Positions 1 through 64,000 of a stretch of DNA of 64,000 nt are shown one piece after another. The position numbers were made by a program, and so were the translations under genes. The notes beneath the pieces were generated by a model. The model saw only the letters and a program-made list of their open reading frames with translations. It was not told the origin of the DNA and ran no database searches. Source of the stretch: Candidatus Helarchaeota archaeon. Its GTDB lineage: Archaea; Asgardarchaeota; Lokiarchaeia; Helarchaeales; RDOG01. The number at the start of each line of letters is the position of its first letter. Within the stretch, counting starts at the first letter, position 1. The stretch spans positions 977,432 through 1,041,431 of the forward strand of contig JAHPZH010000001.1 of assembly GCA_019058315.1 (NCBI GenBank), written 5' to 3'.

Positions 1-1
1 T

Positions 2-841
2 CGAAATTATCAAGAAATAGAGTCAACAACTGAACCAAAGAAAATTGTTATTTTAGGTGCTGGGATTGCTGGAATGGAAGCAGCTAGAGTTGCAAAAATA
101 AGAGGACACGATGTTTCAATTTATGAAAAGTCCGATAAAGTAGGAGGAATAATACCTATCGTAGCAAAGGAATATAAAAAAGAAGATTTCATAAAAATTA
201 TAAATTATTTAAAAACTCAATTAAAAAAACTAAATATCCCTATTTATTTTAATAAAATTCTTAATAAAGATGATATTAATTCACTAAAACCAGATATTTT
301 AGTTTTAGCATGCGGGTCAACCGAATTTTTACCTGACAACTTTAAAGATTCTCCAAATGTCTTTACACAAGAAGAAGCAATTTTAAAAACAAGACCATTA
401 GGGAAAAATATTGTTATTAGAGGAGTTAATACCTATTGGAAGGGTGGTGTAGAAACAGCTATTACTTTAAGTGAAGAAGGATATAATATTAAAGCAATAA
501 TTGGACCAGGACCTCTAGTAGCGAGTGATATTTTATGGGCAACGGGTAGAAGATTCTGGATTCTTAATTATTTTAAAAGAAAAAATATCCCAATATATAC
601 AAAAGCTAAAATTTTAGACGTATTGGAGAATGGGGTTAAATTTATTGATAACGATGGGAAAGAACAATTTATCGAAGCTGATACATTTATTTACTGTGGT
701 GCTCGTAGAGGTAATAATAAAGAATTAAAAAAAGAATTCAAAGGAATAGTTCCTGAAATTGTAAGTATTGGTGATGGTAAAAGGCCTAGTAATATTCAAG
801 AAGTAATGAAAGATGCCCAAAAATTTGCAAGGAAGGTTTAA
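2..841 (+). CDS. C-terminal part of an NADH:flavin oxidoreductase (OYE / 2,4-dienoyl-CoA reductase / BaiCD-like), 5'-truncated by the window edge
   Basis: The frame is open from base 2 (RNYQEIESTTEPKKIVILGAGIAGMEAARVAKIRGHDVSIYEK), giving a Rossmann GxGxxG motif. C-terminal IGDGKRP motif. The ORF-track start at 74 is internal. Confidence 0.85.
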   Translation, partial: RNYQEIESTTEPKKIVILGAGIAGMEAARVAKIRGHDVSIYEKSDKVGGIIPIVAKEYKKEDFIKIINYLKTQLKKLNIPIYFNKILNKDDINSLKPDILVLACGSTEFLPDNFKDSPNVFTQEEAILKTRPLGKNIVIRGVNTYWKGGVETAITLSEEGYNIKAIIGPGPLVASDILWATGRRFWILNYFKRKNIPIYTKAKILDVLENGVKFIDNDGKEQFIEADTFIYCGARRGNNKELKKEFKGIVPEIVSIGDGKRPSNIQEVMKDAQKFARKV

Positions 842-846
842 TAAAA

Positions 847-2511
847 ATGTCAAAGAAAAAATTTAGATTAAGAAAATCATCCATTCTAAGAGATGCCATA
901 AAAGGTAAGGCGGAAACTGTTGGAGAAAAGGAATGGCTTACTTATATTAAAGATTTTGATAAAGGGATTGATAAAAAATATACTTATTTGGATTCACATT
1001 TAATTTCGAACCGTATTGGGAATGGTTTATTAAAATTAGGCTTAAAAAGAGGAGATGGAATTGCCTTAATGGAGGTAAATTCTCCAGAATTTATACATTC
1101 TGTATTTGCTTCTTTTAAAATTGGAGCTTACATTGTATTAGTTAATACTGGGTTAAAAGGAGACGGTTTAGCCTTTATTATAAATCATTCTGATGCAGTG
1201 GCAGTACTTATTAATCATACGTATTTAGAGAGAATATTAGAGATTAAGGATCAATTAAAGAATATAAAATATATTATTGTTGATATAAATGAAGCTCCAG
1301 AAGATTTTAAACTGCCTGACGATGCGGTTTCTATTCAAGAATTGATGAAGGCACCCGATGACGATATAGATGCTGAGATCAGTCTTGATGATTTGGCTAT
1401 GCTTATGTACACAGCAGGCACAACTGGATTACCAAAGGGTGTAGTTTTTTTACAGGGAAAATTATTAGGTGGCATGAATGTTAAATCACTCGCAGCAATG
1501 GGCGGAATAACTGCTGATAAAGGTGATGTTCTATTTACTTGTTTACCTCTTTTTCATTCTAATGCGCTATTCCTTACAACTTTAAATGGTTATTTTAGCG
1601 AATTACCTGTAGTCCTCGCTAAAAGATTTAGTGCTAGCAGACATTGGAATATTTGTCGAAAATATAATATTACATCTTTTAATGCTCTTGGAGCAATGAT
1701 TCCAATTTTAATGAAACAACCAGAAAGACCAAATGATAAAGAACATAAAGTTAGGAGAATTAATAGCGCTGCATGTCCGAAAGAAATTTGGGAAGCATTT
1801 GAAAAAAGATTTAATGTTCCTTTAAACGAAGCTTATGGAGCAACAGACGGTGGGGGATTTATGCTAGCTAATTTTGGAGGAGATAAACAGCCAGTAGGTT
1901 CAATGGGAAAGGCAGTACCTGGCACTAATGCATCGGTTCTAGACTATGATGGAACTCATTTAGGTCCTAATGAAATTGGTGAGCTTGTTTTTGAATGGAA
2001 AGATACTGAGGCAAAACAAAGAGAAGTTAAATATTATAAGAATGTAGAGGCATCAAAAAAATTAATTATACAAGATAAAGATGGAAACAATTGGTTTAGT
2101 ACAGGAGATTTAGTTTATAAAGACGAAGATGGCTGGTTCTATTATGTAGATAGAAAAAAAGACGTTATTAGAAGAAGAGGTGAAAATATTGCCTCATTTA
2201 GTATTGAAAAAATAATTAATTTACAAGATAAAGTATTAGAATCTGCCGCTTATGGAGTCAAATCTGAACTAGGAGAAGATGAAGTTATGGTCGCTGTTGT
2301 TTTGAAACCAGGTGAAACTATGACCCCAGAAGAACTTCTAGATTTTTGTCAAGATAAAATGGCACATTTTATGGTTCCCAGATATGTCGAATTTATGCTA
2401 CAATTGCCAAAAAGTCCAGTTCATAGAGTATTAAAAAGGGAACTTAAAAAAATTGGTGTAACCGAAAATACCTGGGATCGGGAAAAAGCAGGTTATAAAG
2501 TAAAACGTTGA
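847..2511 (+). CDS. Acyl-CoA synthetase (AMP-forming), CaiC / crotonobetaine-CoA ligase-like
   Basis: YTAGTTGLPKG P-loop, PLFHSNA, EAYGATD, STGD, DRKKDVIRRRGENI. Confidence 0.9.
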   Translation: MSKKKFRLRKSSILRDAIKGKAETVGEKEWLTYIKDFDKGIDKKYTYLDSHLISNRIGNGLLKLGLKRGDGIALMEVNSPEFIHSVFASFKIGAYIVLVNTGLKGDGLAFIINHSDAVAVLINHTYLERILEIKDQLKNIKYIIVDINEAPEDFKLPDDAVSIQELMKAPDDDIDAEISLDDLAMLMYTAGTTGLPKGVVFLQGKLLGGMNVKSLAAMGGITADKGDVLFTCLPLFHSNALFLTTLNGYFSELPVVLAKRFSASRHWNICRKYNITSFNALGAMIPILMKQPERPNDKEHKVRRINSAACPKEIWEAFEKRFNVPLNEAYGATDGGGFMLANFGGDKQPVGSMGKAVPGTNASVLDYDGTHLGPNEIGELVFEWKDTEAKQREVKYYKNVEASKKLIIQDKDGNNWFSTGDLVYKDEDGWFYYVDRKKDVIRRRGENIASFSIEKIINLQDKVLESAAYGVKSELGEDEVMVAVVLKPGETMTPEELLDFCQDKMAHFMVPRYVEFMLQLPKSPVHRVLKRELKKIGVTENTWDREKAGYKVKR

Positions 2512-2527
2512 CGTGGTGTTGTTATTA

Positions 2528-2893
2528 ATGAGTTTATACATTAATGGTAAGTTAAATGGAGTCAAATGTAATGATTGTGGACATATTAGATTTCCATTCA
2601 CAAACTATTGTAATAAATGCCAATCTGAAAATGTATCATCATATCTTATTGGTCCAAAAGGTCAGTTAATGAGTTATACTATTTCATATACAAGACCAAT
2701 GATGGGTAAATTTAAAGCTCCATATGCTTATGGAGTTTCAAGGTTTTTAGTGGATGAAGGAAAACATGTTGATGTTTTGGGTATAATAAATCCAAAGATT
2801 CCATTTGAAGATATTAAAATTGACGACGAAATTGAACTTATTGAAGATAAATTATTTGTTATATTTAATATGGCAGGTGTTGAAGAAAAATGA
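2528..2893 (+). CDS. DUF35-family Zn-ribbon + OB-fold protein (thiolase partner)
   Basis: CNDC...FP...CNKC ribbon followed by G.L.SYT...PYA.G. ATG at 2528 lies behind GTGGTG (2513-2518). Its stop overlaps the thiolase ATG (ATGA). Confidence 0.85.
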   Translation: MSLYINGKLNGVKCNDCGHIRFPFTNYCNKCQSENVSSYLIGPKGQLMSYTISYTRPMMGKFKAPYAYGVSRFLVDEGKHVDVLGIINPKIPFEDIKIDDEIELIEDKLFVIFNMAGVEEK

Positions 2894-4080
2894 GAAATGT
2901 TGCAGTTGTTGGCGCAGGAGTATTTCCATTCGGTCGCCACGATGATCTTTTATATATGAATATGGGACGTCCAGCAGTTCTTGAAGCTATTCAAGACGCT
3001 GGTATAGATAAAAAACAAATTGAAGCATGCTATTGTGGTACTACTGGTGGTGTTGGAGTAGCACATGATATCTTGAATGAAATAGATATCTTAGGCATAC
3101 CTATTACAAGAGTAGAAAATGCTTGTGTATCTGGTTCAAATGCAATTCGACAAGCTTGGATGGATATTGCTTTAGGTCTTCATGATATTATGTTAGTTAT
3201 TGGTATCGAGAAAATGAAAGATAATTCTATGGCAGCTGTATCAGGAGGTCAAGGACGTATTCAACTTGAAATGAAGGCAATTAGAAAATTTCAAGTTTTC
3301 TCAAGCATGGGAATTGTCGGACCACCTGGTTATTTCGCATTAGCTGCGCAACGACATATGGTAGAATTTGGAACTACAAAAGAACAGCTTGCAAAAGTCG
3401 TGATTAAAAGCAGAAATAATGCAAAAAATAATTCTAAGGCTGAACATAGAAAGCCTATGACAATAGATGAAGTTTTAAATGATAAAATGATTAATCCGCC
3501 ATTAACAAGAAGCCAATGTTGCCCAAAAACCGATGGTGCTGCGGCTGCAATTTTAATGAGCGAAGAACTAGCTAAAAAATATACAGATACTCCTGTGTGG
3601 ATTAAAGGATCTGCTATGGGATCTGATTATACATTAAACTTAATGTCTAATTTAACAACTATGCCTAATACTGAAGTAGCTAAAAAAGCATTTAAAATGG
3701 CCAAATTAGAACCTAAAGATTTCTTTAAAAATGGATTTGCAGAAGTTCACGATTGTTTTTCAATTTCAGAGTATTTACATTATGAAGATTTCGGTTTTTG
3801 TAAAAAAGGAGAAGGTCCAAAAATGTTGGAGGAAGGTATTACTGAAATTGATGGTACCCTTCCCATAAATCCTTCTGGAGGATTATTATCATGTGGTCAT
3901 CCACTTGGAGCAACTGGAGTTCGACAAGTTGCGGAGATACTTTATCAAATGCGAAAAGATAAAGAAGTAGCAAAACGTCAAATCCCAGACAGCAATCTTA
4001 ATCTTGCACTAACACACACAATGGGGCAACCTGTCTTAGGATGGACCGGGTGTATTCATATATTTACTCGAGAACTCTAA
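2890..4080 (+). CDS. Thiolase, archaeal / SCP2-type
   Basis: ENACVSG (catalytic Cys), EVHDCF, NPSGGLLSCGHPLGATG. Confidence 0.92.
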   Translation: MRNVAVVGAGVFPFGRHDDLLYMNMGRPAVLEAIQDAGIDKKQIEACYCGTTGGVGVAHDILNEIDILGIPITRVENACVSGSNAIRQAWMDIALGLHDIMLVIGIEKMKDNSMAAVSGGQGRIQLEMKAIRKFQVFSSMGIVGPPGYFALAAQRHMVEFGTTKEQLAKVVIKSRNNAKNNSKAEHRKPMTIDEVLNDKMINPPLTRSQCCPKTDGAAAAILMSEELAKKYTDTPVWIKGSAMGSDYTLNLMSNLTTMPNTEVAKKAFKMAKLEPKDFFKNGFAEVHDCFSISEYLHYEDFGFCKKGEGPKMLEEGITEIDGTLPINPSGGLLSCGHPLGATGVRQVAEILYQMRKDKEVAKRQIPDSNLNLALTHTMGQPVLGWTGCIHIFTREL

Positions 4081-4146
4081 ATCTAATTAAAAATTTAAAA
4101 TAGTCAATTTTTTCTCTTTATAAAACCTTGTTTTTATGATGTAAAC

Positions 4147-4154
4147 TTTATAAA
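4147..4154 (+). promoter_or_regulatory. Putative archaeal TATA box for a leaderless transcript of 4178..5200
   Basis: TTTATAAA 24-31 nt upstream of the ATG at 4178. The AT-rich background limits certainty. Confidence 0.4.
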
Positions 4155-4177
4155 ATTAAAATTATTTAATTTGGTAT

Positions 4178-5200
4178 ATGGATAATATCACACCAAAAGA
4201 ACGTGTATTTCGAGCATTAAATTGCGAAGAAGTTGATAAAATACCCGTTGTCCCACAATTAACGTTTGCAGCTGCAAAATATAGAGATAAATCCATATCA
4301 GAGGTTTTGGTTGATCCTCAACTACAGCTGGAGGCACTTTTATATGCACAAAAACAATGTGGATATGATGGGATATATGCAAATTGGGAAAGTAGTAGCG
4401 TTCTTTTAGCTTCTGCAATGGGTTGTAGTATAATTACTTTTGAAGATATTTCGCCAAGAATAAAAAACCCATTAGTAAGTACTCTAGAAAGTGCAAAAAA
4501 TTTATTCATACCTCACCCTAAAAAAGCAGGACGACTTCCTTTGAATCTTGAGTTAACTAAAAATTTAATTGAGAAAGTTGGAAATAATTTGGCAATTTTT
4601 AATTATTTACCAGGTCCATTTTCATTTGCAGCAGTACTTATGGGTGTAGATGAAGCTTTAACTAAAATTTTTAATGATCCAGAATTATTAAAAATTGTTA
4701 TGGAATCTGCAAGACTTGCAGCAGTCACATTTGGTGTTACTAAAATTCAAATGGGAGCTGAAATTTTAACCATTGTAGAACCATTTTCCAATTTTGATAA
4801 TCTTTCTCCAAAACAATTTGAAGATATTTGTCTTCCTTCTATCAAAAAAATGGTTAATGAATTACGTCTTAAAAAAACTAAAATTGGACTTCATGTTTGT
4901 GGGAACTCGTTTCCTTTAATTGATCTTTTAGTAGATACGGGTATAGATTTTCTAGAACTAGATTCAAAAGTTGATTTAGCTGCAATTCGTAAAAAAATCA
5001 AATCAGATATTTGTCTTATTGGTAATATCGATACAACTAATCTATTTATGAAACCTGCAGTTGAAATCGAGAATGAATGTAAAGACCTAATTAATAAAAT
5101 GGGGGATAGAGGATTTATATTAAGTTCGAGTTGTGAAATTAGATTCCGGACTCCCCTTGAAAATATTTGTAGTATGGTGAAAAGTACAAATCTCAAATAA
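4178..5200 (+). CDS. URO-D superfamily, MtaA/CmuA-like methylcobamide:thiol methyltransferase
   Basis: TPKERV..AL....DKIPV start, PGPFS, Zn-ligand pattern LHVCG ... LSSSCEI (H-x-C...C), LIGNID. Confidence 0.8.
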   Translation: MDNITPKERVFRALNCEEVDKIPVVPQLTFAAAKYRDKSISEVLVDPQLQLEALLYAQKQCGYDGIYANWESSSVLLASAMGCSIITFEDISPRIKNPLVSTLESAKNLFIPHPKKAGRLPLNLELTKNLIEKVGNNLAIFNYLPGPFSFAAVLMGVDEALTKIFNDPELLKIVMESARLAAVTFGVTKIQMGAEILTIVEPFSNFDNLSPKQFEDICLPSIKKMVNELRLKKTKIGLHVCGNSFPLIDLLVDTGIDFLELDSKVDLAAIRKKIKSDICLIGNIDTTNLFMKPAVEIENECKDLINKMGDRGFILSSSCEIRFRTPLENICSMVKSTNLK

Positions 5201-5233
5201 CACTACAGATATTTATTTCTTGGTATAAATTAT

Positions 5234-5578
5234 TTAATAACCATATTTTATAGTTTCATTAAATAAGTGATCGAAATTAATTTGATACATTGGTTCTTTC
5301 CAAAAGTCAGATACAATTTTAATTATTCTTCCATATGCAATAATTCTATCACTCTTTCGTAAATGAGGTATAATAAGTTCTCCGGCTACACGCCCCGCCA
5401 CGCCTAATGCTGGGATTTCATCCGGTAATCCGTCAGGAAGACCATCTATATCATTATCTACGTTAAACATAAAACTTAATCTAATTGATTGATGACTACG
5501 AATAAAATGAATATCAGAAGTTGTTATATTTCCTCTTAAAATTCCTTCAAATAAAATCTGTTTAGATAACCCAAACAC
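5234..5578 (-). CDS. Small OB-fold-like hypothetical protein, paralogue of the domains in 7159..7749
   Basis: Shares the pattern IL..G...G..T / P.EIP / LR..D.I...G.I / FW / H..NET...G[FY]-stop with both halves of the 7159..7749 protein. The start codon is uncertain because the GTG lies inside the GGAGGTG SD. Confidence 0.65.
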   Translation of the reverse strand: MFGLSKQILFEGILRGNITTSDIHFIRSHQSIRLSFMFNVDNDIDGLPDGLPDEIPALGVAGRVAGELIIPHLRKSDRIIAYGRIIKIVSDFWKEPMYQINFDHLFNETIKYGY

Positions 5579-5719
5579 CTCCTTTTTAATATTTTTATTT
5601 CTATTTTATATTGAAATAAAGTAATTAAAAACAATATATAATATGTGCTTTTTTAATAAATTGGATTTTTAATAATTATTTTAATGAACAATTAAATTTA
5701 AATGGAATAAGGCATTAAA

Positions 5720-7141
5720 ATGGCAAGCGATTATGAGACCATGATAAAATTTAGGGAACGACAAGATCCTTTAAGCCAAGATGAATTCGATAAAATTTTA
5801 AAGGAGCATATGAAATTTATAAAATCGGGGGGAGCTGGCGTAAATTTGAAAACTCGTCTACTTTGGAAGTCTTGGGTTGTGAAAAAAGTAGTTTTTGGTC
5901 AATATTTAGGACCAGAGGGGACTGATGGTAAACAAATTGCTTTGAGTTACAATAATCTTGAAAATATTAAATTTGATAACATTTCTTTGACCTACGCTGA
6001 TTTAGTAGGAGTTCGATGCCGAAAAAACAGTTTTAAAAAAACCAATCTGACAGGAAGTATTCTTATCGATTCTAATTTTACTGGCTCTAGCTTTGAAGGT
6101 GCAAATCTTTCTAAGACTGATTTTTCAAGATCTATTATGGTTGACTGTAGTTTAAGAAATGTAAATCTTACTGATGCAGATTTTGAGAATGTGGACCTTA
6201 CAGGAGCAGATTTGACTGGAGCTATCATTACACCCGAAACAAATTTTAAAGGAACTATATTTAAAGATGCAGTTAAAGATTTCAAAAAAGTACAAACAAC
6301 TAAAAAAAATATAAAAACCAAAAAAACTAAGCACACTCTTGTTAAGTCATATATGAATTGTTCAATATGTAAAACTCTACCTGATAACTATGGAGCTTAT
6401 TGGAAGGGGGGAGATCTTCAATCAAAACCAATGCCTGCTTCAGCAGCTAAGCTTGAGGTTGTAGGGGCCCCAATATATAATAAAAGTACAAGTTATTCAC
6501 ATACAGTTATACAACGTTGTCCAGAATGTGGAACTTGTTATAGGTGGCAATTTGAATATGAATATCTTGTGGGTGGTTCTGAAGATGAAATAGATGTAAC
6601 TCGTTTAAGTAGAGATGAGGGGGAAAAAGAAGTTAGAAAGATTATTTTGGATGTTAGAATGCAATATGCTCAACTCAGGGCAGAGGGAGTAGCAAAACTC
6701 CAGTTGCTAAAGGACGTAAAGAAGTTAGATAATGAACAACTTCATGATGCAGTTAATATATTTCATCATAATCAATTGGTTAAAAGTTTTGACATTTCTT
6801 ATGCGATCAAACATCTTGTTGAAGCATTAATTAACCACAGACATATAAAAGATGATTGTAATGGACAATATATTTATTGGACTTTAAGTGAATTTAAAAG
6901 TAAAAACGAAAAAAATGGAGAAAAATTACTCAATCTTATTCTAAGCCATAAGGGAAAGATCTTTCCACCCGAAGTTCAAGATCTTGTTAAAGAGTGTAAA
7001 CTCGAACAACTTGAGAAACTTACTAAGAAAGTAAAAATATTAGAGGAAAAATTAAGATCAGAAAATCTTGAAATGGAAGATTATAAACGAATAAATAGAC
7101 GAATCGAGCAATTATATAAAAAAATAAAAGATTTTAGCTAA
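5720..7141 (+). CDS. Pentapeptide-repeat protein fused to a Zn-binding domain and a helical / coiled-coil tail
   Basis: A(N/D)L.. pentapeptides (ANLSK TDFSR VNLTD ADFEN VDLTG ADLTG), Lys-rich linker, CSIC...CPEC. Confidence 0.8.
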   Translation: MASDYETMIKFRERQDPLSQDEFDKILKEHMKFIKSGGAGVNLKTRLLWKSWVVKKVVFGQYLGPEGTDGKQIALSYNNLENIKFDNISLTYADLVGVRCRKNSFKKTNLTGSILIDSNFTGSSFEGANLSKTDFSRSIMVDCSLRNVNLTDADFENVDLTGADLTGAIITPETNFKGTIFKDAVKDFKKVQTTKKNIKTKKTKHTLVKSYMNCSICKTLPDNYGAYWKGGDLQSKPMPASAAKLEVVGAPIYNKSTSYSHTVIQRCPECGTCYRWQFEYEYLVGGSEDEIDVTRLSRDEGEKEVRKIILDVRMQYAQLRAEGVAKLQLLKDVKKLDNEQLHDAVNIFHHNQLVKSFDISYAIKHLVEALINHRHIKDDCNGQYIYWTLSEFKSKNEKNGEKLLNLILSHKGKIFPPEVQDLVKECKLEQLEKLTKKVKILEEKLRSENLEMEDYKRINRRIEQLYKKIKDFS

Positions 7142-7158
7142 CAAAAAAGAAGGTTTCA

Positions 7159-7749
7159 ATAATCAGAGAAAAAATTTTATACAAAGGCATTATTCAAGGA
7201 GTAGTTACTTCAGTTTTATTGATTGGTAAAGGTTATTTATATTTTACAATTAAAATGGAAGCTGAACTAGATCAGATTCCAAATGAAATTCCAGTTTATG
7301 CAAGGGAAAGTATTCTTCTGCGACAAGGGGATAAAATAGACATATATGGAGAAATTTTTCGTGGAGATTTAAAGATCTGGGAAAAAGATATTGTTAGAAT
7401 GTTTCCCGAGCATATATATAATAAAACTCTCAAATGCGGCTTTAAAAAAGGGTCTAGAAAAAAAATTTTACATAAAGGAAGATTTCATGGGAAAATAACT
7501 TCAGTTTTTTTAATAAAAGGTCCAATTGGTGGCGATTTCATGTATTTTAGTATTAAACCTGATAGAAAAATTTATGATGTTCCAGAAGAAATCTTTGTTG
7601 ATGCTGATGAGATGACTTTATTACGAGAAGGAGATACTGTTTTAGTTGATGGAGAAATTTATTTACAAAGTTTGAAATTCTGGGAAGCTGATTCAATTGA
7701 AATGAGAGCAAAGCACGTCCAAAATGAGACCTTAAATTTAGGATTTTAA
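7159..7749 (+). CDS. Tandem two-domain OB-fold-like hypothetical protein (start probably non-canonical ATA/ATC upstream of the TTG at 7219)
   Basis: The two halves align (KILYKGIIQGVVTSVLLI vs KILHKGRFHGKITSVFLI; LLRQGDKI vs LLREGDTV; HIYNKTLKCGF vs HVQNETLNLGF). The homology extends about 18 codons upstream of 7219. Confidence 0.65.
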   Translation: MIREKILYKGIIQGVVTSVLLIGKGYLYFTIKMEAELDQIPNEIPVYARESILLRQGDKIDIYGEIFRGDLKIWEKDIVRMFPEHIYNKTLKCGFKKGSRKKILHKGRFHGKITSVFLIKGPIGGDFMYFSIKPDRKIYDVPEEIFVDADEMTLLREGDTVLVDGEIYLQSLKFWEADSIEMRAKHVQNETLNLGF

Positions 7750-7785
7750 TAAATTTGATAAATTTCGTTTCTTTGTTTAAAAAAC

Positions 7786-9003
7786 TTAGGTTACTGTAAA
7801 TCTATTAAATATTTTCAATTTATTTGCCAAATCTCTATCTGAAGAAAAAAAAGTAAGACCAAAGGTAATAGAAGTAATTAAGAACCCCAAAGAGCTTAAA
7901 TCAAATACACATAATAAAAATAGAATTATTGCACCCATAGATAATATTGTCCAACCAAATAGAATATTGGGGAGATCGTTTTTTGTAGGTTTTCTTCTTT
8001 GAGGAAATTTATTATAATAATTGATTAAAAAAGAAATCCCTAAAAGTGCGATTATAGCAATGGGCCAACTCAAAAATATACTCATTAATTCTCCATTTAA
8101 AAATGGCATGAAAAAATCTTCAAAAACATAGTCTTCAGTATAAATATCAAATAGACTTGATTCAATTGGTCTTGGAATTATTAGATACCGATCATTATAC
8201 ATTAAATAAGGTTCACCAACTCCAGGCCACCAATTAAGGTATATTGGATTAATTGGTAGGAATAAATACATACGAAATGGTTCAAAACGTATTTGATCTT
8301 GTATTATTAATATACTAGTTCCGTTGATGAAGACTACTGGAAAATCATGAGAATCACCCTCTGCCATATAAGCATCATATCCCATAAATTTAAGAAATGA
8401 TACACTAAATACAGCAATTCCAGTACAATCTGAAGTAAATCCATTACTTATTATCTCAGAAACAGTAGGGAGATGGTCGAAAGCAAGTCTAGGTGGATTA
8501 AAATCATAAGTATAACGTATTAAGCTGAAATATTTTGGATCTAGAGTATATCTTCTCCACCAAGGATTATAAATAAAATTACTAATGTTTTGCAATTTAT
8601 TTATTTCATCTTTAACTTCATTAAATTGTATTCCATAGGTATCATTAAACCAGTTATGAAATGTTGTATTTAATCCAAAAAAGAAAGGATGATACGTTTC
8701 TATCACAGATTTACGATTCATTCTTCGATAAATCTGATTTCCCCAATCAGTGACATTAGGAAATGTGATGAGAAATATTAGAAATAAAAAAATAGACAGT
8801 TTTGTGGCTCTCAAAAAGAAATCTTTCCGTCTTAACGTTGCTAATGCTACAATTAGAAAGGGTAAAAAATAAAGCGCAGAAGCTATTAAATAAAATTGGG
8901 AAATGATAAAGAAATAGAAAATAAAACATGGAATGCCAATAATTATAAAAAAAAGTTTCTTTTTTCCTATTTTTTTTATAAAATCTCCTAATTTTCCTTT
9001 CAA
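7786..9003 (-). CDS. Multi-pass membrane protein with a transglutaminase-like Cys-His domain
   Basis: About 3 N-terminal and 3 C-terminal hydrophobic helices. The central SDCTGIAVFSVSFLKFMGYDAYMAEGDSH matches the GDC.D.A.....L...G....H pattern. TTG start behind a GAGGT SD. Confidence 0.65.
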   Translation of the reverse strand: MKGKLGDFIKKIGKKKLFFIIIGIPCFIFYFFIISQFYLIASALYFLPFLIVALATLRRKDFFLRATKLSIFLFLIFLITFPNVTDWGNQIYRRMNRKSVIETYHPFFFGLNTTFHNWFNDTYGIQFNEVKDEINKLQNISNFIYNPWWRRYTLDPKYFSLIRYTYDFNPPRLAFDHLPTVSEIISNGFTSDCTGIAVFSVSFLKFMGYDAYMAEGDSHDFPVVFINGTSILIIQDQIRFEPFRMYLFLPINPIYLNWWPGVGEPYLMYNDRYLIIPRPIESSLFDIYTEDYVFEDFFMPFLNGELMSIFLSWPIAIIALLGISFLINYYNKFPQRRKPTKNDLPNILFGWTILSMGAIILFLLCVFDLSSLGFLITSITFGLTFFSSDRDLANKLKIFNRFTVT

Positions 9004-9213
9004 TGATTTACCTCAATTTAATATGATAGCTCAAAATAATTTTAAATTTAACGTTCGACTTCTAAAAAAGCAATTGAGAAATAAATTAATAAATATCCTA
9101 GTGTTAATTAAAAGAATAATATATCGATTTTTAAAGATTTTTTAATTATAGTCTTTATGAATTGATTGATTTACGCATTATTCGATTGTACAAGTCGTTT
9201 TATAGGTGAATTC

Positions 9214-10971
9214 ATGTCATTTATATTGAAAATTGCCTACGTTTTTTCTCCTTTTATTAAATTGGGTAACTCAGTGAAAAGGGCTGTTGTTCCATTTTTT
9301 AACCGTTTATCTGCTCCAAAACCCTCTGAGACCACTTTCGAGCTTGGTAAATGGAATAATGAAAAACTCGTTCAGACTAAATATGGTTTATTATCTGGTT
9401 TTTCAGACAAAAATTCTTGGTGTTGGAAGGGAATTCCTTATGCCACACCCCCTACTGGTCCCCTCCGTTGGAAAGCGCCACTTGATTGCATTCCCTGGAT
9501 TGGTGAACGTAAAGCAAAAAAATTTGGAAATTGGGCTGTCCAAGTAATGCCAATATTAGGTTCAATGGGTTCAGAGGACTGCCTTTACCTCAATATTTGG
9601 CGTCCTAAAAGCTCAGAAAGGGAATTACCTGTCTACCTTTTTATCCATGGAGGAGGAAATTCAATAGGTACATCTGCGCAATCAGACTATCATGGTAATG
9701 TGGTAGCAGATAAATCAAACATGGTCTATGTTTCAGTTAACTACCGTCTTGGAGCAATGGGCTGGTTTAAACACCCTGCAGTAACAAATTCTGGTTCACC
9801 TGAAGATCAAAGTGGGAATTTTGGAACTCTTGATATAATAAAATCACTGGAGTGGATACGAGATAATATAAGAGCATTTGGAGGTGATCCAAATAATGTT
9901 ACTATTGCAGGCGAGTCTGGTGGTGCCTTTAATGTGCTATCACTCCTTATTTCTCCTACTGCTAAAGGACTCTTCCATCGTGCTGTCGCAGAAAGTGGAT
10001 TATCTCTTATATGGAGTACTGAAACTGCAGAAGCTCAAAGTAACACTCTCCTAGCAACTCTCCTCGTAAAAGACCATAAAGCGAAGAATCAAGATAAAGC
10101 TGCTCAATTAATCAATGAAATGTCGGATGAAGAAATTAATGATTACTTTCGTTCACAATCTCCCTATAAAATCACAAAATACATCCCTACATTTGATTTT
10201 GGGATGGCACAATGGCTAAACATTTTCACCGATGGCACTGTAATACCCAAAGCTGGATATGATGTATTTTCATCTGGAGAATGGGCTAATAAAGTTCCAT
10301 TAATAATTGGCTGTACCAAGGATGAATTGAAGTTATTTGGCTGTTTTAGAAAAGATCCCCCGCGAAATTCCAGAGAATATGACTTGGTTTGGGGATATCG
10401 TTCCCTAATTTGGCGCGCGAGTGGTCTTGATTCTGTGGTTAGTAAAATGAATTCAAATTCCGAAGTTCCCATCTACGCATATCGATTTGATTGGGGAAGT
10501 CTTGACAATGATGGTATAAGTGTTCTACCAAAAACCAGGGGTCGAACCTTAGGTGCTCATCACGCCTCAGAAATCCCATTCTTTCTAGGGACAGGAATGG
10601 GTCAAATAGCCTGGTTAATTGGGAAAACCCATACTAAGCATAATCGAATCGGACGTGAGAAATTAAAGAAATTATGCATGAAGTATCTCGCCAATTTTGC
10701 CAGAACTGGCAATCCCAACAGTGAAAATCTTCCCCTTTGGTTTACTTGGGATAATACTGAAAAGAAAAATAAGGTTATTCTACTTGACGCAGGACTTAAA
10801 GATCTCAAAATTTCATACTTAACGGATATAATTACGGTTCAAACTGTTGTAAATCTCATTAATTCAGAGCTCAAAGAACCTGAACTGGGGAAAATTCTAT
10901 CATATCTCGATGAAAATATACCCTTTGGTATTAAAGAGGAAGAATATGAGTCTCACTTTTTTGCTCATTAG
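9214..10971 (+). CDS. Type-B carboxylesterase (PnbA-like alpha/beta hydrolase)
   Basis: GIPYA.PP.GPLRWKAP, SEDCLYLNIW, IHGGG, GGDPNNVTIAGESGG, AHHASEIPF. ATG at 9214 lies behind AGGTGA. Confidence 0.92.
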   Translation: MSFILKIAYVFSPFIKLGNSVKRAVVPFFNRLSAPKPSETTFELGKWNNEKLVQTKYGLLSGFSDKNSWCWKGIPYATPPTGPLRWKAPLDCIPWIGERKAKKFGNWAVQVMPILGSMGSEDCLYLNIWRPKSSERELPVYLFIHGGGNSIGTSAQSDYHGNVVADKSNMVYVSVNYRLGAMGWFKHPAVTNSGSPEDQSGNFGTLDIIKSLEWIRDNIRAFGGDPNNVTIAGESGGAFNVLSLLISPTAKGLFHRAVAESGLSLIWSTETAEAQSNTLLATLLVKDHKAKNQDKAAQLINEMSDEEINDYFRSQSPYKITKYIPTFDFGMAQWLNIFTDGTVIPKAGYDVFSSGEWANKVPLIIGCTKDELKLFGCFRKDPPRNSREYDLVWGYRSLIWRASGLDSVVSKMNSNSEVPIYAYRFDWGSLDNDGISVLPKTRGRTLGAHHASEIPFFLGTGMGQIAWLIGKTHTKHNRIGREKLKKLCMKYLANFARTGNPNSENLPLWFTWDNTEKKNKVILLDAGLKDLKISYLTDIITVQTVVNLINSELKEPELGKILSYLDENIPFGIKEEEYESHFFAH

Positions 10972-11017
10972 TGAGTCACCCAATATTATAAATAAGAATT
11001 TTAATATTTGTTTCATT

Positions 11018-11425
11018 ATGAGTAAAAAGAAAATTGCATATTGCGGAGATGTCTGCAGCTTTTGCCCCAGGTATGTGGCGACACAAAGTGGCAGCGAGGA
11101 AGAACTTAAAAAAGTCGCCATCCTATTAAAAAAAGTCGGCTGGAGAGACAAAATTTTACCCCCAGAAAAAATAAAGTGCCACGGCTGTCAAGACATCGAA
11201 ACCTGCGAATACGACGTTAAAGACTGCTGCATAGCACAGAATATCCCTAATTGCGGAAAATGCCCAAAATACCCCTGCCCTAAAATCGAACGTGCATTCG
11301 AAATCACTATGGCTAATATGGCTCGGTTTCGGATGATCCTGACGGAATCTGAATTTGCAACGTTTATGAGAGCATTTTTCTGGAAAAAAGCAAATTTAGA
11401 TGCTGAAAGAAATAAAGTCATTTAA
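11018..11425 (+). CDS. DUF3795-like Cys-rich protein
   Basis: IAYCGDVCSFCPRY ... CHGC ... C.VKDCC ... NCGKCPKYPC. The real start is ATG 11018, not 10910. Confidence 0.8.
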   Translation: MSKKKIAYCGDVCSFCPRYVATQSGSEEELKKVAILLKKVGWRDKILPPEKIKCHGCQDIETCEYDVKDCCIAQNIPNCGKCPKYPCPKIERAFEITMANMARFRMILTESEFATFMRAFFWKKANLDAERNKVI

Positions 11426-11536
11426 TTATTTTAACATTTAATTTTAAAGGTAGATATCACTATCGTTTATAAGATCATCTATCAACAATTTTCATGGATT
11501 TCAGCATTTTCGTATCAATTTTTGTTCTAACAATTT

Positions 11537-13036
11537 TTAAAGATTTAATTTAATTTTATTTTCTAGCCAGTCTATCAAATCCCCTACATTTACTCGAATT
11601 TGTTCTTTAGAATCTCTGAATCTTATTGTGACTGTATCAAAGTCCGGATTTTTTTTATCCAAAGTCTCATAATCTACAGTAATGCAATATGGTACACCAA
11701 TCTCATCTAGGCGTGCATACCTTTTACCAATAGACCCAACTTCGTCATAAAAAGCTCTAAACTTTTTCCGCAAAGTTCTATAAATCTCTTTAGCTTTTTC
11801 ATCAAGATTGTCCTTCTTCTGTAGTGGAAATATGCCAACATGATATGGAGCTAAATATGGGGGAATTCTGAGAATATTTCGACCATCTTCAATATAAAAA
11901 TTAGAATCTAATAATGCTAAAACATTTCTATCAACTCCAAAACTAAGCTCCAGCACGTTTAACAAGATTTTCCTTCCATCATCGATTTTAATGCTTAATT
12001 TCTTACTTGATCCTTTTTGATGACAAGATAAATCATAATCTCCGCGGTAGTGAAGACCGCCTACCTCTTTAAATCCTTTCAATTGTTGGAAATTAACCTC
12101 AAGATCAAAATGAATTTGGTTATAAAATGCCCTTTCCTTATCTGATTTTTCATAAAAACGGAATTTCTCTTTTGGTATTTGTAAGATGTCAAAATAGAAT
12201 TGTTGAATTTTAGCCATATGATAGATATAGAATTCGGGCAAACCTGTTATTTTTAATAATTCTTTACAACTTATTTTTTTAAATTCCCCTTCTACTCTAT
12301 CCTTAACTAAACAAACATTCATTTTATAATCTTTTACTGATTTAAAATCAAATAGTTCATTGAAATTTTTAGGATCATGAAATATTTGAAGTTCTGCTTG
12401 TGTAAATTCACGAACACGAAAAAAACCTTGACGAGGAGAAATCTCATTCCTAAATGCTTTGCCTATAATTGCTAATCCCATTGGAATTTTTCTTCTTAAA
12501 GCATTAAATTCTCGATAAAAATTTAAATATGCTCCTTGAGCAGTTTCTGGGCGTAAATATCCTTTATCTTTCCCTGTAGAACCCACAATCAATGGAAACA
12601 TCATATTAAAATCCATAGGTTTCCTTAAAGTTCCTCCACATTTGTCACATACAATTTTAAGATCTTGAATATATTTAAAAATTACATCTAAATCAGTTAA
12701 TTCTTCTTTTAATTCTATTTTCTCTTCTATTAGATGATCCCCTCTATATGTTTCTTTACATTTTGAACATTCTACTAAAACATCAGTAAAATGATCTACG
12801 TGCCCTGAAGCTTTTAATACCGCTTCTGGCAGAATATTGCTCGATTCGATAAGATAATAATTATCACCGAGATTTAAAAAGTAATCAATCCAAATGGTTT
12901 CCCAATTGCGCTTGATTAACGTTCCTAAATGTCCATAATCATAAAATCCCGCAAGACCACCATATAGATCCGCAGTTTGCCAAAAAAAGCCCCGCTTCTT
13001 AATGAACTCATTGAATGCAATATCGTAATCACTCAA
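11537..13036 (-). CDS. glyS: Glycine--tRNA ligase (archaeal/eukaryote alpha2 type)
   Basis: YGGLAGFYDYG, ASGHVDHF, YLRPETAQG, FRNEISPR, REFTQAE, ELSFGVDR, GSIGKRYARLDEIG. Likely TTG start at 13036, 6 nt after an AGGTG SD. Confidence 0.97.
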   Translation of the reverse strand: MSDYDIAFNEFIKKRGFFWQTADLYGGLAGFYDYGHLGTLIKRNWETIWIDYFLNLGDNYYLIESSNILPEAVLKASGHVDHFTDVLVECSKCKETYRGDHLIEEKIELKEELTDLDVIFKYIQDLKIVCDKCGGTLRKPMDFNMMFPLIVGSTGKDKGYLRPETAQGAYLNFYREFNALRRKIPMGLAIIGKAFRNEISPRQGFFRVREFTQAELQIFHDPKNFNELFDFKSVKDYKMNVCLVKDRVEGEFKKISCKELLKITGLPEFYIYHMAKIQQFYFDILQIPKEKFRFYEKSDKERAFYNQIHFDLEVNFQQLKGFKEVGGLHYRGDYDLSCHQKGSSKKLSIKIDDGRKILLNVLELSFGVDRNVLALLDSNFYIEDGRNILRIPPYLAPYHVGIFPLQKKDNLDEKAKEIYRTLRKKFRAFYDEVGSIGKRYARLDEIGVPYCITVDYETLDKKNPDFDTVTIRFRDSKEQIRVNVGDLIDWLENKIKLNL

Positions 13037-13195
13037 GGAAAACACCTTAATTTAATTCGAATCTTATTTTTTATCCAACATTGAAAAATAATATTATAAA
13101 TTGTGTTTATCAATTTAATACAACAAATTATTTTTTCGGGTAGATGATTTTTTTCAAGCTGTCATCATATTAACACAAATAATAAGGTATTTAAA

Positions 13196-13621
13196 ATGAC
13201 GGAAAGTGAAGAAACGGATAGTGAAGAAATTACAGGTGTAATTAAGGCGATAGATGACTTAAAGGGTATAGCAAACTTCTTTGATGAGTTTAAAGATGAC
13301 TACGTAAAGATTTCAAGAGAATTATCAAAAATGTCTAAAGAATTTGAAAGTATGGCAAAAGTAAAGGGAGAAAAAATCAAATTACGTGAAATTTTAGCTC
13401 TTTCAATGACTTTATTGACTGAAGTGTTTGGTGCACAACCACATTCGAAAATACTTTTCTTATTACATGGTGTTGAGGAAATGTCAAGGGATTCATTAAC
13501 TAAAGCTTCTGGAATTTCTGCAGCAGCGATTAGACATGCTTTAGCTGATCTAAACTCCGCTAAGCTTGTAGAATATGATGTAGAAAAAGAAACCGCAAAA
13601 TTACTTAAACGCATCTATTAA
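13196..13621 (+). CDS. Coiled-coil + winged-HTH protein (putative regulator)
   Basis: C-terminal KILFLL..EEMSRDSLTKASGISAAAIRHALADL...KLVEY resembles a wHTH. N-terminal amphipathic helices. Confidence 0.7.
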   Translation: MTESEETDSEEITGVIKAIDDLKGIANFFDEFKDDYVKISRELSKMSKEFESMAKVKGEKIKLREILALSMTLLTEVFGAQPHSKILFLLHGVEEMSRDSLTKASGISAAAIRHALADLNSAKLVEYDVEKETAKLLKRIY

Positions 13622-13708
13622 TTTCTTTTTTTATAAAATAAAAAAGATAAAATATTTGTTCTTACTAATAATTAATAACCACCTTCAAAAGAGGAGGATT
13701 AATTAAAT

Positions 13709-13864
13709 ATGGTATTATGTTATTTTTGTAATAATAAGGCTGAAAATAATTGTAATGATTGTAATATGCCAGTTTGTAAATTGCATAGCGTGATTATTGA
13801 AAAACAATCATCGACAGGAGAGACTATAGCGGCTCCATATTGTCCAAATTGTTCAACAAAATGA
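13709..13864 (+). CDS. 51-aa stand-alone zinc finger (B-box/AN1-like), absent from the ORF track
   Basis: MVLCYFCNNKAENNCNDCNMPVCKLHSVIIEKQSSTGETIAAPYCPNCSTK*: CxxC-x7-CxxC-x4-CxxH-x18-CxxC. Strong SD GAGGAGG at 13691-13697. Confidence 0.8.
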   Translation: MVLCYFCNNKAENNCNDCNMPVCKLHSVIIEKQSSTGETIAAPYCPNCSTK

Positions 13865-13920
13865 ATTAATTCTTTTTCTCTTATATCTCTTCATAGTTGA
13901 ATTTATCAGAGTTAAACAAA

Positions 13921-14148
13921 ATGGTCAATTCATCAAATGATAATCCTCTAAATGAAAAAGATAAGAAGAAATTTGTCAAAGAGATGATGAAACTAGCGAC
14001 AAAGACAAAAAAAAGCTCAAAGGAAGAAATTAGCATTCACGTTGATAAAAAAATTCGGAGATTTGAATCAATACAGGAATTAATTTATATTATCACTGTC
14101 ATTTTAGCTTTCATATTAACTTATATAATTTTAATGTCCAATTATTAG
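13921..14148 (+). CDS. Small basic protein with one C-terminal TM helix (tail-anchored)
   Basis: Lys-rich N-terminus then LIYIITVILAFILTYIILM. Start is ATG 13921 or TTG 13897. Confidence 0.55.
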   Translation: MVNSSNDNPLNEKDKKKFVKEMMKLATKTKKSSKEEISIHVDKKIRRFESIQELIYIITVILAFILTYIILMSNY

Positions 14149-14175
14149 TAGGATACAATTAAAAAGTGATAAGGT

Positions 14176-15345
14176 ATGGACTCCCGAGAAAGAATTTTAA
14201 CCGCTTTGGATGGAGATCAACCCGATAGAGTCCCGATTTTTGAATTAGGAATTGATAACACACATCAATCTTATAGTTCTTTCTATAATATACTACCTGG
14301 ATTACAAGGGTATATGCAAAATAGGTTTAATAACACATTACTTCGTTTTCTCGCTAAAATAGGTGGAAAATCAATCCTTAGGAGAGCCATGAGATGGATT
14401 GGAATGACAGTGGGAAAAATTGCAAATTTAGAATTGCTAAAAACAGCTCTGCGTTTTGGAATTGATGGAACCTCTCTTATGATAGGCAGTTTATTTGCTA
14501 CAAATAGTAAGATATCCAGTAAAATCGATTATTATGTTGATGAATATGGAAGAATGGGCTCAATTTCAAAAAATACTTTTGCTTGGTATAAAGGAGGTAT
14601 AATGACTCCAGAATTACTAGATGAATGGGGTTTTCCAAATCCTCTTGATCCTACCCGTTTAGCTATTTTCCACCATGCCCAAGAAATAAATAAAGATAAT
14701 AAACTTTTATTGTCTATTATGCCAGGAGGCTTATTTGAAACCTTATATGAAGCCGTAGGGCTTGAAAAATTCTTTTATTATCTTTACGATAATCCTTCTT
14801 TTATTAGAAGACTTTTTGATCTTCAAAAAAAATTCCTTATAGAACTTGGGAAATATGTTATAGATCATGGAACGGAAGTAATAGTATTAGGGGATGATTC
14901 AGCTTATAAGAATGGACCGATGATGAGCCCAAAATTATTTGAAAAATATTTATTCCCAAGATATAAGGAAATTTGTGACACATTTCATAAAAAAGGTGCA
15001 AAAGTCTTATTGCATTCAGATGGGGATACTCATTTGCTAATAGATGGTTGGATCAAATCTGGGGTTGATGCAATTCATCCTTGGGAACCACCGATGATGA
15101 ATTTAAAGGAAGCAAAAGAAAAATGGGGTAATAAAATCTGTATTTGTGGAAATGTAGATTGTGGAATTACTTTAATGTATGGTCCAAAGCAGAGAATAAT
15201 TGATGAGGTAAAGCAATGCATTAAAGATGCCGCTAATGGAGGAGGTTACATGCTGAGTAGTTCAAATTCAATTCATTTTGGCATTCCTATTAAAAATTTT
15301 CAGATTATGCTTGATGCTGGTAGAAAATTTGGTGTATATGATTAA
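14176..15345 (+). CDS. URO-D superfamily protein (uroporphyrinogen decarboxylase / methyltransferase-like)
   Basis: MDSRERILTAL....PDRVPIFE, GDDSAYKNGPMMSP, LHSDG, ICGNVD, LSSSNSIH. Confidence 0.85.
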   Translation: MDSRERILTALDGDQPDRVPIFELGIDNTHQSYSSFYNILPGLQGYMQNRFNNTLLRFLAKIGGKSILRRAMRWIGMTVGKIANLELLKTALRFGIDGTSLMIGSLFATNSKISSKIDYYVDEYGRMGSISKNTFAWYKGGIMTPELLDEWGFPNPLDPTRLAIFHHAQEINKDNKLLLSIMPGGLFETLYEAVGLEKFFYYLYDNPSFIRRLFDLQKKFLIELGKYVIDHGTEVIVLGDDSAYKNGPMMSPKLFEKYLFPRYKEICDTFHKKGAKVLLHSDGDTHLLIDGWIKSGVDAIHPWEPPMMNLKEAKEKWGNKICICGNVDCGITLMYGPKQRIIDEVKQCIKDAANGGGYMLSSSNSIHFGIPIKNFQIMLDAGRKFGVYD

Positions 15346-15404
15346 AATGAATAATAAAGGATGAAATTAGAAATATTAAAATGGAAGAAAAAACGAGCTA
15401 GGAT

Positions 15405-18400
15405 TTATTCGGATAACTCTGAAATTTTATTTTTAATATCTCTAAATGTCTGATAAAATAATTCATCAAAAAAGTCTTTTTCAAATTTACTATGAAGAGT
15501 ATTCCCTATATCTGCAAGTTCTTCTAGGATATCGTTATAATTTTCACGTAAAATATTAAAACTATGTGATAGGATTAAATTACCAAAATTTTCTTCTTTT
15601 TCTTCTAATTTTATTGAATCGAATAATATTCCGATAATATCTGTTTTATTTTCACTTTTCAATATGCTTTTTCCAAATATATTATCTAATTCATCTTCAG
15701 TTAGGGTCTCTGTCAGTGTAGAACTTAATTTTAATGGAAAGGAATAAATTGGAACACTATCTTGATAATTAATCTTTGAAATCAAGAAGGGTCTTAACGA
15801 TTCGTCATTAAGTACTTCTAAAATTAGCATTTTTCTTAAAGTCACTAATGATTCGACATTTATCTTAATTTCATCTAACTTTTCATTATAGTTTATTTTT
15901 TGATTTTTTACTTTTTGGTCAAGTTCAAAGGGAAGTAAATTTCTATCATCAAATATTAATGATCTAATGAAAATTTTATCACAAAGAGCAAAATAAGGTA
16001 TGTCAAATAACTTTTTATTCTTTTTCAACAACCTATTTTGGATTTCAGCTATAGTTTTTGCATCAGGATATTTCTTGGGGGTATATTTTAAGTATTTCTT
16101 TTGAATAACACTATTTAAGTTCTTTTCAAGTATATCAAATTCTTTTTCTGCACTCTTTCTGATATTCTTTTGCACTTTTAAATAGGTATTTTTAATTTTT
16201 TTAAGGTTTATATCCTTAAAATCGTCATCACTTTTTCCTTCCGGAAAAGCATAAAGAGCATCAACGTTGAATTTTTTTTCTTTAACCATAGAAATTAATT
16301 TTTCATTTAATTTATGTAGATCATAATATTCAAGAATAATTTCAAGATTTTTAATTGAGTTTAATTTAAAATTTTTGTTTTTTCTCCTCAATTCATTCGG
16401 AATTGTTGAAAAAGAATCCATAAAATAGGATTCGCTCTCTCCAATTATTTTAAATACTTCTCTTTTCATAATTTTAAATATCTCATCTAATTCTTTCCCC
16501 TCAATCAAACACTCAATGCAACTTGAACATTGGAAATTAGGAGGAATGAGTGGAAGAACTTTAGGGAAGTATATGGTTTTAAATTGAGAATTTTCAACTT
16601 CTGAAATTAAAGCTTTTAAAACATAAAAGTATTTTAAAATATTAATAAAAAATATCAATTGATCAAGAAAAATTTTCAGTAATTCACTAGAAGTAAAAAT
16701 GAAATTATTATTTTCTTCTTTGACAGATCCAAAAATTTCATTATAAATATCTAAATATATCATTAATAAAGAATTAAGAAAATCTTCTCTTACACTAGCT
16801 AAGCCCTCAGGAGTTGATTTAGGAATATTTTTAATAGTTTTTTCTATTAATGCAGATTGGAAAACTTCAATAAAAAAAGATTGATTTCCTTTTGTTAATT
16901 CTTTATCATTTATTTCATATTTTTTTAGTTCATTTAAAAATTCATTCTGTAAATTAGCTTTTTTAATTATATCAAAAAATGTATTAATTGCATGACTTTC
17001 AATAGGCTTATTTAAATAATTTTCGAGAAATAAAATCGCAAGATCTAAAAGTTTTCTTTGTTTTGCTTGTTTCCTATCAGTTTGTTTATCTAATTTTTCA
17101 ATTATATCTGAAAGAATACTTACAGGTCCAATCTCTTTAAAAAACAAATCTGAAAAATTTTTGAATTCGGTCATCAAAGATTTTTCTATTAAGCCAAAAT
17201 ATTCAGGATTGTTTATAAAAATCTCAATATTTTCATTAAAATCATCAAAAACTAAATTTATTGCATTTTGAATATAATTCATCTTTAGATCTTTAGAAAT
17301 TTCTTGAATTTTTTCATTTTGATCTATTAATTCCATATAAAGATCTGGAATTTTTTTCAATTCGCCCATAAGGTCTCCGAATTTCTTTTCAAAATGCATT
17401 TTTGTTTGGTTTAATACATGAATTTCAGTCAATGCAGAAATAAGATTATCAATTTCAGAAACATCTTGATGATTTCGAACGAGTTCTTCTTTTTCCTTTT
17501 CTAATTGTGATTTTATTTTCTTTATATTTAAGTCTTCTAATGAATTAGATAATTCAATATTATATTTTGATAAACTTTCTTGATTTAAACCTGTTGTTCT
17601 AAATTCTGCTTGATTTAATATCTTAATTTCTTCTTCGTTTAATTCTTTTATTGCCTCAATCATATCAATTTGTTCTAGATTAAATGAATGGTTAGAAATA
17701 TTAGATGTACCCAAAAATTCAGCGTTTAAACAAGTTATTGTAAATGTCAAATTTTCATGATATTTATTTAATTCATCTTTTAAATTTGGTAGGGAATTTA
17801 TTAATTGAAGAAATTTTTTCATGATTATTTTTTCTTTTTGCTCCCTAATTTCGTTTAGCACTTTAGTTTGTCCAATAAATTTATCAATATCATTTTCTAT
17901 CGATTTAATTATTTGTTTTTGTGCTTTTTCTGCCTCATAACTATTAAAAAAGATAATTGGTTCTATTTGCTTAAATTTTGTATAATAGACCCTTTTTATG
18001 ATTGAAGGAATTTTATTTTTTAATTCTTCTTTAAAATTTATTTTTAATTGTTCTGATGTGAACCAAGAATTATATCCCTCAGATATCCATCTTTTAATTG
18101 AATTTCTAAACACATTAATTACAGATTCTTGAGAGGGGACTCTAGTAGCTGAAAATTCCCCAATTAATTTCCGAATAAGAATTTGTTCACTTAATATCTC
18201 ACCGAATCGTCTGATTTTAGTTGTATCTTCATCTTTAATTTCTGGAGGACCTACATGAAAAACTGTAATTAATTCTGGAAATTTAGGGAATGGTATTTGC
18301 TGCCCTACATCTTTATAAATGTCATTTGCAAAGTTGAAACCTTCTAATAGATTGGAACTTGAATAAATTACCCTGCTTCCATCTTCTAAAATATCCCCTC

Positions 18401-18545
18401 CTTTTAATTTTATCTTAGTTGACAAAGCTTCTTCTGTTGCGGAGATTGAGCCACTAGTTAAACCTGAAAAAATTTCTTGGTCTGTCCAATTTAATGAAAT
18501 TAAATCCATGCCATTGTCTTTATCAATAACAGTAAGTTTTGTCAT
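15405..18545 (-). CDS. Large helical / coiled-coil hypothetical protein, possibly with an N-terminal longin-like domain
   Basis: 1046-aa ORF rich in E/K/L/I heptads. The N-terminus LTVIDKDNGMDLI...EIFSGLTS..ISATEE resembles longin beta-beta-alpha starts. Confidence 0.6.
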   Translation of the reverse strand: MTKLTVIDKDNGMDLISLNWTDQEIFSGLTSGSISATEEALSTKIKLKGGDILEDGSRVIYSSSNLLEGFNFANDIYKDVGQQIPFPKFPELITVFHVGPPEIKDEDTTKIRRFGEILSEQILIRKLIGEFSATRVPSQESVINVFRNSIKRWISEGYNSWFTSEQLKINFKEELKNKIPSIIKRVYYTKFKQIEPIIFFNSYEAEKAQKQIIKSIENDIDKFIGQTKVLNEIREQKEKIIMKKFLQLINSLPNLKDELNKYHENLTFTITCLNAEFLGTSNISNHSFNLEQIDMIEAIKELNEEEIKILNQAEFRTTGLNQESLSKYNIELSNSLEDLNIKKIKSQLEKEKEELVRNHQDVSEIDNLISALTEIHVLNQTKMHFEKKFGDLMGELKKIPDLYMELIDQNEKIQEISKDLKMNYIQNAINLVFDDFNENIEIFINNPEYFGLIEKSLMTEFKNFSDLFFKEIGPVSILSDIIEKLDKQTDRKQAKQRKLLDLAILFLENYLNKPIESHAINTFFDIIKKANLQNEFLNELKKYEINDKELTKGNQSFFIEVFQSALIEKTIKNIPKSTPEGLASVREDFLNSLLMIYLDIYNEIFGSVKEENNNFIFTSSELLKIFLDQLIFFINILKYFYVLKALISEVENSQFKTIYFPKVLPLIPPNFQCSSCIECLIEGKELDEIFKIMKREVFKIIGESESYFMDSFSTIPNELRRKNKNFKLNSIKNLEIILEYYDLHKLNEKLISMVKEKKFNVDALYAFPEGKSDDDFKDINLKKIKNTYLKVQKNIRKSAEKEFDILEKNLNSVIQKKYLKYTPKKYPDAKTIAEIQNRLLKKNKKLFDIPYFALCDKIFIRSLIFDDRNLLPFELDQKVKNQKINYNEKLDEIKINVESLVTLRKMLILEVLNDESLRPFLISKINYQDSVPIYSFPLKLSSTLTETLTEDELDNIFGKSILKSENKTDIIGILFDSIKLEEKEENFGNLILSHSFNILRENYNDILEELADIGNTLHSKFEKDFFDELFYQTFRDIKNKISELSE

Positions 18546-18826
18546 CTAAATCAACGTGCTATAGAGATTTTCTAGCCATTTAATTATTCTTTTTTATAAT
18601 ATTAATTACATAATCTTCAAAATATAATTCAATTTTTAAATAAATTCGCGACAATACAATTTTGGAGATGTTTTTCTACTCTAATTCAATTGTAATGTTT
18701 CAAATAATTTAAAGTTTTTTAGAAATCTTATTAACAGTTTTTTTAGATTATCTTTAAAACATATAATTAAATTTTTATTCAAATTCCTATCATCTTTCAA
18801 TTATTATATAATGGAGAAAAATAACG

Positions 18827-20086
18827 ATGAGTGAAAACTATTATCCTCTTGAAAATGTATTATCATCTGAAGAAGAAAACAAATTTAGAAAAGAAGTCCG
18901 CGAATGGGTATTAAATGAAGTATTACCAGAATCTGATCGCATAGAACATGAAAAGTTATTCCCCAGACATCTATTTAAAAAAATGGGTGAAAGAGGTTAT
19001 TTAAAAGCTCTATTTCCAAAATCAGTCGGAGGAACAGAATTAGGAATCAAATACGGTTTTATTTTATGTGAAGAGATTTCATGGGCATGTAGACCTCTAG
19101 TTGCAGCTTTCGATTGCACAATTTTTGGCTCAATTCCAATTATGCGTTTTGGAACACCTGAACAAATTAAGAAATATCTTCCTGGTGCAATAAATGGAGA
19201 TAAAATAGGTGCAATTGGTATGACCGAACCCAATGCTGGGTCAGATGTGTTTTCAATGAAAACTTATGCAAAAAAAGATTCCAATGGCGATTATATTATT
19301 AATGGAGAGAAGAGATTTATCACAAATGGTTCTCAAGCAGATTTTTTAACTCTTTGGTGTTTGACTGATACAAACGTAAAACCTCACCTAGGGATGAGTG
19401 CATTTATTATAGAACCTTCATTTCAGGGATTTGAAATCGTAGGAGATTTCGAATTAATGGGCTGCCACGGTTTAAAAAATACATATATGCGGTTCAATAA
19501 TATGAAGGTTCCAAAAGAGAATTTAATAGGGCTCAAAGAAGGATTAGGAGCGAAAATTCTCTTAGATGAACTTGATAGTGAACGCACTTTGGCAGCCTCG
19601 TCCGCTTGTGGGGGAGCTAGAAGGGCTATAGAAATTGCAGCAAAACATGCTAATGAGAGAAAACAATTTAAAAAAGCATTAAAAAGCTTTGAATGGGTCA
19701 GTTTTACAATTGCAGATATGGCAATTAGATTAGAGGCTGCAAGAAACCTGACATATCAAGCAGCTTGTGTTATTGACGCTGGAAAAGATGCAAGTAAAAT
19801 TGCGGCGATTGCTAAAGTTTATTCAACAGATATTGGTTTCGAATGTGCTAACCTTGCTTTACAGATTTGCGGTGGTTTGGGTTATATGAAAGGAGAATAC
19901 AATAAAGACGCAGGTTCTTATCTTAATCCAAATGGTAGTCCTGCTTATGTAATAGAAAGAGTTTTTCGAGCTACGAGATTAAGTTCAATTACAGCAGGTA
20001 CTAATCAAATATTAAGATACTTGATACAAAGGGAAGTCTTTAAAGAAATGAATCTAAAAACACCAGAAGAAAGTCAAAATTGGTAA
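18827..20086 (+). CDS. Acyl-CoA dehydrogenase
   Basis: GMTEPNAGSD, INGEKRFITNG, ERKQF, ALQICGGLGY, AGTNQI. Confidence 0.95.
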   Translation: MSENYYPLENVLSSEEENKFRKEVREWVLNEVLPESDRIEHEKLFPRHLFKKMGERGYLKALFPKSVGGTELGIKYGFILCEEISWACRPLVAAFDCTIFGSIPIMRFGTPEQIKKYLPGAINGDKIGAIGMTEPNAGSDVFSMKTYAKKDSNGDYIINGEKRFITNGSQADFLTLWCLTDTNVKPHLGMSAFIIEPSFQGFEIVGDFELMGCHGLKNTYMRFNNMKVPKENLIGLKEGLGAKILLDELDSERTLAASSACGGARRAIEIAAKHANERKQFKKALKSFEWVSFTIADMAIRLEAARNLTYQAACVIDAGKDASKIAAIAKVYSTDIGFECANLALQICGGLGYMKGEYNKDAGSYLNPNGSPAYVIERVFRATRLSSITAGTNQILRYLIQREVFKEMNLKTPEESQNW

Positions 20087-20264
20087 ATTGAATCTAGTAT
20101 TAAAATTAATTTATAATTTTTTTATTTTATTCCTTAAATGAATCCACTTGCCTTTTAAAATTCTAATATGAATAAAATAATTAAAGATCCTTTTTTTATT
20201 ATATAATTGACTATTAGATTCATTGATAAATGAATAAAAGGATTGACTGGGCGTTTAGTTATCA

Positions 20265-21413
20265 ATGGTTGATATTGATGAGCGAATTGCAGAATTAAAA
20301 GAAAGATTAAGACAAACCACTCCAAATAAAGCAACTATGAGATCGATATGCCAGATTAAGGCGCAAATAGCTAAGTTGGAGCGAAGAAGGCAAGATAGAA
20401 TCTTCGGTGGGATTGGAAAAGCCTCTGGAACCGGGACCTATGATGTTAAAAAAAGTGGTGATTCCTCTGTTGCTTTAGTGGGGTTTCCATCTGTGGGAAA
20501 AAGCACTTTATTAAACCAACTTACAAATGCTAAAAGCAAAGTTGCTGCTTATGAATTTACTACTTTAAGTGCAATTCCAGGATTAATGGAATATAAACAT
20601 GCCAGAATTATGGTTATAGATCTTCCAGGAATTATTCGAGGTGCAGCACACGGTAAAGGTTTTGGAAAGCGGGTTCTTTCAGTTGCAAAAACCTCAAATT
20701 TGATCCTTATTATGCTAGACATTTGGAATATGCCCCATTTACAATATCGCATGATTCTGGAAGAATTATACAATGTTGGGATACGATTGGATAAATTTCC
20801 CCCCTTAATTAAAATTACACCTTTAAAATCTGGAGGAATTTCTCTTGGATCAACTGTACAACTTAAATCATTGGATCTTGAATTAGCTAAAGAAATATGT
20901 AAAGAATTCCGAATTATAAATGCACAAATTATTGCTCATCAAGACATCACACCTGATGATCTAATTGACCATTTAAATGGTAATTGCGCCTATATACCTT
21001 CAATAATAGTATGTAACAAAATGGATGTTGCTACTCCTGAACAAGAAGAATTCCTTAAAGAATTAGAAAAAGAAGGACATCAAATAATCAGAATTTCAGC
21101 GGAGACCGGAATGAATTTGGGTTTGTTAAGAGAGGAAATATTTCATAAACTAGATCTGATACGAATTTATCTTAAACCAAAGGGAGAAAAAGCAGATTTA
21201 ATTGAACCTCTAATTGTTCCAAGAGATTCGAAAGTAGGTCAGGTTGCGGGAAAAATTCATCGAGATTTTGTAGATCGTTTCCGATATGCTTTTGTCCAAC
21301 ATGCAATAAAAAATGATGAAAATGTTCGTCCTATAGTAGAAAAACGAAAATGGAAAGTTGGATTAGATTATGTTTTACAAGATTACGATGTTCTGCAAAT
21401 CAATATCAAATAG
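20265..21413 (+). CDS. drg: DRG/Rbg-family OBG GTPase with TGS domain
   Basis: GFPSVGKS (G1), YEFTT (G2), DLPG (G3), NKMD (G4), KIHRDF..F.YA and VGLDYVLQD.DV TGS motifs. Confidence 0.93.
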   Translation: MVDIDERIAELKERLRQTTPNKATMRSICQIKAQIAKLERRRQDRIFGGIGKASGTGTYDVKKSGDSSVALVGFPSVGKSTLLNQLTNAKSKVAAYEFTTLSAIPGLMEYKHARIMVIDLPGIIRGAAHGKGFGKRVLSVAKTSNLILIMLDIWNMPHLQYRMILEELYNVGIRLDKFPPLIKITPLKSGGISLGSTVQLKSLDLELAKEICKEFRIINAQIIAHQDITPDDLIDHLNGNCAYIPSIIVCNKMDVATPEQEEFLKELEKEGHQIIRISAETGMNLGLLREEIFHKLDLIRIYLKPKGEKADLIEPLIVPRDSKVGQVAGKIHRDFVDRFRYAFVQHAIKNDENVRPIVEKRKWKVGLDYVLQDYDVLQINIK

Positions 21414-21569
21414 ATGAATTTTGATCCATTTAGGTTAAATCATATATTTTTAATATAATGCAATAAAAATAAAATGATAAATAATATCTCATATATATGT
21501 AGTAATAAAGTAATTATATAATTAAATAATAATTCAAAATTTCAATTATTAATTAAGGAAGTAGTAGTT

Positions 21570-22262
21570 ATGGACTTATATGATATTTATGTTATTTACA
21601 AAGGAGGGCAGACAATATTCCATAAGAACTTCAGTACTGTAAAAGTTGATCCTGACCTTGTAACTGCGTTCCTTACAGCAGTTACCAATTTCTCCCAAGA
21701 AGTTCTACCTACTGGAGACCCTCTTCGAATTATTGAAAAAGGTTATTCAAAAATTATAATGTCATATGAAGCATTAATAATGAGCGCTTTAATATGCGGA
21801 TCAAATAATCCAGAGGATGTCGAACAATTAAAAGTAAGAATAGATGATATTGTAAAGGAACTACAAGCACAATATTATCCTATTCTTCGTAATTGGGGAG
21901 GAAAAACTTCAGACTTTATGGGTATGGGGGATGTTATTGATGACCATCTAAAAGATATTCTTAGAATTGCACTCCCTCCACCTTTGGAATTAATGTTCTC
22001 TACTCCTGATAAATTCACATTTACAATTGATGAGAGGGGTCTGAATCTATACAATTCATATTTGAGAAATAATAAGGGCTTTAATGCCTTTTTAGGAAAA
22101 CTGGGATTAGAAATCTCTTGGGTAGATAGAGCTTTAAATGCTTTGAGATCGGGAAAGGTCGGTTTACCGGATTTAGCAAATAAATTAGGCTTGGATTTAC
22201 AAATAACCATCGTTTTAATTAGAGATCTTAAACTACGTGGCTTATTGCTTATGGCATTATAA
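21570..22262 (+). CDS. Longin-like domain protein with a C-terminal winged HTH
   Basis: IYVIYKGGQTIFHKNF...DPDLVTAFLTAVTNFSQEV ... F...Y..L.NW.G....F is typical of Asgard longin domains. The C-terminus LPDLANKLGLD...LIRDLKLRGLL is wHTH-like. Confidence 0.75.
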   Translation: MDLYDIYVIYKGGQTIFHKNFSTVKVDPDLVTAFLTAVTNFSQEVLPTGDPLRIIEKGYSKIIMSYEALIMSALICGSNNPEDVEQLKVRIDDIVKELQAQYYPILRNWGGKTSDFMGMGDVIDDHLKDILRIALPPPLELMFSTPDKFTFTIDERGLNLYNSYLRNNKGFNAFLGKLGLEISWVDRALNALRSGKVGLPDLANKLGLDLQITIVLIRDLKLRGLLLMAL

Positions 22263-22449
22263 AAATATAAAATTTTTAAGTTCAAAACATAAGACTTGCT
22301 TATAAAGATAGTTTTATCTTAAAAATGATATATTTAATATTGAAAAATTCGAAATTTATTTTAATTAAATTCATAATATATTTACAGCATAATATAAAAT
22401 AATTCAAAATTTGGGACATAAAAAAAATTTAGGTATAGGCGTACCCTCT

Positions 22450-23448
22450 ATGTCTGATGATTCTTTAAACCTCGAGTACGTGGCAGACGGTTTAAGATGG
22501 TTGATGAGAAGATTATATCTAAAAATCGCTAAAGATGAAAAATTAGATGAATATTTAAAAACTCCAAGAAGATTCATTGAAATTTTTGCGGCAAAAGGGT
22601 ATAAAAACTTAGGATTATCCGAAGCTTTTTTTAATTATCTTGCAGAATTAGATATTCTTAAACTAGAGGATGAGAAATATGAATGGGATCCTAAGTCAGA
22701 TTCACCATCAAGAAAAATGAGGACAATTGTTGAAAAGGAAGCTATTGCTCAGAAAATGGTTCAGGAAAAAGCAATGGCATTATACGGTATACTAAAAAAA
22801 TTCTCAGAAGGTTTTGTCCAAGTTTTAAAAGGAGAACGGGGAGACCGGGATCACGAATTAGCAATTTGGGATTCTTTATATGTATCGGATCTCTATACAT
22901 ATCTACGAAACGAAGCAATTAAAAGAGCAGGATTTAAAAAAGGTGGGACTTATATAGATCTGGGTTGCAGATCTGGTTGGAGCACAATTAGTCTCTTGGA
23001 AATTTTGCATCCTGAAAAAATTATCGCAATAGATCCCTCGGAAATTATGCTTGAATTGGCTTATGAAAATATACTATCTATGGGCTATAAAGGTAAAGTT
23101 CAACTAGTTCTTGCAGATATTAAAAAACCTATTCAACTTACAGAAAATGTCGATGGAATCTTTGCTAATCTCATTTTTAATAGATTTGAATCTACTGAAA
23201 TAATAGATATTTTGTTTAATATAGCTCCTTTATTAGATAATGAAGGAATATTTGCTGGTCTACAACCTGTTAAAGCAAGCGATACGATAAATTTTGCAGA
23301 ATTAATGCTTTACGCAGATAGCGAATTTAAAGGTTACCCGTCCTTTAATACTATCTATAGGGCCTTTGAAAAAGCAGGATTTGAAGAATTAAAAATTGAA
23401 AAATCAATGTTCTTTAAGGCTAAAATTAAAAAAGAGAAGAAAAAATAA
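22450..23448 (+). CDS. Class I SAM-dependent methyltransferase with a helical / wHTH-like N-terminus
   Basis: YIDLGCRSG motif I, IAIDPSEIMLELA, LADI, DGIFAN, L...G.F. Start at ATG 22450. Confidence 0.85.
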   Translation: MSDDSLNLEYVADGLRWLMRRLYLKIAKDEKLDEYLKTPRRFIEIFAAKGYKNLGLSEAFFNYLAELDILKLEDEKYEWDPKSDSPSRKMRTIVEKEAIAQKMVQEKAMALYGILKKFSEGFVQVLKGERGDRDHELAIWDSLYVSDLYTYLRNEAIKRAGFKKGGTYIDLGCRSGWSTISLLEILHPEKIIAIDPSEIMLELAYENILSMGYKGKVQLVLADIKKPIQLTENVDGIFANLIFNRFESTEIIDILFNIAPLLDNEGIFAGLQPVKASDTINFAELMLYADSEFKGYPSFNTIYRAFEKAGFEELKIEKSMFFKAKIKKEKKK

Positions 23449-23451
23449 ATC

Positions 23452-23459
23452 TTTTTTTT
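23452..23459 (+). terminator. Oligo-T archaeal terminator candidate after the methyltransferase gene
   Basis: T8 tract 3 nt after the stop, between convergent genes. Confidence 0.4.
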
Positions 23460-23530
23460 GAAAATCAATTTGATATAAATTTTCATTTAAATTTGTACTT
23501 AGTGCTATTGTACAAAAAAGAATAAAATAT

Positions 23531-23875
23531 TTAAAGTGGTAGGGGGATTATTTGCTCTAATTGCATTTCTCTAATAGAATCGTCCGAAAACTGATAGAAT
23601 ATTTTCCTACTTTTCTGGGTTATTTCACTTTCAGTCTCTACATAACTGCAGATCTCTTGCTTTTCCCACTTTCTTAAAATCTGCTTAATCATTTGATGAT
23701 ATATTCGATAATAACTCTTTGGCTTTTTTAATCTTGTTAGAACAACCTTGGCTAATTGTGAACTTGGAAATACATTACTATTCCATTTCTGGTAAACTTC
23801 GATAATATAGTCTCGGATGATTTCTATAACTATTGGATTGATTTTGATTTGTCTTTTTCTTCCTCGAGGTGACAT
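23531..23875 (-). CDS. Small basic winged-helix-like protein directly downstream of the giant gene
   Basis: 114 aa, K/R-rich. Helix-(FPSSQLAK)-helix-beta hairpin (ICSYVETE...KIFYQF) pattern. 37 nt from the giant gene's stop. Confidence 0.6.
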   Translation of the reverse strand: MSPRGRKRQIKINPIVIEIIRDYIIEVYQKWNSNVFPSSQLAKVVLTRLKKPKSYYRIYHQMIKQILRKWEKQEICSYVETESEITQKSRKIFYQFSDDSIREMQLEQIIPLPL

Positions 23876-23912
23876 TTCTATCTATATCTTATTATCATTT
23901 ACATATAAAAAA

Positions 23913-26900
23913 TTATACTGGAAGAGGGATTAGCTCTTCTTGTTTATAACCAAGTTTCTTTGCCATGTCTGCAGGTCCTCGTCTTGCTATTGCTATTGAA
24001 ACAACCACAACTCCCGCAACAGCACCAATAAGTATATAAATGATCCATGTCTGGTCTTCTCCACCAAGTATAGGTGGAATGAAAGGTGGCTCTTCTTTAG
24101 GTGCAAATGTAACTACTGTGCGTGCTGATTGAGTACCATTTTGGTATTTTTCATCATATGGTGCAATCCAATAATAATAGGTAAGATAATTTGTAACAGG
24201 TAGACCAGAATCGAAATAGAAATTTTCAGTTGTGTTATCAATCCAAGTAGCATTTGGAAAATAATCTTCAATACCTCTATATATACGATATCCAGCAACG
24301 TCATAAGAATCAAGTGTCGCAGTCCAAGTTAGGTTAACGGAATCAGCACCAATTAAAGTATGGGAAAATCCTACACCACCAACAAAATTTGGTGGGGTTA
24401 TATCAATAATTTGGATTGAATCATACTCCCTTTCAGTTGAATTATCACCAGTCGAATTCCTTCCAATGACTGTATAATAGTAAATACCATCATCAACTCC
24501 CCTATCCCAATAATCAGTAGATGGTGCAGATACTGTTGCTATCAAGTTTGCTGCGTTGGGAGTGAATCCAGAGATGTTACTACGGTGAATATCATATTCA
24601 ATAGGGGTCCAATATATTGAAGTTGTCCATTCAATATGGATATCACCATCTTGATCCGGCAAAATAGGATTTGAAATATTAAGAGCTCTAATATTAATAA
24701 AAGTATCATCTCTATTAAATACAAAGGTATAAGAAGCCGAGTTATCTACGGTGTCATTGAGATATATGTCAATATAATTCAAGCCGAATATCAATTCGGG
24801 ATATAATGCGTCCAGGATTGTTATACTTAAAGAATACTCTTTAAGACGTATATTAGTTCCACTTGTATGATTGGTATAATCATTAATGCTAAACCAAACA
24901 GAATCCACCAACCAATTATCATAAGCAGTGAAATCTATTGTATCACCTGGTCCCTGCCATGTCCAAATGACGGAATTATTTGTATGGCTTGTCAGATTTA
25001 ATTTTGGGGGTTGAGATATCAAATTCCAAGTTATATTGACAATAAACATTTCAGGATTACCAAAATCGTTCTTTGAATCATTATACGAAATTCTAATCGT
25101 AGCTCCTTCAGTCACATTTAAAAGATCAAGAGCATCGTTCGTGCCGGAGGTGGTTAAATTAAAAGTACCTGTGAAAATATCAGTATTTAGACCTGATTCG
25201 GTAAGATTGACAAGAATGAAATCAGAACCGCTAGAAACATTTATTGTGACAGTCTGAACTGATAAATCATCTTTGTTTAAGTCCAAATCTGTAATGTTTA
25301 CATAAACGGTGACATTTTCCTGAGTATATTCTTCTAAATCAGTTACAACAATACCATCTTCGGGTCCCGATATTAAAATAAATACCACAGCTGATTCTCC
25401 ACTTTCTTGTGTTTTCTCGTCATATGCTGTTATCCAATAGAAATAAGGTCCACTACTTAAACCACTACTAGAATTTGAGTCTAGATATGTTAATGCGGTC
25501 ACGTTGTCAATCCAAGAACTTAGCATAAAATTATTTACAATACCTCGGTAGATATTAAACCCAGCCACATCATAGGAATCTGTCGAATTAGCCCAATTAA
25601 GACGGGAATTTTCTGCACCAACTGGAGTACCGGTAAACCCTGGTGAAATCCAGGTCGGTGGAGTTGTATCGATGATTGTTATTGATCGATTTTCCCAATG
25701 AGTTGAATTATCAGTTCCATTAAATCCAATAATTATATAATAGTGAATTCCATCGACAGTTCCATTATCTAAGAAATACATATCACTTATTCCTTGTGCT
25801 ATTCGGTTTGTGGCATTAGGAGTGAAATTCGCGGTGGTACTGCGGTAAATATCAAAGCTAATAGGATTCCATGAGGGCGAAGAGTTCCATTCAATGTGGA
25901 CATTGCCATCCGCATCTGGTTCAATATTTGTTTGATTAAGTGGTCTAATTCTAATTAGAGTGTCATCAATAGTAAATGCAAATGTTGCAAAAGTAACATT
26001 ATTTACGAAACCCACGGTGTCATTAGCAAAAATTTCAATATAATTTGATCCATATGTCCAGTCGGGAGCTGATAAATTAACTTGTATTCCAAATGAATAT
26101 TGATCGAATGGTATTGCAGTAGCATATGTCACATTATTACCACCATTAACTCTATACCAAACAGAATCTACCCGTGCATTGTCAGTTGCAGTGAAATATA
26201 GTAAATCTAAGTTCCAAATAATAGAATTATTTGCAGGATTGTCTAGAGCAATTGTTGGGGGACTTACATCTATACTCCAAGTTATATTGGCAGATTTGCT
26301 TTCAATTAAACCACTGCTATTCATTATATCTAAATAATAAATGAGAATATTAATTCCGCCTGTCACGTTCAACTCGTCAGCTGAATCATTAGTACCAGTG
26401 GTTACCAACGAAAAATTGCCTATAAAAACATTTCTATTAGGATTGGATTCAAAACAAATAATATTAATTTCGTCAGTTGTGGTATTGGCAATTATTGTTA
26501 TATTCTGAATTGATAAATCGTTCTTGTTTAAGTCCAAATCTGTAACGTTAACATAAACAATAACTCCATCACCAAAATACTCTGGTTTATCAGTGACAAT
26601 GACACCATCACCATGTGGGGGCATATCAACATCTCTGCTTGGTAATGATGGTCCACTTGCTTGCTCTTTCTCGTCATATGCTGTTATCCAATAATAATAA
26701 GTTGTTGAAACATTTAAACCTGTGTCCAAATATGTCAATTCGGTCACATTGGCAATCCATTCGCTTGTACCTACACTATCTACTATAGATCGGTTGATTG
26801 AAAATCCAGCTACATCATATGAATCTGTCGAATTGGTCCAAATAAGACGTGCCTGTTCTGCACCAACTGATGTAACGGTAAAAGTTAGTTCGCCTAGATT

Positions 26901-29900
26901 CCAAATTGGTGGAGTTGTATCAATAATTTGGATTGAATCATATTCCCAGCGGGTTGAATTATGAGTTCCATTAAATCCAATAATTGTATAATAATAAAGA
27001 CCATCATCAGTCCCATTATCTATATAATAGTTAGTTGGCCAAGGTATTCCAGTTGCTATTCGGTTTGTAGCGTTGGGTGTGAAGCCGGGGTTGGTACTGC
27101 GGTGAATATCAAAGCTAATAGGATTCCATGCTGATGAAGAGTTCCATTCAATGCGGATATTTCCATCCGGATCTGGAATTACTGGATTTGGAACATCAAG
27201 TGGAATAAGTTTAATTAAGGTATCATCAATAATGAATGAAACATCAAGCGAGGCTACAAGATTTCTAGTGTCATTAGCATAGATAGTAATATTATTTACA
27301 CCGGAAATCCACGGAGCTTCTCCTGTGGCATTTATTGCAAATGAATACTCCTTGAGGTCTACATTGGTAGGAGTAGAATTAGAACCTCCATTAACGCTAT
27401 ACCAAATAGAATCTACAAGCCAATTATCAGAGGCATTGAAATAAAGATAAGTTCCAGACCAAATTACGGAATTATTTGCAGGGCTTTCCAGATTTATTGT
27501 TGGGGATTGAGGTAGCAAATTCCAGGTTAAATCAACCGTCAAGGTTTCAGAAATACCAGAGCTATTCTTTTCATCAAGATATGAAATGGTGATAATGGCA
27601 CCATCAGTTACATTTAACAAATCAAGAGCATCGTTCGTACCAGTAGTAACTAATGTGAAGTTGCCCGTAAAAAGATTAGTATTCAGACTTACTTCAGTAA
27701 GATTGACAAGAATCCAGTCAGAACCACAACTAATGTTTATTGTGACTGTTTGAAGTGTTAAATCGTCTTGGTTTAAGTCCATATCTGTAATATTCACATA
27801 AACTATAGCATTTGCTCCATAATATTCTCCTTCATCACTTTCAACAAAACCGTCTTCTGGTCCAATAATGGTAACAAATCTAGAGAATGATGGTCCACTT
27901 GCTCGCCCTTTCTCGTCATATGCTGTTATCCAATAATAATGTGTCCCTATACTTAAACCTGTGTCTAGATATGTCAATTCGGTTACATTGGCAATCCAAA
28001 CGCTTGTATCTACATCATCTATTGTAGATCGATTGATTGAAAATCCAGCTACATCATAAGCGTCTGTCGAGTTAGTCCAGATAAGACGGGCATTTTCTGT
28101 TCCAACTAGAGTAACAGTAAAAGTTAGATCGCCTAAATTCCAATTCGGTCCGAATATATCGTTAATTAATATTGAACCATATTCCCAGCGAGTCGAATTT
28201 AGAGTCCCGTTAAATCCGATTATTGTATAATAATGAAGACCATCTACAGTTCCATTATCTAAATAATACATATCAGTTATTCCTTGTGCTAGGAGGTTTG
28301 CTGCATTAGGTGTGAATCCTGGGGTGGTGCTGCGGTAAATATAGAAACTTATAGGACTCCATTCTGGCGAAATTGTCCAATTAATAAGGATGTTGCCATC
28401 TGTATCTGGCTCAATATTGGTTTGATTGAGAGGTATAATTTTAATCAAAGTATTATCAATAATAAATGAAATTCTAAGTGTATCTAGAAGGTTAATTGAG
28501 TCATTAGCGTAAATGGTAAGATTATTTTGACCATTAATCCAGTAAGGATCATCTAATGAGGCGTTTATGTCAAATAAATGATCCTTTAGCCCTATGTTGG
28601 TAGCAACTGTAATATTAGGACCTCCATTAATATTATACCAAACTGAATCTAACTTCCAATTATCAGAGGCAGAGAAATGAAGTAAAGTTCCAGACCAATC
28701 AAAGGAATTATTTGCGGGGCTTATCAGATTTAAAGTTGGGGGTAATGGTAATGCGCTATAAGTAATATTAACAAATCTTATTTGAGATGTACCATTTATA
28801 TCTTTTTCATCGAAATATAAAATTGTAACATTTTCACCTATATTTACAAATAAATGATCATCAGGATCGGATGTAGCCAAGGATCCGAGGTCAAATTGAC
28901 CAATAAATGTATCACTATTTGTACCATTTTCGTAGATAATAATATGAATTAGATCTGAAGGACTACTTGTAGCATTAATTGTTGCTGTTTCTTGAGCAGT
29001 CGGAATTTGGTTTAGATCTTTATCTATAATTGCAACAGTAACAGTAACCGGATCTCCAAAATATTCTGGGGATGGTAGATAGATAATGCCATTCGCAGGT
29101 AGTAAGAATTGTGCCTGTCTAAATACATCAACTGGATCTCCTGTAATTTCATTTGCATCCTCATATTTTACTATAATGATAACATTATCATCTACATTTA
29201 TCATTTGCTTTGCATCATCCTTATCTCCTAATGTGAAGTTGAAGTAACCTATAAACTCATCAGTATCTATTCCATTTTCTATTAATTCAATTTTAATTGT
29301 ATTCAGTGATTCATTTCCTTGAGTATAAACACTTACAGGACTGAAAATTGCTGCAATAACATCTTGAGCTAATGGATTTTGGTTTAAATCCTGGTCTCTT
29401 ACTGTAATCATAGCCGTTGTACCCAATCCTTCAAAAGTAAAACCACCAGTTGCATTTGTACTAAGAGTACCCGTATAAGTTTTAATCCAAGTAGAAGTTG
29501 CTACTTGCCAAATCGGATAGCCCTCTGTTGTGTGATTATCATAATAATATACACCAATCGTATCTCCATCTTCAACATGTAAAAACTTTCCATAAGTTGG
29601 TCCATCTGTAAATGAAAAAACAGTAAAGAATTCGGCATCAGTTGGGAAAAGTTCTGACAATATCAAAGTAATACCATTCGGATCACTTGTACTATTTACT
29701 TTTGCTGTCAATGTATCTGGAATAAATGTGACTGCTATGACAGTGAAATCCATATCTATATCATCAATTTGTATTTGGTTATTTTCAGATAAACCATAAT
29801 AAAAAGCTGGTAAGGAAGCTATTGTGGCTGAATGAGTTTGATCCCATGTAGCTGTATCCTTTGGTTGTGCAGGTGCGCCAGAAACGTCATGAGCATCATA

Positions 29901-32900
29901 ATAAAGAACACTAATTTCATCTTCATCCGTTACGTTAATAATATCATTAAAATCATCACTGCCTCCCATAGTAAAAGTGAATGTTCCTGTAAATTCCCCT
30001 GTATTAATATTTGTCTCATTTAATGTAACTGTTATTCCTATTAAATCAGTAGAGCTATTCACAGTCACATCTGCCGTATCATTTACACCAGAGTCTACAT
30101 TCAAATCTTGATCAATTACTGTAATCTTTGCAACTGCTAAAGTGCCGTAATAAGTGCTAGAATTTAAAACTACTGTTCCTGTTTCAGTTTCTAGCCATGT
30201 CGCATTAGCTATAAGTTCAACGGGTATACCTTCTTCATTTCTAGCTTCAGAATATGTAACATTTATGGTATTTTGATTTGCAATTTTAATAATATTGCTA
30301 GGATCGTCACTGGCAGTTAAGCTTACAGTAAAAATTCCAGTAAAATTAGCTGATGTACCTGTTGTTTCAGACAATGTTACAGATATTCCAACAAGATCGC
30401 TATCACTTGTAACAGACACACTAACGGTATCTATTCCTCCAGTAATGTTTAAGTCCTCATCAAAAACCTTGACGAATATCACTGCATCTACTCCATAATA
30501 AACTGATGAATTAAGTTGAATAGAACCACTAAAGGTTTGAATCCAAGTAGCAGTATCAGTGGGGCTTGCAGAAGCTCCAGTCACTGTATATTGATCATCA
30601 TATCTTACAGTGACGGAATCACCACTTATAGCATGTATTATTTCCAAACCATCATTACTACCTGTTGTGTTAAACGTGAATAGTCCGATAAAGACGCCAG
30701 TGCTAGGTCCTGTTTCTGTACATGTTACATTTATACCTGCTGGATCACTTGTACTGGTTACATTTATTTCAACTATATCAGCTCCTCCAGTAACATCCAG
30801 ATCAGAATCACTAACCGTTATGTTTCCTACTGCAGCTGTTCCATAATAAATAACTTTATCTAAAGCAATACTACCGGTGTCTGTAGCAATCCAAATAGCT
30901 GTGTCATTTGGTCTTGCTGCGGGACCTATGGCAGTGTGAGAATCATTATACAAAGCCATAACTGTGTCACTATCTACGGCCCAAATAATATCAGAAGCGT
31001 CATCACTTGGAGATGATGTCTTAAAGGTAAAGGTTCCAGTAAAGATTCCAGTATTATTTCCCGTTTCATAAAGTCGAATTAAAATACCCGATGGATCTGA
31101 GCTACTATTTATATTGACCCTAAACCATTCGATATTTCCGGAATCAAGATTCATATCGTTATCATTCACTGTAACTGTAGCTTCAGCTCCTGTTCCATAA
31201 TAATATTCCTCATCCATCAAGATTGTTCCCGTAAAAGTCTCATCCCAAGTTGCGGTATCTGTAGGGTTCGCAGCAGGTCCAGAAGCTGTGTGTTCATCAT
31301 AATATTTAGCAGTAATTGTTTCTAAGTTAGATACTTGAAGTATATTACTTGCATTATCACTTATAGTAGTACTAAAAGTCACATTTCCAATGAATGTACC
31401 GGTATTAGGTCCAGTTTCAATTAAATCAACCATAATTCCAGCGGGAGTAGATGGACTTGTCACATTAACATAAATTACTTCGGTAGTTATTGAACTTCTA
31501 TTATGATCAAGATCATAAACAGTTATTTCCATAATTGCTCCTGTACCATAATATATAATATCATCTAAATTAATACTTCCTGTATATGTCTTTATCCAGT
31601 ATGCAGTATCAAAGTGATAATCAAGTATACCGGTTTCATTTCGTGTATCTGTACAATTTACTTGTATAATAGTGCCATTTCGAGCATAAATAATTCTACT
31701 TCCAGGAATGCTACCAGTTTGACTAAAGAAGAATGTATTAGTAAATATTCCAGTATTAATACCCGTTTCAGTTAATGTTAGTGAAAATCCTACTAAATCT
31801 AAAGTTGAACTTAAATATATTTGAGTAGTTTCAATTAATCCTGGGAAATTATTAAGATCTCGGTCGTCTAAACTTACTGTGGCTACAGTAGCTGTTCCAT
31901 AATAATATTGTGCATCCAAAGTCAAATTACCTGTAAATGTTTCAATCCATTGGCTAGTTGTCATTAAAATATTAGTTAAACCACTTCCATTAGATAGGTC
32001 TGTATATAGAACGTTAATTATGTCTCCATCGAGTGCTTGAATTGTATATCCGTCTAGACTAGATGTTTGGCTAAAGTTAAATGTTCCAATAAAGGTAGCA
32101 GTATTGATTCCAGTTTCAATTAATGTGACATTTATCCCAATTTGATTTGTAGAACTATTTACTGTCACATTAACAGTATCAAAATCACCAGGATTTATAT
32201 TTAAATCCTCATCTGTTACAGTAATATTTGCTATAGCTCCAGAACCATAATATGTGAGTGAATCTATTTGTAATGTTCCTGTATCAGTAATATGCCAGAT
32301 TGAGCTATTCTTTCGTGTCATTGCTGTTCCTGATATGTTTCTAGCATCTTGATATATACAATTAACAGAATCTAAGTCAGAAACTCTAAGCAATCTTAAG
32401 GCAGAACTACTTGTAGTTAATGAAAAGGTGAAGTTTCCTTTGAATTCATTAGAATCTACTCCAGTCTCAGTAAGAGTTAGTGTAATTCCCGTAGGGTTGG
32501 TTGTACTGTTTACATTAATAATTTTAGATTCTATTATAGTTGAATTTTGATTCAAATCATCGTCAATTAAAGTAACAATTGCAGTTGTAAGTCCGTAATA
32601 ATCGGTACTATCAAATGTTATATTACCAGTATGGGTCTCAATCCAAGTAAATGTATAATTGCTCCATTCATATATATCACTTATATTAAGATCCCAATAC
32701 CAAATCCATACAGAGTCACTACCTTGGACATATATACGATCTAATACATTGTCGCTAGGAGCAGTTGTTTTAAAGGTAAAGCTGCCAGTAAATATTCCCG
32801 TGTTGATATCGGTTTCCGTTAGATCGACATTAATCGTACCCGGATCGGAATCACTACTCACATTAACTTCTATTAAATCAATTGCATATGCATCAATGTC

Positions 32901-35900
32901 TTCATCTCTGTCTATAAGAGTGATATCTACAAATGCAGCTGTTCCATAGTAAGTATCTGTTACAAATGAATACTCAGTAGTCACATGTTCAGTCCATAAT
33001 GCTGTATCAATAGATTGTGCAGGATTACCTCCAGCATCATTTTCATCATCATAAGTTACAGTAATTATACTGCCATTATCCACTTGAATTTGGTCTAATG
33101 CATCGTTACTCACCGTCATATTATAACCAAGACTACCAACGAATATACCAGTACTATTACCTGTTTCAGTTAAGGTTACGAGAATTCCTGTTGCATCAAC
33201 ACTGCTTGTAACTTTTATATCGAAAGTATCAATTGCACCTACATCCCTATTCTCATCTTCGTCTGTTAATGTTATGGTTGCATAGTGATTAATTGTTTGA
33301 TACCATGTGTCATCAAATACTGCAACTCCAGTTACGTATTCATTCCATGTTACAGTATCTGTGACGTTTTTAGGCTTTCCTGTAATATCCCATCTATCTA
33401 AGTAGCGAGAAGATACAAATGTATTGTCTTGAACGTGAATGGTATTATTTGATTCCCAACTGCCTAATTTACTGAAATTAAGTTGGGTTGTAAATATGCC
33501 TGAACTTATAGCCGTTTCAGTTAGAGTTATATTAATTCCTGTAGAATCGAGAGTGCTAGTTACGATTACCCAAACTTGATCATAACCGATTTTATTTTCA
33601 TTTGCATCAGAATCAGTTATAGTTATTATTGCGGATTCACCAGTACCATATCCTTCACTATCAAATCCAATCGTTCCGGTTACGGTAACAGTCATATTAG
33701 CATAAGCATAAACATCTGCAGGTGCTCCACTATTTGTATGAACATCATAATAATAAGCAGTAATTATATCACCGTCAGACACGTGAAGTGTGCGGGGAGT
33801 CGTTGCATTCGAACTTGATGCACTCGTGGGCTTAAATACACCAACAAAGATGCCGGTATTAACCCCTGTTTCAGTACATGGAACAATAATCCCTCCGGGA
33901 CTATCACTAGTGGATGTTACGAAAATATTGACAACTTGTATAGTTCCAGAACCTGTATTTAAATCATTATCTGTTACAGTAATTTCTGCAATCTGACCTG
34001 TTCTATATGAAGATGAATTTAATCCAATTGATCCTGTAATTGTTGCAATCCAATAAGCAAAATCTTTTACTCTTGCAGATGCACCAGTTATAGTATATGT
34101 GTCATTATAGATTGCTCTTACTATATCATCATCTTGAGCCCAAATTAAATCTAAAACATCATTACTGCTAGTTGTATTAAATTTGAATGTTCCTTGAAAT
34201 ATACTCGAGTCAGGGAGAGTTTCGGCTAATTGTACCGTTATACCAGTAGGATCACTGGAACTATTAACATTTACAGTAACATAATTTATTGCAGAAGGAT
34301 TCGTGTTTAAATCAATATCTATGACCTCTATTGTAGCCTCGGCATCGGTACCATAGTAATTTAATTCATCTAATGTTATAGTACCAGTATGAGTTTCTCT
34401 CCAATAAGCAGTATCGAGAGAAGTTCCTGGGTTTCCTGTAATTGTATGCGTATCATTATAACGAACTGTAATTAAATCATCATCAAGGGCCAAAATGATA
34501 TCCGCAGGATCATTGCTAGCTGCTGTGGAGAATTCAAAATCACCTTGGAAATTATTGCTATTGATCCCAGTTTCAGTTAATAAAACATTAATTCCTATCA
34601 GATCACTTGCACTCCACACATCAATAGAAACTGTCTGAGGAGTTAATGGATTCGTATTTAAATCAGAATCAGTTACAATTACTGTTGCTATTGCTGCAGT
34701 TCCGTAATAATTCTCAGCATTTAATGCAATACTTCCAGTTTCTGTTTCAATCCATAAAGCAGATTTCTTTGGTCTCGCTGAAGCTCCAGTAACTGTATGA
34801 GTATCATTATAAATTGCCCTTACAGTATCTCCATCTAGAGCCCAAATTAAATCACTTGGATCATCACTTCCCGAGATACTAAACTTGAATGTCCCGGTAA
34901 ATATACCAGTGTTGATATTTGTTTCTGTTAGTTGTACGTTTATTCCAGAATTATCACTGGTACTATTAACATTCACAGTAACATAATTTATTGCTGAAGG
35001 ATTTGTGTTTAAATCAGCATCATTTACTATAACTTGTGCAACTGCAGCGGTTCCATAATAAGTTGTAGAATTTAGATTAATACTTCCTGTAGTAGTTTGC
35101 TCCCAAATCGCACTATCAGATGGTATTGCAGAAGCACCAGTAACAGTATGTGTATCATAATAAATTGATTTAACAGTATTTCCATCAAGTGCCTGAATCT
35201 TATCGTTAATATCATCACTTGGACCTGTAGTAAATTGGAAAGTACCTCTAAATATTGAAGAATTTTGAGGAATAGCTCCTGTTTCAGTTAATATAACATT
35301 TATTCCTATGGAATCAGATGTGCTATTTACTTTTACATTTACTGTTTCGGTTATGGTTGGGTTAGTGTTCAAATCGGCATCAGTAACAGTAATAGTAGCT
35401 ATGGCTGCTGTTCCATAATAGGTTGTCTTATCTAATGTTATATCACCAGTACTTGTTTTTATCCATATAGCAGTATCCGTCTTGTTAGAGGCTGGTCCAC
35501 TTGCGGTATGTGCGTCAAGGTATCTTGCTGTAATTGTATCACCATCAGAAACCCAAATTTCATCATCAATATCACTACTAGAGGAAGTGTCAACATAGAA
35601 ATATCCTTGAAATATACTTGTATTTACGCCAGTCTCATATAATCGGACAGTAATTCCTGGAGAAGGATCCGATGTACTAGTGACTTTAATATCAACTGTT
35701 TGATTTGTTGCTGGATTTGTATTCAAATCAATATCTGTAACAATTATTAGTCCAGTAGCACCTGTTCCATAATAAGTTGTTTGTTCAATATTTATAGTGC
35801 CACTATAAGTCTTTTCCCAAACTGCACTGTCACTTGGTCTTGCAGAGGTTCCAGTAATTGTATATGTGTCGTTATATATTACCATTATATTATGTCCATC

Positions 35901-38900
35901 AAGAACTTTAATTATATCATTGATATCATCACTTGCACCAGTAGTAAATGTGAAGGAACCTGTGAAAATACTGGTATCAGGACCAGTCTCCTCCAAATTA
36001 ACAGTGATGCCAATAGGATCATCCGTACTATTCAGATTCACGTCAACGTCATTTATTACTAGTGGATTAGTATTTAAATCTTCATCTTCTACCGTTATTA
36101 GCGCACTTGCGGCAGTCCCGTAATAGGTTGCTTTATCCAAGGTAATAGTTCCTGTGTCGGTTTCTATCCAAATAGCAGTATCCGACTTGTTTGTGGTTAT
36201 ACCAATTGCGGTATGGGCATCTAGATATATTGCTTTCATAGTATTTCCATCAGCAACTTGAATTTTATCATTAATATCACTGCTAACTATCGTATCAACA
36301 TAAAAATATCCAGTAAATGTGCTTGCATTTAAACTCGTCTCATATAATCGAACAGTTATGCCAGCATTATCACTAGTACTATTAACCTTAATATCTACAT
36401 AATTCGTACTGTAAGGATCTGTATTCAAATCAGCATCTGTAACCGTTACTAGTGCTGAAACACCAGTTCCATAATAAATAGATTCTTGAATATTTATTGT
36501 TCCACTGAATGTTTCATCCCAAGTTGCATCAGTAGTCTGTACAACAGATACTCCCGTTACATCATGTGCATCTGCATATCTAGCAGTAATAATGCTACCA
36601 TCCAATGCATATATAATATCATTGAAATCATCACTTGCGGATTGACTAAATTCTAAAGTACCGATAAATTGACTTGTATTTACATCTGTTTCAACTAATT
36701 GAACCGAAATACCACCAGGAGGCCATGGATCATCAGTGCTCCAAACTCTTACATTAACTGTATCATTATCATACTGATCAATGTTTAAATCAGAATCTAC
36801 TACTGTAATAACCGCGACGGCTGCAGTGCCGAAATAAGTTGAGGCATCGAAATTAATTGATCCTGTAGCTGTTTGGTCCCATATTATATTTTTTACTATT
36901 GTTGCATTTTCTCCAGTGCTGGTATGGATGTCTTCATATATTAAAGTGACATTATCTAAATCAGCAACCTTAATTTTTCTATTAGCAGAATCACTAGCTC
37001 CAGTTGTGAATGTAAAACTTCTTCTAAATTTTTGACTATTATTTGATAGTTCTATTAATTCAATTTGAAAACCTATAGGATCTGAATCACTTGATATATT
37101 TATCCAATAAGATTCTATTAATGAGGGATTTGTGTTTAGATCTGCATCTGTTAATGTAATCCATGCCACAGCTAAACCACCATAGTACATAATTTCATCT
37201 TCTTCATTAGTTTCATGATCATCAATAACCATAGTAGCAGTATAAGTCTTTATCCATTCACCGAGAGCAGTTCTTGTTTGAGGAAGCCCATTAATATCAT
37301 ATTGTTCAGTATATATTGCTGAGATTACATCTCCACCAGTAACTTTAATTAAGTCCAAAGGATCATTACTTGTTCCAGTTGTAAAGTTAAATATTCCTTC
37401 AAATGCTGATGAATTTGTTCCAGTCTCTGTCAAAACAACTTGTATACCGACAGGATCTGCCGTACTTGTGACATTTATAGTCACTGTTTCAGTTACGCTT
37501 GGGTTAGTGTTCAAATCAGGATCGGTAACACGGACTTGAGCATATGAATCAGTTCCATAAAATTCGTCTGGACCAATATAAGTTATAGTCCCAGTCCAAG
37601 TTTTTACCCAACTTGAAGAATTTGATACATAATCAGAAAGTCCAGTTACACTCATTTCATCATTATAATAAACATAAACATTATTTCCATCTTCAATATG
37701 AATTCTTACTGTGACATTACTACTTGCAGTTGATATAAAAGTAAAAGTACCTTGAAATATACCTGAACTACTAGTAGTTTCAGTTAAATTAACATTTATG
37801 AAATCTCCAGAAGAGGTACTATTTACTGTAACCATAAACCACTGTACAGTTGCATCATCTGTATTAACATCTGAATCATAAACAGTAATAGTTGCAGTTG
37901 AATGTCCAAAGTATTCATCAGCATCTAAAATGACTATTCCTGTGACTGTTGCATTCCAAGTAGCTGTATCTGTGTCCGAATCTGGAAAACCAGTTTCATT
38001 CAACGCATCAGTATATGTTGCATAAATCATATCTCCATCTTGAGCCCAAATTATATCATTATCATCGTCACTAGAAGTTAAATTAAATGTGAAGGTACCA
38101 TTAAATATTCCTGTATTGGGACCTGTCTCAGTTAATTGAACTGTAATACTCGAAGGATCTGAATCACTACTTACAATTACATTTACTGTTTGAGATGTTC
38201 CAGGATTTGTATTTAAATCATTATCATTTACTGTGATTACAGCCTCTGCAAGAGTGCCATTATATTGATCATAATCTAAATCAATAGTTCCCGTAATAGT
38301 AGCAATCCATGTTGCCGTATCATTCGGATTATTTGGTACACCATTGGCATTAAATGCGTCAGCATATATTGCTGTAACAACTTCTTGAGGTGCAGCTATT
38401 CCGATTAAATCTGAGCTATCATTACTGAAACCTAGGTTAAATCCAAAAGATCCTGTAAATATTGAAGAGCTTATACTATTTTCAGTAATAATAACTGAGA
38501 TTGGAGTGCCAGTGGAACTTTGAACAGTTATTGAGGACTGTTCAATCGTAGTATTATCTGTATTTAAATCAGCATCTGTAACTGTAACTGTAGCAATATC
38601 TCCAGTTCCAAAATATTGAATTTCATCTAAAGTAATAGTTCCTGTATAATATTTCGTCCAAGTTGCATTTTTAAATGGATGTTTATTAGCTCCAGTTGCA
38701 TCAAGAGTATCGTTATATTCAACTATAACCCATTGAGGTGAGGCATCATCAGTCATACCAATTTGTCTAGATGCATTATTACTACTAGTACCGAATACGA
38801 ACCATCCAGTAAATATACCAGTATCAACTCCTGTTTCGGTTACGGTTAAATTGACCCAGCCTGGTGCATCTTTACTTGTGATGTTTACCCAAGCTATATC

Positions 38901-41900
38901 TATAGATACATCAAATAGATTTAAATCGCTGTCCGTAACTGTAACATACACAGTATATACATATCCCGTATAACTTGTTTTATCTATTTGAATTATTCCA
39001 GTAGTAGATTTACGCCATATAGCTGTATCAATTGGATTTGCTGGATTTCCATCATCGGCATGCTCATCATTATATTGAACTGTAATAGTTCCTTCATCAA
39101 CAACACGAATAATATCAAGAGTGTCATTACTTGTGCCAACATCAGTAAATGTAAAAGTACCTCTAAATTCTCCTGGAGTAGCAACTTCTTCAGTACATTC
39201 TACGGTAATACCAGTAGGATCTGTAGTACTTACTACCGAAATATTAACAGCATCTTGTCCTGGAGTAACATCTAAATCCGAATCAATTACTGTAATTATT
39301 GCAGTCTCACCAGTTCCATAACGATCTTTATTCAGAACTATAGTTCCAGTATAAGTGGCATACCAAATAGCCGTATCAGTTGTACTAACTTGAGCTCCTG
39401 TAATGTCGTGGATATCAATATAAGTAACCGTTACATTATCCCCATCGGAAACATAAATCTCATCAGCAGTATCATTACTTTGAATCTTGCTAAAACTGAA
39501 ATATCCCTGGAAGAGTCCACTATTAAATGCAGTTTCAGTAAGAGTCACCGAAATACCAGTGGCATCACTATCGCTTGTAACATAAATCACTACTGTTTCT
39601 TTCACGCTTGGATTTTGATTCAAATCAGCATCATTAACAGTTACTATAGGACTTTCACCAGTAATATAAGAAACTGCATCAAGATAAATAGATCCAGTAA
39701 CTGTTTCAATCCAAGTTGCGGTATCTGTAGGACTGGCAGAAGCTCCAGAAACATCATGAGCGTCATAATATGTAACTGTTACAATATCATCATCAGTAAC
39801 ATGAATCCAATCATCTATATCACTACTACTCGATGTATTAAAAGTAAAAGTACCTGTGAATATACCAGTTTTAACACCAGTCTCACTAAGTGTGACATTA
39901 ATACCCGTTCCATCAGTATCACTTGTTATAGTTACATTAACAGTATCAATAACAGTGGAATTTTCATTCAAATCTGAATCTGTAACTGTTATTGAAGCAG
40001 CCCCAGTTCCATAGTAAGTGATTTTATCCAATAATACAGAACCGGTAACTGTAGCTATAAAGATTGCAGAATCCGTTACCGTTGCTGGAGAACCAGTTGC
40101 TGTATAAGCATCATTATAGCTTACGGTAACTATTGAACCGTTTACGACTTTAATTTTATGTGCAGCTTGACTACTAGATCCGAATGTAAAGCCGAAGAAA
40201 CCTGTAAAATTACCAGTAGTGGCTCCAGTCTCTGTTAATTCCACGGTTATAGATCCAGCGGCAGGAGCTGTGCTTGATACGGTAATAATAACGGTATCTG
40301 GAGAACCGGATGTATCTAAATCTTCATCAATAACAAATACATTTGGGGATTCTCCCGTAATATATTCCGTTGCATCAAGTTCAATAGTACCTGTATGAGT
40401 CTCAATCCAAGTTGCAGTATCTGTAGGACTGGCAGCAGCACCAGTTACAGTATATTGATCATCATATCTTGCATAAATAGTATCTCCATCAAGAGCCAAT
40501 ATTATGTCCGATCCATCATTGCTAGCAGTCATATTAAATGTGAAGTTACCAGTAAAGATACCAGTATTTACCCCTGTTTCTTGACAGGTTACGTTAATAC
40601 CTCCAGTATCACTGTCACTGGTAACATTGATATTTACAAATTCAATAGCACTAGGGTTAGTGTTCAAGTCTGAATCAGTTACCGTGATTATTGACATGGC
40701 TCCTGTTCCGTAATAAACAGTATCATCTAAAATTATTGTACCTGTCACAGTAGCAGTCCAAATTGCTGTATCGGTTCTATATGATGAAGCTCCTGAAGCT
40801 ATATGAACATCAAAATATCTTATAGTAACTGTATTACCATCTTGAGCCCAGATTTTATCATTTGTATCATCGCTTGGAGATGTGGTCTTGAAACCAAAAG
40901 TTCCAATGAAAATACCTGTCTGTCCTCCTGTTTCATCTAATGTTACATTAATTCCTGAAGAATCACTTGTACTTATTACATTGACATCTATATGATCTAT
41001 AGCTGGAGAAGTATCCAGATCTGGGTCAGTTACATTTATAGTTGCTAAAGCTCCAGTTCCGAAATATTCACTGGCATCGAGATTAACTATACCTGTGTGA
41101 GTTTCTATCCAAACTGCATCATCAGTCTGGCTTGCAGGGGCTCCAGTTAAGGTGTGTTCATCATCATATGTTGCAGTAACTGTATCACCATCTGCGATAG
41201 TAACTCCACCTCCTTGAAATTGGAATGAATCGGTAAATATTCCAGATGTACCAGTAGTTTCTGTTAATATAATAATGATTCCTGTGGGATCACTAGTACT
41301 AGAAATATTTACATTTACTGTATCAGCTCCCCCAGTAATGTTTAGATCGGAATCAATAACAGTTATATCTCCTATTGCTCCAGTTCCATAATAATATTCT
41401 TCATCCCAAGTAATACTACCGGTTACGGTAGCAATCCATGTGGCAGTATCAGTTGTATAACCTGACTTACCAGTAACTCTTCGTGTATCATTATATCGAA
41501 CAGTAATTGTATCTCCATCATTAATAGTAATTGAACCTAGTATTAGAAAATTAAGCTGAAATATACCAGTTGAAGGTCCAGTTTCGGTTAATTCTAATAA
41601 TGTACCAGTAAGATCGCTTGTACTTCTATATGTAATATTAACACTATCTGCTGAACCCGTTGTATCTAAATCCCAATCATTAACAATGACAGTTGCAGTT
41701 GCTGCAGTACCATAGTATGTTTCTTGATTAAGTGCAATTGTTCCTGTATAAGTCTGAATCCATGTTGCAGTATTAGTAATATTGGAGGAAACTCCTGTTG
41801 CTATATGTTCATCCTCATAACGTACAGTAACTGTATCGTCATCAATGGCCCAAATAATATCAGCAGGGTCATTACTAGCTGTTGTTGAAAATTCAAAGGT

Positions 41901-44900
41901 ACCATTAAATATTCCCGTATTGGGACCTGTTTCAGTTAATTGAACAACAATTCCCGAACTATCACTATCACTTGTAACGTAAACGTCAACAGTATCAGCA
42001 CTTCCAGTGACATCAAGATCAGAATCAGTTACGGTAATTTTAGCAACTGCAGCAGTACCATAATAATAACTTGCATTTAATACTACAATTCCTGTATGTG
42101 TAGCTATCCAAGTTGCTGAAGTTTTAGGTCTTGCTGAAGCTCCAGTAACAGTATACGTATCATTATAAATTGCTCTTACCGTATCTCCATCTTGGGCTTC
42201 AATTATATCATTAGGATCATCACTACTAACAGTGCTAAATTTAAATGTTTTTTGAAATATTCCAGTATCTGCTCCAGTTTCTGTTAATCTTACAATAATT
42301 CCTGGAGAATCTGATGAACTATTAACATTAATATCTACATAATTTACGATTGAAGGGTTAGTATTAAGGTCATTATCAGTAACTGTTATTAACGCTTGAG
42401 CTGCGGTACCGTAATAATTTGCTGCATCTAAAATAATTGTACCAGTTACTGTTGCAATCCAAGTAGCTGTATCAGTAGCATTACCAGATAAGCCTGAACT
42501 TTTGTGCTCATCATCATATCTCGCAGTTACTATATCATCATCTATAGCCCAAATCTCATCATCAATATCACTACTACTAGAAGTATCAAAATAAAATTGC
42601 CCTTGAAATACTCCAGTTAAAGATCCAGTTTCGGTTAATTCAACAGTAATACCATAACCATCACTTTCACTCGTAATATTCACATCAACTGAATCAATTC
42701 CAGTTGTAATATCAAGATCTTTGTCATTAACGGTGACATTTGCAATTGCATCGGTCCCATAATAATTTAATTGATTTAAGGTAATAGTTCCGGTTACAGT
42801 AGCTATCCAAATTGCAGAATCTTTTGGGGTTGCAGGAGCACCACCCGCTGTGTGTTCATCATTATATCTTGCCATAGTTGTATCTCCATCTTGGGCATGA
42901 ATAATATCGAGCACATCACTACTTGATGTTTGTGAAAATCTGAAAGTTCCAGTAAATGTAGAAGAATTTACTCCATTTTCTTGTAATGTTACAGTTATTC
43001 CCGGAATATCGATGCTACTATTAACATAAATATTTATAGACTCTTGTGTAAGTGCATCTTGATTCAAATCTGCATCAATTACAGTGACTGTTGCTTCTGC
43101 AGCTGTTCCGAAATATTCTGTGGCATCTAAACTAATTGATCCTGTTGCGGTTTCCACCCATTTAGCTTTATAAGTATGGTTCGCAGCAGGTCCTGTGACT
43201 ATATGTTCATCAAAATAAATTACAGTTACATTATCGTTATCTATTGCTTTAATAATATTACTAGGATCGTTACTTGCACTCTTACTAAAAGTGAAGGTTC
43301 CCCGAAATATCCCAGTTGTAGACCCGGTTTCGGTTAATTGGACGCTAATACCAGTTGAGTCACTCGTACTATTTACATCTACATCTACTGTGTCAGGACT
43401 TCCTGTTGTATCTAAATCAGCATCGGTAACAGTTATTCTAGCAACCACAGCAGTTCCATAGTAAGTAGTTGCATTTAACACAACTGATCCTGTGACAGTA
43501 GCCGTCCAAATTGCTGAATCAGTATCATAATTAGGAGATCCGGTTACATCTCTCGAATCATTATATCTTACTTGAATGGTATCACCATCTGTTGCCCAAA
43601 TAGTATCGGTTCCGCTTGCACTAGTACTAAATGAAATATATTTTGTGAAAATTCCTGTTGAGGGACCAGTTTCTGTTAAAGTAACAATAATTCCACTAGA
43701 ATCTAAAGTACTATTTACATTAACTGCAACTGAATCAGCACTGCCAGTTGTATCTAAATCCCAATCAGTAACTGTTATTAATGCTTGAGCTCCAGTACCA
43801 TAATAATTGGCAGAATCAAATTGCACATTGCCTGTAAACGTTTCAATCCAAGTAGCTGTATCATACACATCAACTGTTTGACCTGTAACATCATATTGAT
43901 CCTCATATTTTACAGTCACAACGTCTTGATCACTTACACTTAGATAATCTAATGGATCATTACTAGTTCCTGTTGTAAAATCAAAAGTTTCTGTAAAGAT
44001 GCCAGTATTCACACCAGTTTCAGTAAGTGTTACCCAAATTCCTGTGGTATCAGAATCACTATAAACGTTAACAGCTACAGAATCAAGTAAAGTTGGTTGA
44101 ATATTTAAATCGAAATCGTTAACTGTTATAGACGCAGTGGTTAATCCATAATATTGAGTTTTATCCAAAGAAACAGAACCACTAACTGTTGCAATCCATG
44201 TTGCAGAATCTGTTCTCACAGATGGAAAACCAGTAACATCCTTCAAATCATTATATATAACTTTTGTAGTGTTTCCATCGAGTACTTTAATAACATCTAG
44301 AGGATCATTACTACTAGATGTACTAAATGTAAAATTACCTACAAATACTCCCGTATCTGCCCCTGTTTCTGTAAGCAAGACATTAATACCGCTTGAATCG
44401 TCTGAACTATTTACTTTTACTGAAACAGTTTCAATTATTAATGGTTCTTCATTTTCATCAGAATCAGTGAGCGTAATAGTTGCTAAAGCTTGAGTGCCGT
44501 AATAGTTAGATTTGTCAAGGTTAATAATTCCAGTTACAGTTGCAATCCAAGTAGCAGTCTCAGTTACATTTTCTGCAGTTCCACCAACACCATGAGGATC
44601 AGTATAAATTACCCAAATTGTGGCACCATCGGCAATCCATATTCTCTGATAATTCACACTTGATGAAGTTGAAAAGTTGAAGTTTCCGGTAAATATACCT
44701 GTATTTGGACCAGTTTCAGAACAATTTATGTTTATTCCCACTCCATCTTCAGTGCTATTCACTAAAATTGTTACAGTTTCTGTAACTCCAGGTAATACGT
44801 TCAAATCTACATCTGTAATAGTAACATATGCTGTATCAGCAGTTCCATAATATTCGTTAGTATCCAGATCTAAAACACCAGTTACATATTGAGTCCAAGA

Positions 44901-47900
44901 TCCAGAATCAAATGCCCAAGCTTGAGCACCAGATGCATCATTTGAATCATTATAATATACATATACTGTATCTCCAGCTCCAGCATTCATCCAAATATAA
45001 TCGTTTGTATCATCGCTAGTTGTAATATTAAATTTGAAAGTTCCGATAAATGTACCCGTAGCGGGACCGGTTTCTGTACAAGTCACAAATATACCTGTAG
45101 GATCTTGGGAACTATTCACTAATGCATTAACAGTTTCAGCTATTAAATCATTAGTATTCAAATCATAATCATTAATAGTGATAGTTGCTGTCTCATTTCC
45201 ACTATAAACAAGTTTATTTAATACAATTGTTCCTGTTACAAATGCCCTCCATAATGCAGTATCATAAACAGTTGTTGGATTACCATTAACATCGTGTTCA
45301 TCATCATATTGAACTTGAACAGTTCCTTCTTCTTTTACTTTAATTGTATCAGTGGTGTCATTACTTGCAATTAAACTAAAAGAGAAATTTCCTCTAAATA
45401 CACCAGTATGTGCACCAGTTTCTGTAAGTTCCACGGTTATAGTTCCTGCTCCAGTAGCATCACTAGTTACTGAAATATTTACGTCATCAGCACTGCCAGT
45501 GACATCTAAATCAGAATCAGTGACTGTAACAATTGCTTGTTCGTTTGTTCCATATCGTGTTTTATCTAGCACTATGGTTCCACTATATGTAGCATACCAA
45601 ATAGCTGTATCCGTATGAATAGCAGCAGATCCGGTTTCATCATATTGATCATTATAAGTTACAGTAACTGTATCTCCATCAGATACTAATATCTCATCAG
45701 CAGTATCATTACTTTGAACTTTACTAAAACTAAAATAACCTTCAAAAATCCCACTATTAATTGCTGTTTCTGTAAGGGTTACAGAAATGCCCGTAGTATC
45801 ACTATCACTTTTTACGGAAATTATTACTGTTTCTCTTAAACTGGGGTTCTGATTTAAATCTGCATCGGTTACATTAATTGATGCAATCTCACCTGTAATA
45901 TAAGAAAGCGAATCAAGATAAATAGATCCAGTAAAGGTTTCTATCCAAGTAGCTATGTCTGTTGGTTGTGCAGGTGCTCCAGAAACATCATGAGCGTCAT
46001 AATAAGTAGCTGTAACAGTATCATCATCAGTAACATGAATCCAATCGTCTATATCACTGCTACTTGATGTATTAAAAGTAAATATATTCGTAAATATTCC
46101 AGTGTTGACACCAGTTTCACTAAGTGTAACATTTATACCCGTTCCATCAGTATCACTCTTTACAGTTACGTTAACAATGTCGATACCAGCAGAATTTTCA
46201 TTCAGATCAGCATCTATAACAGTAATTGTGGCAGCTTTAGTCCCATAATATGTACCAGCATTTAGATCTATACTACCAGTAACTGTAGCATCAAAAGTAG
46301 CAGTATCTGTTTTAGTTGCAGACACTCCAGTAACGGTATAAGTATCATTATATCGCACAGTAATTGTTGCCCCCTCTGCAACTTTAATGAGATCCAAAGG
46401 ATCACTGCTAGTTCCAAAGGTAAATTCAAACGTTCCGTTAAAGATGCCTGTATTAAATCCTGTTTCGGTTAATAGAACATCAATCCCAATGGTATCACTT
46501 GTACTCCAGACATCTATCATCACTGTTTGAAGTGTAGCAGGATTTGTATTTAAGTCTGAGTCATTTACCAGAACTATTGCAGTTTCTCCTGTAATATATT
46601 CAACATCATCTAATACAATAGTTCCAGTCACTGTAGCTATCCAGGTAGCTGTATCGGTTGCATATCCAGGTAAGCCAGTTACTTTTTGGGCATCACTATA
46701 AATTGCTTTAATTAAATCGTTATCAAGAGCATGAAGCTTATTATTAGGATCATCATTAATTGTGGTACTAAATGTAAATGAACCTGTAAAGATTCCGGTG
46801 TTAACAGCAGTTTCAGCTAATTGAATATTTATTCCAGTAGAATTAGTAGTACTATTAACAGTTACATTAACATGATCAATACTTCCACTATCGAGGTTTA
46901 GATCTGCATCACTAAGAGTAATTGTAGCAGTAGCTCCTGTTCCATAATAATTTAATTTGTCTAAATCAATAGTACCAGATGCAGTTTCAATCCATGTAGC
47001 TGTATCTGTAGGAGATGCCGGTGCACCTGTAGCTGTTCTTTGATCATCATAACGAACTGTTACAATAGTACCATCTATAGCCCATATTTCATCTTCTCCA
47101 TCATTACTACTAGTAGTACTGAATTTGAATGAACCTAAGAAAATACCAGAACTTGCTCCAGTTTCCGTTAGTATTACTGATATACCTGAGGAATCTTGAG
47201 TACTTGTAACATTGATACTTACAGTATCTAGACCACCAGTAGTGTCCAAATCTGCATCGATAACATTAACTGATGCAGTTGCTAAAGTACCGTAGTAATA
47301 ATCTTCATCCAATTCAACTGTTCCAGTATATGTTTGAATCCAATTAGCTGTATCTGTAGGGCTGGCACTTGCACCAGTCACTGTATATTGATCATCATAT
47401 CTCACTGTTACGACAGCTCCATCATGTATTTTGATTCTATCTTGAAGATCATTACTACTAGATAAACTAAAATAAAAAACACCATCAAAAATACCAGTTG
47501 TACCTCCTGTTTCTTGTAATTGAACACTAATAGAACCAGCCCCTGTAGTTGTACTAGTAACATTAATATTGACAGTGTCAAGACTACCTGTAGTATCAAG
47601 ATCTTTATCATTGACTGTAACAGTGGCCGTAGCCCCAGTTCCATAATAATTAGCTGCATCTAATACTATCGTTCCAGTATATGTCTTAATCCAAGTTGCT
47701 GTAGCTTTAGGTTTTGCAGAACTACCTGATGCAGTCCTCGCATCATTATATATAACCATTATAGTGTTTCCATCTTCCGCCCAGATTTTATCTAAAGGAT
47801 CATTACTTGGTCCGCTTTCTATAAAAGTGAATGTGCCTCTAAAAATTGGAGAATTGAGAGGATCAGCCCCTGTCTCGGTTAGTGTGACAGTAATTCCAGG

Positions 47901-50900
47901 GGAAGGATCTACAGAACTATTTACATTTACAATGACGGTTTCAGTTAATGAAGGATTGGTATTCAAATCCGCATCAGTAACTGTAATAGTAGCTATAGCT
48001 GCAGTTCCATAATATTGAGCTTTATCCAAAACCACTATACCAGTATAAGTTTTGATCCAAGTTGCAGAATCTTTTGGTGTTGCTGATTTTCCTGTGGCTG
48101 TATAAGTATCATTATAAATAACCATAGTGGTATTTCCATCACCAATCCATATTTTATTATTAGGATCATCACTTGGATATGTAAGCTTAAAGGTGAAAGT
48201 TCCATTGAATTCACCAGTTGAAGCTCCTGTCTCAGTTAATTGAACAATTATTCCAACTGGGTCATTTGAGCTATTAACTCTGACATTAACAGTATCCGGC
48301 GAACCCGAGGTGTCAAGATCGTCATCATTTACAATAATTGTTGCTACTGCAGCTGTGCCATAATAGGCTGTTTTATCTAATTCAATTGAACCTGTGTCTG
48401 TCTCGATCCAAGTTGCTGTCCTTTTTGGTTTTCCTGGCTTACCTGTAACTGTTCTTGAATCATTATATATTGCTTTAACTGTATCCCCATCTAATGCTTT
48501 AATAATATCACTAGGATTATCGCTACTAATTGTACTAAATTTAAACGTTCCTTCAAAAACACCCGTATGGACTCCTCCTGCTTCAAATAAACGAACCTCA
48601 ATACCAATATTATCACTCGTGCTGTTAACATCAACATCTACAAAATCAATTCCACCTGTGGTATCTAAATCAGAATCTGTAACGGTAATTTTAGCTACGG
48701 TATCTGTTCCATAATAAGTAGTTGCATTTAGTTGTATTGTCCCAGTTACTCTAGCAATCCAAGTTGCAGAAACTTTTGGTCTTGCTGAAGCTCCTGATAC
48801 AGTATGTGTATCATTATAAATTGCTCTTGTTGTATTTCCATTCATTGCCCAAATGATATCTAATGCATCACTACTTGGAGAGGTTGTTTTAAATGTAAAA
48901 GTGCCTTCGAATATTCCTGAAACACCAGTGGTTTCAGTTAAGCGTACTATTATTCCAGAAGAATCCACTGAACTATTTACATTTACATCGACATAATCTT
49001 GTGATCCTGTAGTATTCAAGTCCAAGTCTGTAACTGTTATTTTTGCGACTGCAGCAGTTCCATAATAGATAGTTGCATTTAGCTGTATTGTCCCAGTTAC
49101 AGTCTCTATCCAAACTGCAGAATCCTTATTTCTAGTCGATGATCCAGAAGCTGTTCGTGAGTCGTTATAGATAGCTCTTACTGTATCCCCATCTTGAGCC
49201 CAAATGATATCACTAGGATCACTACTTCCAGCTGTACTAAAGGTAAAGTTACCTCTAAATGTGCTGGAATTTAGCCCTTCCTCATATAATCTTACAATTA
49301 TACCTGGAGAAGGATCTGATGAACTATTAACATTTATATTTTTAGATTCTTTTAAGGTTGGATTGGTATTTAGGTCTTGATCAACAACTGTAACTATTGC
49401 TAGTGCTCCCGTTCCATAATATGTAGCTTGCTCAATATCAATTGTGCCAGTATAAGTTTTAATCCAAGTTGCAGTAGCAGTTGGACTTGCGGAAGCACCA
49501 CTACTAGTGTGTTCATCATCATATCTTGCATATACTGTATCTTGATCTTGTGCCCAAATAATATTGCTATCATCATCACTACCTGTTTGACTGAAATAGA
49601 ATGTTCCTGTAAAAATACCAGTATGTGTACCAGTTTCAGTGCAAATTACACCAATACCATTTGCATCTGTATCGCTGGTAACGTTAATATTAACTGTATC
49701 AGCTCCACCAGTGGTATCAAGGTCAAGATCTGTCACAGTAATTAATGCACTTGCACTTGTCCCATAATATGAAGTTTTATCAAGTAAAATGGATCCTGTA
49801 ACCGTTGCTTCCCATATGGCTGTATCAGTTCTTGTAGTTGGTGATCCACCTATATCATATTGATCAGTATATCTTACTGTAATAGTATCTCCATCTGTAG
49901 CTTTAATTCTATCCGAAGGATCACTACTTGTTGTTCCAAAGGTAAAATTCCCATAGAATATACCAGAACTAACAGTGGTTTCACGTAATAACACATTAAT
50001 TCCTGCAGGATCGCTTGTGCTCCAGACTTCTATAGAAACAGTTTGTGAAGTGGCATTATTAGTATTTAAATCATGATCTGTTACCGTAACAAAAGCCCTT
50101 GCGGCTGTTCCATAATATATACTAGCATCTAAATTAATAGTACCACTCCAAGTTTTAGTCCAATTAGCTGAAGCCGTTGGGCTTGCAGAGGCTCCTGTTA
50201 TAGTATGTTCATCATTATATTTAACAGTAAAATCTCCACCATTTATTACATAAATATCATCTGTTGCATCATTACTTGCAGTATTATTGAAATATACCAC
50301 CCCAGTAAATATTCCAGAAGATACTGAAGTCTCTGTACATAAAACTTGAATTCCAGTCGGATCTATACTGGAATTGACATAAATTATAACACTCTGTGTG
50401 GAGCCAGAATCTGTATTTAAATCAGAATCTGTAACAGTAATAGTTGCAGAACTTAAACCAAAATAATCATCATCATCTAATTCTACTGTTCCTGTAACAG
50501 TGGCAGTCCATGTTGCAGTATCGGTGGGATTACCTGGTGCACCGGTTGCAGTCCTTGCATCAGTATATCTTGCGGTAATAGTGTCACCATCAACAGCCTT
50601 TATTATATCAAGGGGATCATTGCTGGTTGTGCCGAAAGTAAAATTATCGGTAAATACACTCGTATTTACACCAGTTTCGGTCAATTCAACTTTAATTCCG
50701 GTAGGATCACTTGTACTCCAAACACTAACATTTACTTTTTCAACAACACCTGCTTTTTTATTTAAATCTTGATCAGTAACAGTTATTATTGCCACTGCAC
50801 CTGTACCAAAGTATTCATCCGCATCAAGGATAATTGTTCCTGTATAGGTTTTAATCCACATACCATAATCATTTCTACTTACACTATCACCGTTAATATC

Positions 50901-53900
50901 TTTAGACTCGTCATAAAGAGCCCATACTTCACTTGCATTTGCAACTTTAATAATATCATTTGCATCGTTACTAGCTGCAGTGCTAAAATATAATGTTCCA
51001 GTAAATACCCCTGTATCAAGTCCTGTTTCATTACATTCGACTCCAATACCAATTAAATCCACAGAACTATTTACGTCTATATTTATTGTATCATATTGAT
51101 CATCATGTTGATTCTCATCAAAATCTTCAACCGTAATTGTGGCAATAGCTGATGTGCCATAATAATAAAAAGCATTTAAAAGAATTGAGCCACTTACATA
51201 AGTATACCAAATAGCGGTGTCATTTACATAAGCTGGTAAACCAGTAGCATTATTTGCATCAAAATAACGGGCTATTATGGAACTTCCATTCGTAGCTTCA
51301 ATAATATCGGAATCATCATTACTGCTGGAACCAAAAGTAAACGTTCCTTGGAAGATCCCAGTATTTGGTCCAGTTTCTGTACAAGTTACATTAATACCAC
51401 TTGGATCATCCGTACTCGTAACATTAACTTTAACACTTTCCGCAGCTCCTGGTAATTGATTTAAATCTGGATCAGTTACTGTAAGGTGTGCAGTTCTCCC
51501 ACTGCTATATGTTGCATCGTCTAATACACAAGTTCCGCTTGCAGTTTGAGTCCAAGATGCGGAATCGTTATGGACATCTGCAAGACCAGTATAATTATGA
51601 GCTTCAAAATACCATGCAAAAACAGTATCTCCTAATGAATTGACCCAAATTAAATCATTAGTATCATCACTTGCTGTGATACTAAACGAGAATGTACCAG
51701 TAAATACTCCCGTATTTACACCAGTTTCTGTACAAGTAACATTAATTCCCGTGGAATCTTGAGTGCTATTTACAGTAGCATTAACAGATTGTTTCGAAGT
51801 GGCTGCTGTATTCAAATCAGCGTCCGTAATAGTAATGGTTGCAGTTTCATAGGTTCCGTAAGATGATTGATCCAAATCGAGAGAACCAGTTTCTGTTGCA
51901 TCAAATGTAGCCGTATCAATTGGATTAGCAGAAGTGCCCGTAACTGTATATTCATCATGATAAGTTACAGTTACAGCATCTCCATCTTGAACATAAATAC
52001 GATCTAAAACATCATCACTTGGAGAAGTTAGTTTAAAGGTGAAATTTCCTGTAAATACTCCAGTTGATGCTCCGGTTTCAGTTAGTGTGACATTAATACC
52101 TATTGCATCAGAATCGCTAGTAATTGTAACATTAACTTGATCAGGTGAACCAGAAATATCTAGATCCGAATCTGTAACATTAATAAATGCGGTTTCACCA
52201 GTAATATAATCTTCTTTATCCAGACTAACAGAACCTGTAATAGTCGCATTCCATGTGGCTGTATCTGTGGGAGCATTTGGATAGCCATTATAATCATATT
52301 CATCATCATAGCGGGAAGTAATTATATCACCATCTACCGCTTGAATTGAAGTCCCTGGAACGCTTGCTCCAGAGGTAAATCCAAATATTCCAGTAAATAT
52401 ATGAGTTGTTGCTCCAGTTTCAGTTAGTAATATAAAAATTCCATAACCATCACTTGTACTCGTAACATTAACCGAGACTGTATCTGGACTAGCAGTTGTA
52501 TCTAAATCAAGATCATCCACAGTAATTCTAGCCTTAGCAGCAGTACCAAAATATTCAGTTGCATTTAATTGAATTGTACCAGTATGAGTCTGTTCCCATG
52601 TTGCTGTATCTGTATCATAAATATCTGCACCAGATTCATCATGTTCATCATAATATTGAACTGTAACAGTATCACCATCTGACACTTCTATTATGTCTAA
52701 ATTGTCATTACTAGTAGTTTTACTAAAATTAAGTAACCCTTGAAATATACCAGTGGTTGCCCCAGTTTCAGTTAGCGTAACATTAATACCCGTTGTATCA
52801 GAATCACTAGTAACTGTAACATTAATTTGATCAACACTACTTGAAATATCTAAATCGGTATCATTCAATGTAATAACAGCTGTCTGGTTTGGATAATATA
52901 CATTGTTATCAAAATAAACATCTCCTGTCATTGTCTCAATCCAAATAGCTTGTTTGTATGGATTTGCGCTTTCACCTGTTTCATCATGTACATCTGTATA
53001 ATATGCTCTTATATTTGATCCATTTAGTGCATAAATTAAATCATTCGTATCGTCACTTGGTGAAGTTATTTTAAATCCAAAAGTGCCATTAAATATACCT
53101 GTATTTACTCCTGTCTCAGTAAGGGTTACATTAATCCCCGTACTGTCTTGAGAACTAGTAACTTTTATAATAATATTATCAATACCTGAAGGATTTTCAT
53201 TCTCATCAAAATCATTAACTGTAAAAAGTGCAATAGCAGCAGAACCATAATAAATCGTGTTATTTAATGATAGAACTCCAGTAATTGTTTCAATCCAAGT
53301 CGCAGAATCAGAAGTACTTCCTGGAGGACCAGTTATTGTATGTGCATCATCATATCTGGCAGTAATACTATCATCATCAACTACTTGGATCATATCTGCT
53401 GTATCATTAGAAGTTACATTCACATAAAATGTCCCTGAGAAGATACCAGTGGTAGGTCCAGTTTCGGTTAATTGAACTTGTATACCAGCTCCATCACTGG
53501 AACTTGTGACATTTATAGTAGTTGTATCCGTACCAGAGGTGGTATCTAGATCTGAATCAGTTACTGTTGCAGTAATTTCAGCATCAGTACCAAAGTATTC
53601 TGTTTGATCTAATGCTATTGTTCCAGTAACTGTTTCAACCCATGTAGCAGTATCAGTTGGAGATGCTGAAGCTCCTGTTAAAGTATGTTCATCATCATAA
53701 CGGACTGTGATAGTATCCCCATCTAATGCTTTAATGATATTTGCTGGGTCATTACTACTACCTTTAGTAAAAATAAATGATCCATTAAATATACCTGTGT
53801 TGTCTCCAGTTTCAGTTAATGGAACACTTATTCCAATAGAATCACTATCACTTGTAACATTTACTTCTACAGTATCAGGACTGCCAGTTACATTAAGATC

Positions 53901-56900
53901 TGCATCGACAACAGTAATATAAGCAGTAGCTCCTGTTCCATAATAATAATCCGCGTCTAATTCAATCGTACCAGTAACTGTTGCTATCCATGTAGCTGTA
54001 TCAGTATGATTTGCAGAAGCACCACTTAAAGTATGTTCATCCTCATAACGAACAGTAATGATGTCTTCGTCAGCAACTAATATTTTATCATCAGGATCAC
54101 TGCTTGCAATTGTACTAACAATAAAAGTTCCATTAAATATGCCAGTAGTGGCTCCCGTCTCAGTTAATTGGACGCTAATACCGGTTGAGTCACTTGTACT
54201 AGTAACATAAACGTCCACTGTATCTGCACTACCAGTTGTATCCAAATCTGAATCTGTTACTGTGATAATAGGAATCGCTCCAGTTCCATAGTATGTATCT
54301 ACATCTAAAATTATTGTTCCGGTTACAGTAGCTATCCAAGTAGCACTATCTTTTGGGTTAGCTGAGGAACCCGTAACAGTATATGTATCGTTATATATCA
54401 CCATAACAGTATCGTCATCAGTAACCCAGATTTTATCTAATGCATCATCACTGGGTGCAGTAGTTTTAAATTCAAAATGACCAGTAAATATTCCAGTAGA
54501 CCCACCTGTTTCTGTTAATTGTACTTCTATACTATTTGGATCTGATGTGCTGTTTACTTTAACGTCAACCGTATCAGAACCTCCAGTAGTGTCTAAATCT
54601 TCATCTTCAACAGTGATATAAGCTGTAGCTCCAGATCCATAATAAGTTAATTTATCTAAATCTACCGTACCTGTGTAAGTTTTTATCCAAGTAGCAGTAT
54701 CTTTTGGTTTTGCAGGAGTTCCTTCTGCGGTTCGTGAATCATTATAAATTACCATAGTAGTATTGCCATCTTGAGCCCAAATTTTATCAGCAGGGTCATT
54801 GCTAGGTCCACTTTCTGTAAAAGTAAACTTTCCGGTAAATGTGTTTGTATTTACATCTGTTTCGGTTAATCGAACAATAATACCAGGTTGAGGATCTTTT
54901 GAACTATTTACATTTACATCAATAGTCTCAGCTACACTAGGATTGATATTCAAATCTGCATCAATAACAGTAATTGTTGCTTCTGCAGCGGTTCCATAAT
55001 AAGATGTTGCATCCAATTCAATAGTACCAGTATGAGTCTCGATCCAAGTTGCAGATTTCTTTGGTCTTGCTGAAGCTCCGGTTACGGTATAAGTATCATT
55101 ATATATGGTCCTAACAGTATCATCATCTTGAGCCCAAATAATATCACTAGGATCATTACTACTGCTTGTACTGAAGTAAAAATTCCCTTTAAATATCCCA
55201 GTATTAGAACCAGTTTCAGTTAAACGAACAATAATCCCCTCATTATCGCTTGTACTATTAACATTTACATCAACATAATCAGCTGATCCTGAGGTGTCTA
55301 AATCAGAATCTTCTACTGTAATTTCAGCAACTACATCAGTTCCGTAATAAGTCGTAGCATTTAAATTTATAGTCCCTGTCACCGTAGCTTCCCAAGTAGC
55401 TGAATCTTTAGGTCGTGCTGATGCGCCAGAAGCAGATCGGGTATCATTATAAATAACCATAGTTGTATTTCCATCCTGTGCCCAGATTTCATCACTAGGA
55501 TCATTGCTTCCAGAGGTACTGAACGTAAATGTCCCAGTGAAGGTACTCTGATTTACCCCAGTTTCAGTCAATTCAACAATAATTCCCGAAGCATCTAACG
55601 AGCTATTCACATTTACATCAACAGTTTCTATTACACCTGGATTTGTATTTAAATCAGCATCTGTTACTGTAATAGACGCCATCGCATCTGATCCATAATA
55701 TATACCAGCATCTAAAACAACCGTTCCAGAATAAGTTTTAATCCAAGTTGCAGTATCAGTCGGACTTGCAGAAGCCCCAGAGGCTGTATGTTCATCATCA
55801 TATCTTACAGTTATAGTATCGTCATCTTGAACATATATACGATCTAAAATATCATCACTTGGAGCAGTTAATTTAAAGGTGAAAGTACCCGTGAAGATTC
55901 CAGTTGAACCACCAGTTTCATCTAATTGAACACTAATTCCTGCTCCATCACTGGTGCTCGTAACGTTTACATTTACTGAATCTGTCCCTCCTGTTGTGTC
56001 TAAGTCAGAATCAATTACAGTTATTGTTGCTTCTGCACCAGACCCATAATAAATTGTTGCATCAAGATCAACAGATCCAGTAACAGTTGCTTCCCAAGTA
56101 GCAGTATCAGTGGTAGTAACAGGATTACCATACATATTTTTTGCATCACTATATCTTGCAGAAATAGTATCGCCATCGACAGCCTCTATTCTATCCAAAG
56201 GATCACTTGTTGTAGTGCCAAAAGAAAAATTCCCATAGAAAATCCCAGAATTTACAGTAGTCTCCCATAATAAAACATTAATTCCGCTAGGATAAGGATC
56301 ACTTGTACTCCAGACTTGTATAGAAACAGATTGTTTAGTAGCATCGTTAGTATTTAAATCAGGATCAGTAACATTGACATATGCTCTCGCAGCTGTTCCA
56401 TAATACGTAGCTGCATCCAATTCGATTGTCCCTGTATAAGTTTGAGTCCAATCAGCAGTATCAGAATGGTTTTGTGCTAAACCTGTTACATTATGTTCAT
56501 CATAATAACGTACAGTAACAATATCACCATCAGTTACATTAATTTCATCACCTGGATCATCACTTCCTAAAGTTGTAAAAGTAAATGTTCCAGTAAATAT
56601 TCCAGAATCCACTAAAGTTTCATCACATTGAACTTGAATTCCAGAAGTATCTGTAGTGGAAGTTACATAAATATAAACACTTTGTGTGGTTCCAGGGTCT
56701 GTATTTAAATCAGAATCTGTAACAGTCACAGTGGCAGTGCTCAATCCATAATATTCGAGTTCATCTAATTCGATTGAACCGGTAACAGTAGCTGTCCAGA
56801 TTGCAGTATCTGTAGGTTGAGCAGGTGTTCCTAAAGCAGTTCTTGCATCACTATATCTTGCGGTGATAGTATCATCAGGAGATACTTTAATAATATCATT

Positions 56901-59900
56901 ACTATCATCAGTAGTAGTTGTACTAACTGAGAATGTATTTCTAAACACACTGGTATTAACATTAGTTTCAGTTAATTCTACAGTAATTCCTGTAGGATCA
57001 CTATTACTCCATACACTAATATTAACTGTTTCATTGGCAAAAGCATCTCTATTTAAATCTTGATCCGTAACAGTAACTGTAGCCACTGCACCAGTACCAA
57101 AATATTCAGTTTCATCTAAATCAATTATGCCAGTATATGTTTTTATCCAAATACAATAAACATTTCTATCAACACCAATTCCATTAATATCTTTATCTTC
57201 CTCAAAAAGAACCCATACTTCACTTGCATTAGCAACTTTAATAATATCACTTGTATCACTACTTGCTGCTGTACTAAAATAAAATATTCCAGTAAATATC
57301 CCTGTATCAAGACCAGTTTCATTAACTGTTACTTGTATACCACTGAGATCTTCCGTACTATTTACTTTAACTTCAAATGTATTATAAGATGTGGGGTTTG
57401 TATTTTCATCGAAGTCATTAACAGTAACTGTAGCTGAAGCTGATGTTCCATAATAGTAGAAAGCATTTAATTCAATAGTTCCACTCACGTATTGATACCA
57501 TATTGCTGTATCAATTTTATCTTCAGGTAATCCGGTTGCATTTTTTGCATCATAATAACGAGCTGTTATCACACTACCATTAGTGGCTTCAATAATATCA
57601 GAATCATCATTACTACTGGTACCAAAAGTAAATGTTCCTTGGAAGATTCCAGTATTTGGTCCGGTTTCTGTACAAGTTACATTAATACCACTCGGATCAT
57701 CATCACTCGTAACATTAATTTTAACACTTTCTGAAGCTCCTGGTAACTGATTTAAATCTGGATCAGTTACTGTTATGTGTGCAGTTCTCCCGGTACTATA
57801 AGTTGCATCGTCTAATACACAAGTTCCGCTTGCAGTTTGAGTCCAAGATGCAGAATCGTTATGTACATCTGCAAGACCAGATGCATTATGAGCTTCAAAA
57901 TACCATGCAAAAATAGTATCTCCTGCTGAATTGACCCAAATTAAGTCATTAGGATCATCACTTGCAGTAATATTAAATGAGAATGTACCAGTAAATACTC
58001 CCGTATTTACACCAGTTTCTGTGCAAGTAACATTAATTCCCGTGGAATCTTGGGTGCTATTTACCGTAGCATTTACAGATTGCTTCGAAGTTACTGCAGT
58101 ATTTAAATCAGCGTCTGTAATAGTAATGGTTGCAGTTTCATAAGTTCCATAAGATGCTTGATCTAAATAAAGAGAACCCGTGACTGTTGCATCAAAAGTG
58201 GCTGTATCTATTGGATCTGCGGAATCTCCAGACTCAGTATATTCATCGTGGTAAGTTACAGTGACAGTATCTCCGTCTGATACTTTAATATATTCTAAGT
58301 CTTTACTATCGGTTAAATTGAATTGGAAAGTTCCGATAAATATGCCAGTATTTGCTCCAGTCTCAGTTAATGTTACATAAATACCAGAAGGATATGAAGT
58401 ACTAGTTACTGTAACATTAACTTGATCAAGGCCACCAGTAGTGTCTAAATCCGAATCGGTAACGTTAACAATTGCTGTCTCACCTGTAATATAATAATCT
58501 TTATCTAAGTCAACAGAACCTGTAATCGTTGCATTCCAAGTTGCAGTATCAATGGGAAATGCAGGATTACCATTTACATCATAAGAATCATTATATATTG
58601 CATAGATTATATCACCATCTGCAGCTTCGATTTTTCCTCCTCCAGAAGTTCCCGTTGTAAAGCCAAATGTATTAGTAAATATTCCAGTTGTCGGACCTGT
58701 TTCAGTAAGTATAACATATATTCCCGTACTATCGCTTGTGCTATTTATTTTCACTATTACTGTATCTGGAGTGCCTTTAACATCTAAATCCGAATCTGTT
58801 ACTGTAACAGATGCAATAACATCAGTCCCAAAATATTCAGTCGAATTTAGTTCGATATATCCTGAAACAGTTTGGTACCATGTTGCTGTATCATAATGAT
58901 TTGTAGGGTTTCCAGTAGCAGTATAAACGTCATAGTAATCAACAGTAACTGTATCACCATCCGAGACTAATATTTCATCTAATGGATCGCTGCTGGTTAC
59001 ATTATCGAATGTAAAGGTGCCTATAAATACACCAGTATTAGGACCAGTTTCTGTACATGTTACATTTATTCCAGTTAGATCCGAATCGCTTGTAACAATC
59101 ACATCAACTACATCATTTCCACTTGTGACATCTAAATCAGAATCCGTAACATTAATGGTTGCAGTTTCTCCAGTATAATATATTGTATCATCTAGCACTA
59201 CATCACCCGTAACAGTTGCATTCCAAGTCGCAGAGTCAGTAACATTTGCAAAGAATCCTTGTTGGTTGTGTTCATCGCTGTATGTGGCATTTATTAAATC
59301 ACCATCAGCAGCTTCAATTTTTCCACTGCCACTGGCTCCTGTTGTAAATCCAAAAGTTCCGATAAATATACCTGAATGAAAATCAGTTTCAGTACATTTT
59401 ACAGAGATACCCGAATTGTCGCTATCACTTATTACACTAATATAAACATCATCTGCAAGCCCTGAGGTGTCTAAGTCCATATCAGTAACATTTATTTGTG
59501 CAATAGCACCAGTTCCAAAGTATGCTGTAGCATTTAGAGTTATAGTACCCGTTACAGTTTCTATCCAAGTGGCAGATTTCTTAGGTCTTTTAGGATCTCC
59601 TGCAGAATCATAAGTATCATTGTAAATAGCTCGTACAATATCATTATCTGTTACTTGAATTGAGGTCCCTGGAACGCTTGCTCCAGTAGTAAATCCAAAA
59701 TATCCTTCAAATATACTAGAATTCGCATTCAATTCTGTTAAAGTTATAATAATACCACTATTATCAGATGTACTATTCACATTTACATTAATTGTTTCCT
59801 GAGTTCCCTCATCTTGATTTAAATCTCCATCAGTAACTGTAATTTTAGCACTTGTTCCAGTACCAAAATATTGAGTACTATTTAATGAAATAGACCCCGT

Positions 59901-62900
59901 AACGGTTTGGGTCCAATATGCAAAATCTAATACTAAAACTTCTGCACCAGTAACATCATACTGATCCATGTATCCAACCATGATCGTATCATTATCTGTA
60001 GCTTTTATATAATCGCTTGCATTATTACTAGAGGTGGTACTAAAGTAAAATGAACCTGTGAATATTCCAGATGTTCCCGTAGTTTCTGTCAAAGTTACCA
60101 ATATGAATCCAGCTCCGGGTGCGGTACTATTTACACCAATTTCGACATTTTCTTGACCAGAAGTTGTATTTAAGTCATAATCAATAACAGTGACATTTGC
60201 AATGGCATCTGTACCAAAATATTCTAGAGCATCAAGGTCAATTGTCCCACTCATCGTTTCAATCCAAGTTGCTGTGTCACTTGGAGTGTCGGGGTCACCC
60301 GTAGAAGTGTGATTATCATTATAAATCACTTGGACAGTATCATCATCAGACACACTAATTTGTGTTCCCGGAACACTTGGACCAGTTGTAAAACCGAACG
60401 TGCCAGTAAATACACCAGTATTAATGCCTGTTTCATTCAAAATAATAGTAATGGAACTAGGATCAGTTGTACTATTTACAGTAACATTAAATGTTTCTAC
60501 AGCAAGGGGATTTTGATTCTCATCGTCATCTATAACCGTTACAAGAGCAATTGCTCCCGTTCCATAATAATAAGTTGCATTTAAACCAACTGATCCTGTA
60601 GTAGTTTCCGTCCAAATTGCAGTGTCGGTCACAATAACAGGATTACCTATTTGATCGTGTGCATCATCATAAATGGCAGTTATGATATCTCCATCTGTAG
60701 CTTTAATAATATCGCTTGCATTATTACTGGACGAAGTACTAAACCAAAAGTTACCAACAAATATTCCAGTAGAAAGTCCTGTTTCGTCTAGTGTTACATA
60801 AATGAACCCAGCGCCAGGGGCAGTGCTATTAATTCGAATATCCACATCATCAGGATTGATGTCACTTATATTTAAATCTGTATCATTCACAGTCACTGTC
60901 GCTACAGCATCAGTTCCGAAATATTCTATTGCATCTAACTCAATCGTACCGTTAGTGGTTTTATACCACCAAGCACTGTCGGTAAATTGAGCATATTCAC
61001 CTGTACTTGTGTGAGAATCGTTATATCTGACTCCAAATAAATCGCGATGATCTACCCAAATTGTATTAGTGCCACTACCGGTGGTACTGAAATAAAGTAG
61101 CCCCGTAAAATTTGCTGTATTAGGACCAGTTTCTGTTAAATTCACGTATATACCAGTCATATCAAGCGGACTTATTACGTTTACTTGAACCCAATCTATA
61201 GTTGTCGCCGATATATTCAAATCCCGATCTATTACCGTAATAGTTGCGATAGCTCCAGTTCCATAATAGAAAGTTTCATCAAGCGAAACCGATCCAGTCC
61301 AGGTTTCATCCCAAGTTGCATTATCGATCCTGCTTGTAACATTTCCATTAAAATCTTTTTCATCTATATATATAACAGTAATTTCATCTAAATCTAATGC
61401 TTTAATAATATCGTCAGCATCACTGGATGAACCTTTTGTAAATGTGAAATTACCAATGAAGATGCTAGAATTAACTGAAATTTCTGTGCACCTAACTCCA
61501 ATTCCAGTCGAATCACTATCACTTATTACTTTTACGTCAACATATTCTCTAGATAATGGATCTTTATTCAAGTCAGCATCAGTAACGTTAATATAAGCTA
61601 CAGCCCCAGAACCATAATAGACATCTTCATCTAAATAAACACTTCCATTATCAAACCAAGTTTGAACAGTATAATTATAATTAGGAAGAGTGGCATTACT
61701 ATCATCTATACCCCAATTACCAGCAGTATCATTGGCAAAAACTCTGTAAATTACTGTAGTGTTATAGAGTTGGGGAGGGATTAATGAAATCCAGACGGAT
61801 TGATTTCCAAAGTAATCTAACATTAATACATTATTCCATGTAAGATTACCTAGGATTCTATATTGTAAAATGACCGTATCAATACCACTTGCTTCTTCAG
61901 GTTCTATAGCCCAGGATCCTACATATACAGTGGTATTATAATAAACAGGAATGGGTCCATGACCAGTACCAGGCTGCCATGGAGGTTCATTATCAGTAAT
62001 TGTATAATAATATTGAGAAGAAATAGTTGATTGCCCATTACCGTCTGTAATATTAAAATAAAAGGTTAAATTAAACCCATATGGAGGTGGTTCCCAAAAT
62101 TGCGCGAACCATAACCCAGAAGTAGAATTATAAGGTAAATTATCAACACCACTCTCAGATACACCGGCATAGGACACGTTCCACCACACTTGACACCAAT
62201 AGATAGAACTGTAAGGGGGTCCAAATAATGTATCAGTAGCATTGATTGTAACATTCATAATTTCATTATATTGCCATTGTCCTGGAGGATCGGGAGGATT
62301 TATTGTTATATTATTAAATATAGGAGGATTGAAATCAGTATCTGTAAAATTATAAAACATTCCGGTATTATTATCAACCCCCCAATTCCCTGCTTTATCT
62401 TGGACAAGAAAATAATAGGAATAGAACTGACCTCCAGCTAGAGGGGTAGAATAAGTCCAAAGATCTGGAGTTAATTGTGCCATTGTATAATTGAAATATG
62501 ATCCACCACCAATAGATATAGAAATTATGGAGACATTAACTCCCGAAGCACCGATCGGTTCTGTAGCATTCACAATAAACGTTGTTGAGGCTGGATTAGC
62601 AGGCATTGTTTGATAATAGAGTTCTAATTCAGGAGGATCATAATCAACTACAGTATAATTAACTGGTCCGATGGTTACATTATTATAATTTCCATCACCT
62701 ACTTCAATCATAGCATCTATAGTTGAATTATATGGAAATTGAGGGCTGGTTGTTACCCAATGAGAACCATTATATTCGAGATAACCCTCAAAAGGAAGTG
62801 TTTTATTCATAAATCCATAGATTTTAACATATAAGATATTACTGAATAATGGAGCACCTAAATCATCTTGGGCATCAATAGCTACTGTTATATTTTGATT

Positions 62901-63998
62901 ATATTGTAAAAATGGAGGAAGAGGATCAACAATTACATTATTTATAATTGGAATCCAAACATCTCCCACTGTATATTTATAAAACAAACCATAATGGTCA
63001 TCAATACTTGGATTATCATTTTGATCATATGCAACTATATAGTAGGTAAAATTTGTAGAAGGATTCGCAGGAGGTATCCATCCTAAAGTATCCACTCGGT
63101 AATGATTACCACTTATAAAAGTCATAGGAATTGGGAAAAAACCAGATTTATTAAAACTAATCCAACACTCTACATTTCTAACACCAGATGCTTGCCAAGG
63201 TTCGGAAACAAAAGCGCTAATTCTTAAATTTTCCTGAAGAGGACCACCAGAATTATAACTAGAATGATTTACAAAATCAATATCAGGTCCATTGAAATCA
63301 TCATAATAGTATATATATGGACCATCAATCATCCATTCGTTTATATTATTAGTAGCGTTGAGATAATACCAAGCTGTTGTGCCTGATCGACCCCATTCTT
63401 GAAGATCGTATCTCCAAATTGCAGGTTCCCAAGGATTTTCTTGATACATAGGGTATGTGGCTAAAAATCCAGTAATATTAGAATACATAGTTACGTTAGT
63501 AATAGTCCAGCCCAAATCATCCGTTACATTTACCAAAAAATTGATCTGTTGATCATAATTATATGTGAGATCTGGTGGAGATGGATCACGCCTATGAAAA
63601 TTAAATACAGGCATAAAGGATTCAACTGGATTTAATATTCTTTGGTGAATTTCTGCTTCATTATTTTGATAATATTGAAAAATTTGATTTATAATTAAGT
63701 CATTATTAAATTCATCTAGCACGTTATCTGCAACAAGTTTTGCAGTATCTACTGAAGCAACCATATAATCTATAATTCCTTCATAACCACTAATTATTAA
63801 TTCCATTTCTGAATCTAACCCCGTACCAGAATAACAACTTAAGAAGTAGTGATTTTCAATGGTAGACCCCAAAACTGCACTTTGGACTTCATTCCAAGGA
63901 ATTTCTTGAGTCCCAATAATTAGATTTTCTTCAGTCCCATGTAGAGCATAAATGACAGCGAGGGCATTATTATCATTTAAATTTGTAATTACATCATT
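23913..63998 (-). CDS. Giant (>=13,361 aa, 5'-truncated) membrane-anchored Ig/FN3-repeat surface protein with a clan CD protease-like domain
   Basis: A single stop-free frame. The 42 codons upstream of the track's TTG at 63872 are also open to the window edge. T/D-rich beta repeats, many N-x-S/T sequons, C-terminal TM helix. Confidence 0.95.
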   Translation of the reverse strand, partial: NDVITNLNDNNALAVIYALHGTEENLIIGTQEIPWNEVQSAVLGSTIENHYFLSCYSGTGLDSEMELIISGYEGIIDYMVASVDTAKLVADNVLDEFNNDLIINQIFQYYQNNEAEIHQRILNPVESFMPVFNFHRRDPSPPDLTYNYDQQINFLVNVTDDLGWTITNVTMYSNITGFLATYPMYQENPWEPAIWRYDLQEWGRSGTTAWYYLNATNNINEWMIDGPYIYYYDDFNGPDIDFVNHSSYNSGGPLQENLRISAFVSEPWQASGVRNVECWISFNKSGFFPIPMTFISGNHYRVDTLGWIPPANPSTNFTYYIVAYDQNDNPSIDDHYGLFYKYTVGDVWIPIINNVIVDPLPPFLQYNQNITVAIDAQDDLGAPLFSNILYVKIYGFMNKTLPFEGYLEYNGSHWVTTSPQFPYNSTIDAMIEVGDGNYNNVTIGPVNYTVVDYDPPELELYYQTMPANPASTTFIVNATEPIGASGVNVSIISISIGGGSYFNYTMAQLTPDLWTYSTPLAGGQFYSYYFLVQDKAGNWGVDNNTGMFYNFTDTDFNPPIFNNITINPPDPPGQWQYNEIMNVTINATDTLFGPPYSSIYWCQVWWNVSYAGVSESGVDNLPYNSTSGLWFAQFWEPPPYGFNLTFYFNITDGNGQSTISSQYYYTITDNEPPWQPGTGHGPIPVYYNTTVYVGSWAIEPEEASGIDTVILQYRILGNLTWNNVLMLDYFGNQSVWISLIPPQLYNTTVIYRVFANDTAGNWGIDDSNATLPNYNYTVQTWFDNGSVYLDEDVYYGSGAVAYINVTDADLNKDPLSREYVDVKVISDSDSTGIGVRCTEISVNSSIFIGNFTFTKGSSSDADDIIKALDLDEITVIYIDEKDFNGNVTSRIDNATWDETWTGSVSLDETFYYGTGAIATITVIDRDLNISATTIDWVQVNVISPLDMTGIYVNLTETGPNTANFTGLLYFSTTGSGTNTIWVDHRDLFGVRYNDSHTSTGEYAQFTDSAWWYKTTNGTIELDAIEYFGTDAVATVTVNDTDLNISDINPDDVDIRINSTAPGAGFIYVTLDETGLSTGIFVGNFWFSTSSSNNASDIIKATDGDIITAIYDDAHDQIGNPVIVTDTAIWTETTTGSVGLNATYYYGTGAIALVTVIDDDENQNPLAVETFNVTVNSTTDPSSITIILNETGINTGVFTGTFGFTTGPSVPGTQISVSDDDTVQVIYNDNHTSTGDPDTPSDTATWIETMSGTIDLDALEYFGTDAIANVTVIDYDLNTTSGQENVEIGVNSTAPGAGFILVTLTETTGTSGIFTGSFYFSTTSSNNASDYIKATDNDTIMVGYMDQYDVTGAEVLVLDFAYWTQTVTGSISLNSTQYFGTGTSAKITVTDGDLNQDEGTQETINVNVNSTSDNSGIIITLTELNANSSIFEGYFGFTTGASVPGTSIQVTDNDIVRAIYNDTYDSAGDPKRPKKSATWIETVTGTITLNATAYFGTGAIAQINVTDMDLDTSGLADDVYISVISDSDNSGISVKCTETDFHSGIFIGTFGFTTGASGSGKIEAADGDLINATYSDEHNQQGFFANVTDSATWNATVTGDVVLDDTIYYTGETATINVTDSDLDVTSGNDVVDVIVTSDSDLTGINVTCTETGPNTGVFIGTFTFDNVTSSDPLDEILVSDGDTVTVDYYDVYTATGNPTNHYDTATWYQTVSGYIELNSTEYFGTDVIASVTVTDSDLDVKGTPDTVIVKINSTSDSTGIYVILTETGPTTGIFTNTFGFTTGTSGGGKIEAADGDIIYAIYNDSYDVNGNPAFPIDTATWNATITGSVDLDKDYYITGETAIVNVTDSDLDTTGGLDQVNVTVTSTSYPSGIYVTLTETGANTGIFIGTFQFNLTDSKDLEYIKVSDGDTVTVTYHDEYTESGDSADPIDTATFDATVTGSLYLDQASYGTYETATITITDADLNTAVTSKQSVNATVNSTQDSTGINVTCTETGVNTGVFTGTFSFNITASDDPNDLIWVNSAGDTIFAWYFEAHNASGLADVHNDSASWTQTASGTCVLDDATYSTGRTAHITVTDPDLNQLPGASESVKINVTSDDDPSGINVTCTETGPNTGIFQGTFTFGTSSNDDSDIIEATNGSVITARYYDAKNATGLPEDKIDTAIWYQYVSGTIELNAFYYYGTSASATVTVNDFDENTNPTSYNTFEVKVNSTEDLSGIQVTVNETGLDTGIFTGIFYFSTAASSDTSDIIKVANASEVWVLFEEDKDINGIGVDRNVYCIWIKTYTGIIDLDETEYFGTGAVATVTVTDQDLNRDAFANETVNISVWSNSDPTGITVELTETNVNTSVFRNTFSVSTTTTDDSNDIIKVSPDDTITARYSDARTALGTPAQPTDTAIWTATVTGSIELDELEYYGLSTATVTVTDSDLNTDPGTTQSVYIYVTSTTDTSGIQVQCDETLVDSGIFTGTFTFTTLGSDDPGDEINVTDGDIVTVRYYDEHNVTGLAQNHSDTADWTQTYTGTIELDAATYYGTAARAYVNVTDPDLNTNDATKQSVSIQVWSTSDPYPSGINVLLWETTVNSGIFYGNFSFGTTTSDPLDRIEAVDGDTISARYSDAKNMYGNPVTTTDTATWEATVTGSVDLDATIYYGSGAEATITVIDSDLDTTGGTDSVNVNVTSTSDGAGISVQLDETGGSTGIFTGTFTFKLTAPSDDILDRIYVQDDDTITVRYDDEHTASGASASPTDTATWIKTYSGTVVLDAGIYYGSDAMASITVTDADLNTNPGVIETVDVNVNSSLDASGIIVELTETGVNQSTFTGTFTFSTSGSNDPSDEIWAQDGNTTMVIYNDTRSASGASARPKDSATWEATVTGTINLNATTYYGTDVVAEITVEDSDLDTSGSADYVDVNVNSTSDNEGIIVRLTETGSNTGIFKGNFYFSTSSSNDPSDIIWAQDDDTVRTIYNDTYTVTGASARPKKSATWIETHTGTIELDATSYYGTAAEATITVIDADLNINPSVAETIDVNVNSSKDPQPGIIVRLTETDVNTNTFTGKFTFTESGPSNDPADKIWAQDGNTTMVIYNDSRTAEGTPAKPKDTATWIKTYTGTVDLDKLTYYGSGATAYITVEDEDLDTTGGSDTVDVKVNSTSDPNSIEVQLTETGGSTGIFTGHFEFKTTAPSDDALDKIWVTDDDTVMVIYNDTYTVTGSSANPKDSATWIATVTGTIILDVDTYYGTGAIPIITVTDSDLDTTGSADTVDVYVTSTSDSTGISVQLTETGATTGIFNGTFIVSTIASSDPDDKILVADEDIITVRYEDEHTLSGASANHTDTATWIATVTGTIELDADYYYGTGATAYITVVDADLNVTGSPDTVEVNVTSDSDSIGISVPLTETGDNTGIFNGSFIFTKGSSNDPANIIKALDGDTITVRYDDEHTLTGASASPTDTATWVETVTGTIALDQTEYFGTDAEITATVTDSDLDTTSGTDTTTINVTSSSDGAGIQVQLTETGPTTGIFSGTFYVNVTSNDTADMIQVVDDDSITARYDDAHTITGPPGSTSDSATWIETITGVLSLNNTIYYGSAAIALFTVNDFDENENPSGIDNIIIKVTSSQDSTGINVTLTETGVNTGIFNGTFGFKITSPSDDTNDLIYALNGSNIRAYYTDVHDETGESANPYKQAIWIETMTGDVYFDNNVYYPNQTAVITLNDTDLDISSSVDQINVTVTSDSDTTGINVTLTETGATTGIFQGLLNFSKTTSNDNLDIIEVSDGDTVTVQYYDEHDESGADIYDTDTATWEQTHTGTIQLNATEYFGTAAKARITVDDLDLDTTASPDTVSVNVTSTSDGYGIFILLTETGATTHIFTGIFGFTSGASVPGTSIQAVDGDIITSRYDDEYDYNGYPNAPTDTATWNATITGSVSLDKEDYITGETAFINVTDSDLDISGSPDQVNVTITSDSDAIGINVTLTETGASTGVFTGNFTFKLTSPSDDVLDRIYVQDGDAVTVTYHDEYTVTGTSANPIDTATFDATETGSLDLDQSSYGTYETATITITDADLNTAATSKQSVNATVNSTQDSTGINVTCTETGVNTGVFTGTFSFSITASDDTNDLIWVNSLGDTVFAWYFEAHNYTGLADVHNDSASWTQTASGTCVLDDATYSSGRTAHLTVTDPDLNQLPGAAESVKVNVTSTDDPSGINVTCTETGPNTGIFQGTFTFGSSSNDDSDIIEATNGSSIIARYFDANNATGLPAYVNDTAIWYTYVSGSILLNAFYYYGTSAIATITVEDFDENQHDDQYDTINIDVNSSVDLIGIGVECNETGLDTGVFTGTLYFSTAASNDANDIIKVANASEVWALYDESKDINGDSVSRNDYGMWIKTYTGTIILDADEYFGTGAVAIITVTDQDLNKKAGVVEKVNVSVWSTSDPTGIKVELTETGVNTSVFTDNFTFGTTSNDPLDIIKAVDGDTITARYTDARTATGAPGNPTDTATWTATVTGTVELDDDDYFGLSSATITVTDSDLNTDSGSTQSVIIYVNSSIDPTGIQVLCTETSVSSGIFTGVVYFNNTASNDATDDIYVINGGDFTVKYNDEHTITGASASPTASANWTKTWSGTINLDASIYYGTAARAFVTVTDHDLNTNNATSQTVSIEVWSTSDPAGINVLLRETTVSSGIFYGNFTFGTTSSDPSDRIKATDGDTITVRYTDQYDIGGSPTTRTDTAIWEATVTGSILLDKTSYYGTSASALITVTDLDLDTTGGADTVNINVTSDTDANGIGVICTETGTHTGIFTGTFYFSQTGSDDDSNIIWAQDQDTVYARYDDEHTSSGASASPTATATWIKTYTGTIDIEQATYYGTGALAIVTVVDQDLNTNPTLKESKNINVNSSSDPSPGIIVRLYEEGLNSSTFRGNFTFSTAGSSDPSDIIWAQDGDTVRAIYNDSRTASGSSTRNKDSAVWIETVTGTIQLNATIYYGTAAVAKITVTDLDLNTTGSQDYVDVNVNSSVDSSGIIVRLTETTGVSGIFEGTFTFKTTSPSSDALDIIWAMNGNTTRAIYNDTHTVSGASARPKVSATWIARVTGTIQLNATTYYGTDTVAKITVTDSDLDTTGGIDFVDVDVNSTSDNIGIEVRLFEAGGVHTGVFEGTFKFSTISSDNPSDIIKALDGDTVKAIYNDSRTVTGKPGKPKRTATWIETDTGSIELDKTAYYGTAAVATIIVNDDDLDTSGSPDTVNVRVNSSNDPVGIIVQLTETGASTGEFNGTFTFKLTYPSDDPNNKIWIGDGNTTMVIYNDTYTATGKSATPKDSATWIKTYTGIVVLDKAQYYGTAAIATITVTDADLNTNPSLTETVIVNVNSSVDPSPGITVTLTETGADPLNSPIFRGTFTFIESGPSNDPLDKIWAEDGNTIMVIYNDARTASGSSAKPKATATWIKTYTGTIVLDAANYYGTGATATVTVNDKDLDTTGSLDTVNINVTSTTTGAGSISVQLQETGGTTGIFDGVFYFSLSSSNDLQDRIKIHDGAVVTVRYDDQYTVTGASASPTDTANWIQTYTGTVELDEDYYYGTLATASVNVIDADLDTTGGLDTVSINVTSTQDSSGISVILTETGASSGIFLGSFKFSTTSSNDGEDEIWAIDGTIVTVRYDDQRTATGAPASPTDTATWIETASGTIDLDKLNYYGTGATATITLSDADLNLDSGSIDHVNVTVNSTTNSTGINIQLAETAVNTGIFTGSFTFSTTINDDPNNKLHALDNDLIKAIYSDAQKVTGLPGYATDTATWIATVTGTIVLDDVEYITGETAIVLVNDSDLNTNPATLQTVMIDVWSTSDTIGIDVLLTETGFNTGIFNGTFEFTFGTSSDPLDLIKVAEGATITVRYNDTYTVTGVSATKTDTATFDATVTGSIDLNAGTYYGTKAATITVIDADLNENSAGIDIVNVTVKSDTDGTGINVTLSETGVNTGIFTNIFTFNTSSSSDIDDWIHVTDDDTVTATYYDAHDVSGAPAQPTDIATWIETFTGSIYLDSLSYITGEIASINVTDADLNQNPSLRETVIISVKSDSDTTGISVTLTETAINSGIFEGYFSFSKVQSNDTADEILVSDGDTVTVTYNDQYDETGSAAIHTDTAIWYATYSGTIVLDKTRYGTNEQAIVTVTDSDLDVTGSADDVNISVTSDATGAGTITVELTETGAHTGVFRGNFSFSLIASNDTTDTIKVKEEGTVQVQYDDEHDVNGNPTTVYDTALWRAFVTGTIVLNKLVYSGNETATITINDYDLNTNDLIAETVNALVNSSQDPTGIFVTCTETGPATGTFIGTFKFNITTSDDTNDYIWMNAGAGDTVYVYYNDSNDASGAQAWAFDSGSWTQYVTGVLDLDTNEYYGTADTAYVTITDVDLNVLPGVTETVTILVNSTEDGVGININCSETGPNTGIFTGNFNFSTSSSVNYQRIWIADGATIWVIYTDPHGVGGTAENVTETATWIATVTGIINLDKSNYYGTQALATITLTDSDENEEPLIIETVSVKVNSSDDSSGINVLLTETGADTGVFVGNFTFSTSSSNDPLDVIKVLDGNTTKVIYNDLKDVTGFPSVRTDSATWIATVSGSVSLDKTQYYGLTTASITVNDFDLNIQPTLLDSVAVNVYSDSDTTGIWVTLTETGVNTGIFTETFDFTTGTSNDPLDYLSVSDQDVVTVKYEDQYDVTGQTVDVYDTATWIETFTGNVQFDSANYYGTGAQALITVTDWDLDTTGSADSVAVNVNSTLDSSGIIVTLTETGPSTGIFTKYISFSTSASGTDTIWATDGDTIQVRYNDSRDVTGSPNYDTDSAIWTATVTGSVVLNATTYYGTAVVARITVTDADLDTTGSPDTVDVDVNSTSDSTGISVQLTETGSTTGIFRGTFTFSKSASNDPSNIIKAIDNDNVTVIYFDEHIVTGPAANHTYKAKWVETATGSISLDATEYFGTAAEATVTVIDADLNQDALTQESINIYVNSSIDIPGITVTLQENGVNSSTFTGTFRFSQTSSSDVLDIIHAQDGDTTMARYNDEHTAGGAPATPKDSAIWIATVTGTITLNQLNYYGTDAIANVTVNDKDLDITTGIDSVDVNITSESDGYGITVELTETGSLTGVFQGQFYFDTSSSSDIDDEIWAIDDDIVTARYDDEHKSSGLSGNATDTATWIATVTGTIILDAANYYGTAAQALITVTDNDLNTNPSIVNYVDINVNSSSDSPGIIVRLTETGADTGIFQKTFKFSTVSSDDPNDIIEAQDGDTVRAIYNDTYTVTGASARPKTSATWIATHTGIVVLNASYYYGTAAVAKITVTDSDLDVTGSADTVDVYVTSDSDSSGIVVQLTETGPNTGIFNGTFEFSTTASNDPADIIWAIDDDTVTVRYEDEHIATGVSSNITNTATWIQTYTGTIALNQETYYGTAATATVIVNDWDLDTTGSADSVNITYRSTSDLTGTLLELTETGPSTGIFQLNFLILGSITINDGDTITVRYNDTRRVTGKSGYTTDTATWIATVTGSITWDEEYYYGTGAIGDITVIDSDLNITGGADTVNVNISSTSDPTGIIIILTETTGTSGIFTDSFQFQGGGVTIADGDTVTATYDDEHTLTGAPASQTDDAVWIETHTGIVNLDASEYFGTGALATINVTDPDLDTSPAIDHIDVNVISTSDSSGINVTLDETGGQTGIFIGTFGFKTTSPSDDTNDKIWAQDGNTVTIRYFDVHIASGASSYRTDTAIWTATVTGTIILDDTVYYGTGAMSIITVTDSDLNTNPSAIEFVNINVTSDSDTGGINVTCQETGVNTGIFTGNFTFNMTASNDGSDIILALDGDTIYARYDDQYTVTGAAASPTDTATWIETHTGTIELDATEYITGESPNVFVIDEDLDTSGSPDTVIITVSSTAPAAGSITVELTETGATTGNFTGFFGFTFGSSSQAAHKIKVVNGSIVTVSYNDAYTATGSPATVTDSAIFIATVTGSVLLDKITYYGTGAASITVTDSDLNENSTVIDTVNVTITSDTDGTGINVTLSETGVKTGIFTGTFTFNTSSSSDIDDWIHVTDDDIVTVTYYDAHDVSGASASPTDTATWIETVTGSIYLDAVSYITGESPIVTVNDADLNQNPSVKETVVIYVTSDSDATGISVTLTETAFNSGLFQGYFSFSKIQSNDTADEIYVSDGDNVTVTYIDIHDITGAQVSTTDTAIWYATYTGTIVLNKDRYGTGETAIITVIDSDLDVTPGQDAVNISVVSTTDPTGITVECTEEVATPGEFRGTFTFTDVGTSNDTLDIIRVVDEGTITVQYNDEHADDGNPANPIDTAIWRKSTTGIIQIDKTSYTGYVYTVYVTVTDSDLNLFDVSIDIAWVNITSKDAPGWVNLTVTETGVDTGIFTGWFVFGTSSNNASRQIGMTDDASPQWVIVEYNDTLDATGANKHPFKNATWTKYYTGTITLDEIQYFGTGDIATVTVTDADLNTDNTTIEQSSITVQSSTGTPISVIITENSISSSIFTGSFGFNLGFSNDSSDLIGIAAPQEVVTAIYADAFNANGVPNNPNDTATWIATITGTIDLDYDQYNGTLAEAVITVNDNDLNTNPGTSQTVNVIVSSDSDPSSITVQLTETGPNTGIFNGTFTFNLTSSDDDNDIIWAQDGDMIYATYTDALNETGFPDSDTDTATWNATVTGIVILDADEYFGHSTATITVYDSDVNTDDATVQWFMVTVNSTSSGDFINVNLTETTSSSGIFQGTFTFISTASSNVTVRIHIEDGNNVYVYYNDEMSVTGLSDYVSNSSSWVKTWTGTITYIGPDEFYGTDSYAQVRVTDPDLNTNPSVTETVTINVTSTADPVGIQVVLTETGTNSSAFEGIFNFTTGTSNDPLDLIKVTGGDVISAIYTEQYDINGLPQTRTALGEWIKTYTATMVIDDHETNEEDEIMYYGGLAVAWITLTDADLNTNPSLIESYWINISSDSDPIGFQIELIELSNNSQKFRRSFTFTTGASDSANRKIKVADLDNVTLIYEDIHTSTGENATIVKNIIWDQTATGSINFDASTYFGTAAVAVITVVDSDLNIDQYDNDTVNVRVWSTDDPWPPGGISVQLVETDVNTSQFIGTLEFSQSASDDFNDIIYALDGSIITARYADAHDVTGVSVVQTTDATWDETFSGTINIQESIYYGTGVSALVTVTDADLNTDPYSTNYVDIKVNSTSDNAGITVRLYETSLNASTFTGYFYVDTIVSSDINDKIQVADGNTMKAIYLDAHTAIGITTNKSDTAIWIETDTGTITLDKATYYGTAASALITVEDEDLNTNPLVINDVDVNLNSTDDPIGITVNLEETGPDTSIFTGSFTFTTGASDDINDIIKVLDGHNIMVIYNDTYTITGTSARPSDSAVWEKTYSGTINIEQTTYYGTGATGLIIVTDIDLNTNPATNQTVDIKVTSTSDPSPGITVRLYETGVNTSIFQGYFYVDTSSSSDIDDEIWVSDGDTITARYLDAHTASGPASNKTDTAIWIKTSTGDITLDKTTYYGTAAIATITVTDADLNTNPTITETVNVKVNSTSDSIGINVILTETGAIPQNSSIFRGTFQFTTGPSDDINDKIQALDGNTVKSIYYDTHTVTGASAIPSDSAIWEQTTTGSINLNSTTYYGTAAVAQVIVNDADLNTNPSAINYVTVNVNSTSDNSGINVQLTETNINTGIFTGTFKFSISGSDDPSDLIWALDGDTVRAIYNDTHTVTGASARPKKSALWIETETGSIALNAENYYGTAAIATVIVTDSDLNTNPLTPQTVSIDVWSASDLIGINVLLTETGINSNNFQGDFEFSTAASNDPADIILALDDDLITVRYNDTHTITGNPGTSLDTAYWRETHTGTITLDELNYYGTDAEATIEVIDIDLNTNPSAINYVTVNVNSSSDPTGITVQLAETLPDSSIFQGTFKFNTTSSNDVLDLIWAQDDDIVRAIYNDTYTITGASARVKDFAYWIATITGSIGLNSSSYRTGQIAEITVTDNDLNTGSGTIQVVNIFVTSTSDSPGGIIVPCTETGVNTGIFVGVFKPTSASSSNATTPRTLHVSDGDIITAYYYDVHTNSGAPADVYAYANMTVTVTGTIGFDSEGYGTGESAIITITDSDANENKIGYDQVWVIVTSTLDSTGINITLTETAISSGIFTTQLNFSKLGSWESNNTIHVQDNTFVSSRYLDRWDITGKPKNVTDTVTWNEYVTGVAVFDDTWYQTINHYATITLTDEDENRDVGAIDTFDIKVTSSVDATGILVTLTETGNSTGIFVGSLGYNMTVSNDALDQIQVDNGSIITVTYDDENDAGGNPAQSIDTALWTEHVTTEYSFVTDTYYGTAAFVDITLIDRDEDIDAYAIDLIEVNVSSDSDPGTINVDLTETDINTGIFTGSFTFKTTAPSDNVLDRIYVQGSDSVWIWYWDLNISDIYEWSNYTFTWIETHTGNITFDSTDYYGLTTAIVTLIDDDLNQNSTIIESKIINVNSTTNPTGITLTLTETGVDSNEFKGNFTFSLTTSSSALRLLRVSDLDSVNCIYQDARNISGTAMTRKNSSIWHITDTGTLQIDSLTYYGSGAIANITVTDEDLNINPGDFDTVNVTVNSSTNQIGINVTLIETGINTATFIGTFNFSQTSSLDGYTIQALDGDIINVLYTDLSNGSGLTNILMTTSQWIETFTGNLTLDAQYYYGTATVATVSLDDRDLNNFPGLIETTQIYLSSTLDLVGFSLTLTETGINTGIFTNTFFFSQTGSIPGSRIIYARNGTIIQVNCTDTRNETGILDYHFDTAYWIKTYTGSINLDDIIYYGTGAIMEITVYDLDHNRSSITTEVIYVNVTSPSTPAGIMVDLIETGPNTGTFIGNVTFSTTISDNASNILQVSNLETITAKYYDEHTASGPAANPTDTATWDETFTGTILMDEEYYYGTGAEATVTVNDNDMNLDSGNIEWFRVNINSSSDPSGILIRLYETGNNTGIFTGTFTFKTSSPSDDASDIIWAVDSDTVMALYNDSHTAIGPAARPNDTAIWIATDTGSIALDKVIYYGTAAVGNITVSDSDLDVTGGADIVEINVTSTSDPAGINVTCTETGPSTGVFIGLFTFNTTGSNDGLEIIHAISGDSVTVRYDDQYTVTGASASPTDTATWIQTFSGSIQLNSSVYYGVDAVIFVKVFDEDLNITGGIDTVSVSVTSDSDLVGISVTLSETTGTSANFTGIFTVSLTASDDPSNIIKIANQNTINVTYSEARNEEGIPVELIANATWLETETGTVVLNSSTYYGTLAVAKITVIDQDLNVDSGVNDTADVTVNSSTDLIGITVTLNETNINTGEFTGTFTFTMGGSDDFNDIINVTDEDEISVLYYDAHDVSGAPAQPKDTATWDQTHSATIASLPAFYYGLSENNQIQIDDIDMDFTVIAVTFIPDTLTAKVNSTSDPNGITLILSELFPTDAEFFTVFSFTDGPTYGKFLHVEDGDTIGVYYYDNHTTEGYPIWQVATSTWIKTYTGTLSTNATGGFTFEGLGTTAMITVRDQDLNQNPLAQDVIAAIFSPVSVYTQGNESLNTIKIELIENGIDTDEFIGYFNFTLGDKDDAKQMINVDDNVIIIVKYEDANEITGDPVDVFRQAQFLLPANGIIYLPSPEYFGDPVTVTVAIIDKDLNQIPTAQETATINATSSPSDLIHIIIYENGTNSDTFIGQFDLGSLATSDPDDHLFVNIGENVTILYFDEKDINGTSQIRFVNITYSALPLPPTLNLISPANNSFDWSGTLLHFSASDNWKLDSVWYNINGGPNITVATNIGLKDHLFDINASLDDPYWINGQNNLTIYANDSINLLDTLRISFIIDNTLIKIIPLNQTNIEPDTDGNILINWTISPEWSPISFYIYRSTTPGFTPNAANLLAQGITDMYYLDNGTVDGLHYYTIIGFNGTLNSTRWEYGSILINDIFGPNWNLGDLTFTVTLVGTENARLIWTNSTDAYDVAGFSINRSTIDDVDTSVWIANVTELTYLDTGLSIGTHYYWITAYDEKGRASGPSFSRFVTIIGPEDGFVESDEGEYYGANAIVYVNITDMDLNQDDLTLQTVTINISCGSDWILVNLTEVSLNTNLFTGNFTLVTTGTNDALDLLNVTDGAIITISYLDEKNSSGISETLTVDLTWNLLPQSPTINLESPANNSVIWSGTYLYFNASDNWLVDSIWYSVNGGSNSTPTNVDLKEYSFAINATGEAPWISGVNNITIYANDTRNLVASLDVSFIIDDTLIKLIPLDVPNPVIPDPDGNIRIEWNSSSAWNPISFDIHRSTNPGFTPNATNRIATGIPWPTNYYIDNGTDDGLYYYTIIGFNGTHNSTRWEYDSIQIIDTTPPIWNLGELTFTVTSVGAEQARLIWTNSTDSYDVAGFSINRSIVDSVGTSEWIANVTELTYLDTGLNVSTTYYYWITAYDEKEQASGPSLPSRDVDMPPHGDGVIVTDKPEYFGDGVIVYVNVTDLDLNKNDLSIQNITIIANTTTDEINIICFESNPNRNVFIGNFSLVTTGTNDSADELNVTGGINILIYYLDIMNSSGLIESKSANITWSIDVSPPTIALDNPANNSIIWNLDLLYFTATDNARVDSVWYRVNGGNNVTYATAIPFDQYSFGIQVNLSAPDWTYGSNYIEIFANDTVGFVNNVTFATFAFTIDDTLIRIRPLNQTNIEPDADGNVHIEWNSSPSWNPISFDIYRSTTANFTPNATNRIAQGISDMYFLDNGTVDGIHYYIIIGFNGTDNSTHWENRSITIIDTTPPTWISPGFTGTPVGAENSRLNWANSTDSYDVAGFNIYRGIVNNFMLSSWIDNVTALTYLDSNSSSGLSSGPYFYWITAYDEKTQESGESAVVFILISGPEDGIVVTDLEEYTQENVTVYVNITDLDLNKDDLSVQTVTINVSSGSDFILVNLTESGLNTDIFTGTFNLTTSGTNDALDLLNVTEGATIRISYNDSKNDFGNPEMFIVNITWNLISQPPKLNLTSHTNNSVIWTWQGPGDTIDFTAYDNWLVDSVWFSINDYTNHTSGTNIRLKEYSLSITILDALYPELIFGLNYIDIYLNDTVDNSASYTFVFNRDDTFINIRALNISNPILPDQDGDIHIEWTTSIYWTPIEYDIHRSNISGFTPNAANLIATVSAPSTDYWDRGVDDGIYYYTVIGRNSTGDNSTEREYDSIQIIDITPPNFVGGVGFSHTLIGADSVNLTWTATLDSYDVAGYRIYRGIEDYFPNATWIDNTTENFYFDSGLPVTNYLTYYYWIAPYDEKYQNGTQSARTVVTFAPKEEPPFIPPILGGEDQTWIIYILIGAVAGVVVVSIAIARRGPADMAKKLGYKQEELIPLPV
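23985..24047 (-). other. Single C-terminal transmembrane anchor of the giant protein
   Basis: WIIYILIGAVAGVVVVSIAIA followed by RR (positive-inside), preceded by the Pro-rich PKEEPPFIPP linker. Confidence 0.9.
24100..29100 (-). repeat. Four tandem ~415-aa modules: ETG-type Ig repeat + Ig + FN3 + FN3
   Basis: Recurring PP.(L/I).L..PANNS, RST..(G/N)FTPNA.N, (S/T)YDVAG(F/Y), YYWI.(A/P)YDEK. The exact 27-mer TTTCTCGTCATATGCTGTTATCCAATA occurs at 25413, 26667 and 27909. Confidence 0.88.
28755..61650 (-). repeat. 94 tandem ~116-aa Ig-like repeats (hand count; 3 more copies lie in the C-terminal modules)
   Basis: Consensus TG(T/S)I.LD...YYGT.A.A.ITVTD.DL(N/D)......V.V.V.S..D..GI.V.LTETG..TGIF.G.F.F....S.D..D.I...DGD.I.V.Y.D....G......DTATW. 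Confidence 0.93.
61660..63595 (-). repeat. Six Ig-like domains arranged as three AB pairs
   Basis: A type: (D/N)P.PP....YN..I.V......D.LG. B type: EP..ASG(V/I)...M...Y....D..(G/D)N..ID(D/N)...Y.(Y/F)T. Confidence 0.7.
63650..63998 (-). other. Caspase/gingipain/CHAT-like (clan CD) cysteine-peptidase segment
   Basis: AVIYALHG (His 63939-63941) ... HYFLSCYSG (Cys 63834-63836), 35 residues apart, followed by IISGYEGIID. Confidence 0.6.

Positions 63999-64000: not shown

Follow-up and report, generated by a model that had tools for sequence, protein, structure and literature searches.

Bacterial giant fibrillar adhesins of the repeats-in-toxin (RTX) type, among them the 1.5-MDa ice-binding adhesin of Marinomonas primoryensis, LapA, and SiiE, are acidic proteins in which about 100 tandem Ig-like domains form an extender between the anchor at the cell and a distal head made of other domains; they leave the cell by type I secretion, have RTX repeats at the C-terminus, and are held in the outer membrane by the N-terminus. 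Halomucin, from the archaeon Haloquadratum walsbyi, has about 9,159 aa. At the scale of S-layer proteins, the 1,734 aa of NmSLP, the S-layer protein of Nitrosopumilus maritimus (Nmar_1547; PDB 8c8k/8c8m; von Kuegelgen et al. 2024), make up 10 domains. NmSLP lacks a TM helix of its own; it assembles into a hexagonal lattice through which ammonium is channeled, and its charge concentrates cations (PMC11153153). Archaeal proteins of >10,000 aa, mostly Asgard, have been reported as counts, with no architecture or repeat family given (West-Roberts et al. 2023, bioRxiv 10.1101/2023.11.21.568195); as a class, giant Asgard proteins are already on record. Cultured Asgards have no ordered S-layer; their protein coat is amorphous, and structures protrude from the cell surface and sometimes form bridges (PMC9834061; bioRxiv 10.1101/2025.11.06.686947).

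Here, we analyzed a 64,000-nt stretch of Asgard DNA (the window; C3:977432-1041431 in a host genome of 12 contigs and 5.79 Mb) that holds most of a gene for a giant, membrane-anchored surface protein. The bulk of this protein is a tandem array of domains homologous to those of S-layer proteins. The features of the gene, all on the minus strand, are as follows (residue numbers refer to the complete protein).

23913..64000, minus strand: the part of the giant gene inside the window (from the frame, contig extension, start, and gap check)
23916..23984, minus strand, residues 13712-13734: cytoplasmic tail of 23 aa, basic near the membrane (RRG...KK...) and ending in ...EELIPLPV
23985..24047, minus strand, residues ~13691-13711: single C-terminal TM helix (hydropathy), preceded by a Pro-rich neck
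24048..28790, minus strand, residues 12110-13690: membrane-proximal stalk of four cassettes, each an Ig-like domain of ~110 aa followed by two FN3-like domains
28791..61670, minus strand, residues 1150-12109: extender of 94 tandem core units of ~116 aa (HMM map), S-layer-type Ig-like beta-sandwiches
51198..51893, minus strand: units 29-30, with 88-91% protein identity to units 11-12 (57489-58184)
61671..63614, minus strand, residues 502-1149: distal head, part 2, three double modules of ~215 aa
63618..64000, minus strand, residues 374-500 of a segment spanning ~330-500: distal head, part 1, a unique alpha/beta segment
64001-65117 (window-equivalent, beyond the window), minus strand: first 373 codons, with the signal peptide and three FN3-type domains

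A complete gene of an Asgard archaeon

The minus-strand frame at 23913..63998 runs for 13,361 codons without a stop and is still open at the window edge. Extending it along the contig, we found an upstream in-frame stop at window-equivalent 65154 and the first ATG at 65117, with a Shine-Dalgarno-like GAGGG ahead of the start. The whole gene (C3:1001344-1042548) comprises 41,205 nt, or 13,734 codons plus the stop, is free of N gaps along its full length, and specifies a product of 13,734 aa, 1.48 MDa, and pI 4.05. A frame of the same composition would stay open by chance with a probability of ~1e-465, and the other five frames of this stretch contain 614-1,835 stops. The gene is confirmed to be real and complete. 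A preliminary description had noted, from the open frame, that the product is larger than halomucin; it does exceed halomucin, but it is no record, given the published Asgard proteins of >10,000 aa and another frame of 14,439 aa in the same genome.

The topology put forward in that description, a single-pass (type I) surface protein, holds for the complete chain. Residues 1 to ~30 form a Sec-type signal peptide, which the extension to the true start brought to light, and in 19-mer hydropathy windows only this signal and the C-terminal TM helix (peak 2.86) rise above 1.8. We rejected anchoring by the PGF-CTERM/archaeosortase route: the PGF motif is absent, and the chain continues for 23 aa past the helix. 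N-glycan sequons, already seen to be dense, number 420 against 223 ± 13 in shuffled sequences (1.9-fold enriched), and STT3/AglB is encoded in the genome; from its sequence, the protein is probably N-glycosylated. The protein is rich in Asp and poor in Lys and Arg (D 9.9%, K 1.8%, R 1.4%), and the extender has a uniform net charge of −8 to −13 per 100 aa.

We considered whether the gene might be an artifact or relic: the repeat assembly could be chimeric or mis-expanded, the contig a contaminant, or the gene a pseudogene in decay. The assembly is of the metagenome type with an estimated contamination of 6.6%, no ortholog was detected in relatives (below), and an independent assembly, made from the run that is the probable source, is broken within the gene, its Logan contigs being interrupted only at 51531-51717 and 57822-58008, two near-identical segments of ~190 nt. 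The order of the three large pieces across these two joints is based on short reads and even depth. Elsewhere the same assembly argues for integrity: 20 kb matched the window with 0 differences at an even, single-copy depth of 15.5-17.3x. The core units are typically just 22-64% identical to one another, exact DNA repeats of ≥75 nt are absent from the gene, and no stop interrupts the frame across 41 kb. Fragments 90-99% identical to the giant gene occur in sequencing runs of two other studies (related sediment populations), and 27 of the 38 listed differences from these populations fall at third codon positions; the gene is under purifying selection. No RNA data holder was listed for it. The refutation checks proposed in the preliminary description (chimerism, internal stops, a missing signal peptide, and, treated next, non-Asgard markers) all came out in its favor, and the artifact or relic reading, already largely refuted, is in our estimate very improbable.

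The contig itself is Asgard, as had been suspected. It carries an ESCRT-II match (EAP30) and, among 103 Ras-family matches in the genome, at least 15 strong Ras-type GTPase genes that flank the window on either side; the genome also encodes a eukaryote-type actin (448 bits over positions 6-408). The source of the giant gene is an Asgard archaeon in the class of Loki type.

The core repeat is an S-layer-type Ig-like domain

A de novo HMM located exactly 97 core units of ~116 aa. Ninety-four of these stand in tandem (residues 1150-12109) with 6-aa linkers, and the remaining three are interleaved in the C-terminal module, between the stalk cassettes. Invariant positions of the consensus are D..D, E, G, and F, and the invariant Asp and Glu residues may bind cations. 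An AlphaFold2 model of two core units (pLDDT 96.5, pTM 0.85) shows, with high confidence, two beta-sandwiches whose relative orientation is defined.

No Pfam family covers the core unit. Against PDB sequences, however, a profile of 47 di-domains matched chain 8c8k_A, which is NmSLP, in several stretches with common motifs (E 2.8e-31). Structure comparisons agreed: Foldseek placed the core-unit model on NmSLP with E 9e-15, and VIA-align gave Z 15.3 over 211 residues at 26% identity, compared to ~9 for the next fold class. In addition, two core units matched positions 1045-1269 of the NCBIfam model for the Kustd1514 S-layer glycoprotein (NF052345; E 4.6e-22). Because this two-unit stretch scores 77.3 bits against a cut-off of 1,400 bits, the giant shares a domain with Kustd1514 and is not a member of its family. 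We conclude that the core unit is homologous to the Ig-like domains of NmSLP and of the Kustd1514 S-layer glycoprotein and that, by both sequence and fold, it belongs at the domain level to the NmSLP-type S-layer Ig-like family. The initial description of the repeat as a beta-sandwich-type domain is thereby refined: the repeat is an S-layer-type domain rather than a generic Ig domain. Among the domain counts first given, those of 97 core units, 4 Ig domains, and 8 FN3-like domains stand, while the "6 N-terminal Ig-like" domains are three double modules with a putative Ig fold.

The array records its own growth. An 18-unit (6.3-kb) segmental duplication relates units ~9-24 to units 27-42, with units 29-30 and 11-12 as its freshest trace, and through it the array has undergone lineage-specific expansion.

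The domain family of the core unit comprises 5,115 clusters, and none of its listed members exceeds 43 units. Smaller paralogs in the genome are organized like the giant (signal peptide, 7-9 units, TM anchor). No ortholog of the giant was found in 400 Asgard genomes: searches detected the gene in 0 of the 40 nearest relatives, and among 399 other genomes of the phylum just 4 yielded relatives, all short and distant. The idea that the protein might be a conserved Asgard feature fails on these counts, and any role of the giant is lineage-specific, given that none of the Asgard genomes searched yielded an ortholog. Four distant giants of 6.1-7.8 kaa look bacterial; they lack a TM helix, contain LysM, and are rich in Ala, Gly, and Pro.

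Stalk, distal head, and a candidate peptidase

Sequon density peaks in the stalk, at 5 per 100 aa. The stalk Ig domain has a weak Big_7 match, and the cassette is found again at C3:~621.9-627.1 kb with 45% identity. At the opposite end of the protein, beyond the window, three FN3-type domains follow the signal peptide: residues 151-225 match Pfam fn3 (E 1.9e-8), and the copies at residues 55-119 and 247-313 are FN3-like. The double modules of the head have no Pfam or NCBIfam match, and their relatives occur at ~10 other loci in the same genome (24-30% identity). Pfam matches to Intu_longin_1, DUF4785_2nd, Ig_J, CBM_10, and DUF7035 fell below the cut-offs, and we discarded them as noise. Pfam, NCBIfam, and look-alike searches found no ligand-binding domain of recognized specificity in the head.

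Between the FN3-type domains and the double modules lies the alpha/beta segment, an orphan for which sequence searches, including those of the "longer" and "near" length bands, found no homolog and its own genome offered no paralog. It contains His393-Gly394 (window 63936-63941) and Cys428 (63834-63836), 35 residues apart, each following a hydrophobic predicted strand in a low-confidence model (pLDDT 46). We treat this caspase-like His-Gly...Cys motif as a lead only. One could suppose from it that the head is a clan-CD (caspase/CHAT/gingipain-like) cysteine peptidase and that enzymatic activity is the main function of the giant, with a peptidase held far from the cell that would process proteins of partner cells or particles or would cleave the fiber itself. 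Consistent with this are the language-model look-alikes of the segment, which are Peptidase_C13/C25 clusters (0.75-0.77) and CHAT clusters (0.91 and 0.89), and the best Foldseek matches of the model, which are caspases, MALT1, and SAVED-CHAT (E 8e-3 to 4e-2). However, the segment has no Pfam or NCBIfam match at E ≤1 or ≤0.1 and no PDB sequence match, the structural matches start from the pLDDT-46 model, and VIA-wide, an aligner independent of Foldseek, puts caspases/CHAT (Z 6.5) below periplasmic-binding-protein lobes, LacI, and lumazine synthase (Z 7-8), on a par with many Rossmann-like folds. Furthermore, ~170 aa is short for a full caspase fold, and a His-Gly...Cys pattern can arise by chance. 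A peptidase as the main function is thus, in our view, quite unlikely. We give similarly little credence to a composite picture in which S-layer building blocks would have become a membrane-anchored fiber of about half a micrometer whose tip, with a caspase/CHAT-like domain and binding modules, would reach, tether, and perhaps proteolytically process partners or particles. If that picture were true, the protein would be a molecular candidate for the bridging surface densities on cultured Asgards and for the cell-cell contacts of eukaryogenesis models.

Fiber or surface coat, and the known systems

We favor, with moderate confidence, the view that the gene encodes a functional giant type I membrane glycoprotein whose extender is a long spacer that holds the distal head far from the cell. 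The Sec signal peptide would direct export of the chain, and the C-terminal helix with its short basic tail would hold it in the membrane. Next to the membrane would stand the stalk of four Ig+FN3+FN3 cassettes and, beyond it, the acidic Ig-like extender, made of the domain type that builds Nitrosopumilus and anammox S-layers and predicted to act as a long, N-glycosylated, polyanionic spacer. Six beta modules, the orphan alpha/beta domain, and three FN3 domains would form the distal head. At ~4 nm per domain, ~118 domains would span ~0.4-0.5 μm, assuming a straight chain. At this distance from the cell, the head may serve to bind or tether partner cells and particles, or else other regions of the protrusions that the cell itself forms. 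We infer the length, rigidity, and adhesive role of such a fiber from the architecture; a tether or fiber function and a length of several hundred nanometers, as first suggested, are reasonable inferences.

Speaking against a fiber, the closest characterized relatives of the repeat form two-dimensional lattices. The giant might be a very long polypeptide of S-layer type that does not project but lies in, or forms, the coat of the cell surface, its 97 acidic, glycosylated domains packed side by side with one another or with the 7-9-unit paralogs; the resulting thick polyanionic layer would trap cations and shield a fragile cell. Such a coat would accord with the homology of the repeat to domains of two experimentally characterized S-layer proteins, with the amorphous protein coat of cultured Asgards, and with the paralogs of S-layer-protein size in the genome. 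It would also accord with the even negative charge and with an acidic, Lys/Arg-poor, sequon-rich composition like that of NmSLP, whose charge concentrates cations (PMC11153153). On the other hand, S-layer subunits are abundant proteins of ~0.5-2 kaa, and a subunit of 13.7 kaa is without precedent; a distinct head and a distinct stalk indicate a polar, end-to-end design; and the two-domain model is itself end-to-end, with a confident orientation. Its inter-domain angle is unlike that of NmSLP (rmsd ~12 Å over two domains), though the single domains match. We judge a non-projecting coat component to be unlikely, and we retain the membrane-anchored spacer as our reading.

Asgard surfaces mediate syntrophic contacts, which are central to ideas on the origin of eukaryotes, and the giant is a fully specified, well-validated candidate for the coat or fibers of these surfaces. 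The organism is uncultured, the gene is lineage-specific, and the function of the giant is predicted. More generally, S-layer-type Ig domains can be reused as the extender of a TM-anchored giant, the repeat marks out a large domain family for which Pfam has no model, and the 18-unit duplication shows clearly how an array of this kind grows.

Compared with described systems, the giant shares with NmSLP the D.DLN and ETG.NTG.F.G signatures of its core unit and a plan of tandem Ig-like arrays that are Asp-rich, Lys/Arg-poor, and supplied with many N-glycan sequons (PMC11153153). It differs from NmSLP in its number of domains (97 such units and 21 further beta domains) and in having a TM anchor of its own and a distinct head and stalk. 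The second characterized S-layer protein with this domain type, Kustd1514 of the anammox organism Kuenenia stuttgartiensis, is bacterial and has a model of ~1,600 positions, unlike the 13,734-aa archaeal giant. Halomucin is likewise a giant archaeal extracellular protein, and the comparison with it is one of size. The layout of eukaryotic Ig/FN3 adhesion receptors (signal peptide, Ig/FN3 ectodomain, TM helix, tail) recurs here as a likeness of layout alone. With the RTX adhesins, the giant has in common an anchor, a long tandem Ig-like extender, a distinct terminal region, a mass of ~1.5 MDa, and an acidic character. It departs from them in its Sec signal, its C-terminal TM helix, and its repeat family, there being no match anywhere in the protein to Pfam families for RTX nonapeptide repeats, type I secretion signals, or BIg-type repeats. 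Because it combines a Sec signal with a C-terminal TM helix, its polarity is the reverse of theirs.

The gene, its product and the assembly

The preliminary description had reported a stop-free frame still open at the window edge, and the genome contig completes it: beyond the edge (positions continued as window equivalents) an in-frame stop lies at 65154 and the first ATG at 65117, with a GAGGG Shine-Dalgarno-like motif and an AT-rich spacer of ~650 nt upstream of it. The full product, here called the giant, has 13,734 aa (1.478 MDa, pI 4.05; Thr 15%, Asp 9.9%, Lys 1.8%, Arg 1.4%). No assembly gap lies inside the gene, the other five frames hold 614-1,835 stops, and the chance of a frame of such composition staying open is ~1e-465. 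A basic n-region, a 15-residue hydrophobic core and a following SAS make the N-terminus read as the Sec signal peptide on which the preliminary description had made its case depend. Besides this segment, hydropathy shows only the C-terminal helix and 23-aa tail already described; the tail is basic.

Features of the giant (minus strand)
23913 to window edge: window part of the gene, 13,361 codons without a stop
N-terminal 1,149 residues: distinct head
Head, past the window edge: three FN3-type domains (one Pfam fn3, E 1.9e-8; two FN3-like)
Head, residues ~330-500: unique segment
Head: three double modules, ~215 aa each
Residues 1150-12109: extender, 94 core units in unbroken tandem with constant 6-aa linkers (de novo profile)
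C-terminal 1.6 kaa: stalk, four cassettes of Ig-like + FN3-like + FN3-like

The source genome (G000; 5.79 Mb, 12 contigs, 94% completeness, 6.6% contamination) has a gene for a eukaryote-type actin of full length (448 bits, profile positions 6-408). An ESCRT-II EAP30 match lies on contig C3, which carries the window (C3:977432-1041431), as do at least 15 strong Ras-family GTPase matches, on both sides of the window, out of 103 in the genome. Thus an Asgard origin of the contig itself, previously called probable, is well supported by its gene content. The giant stands alone among housekeeping genes (methyltransferase, DRG GTPase, acyl-CoA dehydrogenase, ProRS), so context offers no functional hint. 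A predicted membrane protein of 108 aa (C3:1043200-1043526, minus; window-equivalent ~65769-66095) lies ~650 nt upstream on the same strand, and two window ORFs have no Pfam family: 15405-18545 (minus, 1,046 aa, in a low-GC region of 23%) and 7786-9003 (minus, 405 aa).

That the giant is an artefact or a relic is a reading to which we give very little credence. Its repeat units share a mean identity of 43% (typically 22-64%), no exact DNA repeat in the gene reaches 75 nt, and its long self-alignments are at most 70% identical. One sediment-metagenome run, probably the source, contains 99% of sampled words; Logan's separate assembly of it spans window 39001-59000 in three contigs (23.6, 6.1 and 10.5 kb) that show neither a mismatch nor a gap. 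Their depth is even (15.5-17.3x), which excludes collapsed copies, and over this interval the agreement answers the concern about a chimeric assembly raised in the preliminary description. The only contig breaks are at two near-identical ~190-nt segments (51531-51717 and 57822-58008), across which the join order rests on short reads. Runs of two other studies yielded short contigs, 90-99% identical, over 19-28 of 30 bins; the 38 best-supported differences listed fall on third (27), first (8) and second (3) codon positions, a bias that reads as purifying selection on the protein in related populations.

Domain plan and identity of the core unit

The de novo profile finds exactly 97 core units of ~116 aa, the number first described, of which the three outside the extender are interleaved near the C-terminus. 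The four stalk cassettes likewise match the 4 Ig and 8 FN3-like domains of that account, and its six N-terminal, putatively Ig-like domains correspond to the three double modules; the FN3-type domains of the head escaped it because they lie beyond the window. In total, the giant has ~118 beta-sandwich-type domains and one alpha/beta segment. Sequons, noted earlier as dense, number 420 compared to 223 +/- 13 in shuffled sequences, with the highest density in the stalk; the genome encodes an oligosaccharyltransferase, STT3/AglB (the match, at G000:C1:173831-175039, falls within an open frame that is unusually long, at 1,627 aa). The giant is negatively charged throughout, with a net -8 to -13 per 100 aa and ~-1,400 overall.

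Pfam gave no match to the core units at E up to 1, for the whole protein or a single unit. An AlphaFold model of two units, based on 47 di-domain rows (pLDDT 96.5, pTM 0.85), has two beta-sandwiches set in a defined orientation to each other. No other structure matches it nearly as well as the S-layer protein of Nitrosopumilus maritimus, NmSLP (Foldseek E 9e-15, 22% identity; VIA-align Z 15.3 over 211 residues, compared to ~9 for complement MG domains, the class ranked next). The sequence profile alone reaches NmSLP at E 2.8e-31 with several of its domains matched, and both share the signatures D.DLN and ETG.NTG.F.G. A second characterised relative is Kustd1514, the S-layer glycoprotein of anammox bacteria (NCBIfam, E 4.6e-22, far below the family cut-off). 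From these two matches, we conclude that the core unit is an Ig-like domain of the S-layer type. NmSLP, with ten Ig-like domains, is Asp-rich and Lys/Arg-poor, bears at least 17 N-glycans, lacks its own TM helix, and assembles into a lattice that concentrates cations (PMC11153153); the giant is not an ordinary S-layer subunit. Of note, the organisms behind the two characterised proteins, an ammonia-oxidising archaeon and an anammox bacterium, both make their living from ammonium; this could be chance, or it could point to a cation-binding chemistry of the domain.

Distribution and history of the array

An exhaustive profile search of 1.84 billion representatives returned 5,115 proteins at E <=1e-3 and 481 at <=1e-30; the core unit thus defines a large domain family that Pfam does not model. 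Of the 150 best matches, the longest protein has 7,799 aa and the largest array 43 units (HMM), while a word-based search restricted to 5,500-17,500 aa found four proteins only (23-25% identity), which look bacterial. The search for Asgard orthologues that the preliminary description had proposed came back empty-handed close by: none of the 40 nearest genomes (same family, order, class) has a core unit at E <=1e-3, and in 400 genomes of the phylum, a search limited by MAG fragmentation and by the restricted number of candidates scored, only four others do, in frames of 299-2,224 aa scoring 29-116 bits compared to ~300 bits in the giant. The array looks like a lineage-specific expansion. Three smaller paralogues in the same genome (frames of 1,164, 1,388 and 1,948 aa) also carry the core unit; the two that were parsed have a signal peptide, 9 and 7 units that score like the giant's own, and a TM anchor.

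Smaller paralogues with the core unit
G000:C3:794173-798339, minus
C9:91089-96935, plus
C3:~121987-124326, minus

In 26 of the 94 tandem units, the closest relative is found at an offset of exactly 18 units: units ~9-24 pair with 27-42 (11-12 and 29-30 at 88-91% identity), and 44-47 with 62-65. This offset makes the duplication history legible. Within 18-unit duplicates otherwise 50-70% identical lie near-identical patches (window 51198-51893 and 57489-58184; ~39350-40050 and 45600-46290), which suggests recent gene conversion between super-repeats, or very recent duplication with uneven divergence. Relatives of the double modules (24-30% identity) occur at ~10 other loci of the genome, and the stalk cassette is found one more time, at C3:~622-627 kb; the giant is thus put together from modules that the organism also employs in other surface proteins.

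Asgard proteins of >10,000 aa have already been counted in a survey (bioRxiv 10.1101/2023.11.21.568195), and according to a study of huge proteins (>5,000 aa) across UniProt, comparatively few come from Archaea (PMC11573180). This genome has 27 frames of at least 2,000 aa, one of them (14,439 aa; G000:C5:999863-1043179, minus, outside the window) longer than the giant. That frame contains no core units, differs in composition (T 6.4%, K+R 7.1%), has hydrophobic segments near residues 443, 876 and 907, and in its first 10,000 residues matches only Big_13 and, below threshold, a prenyltransferase toroid in Pfam. Two further proteins, of 6,782 aa (G000:C1:219122-239467, minus) and 3,682 aa (C11:252577-263622, minus), have a signal peptide and a C-terminal TM helix and are Thr/Asp-rich and Lys/Arg-poor like the giant, but lack the core unit. 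What is new is the particular build: the largest S-layer-type domain array among top-ranked family members, the re-use of such a domain as an extender on a TM anchor, and an orphan alpha/beta head domain alongside the legible array history.

The head segment and the function of the giant

Residues ~330-500 are predicted to be alpha/beta, not Ig-like. The motifs AVIYALHG and, 35 residues on, HYFLSCYSG each follow a predicted hydrophobic strand, an arrangement that resembles the clan-CD peptidase catalytic dyad. Look-alikes are Peptidase C13/C25 for the whole head (0.75-0.77) and, for the segment by itself, CHAT clusters (0.91 and 0.89). With a segment model of pLDDT 46, Foldseek ranks caspases, MALT1 and SAVED-CHAT at the top (E 8e-3 to 4e-2), while in an independent aligner caspases/CHAT (Z 6.5) tie with many Rossmann-like folds (Z 7-8). 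The segment has no profile match and no PDB sequence match, and no homologues or paralogues of it were found anywhere. We keep a clan-CD fold as a tentative lead and rate such a segment as the main function lower still; that a head enzyme is the point of the whole protein seems to us improbable.

We favour, with reasonable rather than high confidence, a projecting fibre or tether that bears a functional head. The layout of the giant is polar, running from signal peptide and head through the 97-unit extender and the stalk to the TM helix and its short tail. At ~4 nm per Ig-like domain, ~118 domains in a straight line would reach ~0.4-0.5 um. The core unit's invariant Asp..Asp and Glu, together with the charge, suggest cation binding, which could make the rod more rigid, as it does in bacterial extender domains, or gather cations, as happens in NmSLP. 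A coat or lattice role, to which the S-layer-type domain lends itself, strikes us as rather doubtful for a protein of this length; by size, the smaller paralogues are better candidates for the organism's coat or S-layer-like proteins. In its polar layout the giant follows the design logic of giant fibrillar adhesins, from which it differs in being built from S-layer-type domains and anchored by its own helix.

What the first reader, a model, noticed from the sequence alone, without database searches (positions are those of the whole stretch)
34041..59213. Titin-like 18-domain super-repeat inside the Ig array
Seen, numbering the repeats 1-94 by hand: variant types recur every 18 units. Repeats 8/26/44/62/80 (YYTGET, YYPNQT, YITGET, YITGES, YRTGQI) start at 59213, 52931, 46631, 40397 and 34040, giving spacings of 6282, 6300, 6234 and 6357 nt. 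Repeats 10/28/46/64 all have YITGE; 11/29/47/65 have YGT.E; 15/33/51/69 have Y(Y/F)G(L/H)(S/T)(T/S)A. The register slips after repeat 80. Known: titin has 7- and 11-domain super-repeats that act as a molecular ruler. Inference: either large 6.3-kb block duplications, or a selected period of roughly 70-80 nm (supercoil turn, partner spacing or staggered bundling).
Basis: partly seen in the sequence, partly recalled or inferred. Interest (0 to 1): 0.85.

Follow-up and report, generated by a model that had tools for sequence, protein, structure and literature searches.

The report
18-domain higher-order repeat, giant archaeal protein
A 13,700-residue surface protein of an Asgard (Helarchaeota-like) archaeon carries 94 consecutive Ig-like domains organised in blocks of 18, a pattern best explained by old 6.3-kb block duplications kept in register by gene conversion, not by a demonstrated titin-style ruler.

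Summary
The minus-strand ORF (window 23913-63998, 13,746-codon open frame in the genome) holds 97 copies of a ~117-aa domain, 94 of them contiguous. Period 18 is the only outlier in a period scan.

The whole-domain lag-18 signal comes almost entirely from two stretches: r8-24 vs r26-42 (55-91% aa identity, baseline 44%) and r44-47 vs r62-65. Lags 36 and 54 show only in slow markers: a one-residue indel at phases 1, 3, 4, 5 and 8, class-specific loop motifs, and clustering of unit types by phase.

Synonymous sites are saturated in most in-register pairs. A ~0.7-kb patch (r11-12/r29-30) is the exception. This points to ancient blocks with later in-register gene conversion.

Other arrays of this domain family have periods of 4, 2, 7 or 1, and this gene also carries a separate 4 x 415-aa module. 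Charge and glycosylation sequons show no lasting 18-unit periodicity.

No orthologue with this array was found, so the "steps of 18" test could not be run. The ruler idea is unsupported but not excluded. The domain is an Ig-like sandwich homologous to the Nitrosopumilus S-layer protein and has no Pfam match.

The parts
23913..63998 (-). Giant ORF, 13,361 codons inside the window. Its 5' end lies 385 codons beyond the window end. The open frame is 13,746 codons in the genome and 13,734 aa from the first ATG, which is followed by a signal-peptide-like N-terminus.
28809..61700 (-). Contiguous array of 94 ~117-aa Ig-like repeats (r1-r94). Every unit is acidic (net charge -4 to -22, total -1203). 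The array holds 285 N-x-S/T sequons.
   Evidence: fold
59277..61700 (-). r1-r7, upstream of the super-repeat. No 18-unit register to any block. Contains two-unit duplicates r3/r5 and r4/r6.
52995..59276 (-). Super-repeat copy S1 (r8-r25, 6282 nt).
46695..52994 (-). Super-repeat copy S2 (r26-r43, 6300 nt). In register with S1 over r8-24/r26-42: 69% nt overall, in-register Z-sum 17.1.
40461..46694 (-). Super-repeat copy S3 (r44-r61, 6234 nt). Related to S1/S2 only through the indel pattern, loop motifs and unit-type phase.
34104..40460 (-). Super-repeat copy S4 (r62-r79, 6357 nt). In register with S3 only over r62-65.
32349..34103 (-). Start of a fifth, slipped copy (r80-r84). Marker units fall at r80, r81 and r84 rather than r80, 82, 83, 84 and 87.
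57552..58247 (-). r11-r12, one arm of the youngest in-register patch. 87-91% nt and 90-91% aa identity to r29-r30; pS 0.34 and 0.26 against a baseline of 0.635; exact runs up to 50 nt.
51261..51956 (-). r29-r30, the other arm of the youngest patch.
45303..46694 (-). r44-r47, the S3 arm of the S3/S4 in-register patch (55, 77, 79 and 61% aa identity to r62-65).
39069..40460 (-). r62-r65, the S4 arm of that patch.
24228..29159 (-). Membrane-proximal second super-repeat: four ~400-420-aa modules, each starting with one copy of the 117-aa repeat (r94-r97). The modules are 42-57% identical to each other.
23985..24047 (-). C-terminal hydrophobic membrane anchor, preceded by a Pro-rich stalk and followed by a short basic tail.
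   Evidence: read from the sequence
61701..63998 (-). Non-repeat N-terminal (distal) region with no Pfam match. It is 27% identical to the N-terminal part of a 6707-aa metagenomic protein that lacks the repeat.

Best explanation
The 18-unit period is a higher-order repeat. An ancestral block of 18 already diverged Ig-like domains (about 6.3 kb) was copied in tandem at least four times by unequal recombination or replication slippage.

Once two copies existed, misaligned pairing between them could only add, remove or convert sequence in steps of one block. That explains why four blocks are exactly 18 units long.

The copies are old. Most in-register pairs are saturated at synonymous sites and sit at baseline protein identity. 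Positional homology survives only in slow characters: a one-residue loop indel, class-specific loop motifs, and which unit subtype sits at which phase.

Later in-register gene conversion, or a younger duplication, re-homogenised neighbouring blocks. This gives the AA'BB' pairing (S1 with S2; the head of S3 with the head of S4), an identity gradient that peaks at units 4-5 of S1/S2, and a young ~0.7-kb patch.

The protein itself is inferred to be a type-I-anchored, heavily glycosylated, strongly acidic rod of Ig-like domains. It would reach roughly 0.4 micrometre if extended and would carry a distal head away from the cell. The number of domains sets its reach, and the 18-unit period is a record of how it grew.

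Shown here: the period, the pairings, the divergence pattern, the fold, and the absence of periodicity in bulk properties. Inferred: the recombination mechanism, the order of events, and the rod-like shape and function.
For: (1) Period 18 is the only outlier among periods 2-40. Lag 18 has a summed Z of 11.4.

(2) Block-by-block register scan: S1-S2 Z-sum 17.1 at shift 0 and at most 4 elsewhere. S3-S4 5.4 at shift 0. S1/S2 against S3/S4 give only broad peaks of 2-3.5. S0 and S5 show none.

(3) DNA identity by unit between S1 and S2 runs 0.61, 0.63, 0.72, 0.87, 0.91, 0.71-0.74, 0.67-0.69, then down to 0.56. This gradient around units 4-5 is what conversion tracts give. Between S3 and S4 the values are 0.60, 0.77, 0.77, 0.68 and then baseline.

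(4) The pS baseline is 0.635 +/- 0.061. In-register pS is 0.26 (r12-30), 0.34 (r11-29), 0.42 (r15-33) and 0.49-0.55 for r10, 13, 14, 16 and 45, and saturated elsewhere. pN stays at 0.17-0.32 across S1-S2 against a baseline of 0.377. This indicates DNA-level common descent or conversion followed by purifying selection.

(5) Deep register. The one-residue indel lies at phases 1, 3, 4, 5, 8 in S1, S2 and S3, and at 1, 3, 4, 8 in S4 (p <= 0.003 at lags 18, 36 and 54). The maximum-likelihood tree groups head-phase units of all blocks into two clades and recovers 12 lag-18 sister pairs. A head/tail phase label on a de-duplicated set needs 9 changes against 16.4 expected.

(6) Block growth with other periods is usual in this domain family: period 4 in seven arrays (lag-4 identity 0.66-0.75 against a base of ~0.4), and periods 2, 7 and 1 in others. 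The same gene has a separate 4 x ~415-aa module.

(7) The pattern is not an assembly artefact. The copies differ by 31% in DNA, and independently built contigs of the source run cover 39300-59299 with no mismatches, breaking only at the near-identical r11-12/r29-30 patches.
Against: - Four consecutive blocks have kept exactly 18 units, although the gene shows local two-unit duplications (r3/5, r4/6, r73/75, r74/76).
- There is a possible register conflict. r48 is the closest relative of r11/r29 (57%, tree support 100/86), yet r47 carries their YG-T motif. This could mean unit gain and loss compensated within S3, which a purely neutral history does not predict.
- r46-r64 keep 79% protein identity with saturated synonymous sites (pS 0.62, pN 0.11), so some positions are under strong unit-specific constraint.
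- Copy-number variation in steps of 18, the direct signature of this mechanism, could not be observed.
- The shuffle p-values ignore relatedness and neighbour similarity. Shifting the phase label gives 9-17 changes, so the phase effect is real but not sharp.
Confidence: 0.7

Rival explanations
1. Selected structural super-repeat (titin-style). Specialised 'head' domains recur every 18 Ig-like domains (about 70-80 nm) because a periodic partner, staggered bundling or a supercoil turn requires that spacing. Selection, not history, keeps the blocks at 18.
For: - Four blocks of exactly 18 units persist despite saturated synonymous divergence.
- Class-specific loop motifs and the indel pattern survive where the rest of the domain has drifted to baseline.
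- Head-phase units form distinct clades. They keep the ancestral loop length seen in distant family members and hold most of the single Cys residues.
- r46/r64 have a very low pN with saturated pS.
- The three-domain model is confident across both linkers (pLDDT 96, pTM 0.76), which is compatible with a stiff rod on which a spacing could matter.
Against: - In-register whole-domain identity between S1/S2 and S3/S4 is at baseline, and the peak is broad (+/-2 units). In titin, same-position domains are more alike than neighbours in all copies (established knowledge).
- Charge, basic or acidic residue counts, sequons and unit length show no autocorrelation at lags 36 or 54, and at most 0.27 at lag 18.
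- The register slips by three units in the fifth copy, and r1-7 and r85-94 are outside it.
- Related arrays use periods of 4, 2, 7 or 1.
- With only ~55% DNA identity between units, neutral stasis of block length is expected anyway.
Confidence: 0.15
2. There is only one true block event. S1/S2 is a single ~17-unit tandem duplication, and r62-65 is a short conversion or copy of r44-47. The apparent five-fold periodicity of the markers is then partly coincidence among a few old-type units.
For: - Outside the two strong stretches the lag-18 Z-sum is only 1.9, while lag 20 gives 3.0.
- S2-S3 in-register identities average about 0.49 against about 0.46 for the surrounding matrix.
- Class 1 units (r8, 26, 44, 62, 80) do not form a clade.
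Against: - Five of five indel positions coincide between S1 and S3. That is about 1 in 2,400 once the first is used as anchor (my calculation).
- YG-T at phase 4 in four blocks, YS- at phase 5 in three, and Y(Y/F)-G(L/H) at phase 8 in four blocks plus r84.
- Phase-8 units of S1, S2, S3, S4 and r84 share one clade, and r15/r33/r69 group together with 100/67 support.
- A 4-unit conversion exactly 18 units away itself presupposes older homology at that lag.
Confidence: 0.12
3. Assembly artefact: a shorter array was inflated by mis-joining of repeats.
For: Tandem repeats are a common source of assembly error. The source-run contigs break at r11-12 and r29-30.
Against: - The blocks differ at 31-42% of DNA positions, so they cannot be collapsed or inflated copies of one sequence.
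- Independent contigs of 23.6, 6.1 and 10.5 kb match the window with no differences across S1-S3.
- The reading frame stays open for 13,746 codons.
Confidence: 0.02

Closest known systems
Titin A-band super-repeats (7-domain D-zone, 11-domain C-zone) and nebulin 7-module super-repeats
   Same: A giant protein made of ~100-residue beta-sandwich domains, in which domain subtypes recur at a fixed multi-domain period. The three-domain model suggests a rod-like chain.
   Different: Titin mixes Ig and FN3 domains in a fixed order. Its same-position domains are conserved in every copy and across vertebrates, and its period matches the 43-nm thick-filament repeat (established knowledge). Here there is one domain type, only one block pair is similar along its length, the register is lost in the fifth copy, and no partner or orthologue is known.
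Higher-order repeats of tandem DNA (for example alpha-satellite HORs), generated by unequal crossing-over and homogenised by conversion
   Same: A multi-unit period in which in-register units of neighbouring blocks are more alike than adjacent units. Neighbouring blocks are most similar, and patches of near-identity occur.
   Different: This array is coding and under purifying selection (pN well below pS). It is far more diverged (58-69% nt between blocks) than active satellite HORs. Copy-number polymorphism has not been observed.
Nitrosopumilus maritimus S-layer protein NmSLP (PDB 8c8k and related; PMC11153153)
   Same: The repeat is homologous in sequence (profile E = 7.6e-25, best on residues 1501-1592, with weaker matches along the chain) and in fold (TM 0.75, rmsd 1.7 A, 27% identity). 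Both are strongly acidic, glycosylated archaeal surface proteins built of Ig-like domains.
   Different: NmSLP has nine Ig-like domains and forms a hexagonal lattice. This protein has 97 copies in one chain plus a membrane anchor, which does not fit a lattice subunit of that kind. No charge gradient or lattice evidence was examined here.
Giant repeat adhesins of bacteria (for example Acinetobacter Bap; PMC4647330) and giant proteins of Asgard archaea (PMC8813620, Extended Data Fig. 7)
   Same: Very long surface proteins built of arrays of 80-120-aa Ig-like modules of several subtypes. Proteins above 3,000 aa are already recorded in Asgard genomes.
   Different: The domain family is different and has no Pfam model. 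An 18-domain period of this kind is not mentioned in the parts of those two papers that I read (a term search and an outline only).

Membership tests
Higher-order tandem repeat produced by block duplication or unequal recombination | In-register units of different blocks are more alike than adjacent units | tested here: met
   S1-S2 in-register identities are 55-91% against 45% at lag 1. For S3-S4 this holds only in r44-47/r62-65.
Higher-order tandem repeat produced by block duplication or unequal recombination | The similarity extends to synonymous sites (descent or conversion at DNA level, not protein-level convergence) | tested here: met
   pS is 0.26-0.55 in r10-16/r28-34 and in r45/63, against a baseline of 0.635 +/- 0.061. 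It is saturated in the other pairs.
Higher-order tandem repeat produced by block duplication or unequal recombination | Blocks of equal unit number with shared slow markers in every copy | tested here: met
   There are four blocks of 18 units. The indel marker recurs at lags 18, 36 and 54 (p <= 0.003), and the motifs agree.
Higher-order tandem repeat produced by block duplication or unequal recombination | Copy number varies among strains in steps of one block | not testable with these tools
   Only short contigs (0.3-0.8 kb) of a 90-95% identical relative were found. No orthologous array turned up.
Titin-type functional super-repeat (molecular ruler) | Fixed order of domain subtypes within each period | tested here: met
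   'Head' subtypes sit at phases 1-8 in S1-S4. The pattern is less sharp than in titin.
Titin-type functional super-repeat (molecular ruler) | Position-specific conservation across all copies exceeds similarity between neighbours | tested here: not met
   S1/S2 against S3/S4 in-register identity is about baseline, with a broad +/-2-unit peak.
Titin-type functional super-repeat (molecular ruler) | The period is conserved in orthologues | not testable with these tools
   No orthologue with this array was found in 40 relatives, 250 genomes of the phylum, genome and metagenome contig scans, or the protein collections.
Titin-type functional super-repeat (molecular ruler) | A periodic partner structure of matching spacing | not testable with these tools
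   This needs imaging or interaction data.
Ig-like domain family shared with the N. maritimus S-layer protein | Beta-sandwich fold superposable on an NmSLP domain | tested here: met
   AF2 pLDDT 91.9 with seven strands. Foldseek to 8c8k_A: E = 2.9e-7, TM 0.75, rmsd 1.7 A.
Ig-like domain family shared with the N. maritimus S-layer protein | Significant sequence-profile match, including the DxDxN and (T)ETGxxTGxF motifs | tested here: met
   hmmsearch E = 7.6e-25, with motifs aligned in several NmSLP domains. D46, D48, E78 and F86 are invariant in the array.
Any Pfam-A domain family | Match above the gathering score | tested here: not met
   A four-repeat query had no Pfam hit at E <= 0.01. Only Big_7 matched, in the C-terminal modules.

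The most novel reading that the evidence does not exclude
The 18-domain period is functional. Every ~75 nm along a stiff, ~0.4-micrometre glycoprotein rod on an Asgard archaeon, a cluster of ancestral-type, Cys-bearing 'head' domains forms a docking or cross-linking site. The protein would then act as a periodic scaffold or spacer for a surface coat or for cell-cell contacts, making it a prokaryotic counterpart of the titin and nebulin rulers.
Probability: 0.12. Interest if true: 0.8.

Novelty: new member of a known kind. Interest (0 to 1): 0.4.

Why it matters
This is a clean, well-resolved example of how a prokaryotic gene can grow to 41 kb. Growth went by copying multi-domain blocks rather than single domains, and the copies then stayed in register through conversion.

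It also defines an uncatalogued Ig-like surface domain: no Pfam model, yet about 4,600 proteins in public data. The domain links an Asgard giant protein to the thaumarchaeal S-layer protein.

If the period were shown to be selected, it would be the first ruler-like super-repeat outside eukaryotic muscle proteins. It would also bear on how Asgard archaea organise their unusual cell surfaces.

As it stands, the periodicity is best read as history. It should not be cited as evidence of a ruler.

Tried and rejected
1. Orthologue test ('steps of 18').
- The repeat profile gave no match at E <= 1e-10 in 40 relatives: 1 of the same family, 6 of the same order, 33 of the same class.
- The N-terminal region found nothing in genome contigs and nothing among longer proteins.
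- Among proteins of 5,500-17,500 aa it found one 6,707-aa metagenomic protein (27% identity), which has none of these repeats.
- The r44-51 query found nothing in metagenome contigs.
- A 250-genome phylum sample gave only weak domain-level hits. The three genomes followed up, including one with a reported 12,627-codon frame, lack the repeat.
- My fetch of that frame recovered only a 3,352-aa ORF of a different ~100-aa repeat, and I dropped it.

2. The best hit of the 1.84-billion-protein search (P0001, 20 repeats) is a ~35% identical protein with a different, glycine-rich C-terminal repeat region. It is not an orthologue.

3. Population variation.
- Three runs of a second sediment study hold 0.3-0.8-kb contigs at 90-95% identity over most of 39300-59299. 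None bridges a block boundary.
- Bins 53974-57308 had little or no cover. This proves nothing.
- The 'joints' listed for the source run have short sides (20-63 nt). I read them as cross-matches between repeats, not as deletions.

4. Periodic charge stripes, sequon density, Cys, Trp, Pro and unit length were tested for lag-18/36/54 autocorrelation. Only weak lag-18 values (<= 0.27) appeared, attributable to the S1-S2 pair.

5. My first dN/dS table had a codon-offset error for units whose N-terminus was trimmed. It was recomputed correctly, and only one search is used.

6. Coordinates of the models are not returned, so neither the rise per domain nor the positions of the invariant acidic residues at the domain interface could be measured.

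Full report
**What is there.** The window's minus strand carries one open frame from 23913 to beyond the window end.
- In the genome the open frame is 13,746 codons. The first ATG gives 13,734 aa, starting with a basic-then-hydrophobic, signal-peptide-like N-terminus.
- The C-terminus has a Pro-rich stalk, a hydrophobic anchor (window 23985-24047) and a short basic tail.
- Flanking genes are housekeeping: a DRG-type GTPase, prolyl-tRNA synthetase and beta-oxidation enzymes.
- The GTPase is 81% identical to that of a Candidatus Helarchaeota MAG. The host is therefore an Asgard archaeon of that lineage, with a 5.8-Mb genome in 12 contigs.

**The repeat.** An HMM iterated on the protein itself finds 97 copies of a ~117-aa unit. 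Of these, 94 are contiguous and 3 are spaced ~416 aa apart near the C-terminus.
- The unit has no Pfam match.
- AlphaFold2 with the 93-row self-alignment gives a seven-strand sandwich (pLDDT 91.9).
- Its best structural match is an Ig-like domain of the Nitrosopumilus maritimus S-layer protein (TM 0.75, rmsd 1.7 A). A profile search confirms sequence homology (E = 7.6e-25). That protein is an acidic, glycosylated array of nine Ig-like domains (PMC11153153).
- A three-domain model is confident through both linkers (pLDDT 96.3, pTM 0.76). This fits a stiff chain, though I could not measure its geometry.
- Every unit is acidic (net -4 to -22, -1203 in total), and the array holds 285 sequons.
- The domain family is widespread: 4,568 proteins at E <= 0.001 among 1.84 billion representatives. 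Four shorter paralogues lie in the same genome.
- The family was not found in 40 relatives of the host at E <= 1e-10.

**Checking the observation.**
- Baseline identity between units is 44%. Lag 18 averages 50% over all pairs. Within r1-80 it is 53% against 46.4 +/- 1.0% at neighbouring lags (z = 7).
- In a scan of periods 2-40, period 18 is the only clear outlier.
- After correcting for how consensus-like each unit is, lag 18 has a summed Z of 11.4. The next largest values are lag 2 (6.0) and lag 20 (3.8).
- For 24 of the 94 units, the nearest relative lies exactly 18 units away.

**Where the signal sits.** A block-by-block register scan shows that whole-domain similarity is concentrated in two places.

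| Comparison | Result |
|---|---|
| S1 (r8-25) vs S2 (r26-43) | Z-sum 17.1 at shift 0; a clean diagonal from r8/26 (55%) through r11/29 and r12/30 (90-91%) to r24/42 (55%) |
| S3 (r44-61) vs S4 (r62-79) | Z-sum 5.4, all from r44-47/r62-65 (55, 77, 79, 61%) |
| S1/S2 vs S3/S4 | broad peaks of 2-3.5 spread over +/-2 units |
| r1-7 and r80-94 | no signal |

- Outside the two strong stretches the lag-18 Z-sum is 1.9.

**Evidence for a deeper 18-unit register.** Three slower characters carry it.
- *Indel.* A one-residue deletion in the loop after the conserved Tyr occurs in r8, 10, 11, 12, 15; r26, 28, 29, 30, 33; r44, 46, 47, 48, 51; r62, 64, 65, 69; and r80, 81, 84. Co-occurrence at lags 18/36/54 is 15/11/6 against 4.0/3.1/2.1 expected (p <= 0.003). 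S2 copies S1, but the five-of-five coincidence between S1 and S3 is independent. It is roughly 1 in 2,400 once the first position is used as anchor (my calculation).
- *Motifs.* The motif next to the indel is class-specific: YI-TGE at phase 3, YG-T.E at phase 4, YS- at phase 5, Y(Y/F)-G(L/H)(S/T)(S/T)A at phase 8.
- *Tree.* A maximum-likelihood tree recovers 12 lag-18 sister pairs. It places the head-phase units of all blocks in two clades, and the phase-8 units of S1-S4 plus r84 fall in one of them. On a set stripped of the recent duplicates, a head/tail phase label needs 9 changes against 16.4 in shuffles. Shifted labels give 9-17, so the effect is real but not sharp, and the shuffle p-value overstates it.
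- In distant family members the shorter loop is the usual state. The 'variant' units therefore keep the ancestral form, and the common units carry an insertion.

**Age and mechanism.** The blocks are old, with younger patches of in-register exchange.
- Block-to-block DNA identity is 69% for S1-S2 and 58-60% for every other pair.
- Along S1-S2 it rises from 0.61 to 0.91 at units 4-5 and falls back to 0.56. Along S3-S4 it is 0.77 in units 2-3 and baseline elsewhere.
- The proportion of synonymous differences has a plateau of 0.635 +/- 0.061. In-register values are 0.26 (r12/30), 0.34 (r11/29), 0.42 (r15/33) and 0.49-0.55 for a few neighbours and r45/63, and saturated elsewhere.
- pN stays at 0.17-0.32 across S1-S2 against 0.377 at baseline.
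- Hence the youngest exchange is a ~0.7-kb patch with exact runs up to 50 nt.
- The gradients are what nested in-register conversion tracts produce. A 4-unit conversion exactly 18 units away presupposes older homology at that lag.
- All copies are under purifying selection, so the domains are in use.

**Is 18 special?** Four lines of evidence say no.
- Other long arrays of the same domain family show strong periods of 4 (seven proteins, lag-4 identity 0.66-0.75 against ~0.4), 2, 7, or unit-level homogenisation. Neither of the two arrays with more than 40 units shows a period of 18. Some of these proteins may be related to one another, so they are not independent cases.
- The same gene ends with a separate four-fold ~415-aa multi-domain module, 42-57% identical between copies.
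- Two-unit duplicates and an alternation of two loop variants give a lag-2 signal.
- Charge, basic and acidic residue counts, sequons, Cys and unit length have autocorrelations of at most 0.27 at lag 18 and about zero at lags 36 and 54.

Block duplication with an arbitrary period is thus the normal way these arrays grow. I found no physical property that repeats every 18 units beyond what common descent gives.

**What keeps the ruler idea alive.**
- Four blocks have stayed at exactly 18 units through saturated synonymous divergence.
- r48, not r47, is the closest relative of r11/r29, although r47 carries their motif. This hints at unit turnover within S3 without a change of length.
- r46/r64 combine saturated pS with pN of 0.11.
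- Head-phase units hold most of the single Cys residues.

None of this is decisive. With units only ~55% identical in DNA, unit-level unequal recombination should be rare, so neutral stasis of block length is expected.

**The test I could not run.** No orthologous array was found anywhere.
- Searches that found none.
- A relative at 90-95% nucleotide identity exists in three sediment metagenomes of a second study, but only as contigs of 0.3-0.8 kb.
- Contigs of the source run, built independently, match the window without a mismatch across S1-S3 and break only at the r11-12 and r29-30 patches. Together with 31-42% DNA divergence between blocks, this rules out an assembly artefact.

The selected-period half is not supported and remains untested.
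- I file the feature as a higher-order repeat of 18 Ig-like domains in a giant, anchored, glycosylated Asgard surface protein. It is a new member of a known kind.
- Interest is moderate. It would be much higher only if the period proved to be conserved or matched by a partner.
- Other first-stage notes on this stretch reported the neighbour pairing of blocks and the patchy near-identical DNA. My analysis agrees with both.

Noticed in passing
window 28809-61700 (-), all units: The 117-aa repeat is an uncatalogued domain family. It has no Pfam hit, yet 4,568 proteins match at E <= 0.001 among 1.84 billion representatives. It also shows clear sequence and fold homology to the Nitrosopumilus maritimus S-layer protein. 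D46, D48, E78 and F86 are invariant in all units (DxDxN and TETGxxTGxF motifs), which might form a cation site.
   Followed up: partly
window 24228-29159 (-): A second, independent super-repeat sits next to the membrane: four ~400-420-aa modules, 42-57% identical. Each starts with one copy of the 117-aa repeat, followed by other beta domains (Big_7 hit).
   Followed up: partly
window 34000-56000 (-), tails of the blocks: Two-unit alternation. A one-residue indel separating 'DLDTTGS-' units from 'DLNTNPSxx' units alternates in the block tails (lag-2 co-occurrence p = 0.004; lag-2 summed Z 6.0). Two-unit duplicates are also seen: r3/5, r4/6, r18/20, r73/75 and r74/76.
   Followed up: partly
window, column ~75 of units r1, 7, 8, 11, 12, 15, 29, 30, 31, 33, 35, 48, 49, 61, 65, 80, 89: A single Cys in the strand before the invariant Glu (V-T-C-T-E-T-G) occurs in 17 units, mostly at head phases of the blocks. 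r12 and r30 have a second Cys. No function was tested.
   Followed up: no
G000:C3 near 122000-124300, 795200-798200 and 622900-626700; G000:C9 near 93000-96000: Four shorter paralogues in the same genome (open frames of 1164-1950 codons, 6-9 repeats). For three of them a library protein of matching length (P0002, P0003, P0008) was found, each with a signal peptide. P0002 and P0003 share a C-terminal tail motif (KELASLSPKEREEFL). Some of the paralogue units match specific giant-protein unit types (r12/30 type at 66%, r46/64 type at 61%), so the unit subtypes predate or were exchanged with the giant array.
   Followed up: partly
window 61701-63998 (-) and 385 codons beyond the window end (L009): The distal non-repeat head has no Pfam match. 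The part beyond the window end looks FN3-like by eye. The head is 27% identical over 90% of its length to the N-terminal part of a 6,707-aa metagenomic protein that has no copy of the repeat. Other first-stage notes propose a clan-CD protease dyad here, which I did not test.
   Followed up: no
window 39300-59299: Three sediment metagenomes from a different study hold short contigs 90-95% identical to this gene, so a close relative of the organism and its giant gene exists elsewhere.
   Followed up: partly
window 39390-39977 (+): A 195-codon ORF lies on the opposite strand inside the giant gene. It is most likely a chance open frame in repeat DNA.
   Followed up: no
window 15405-18545 (-) and 21570-22262 (+): Two neighbouring ORFs (1046 aa and 230 aa) have no Pfam match. 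The 1046-aa ORF lies in the most AT-rich part of the window (GC 0.23).
   Followed up: no
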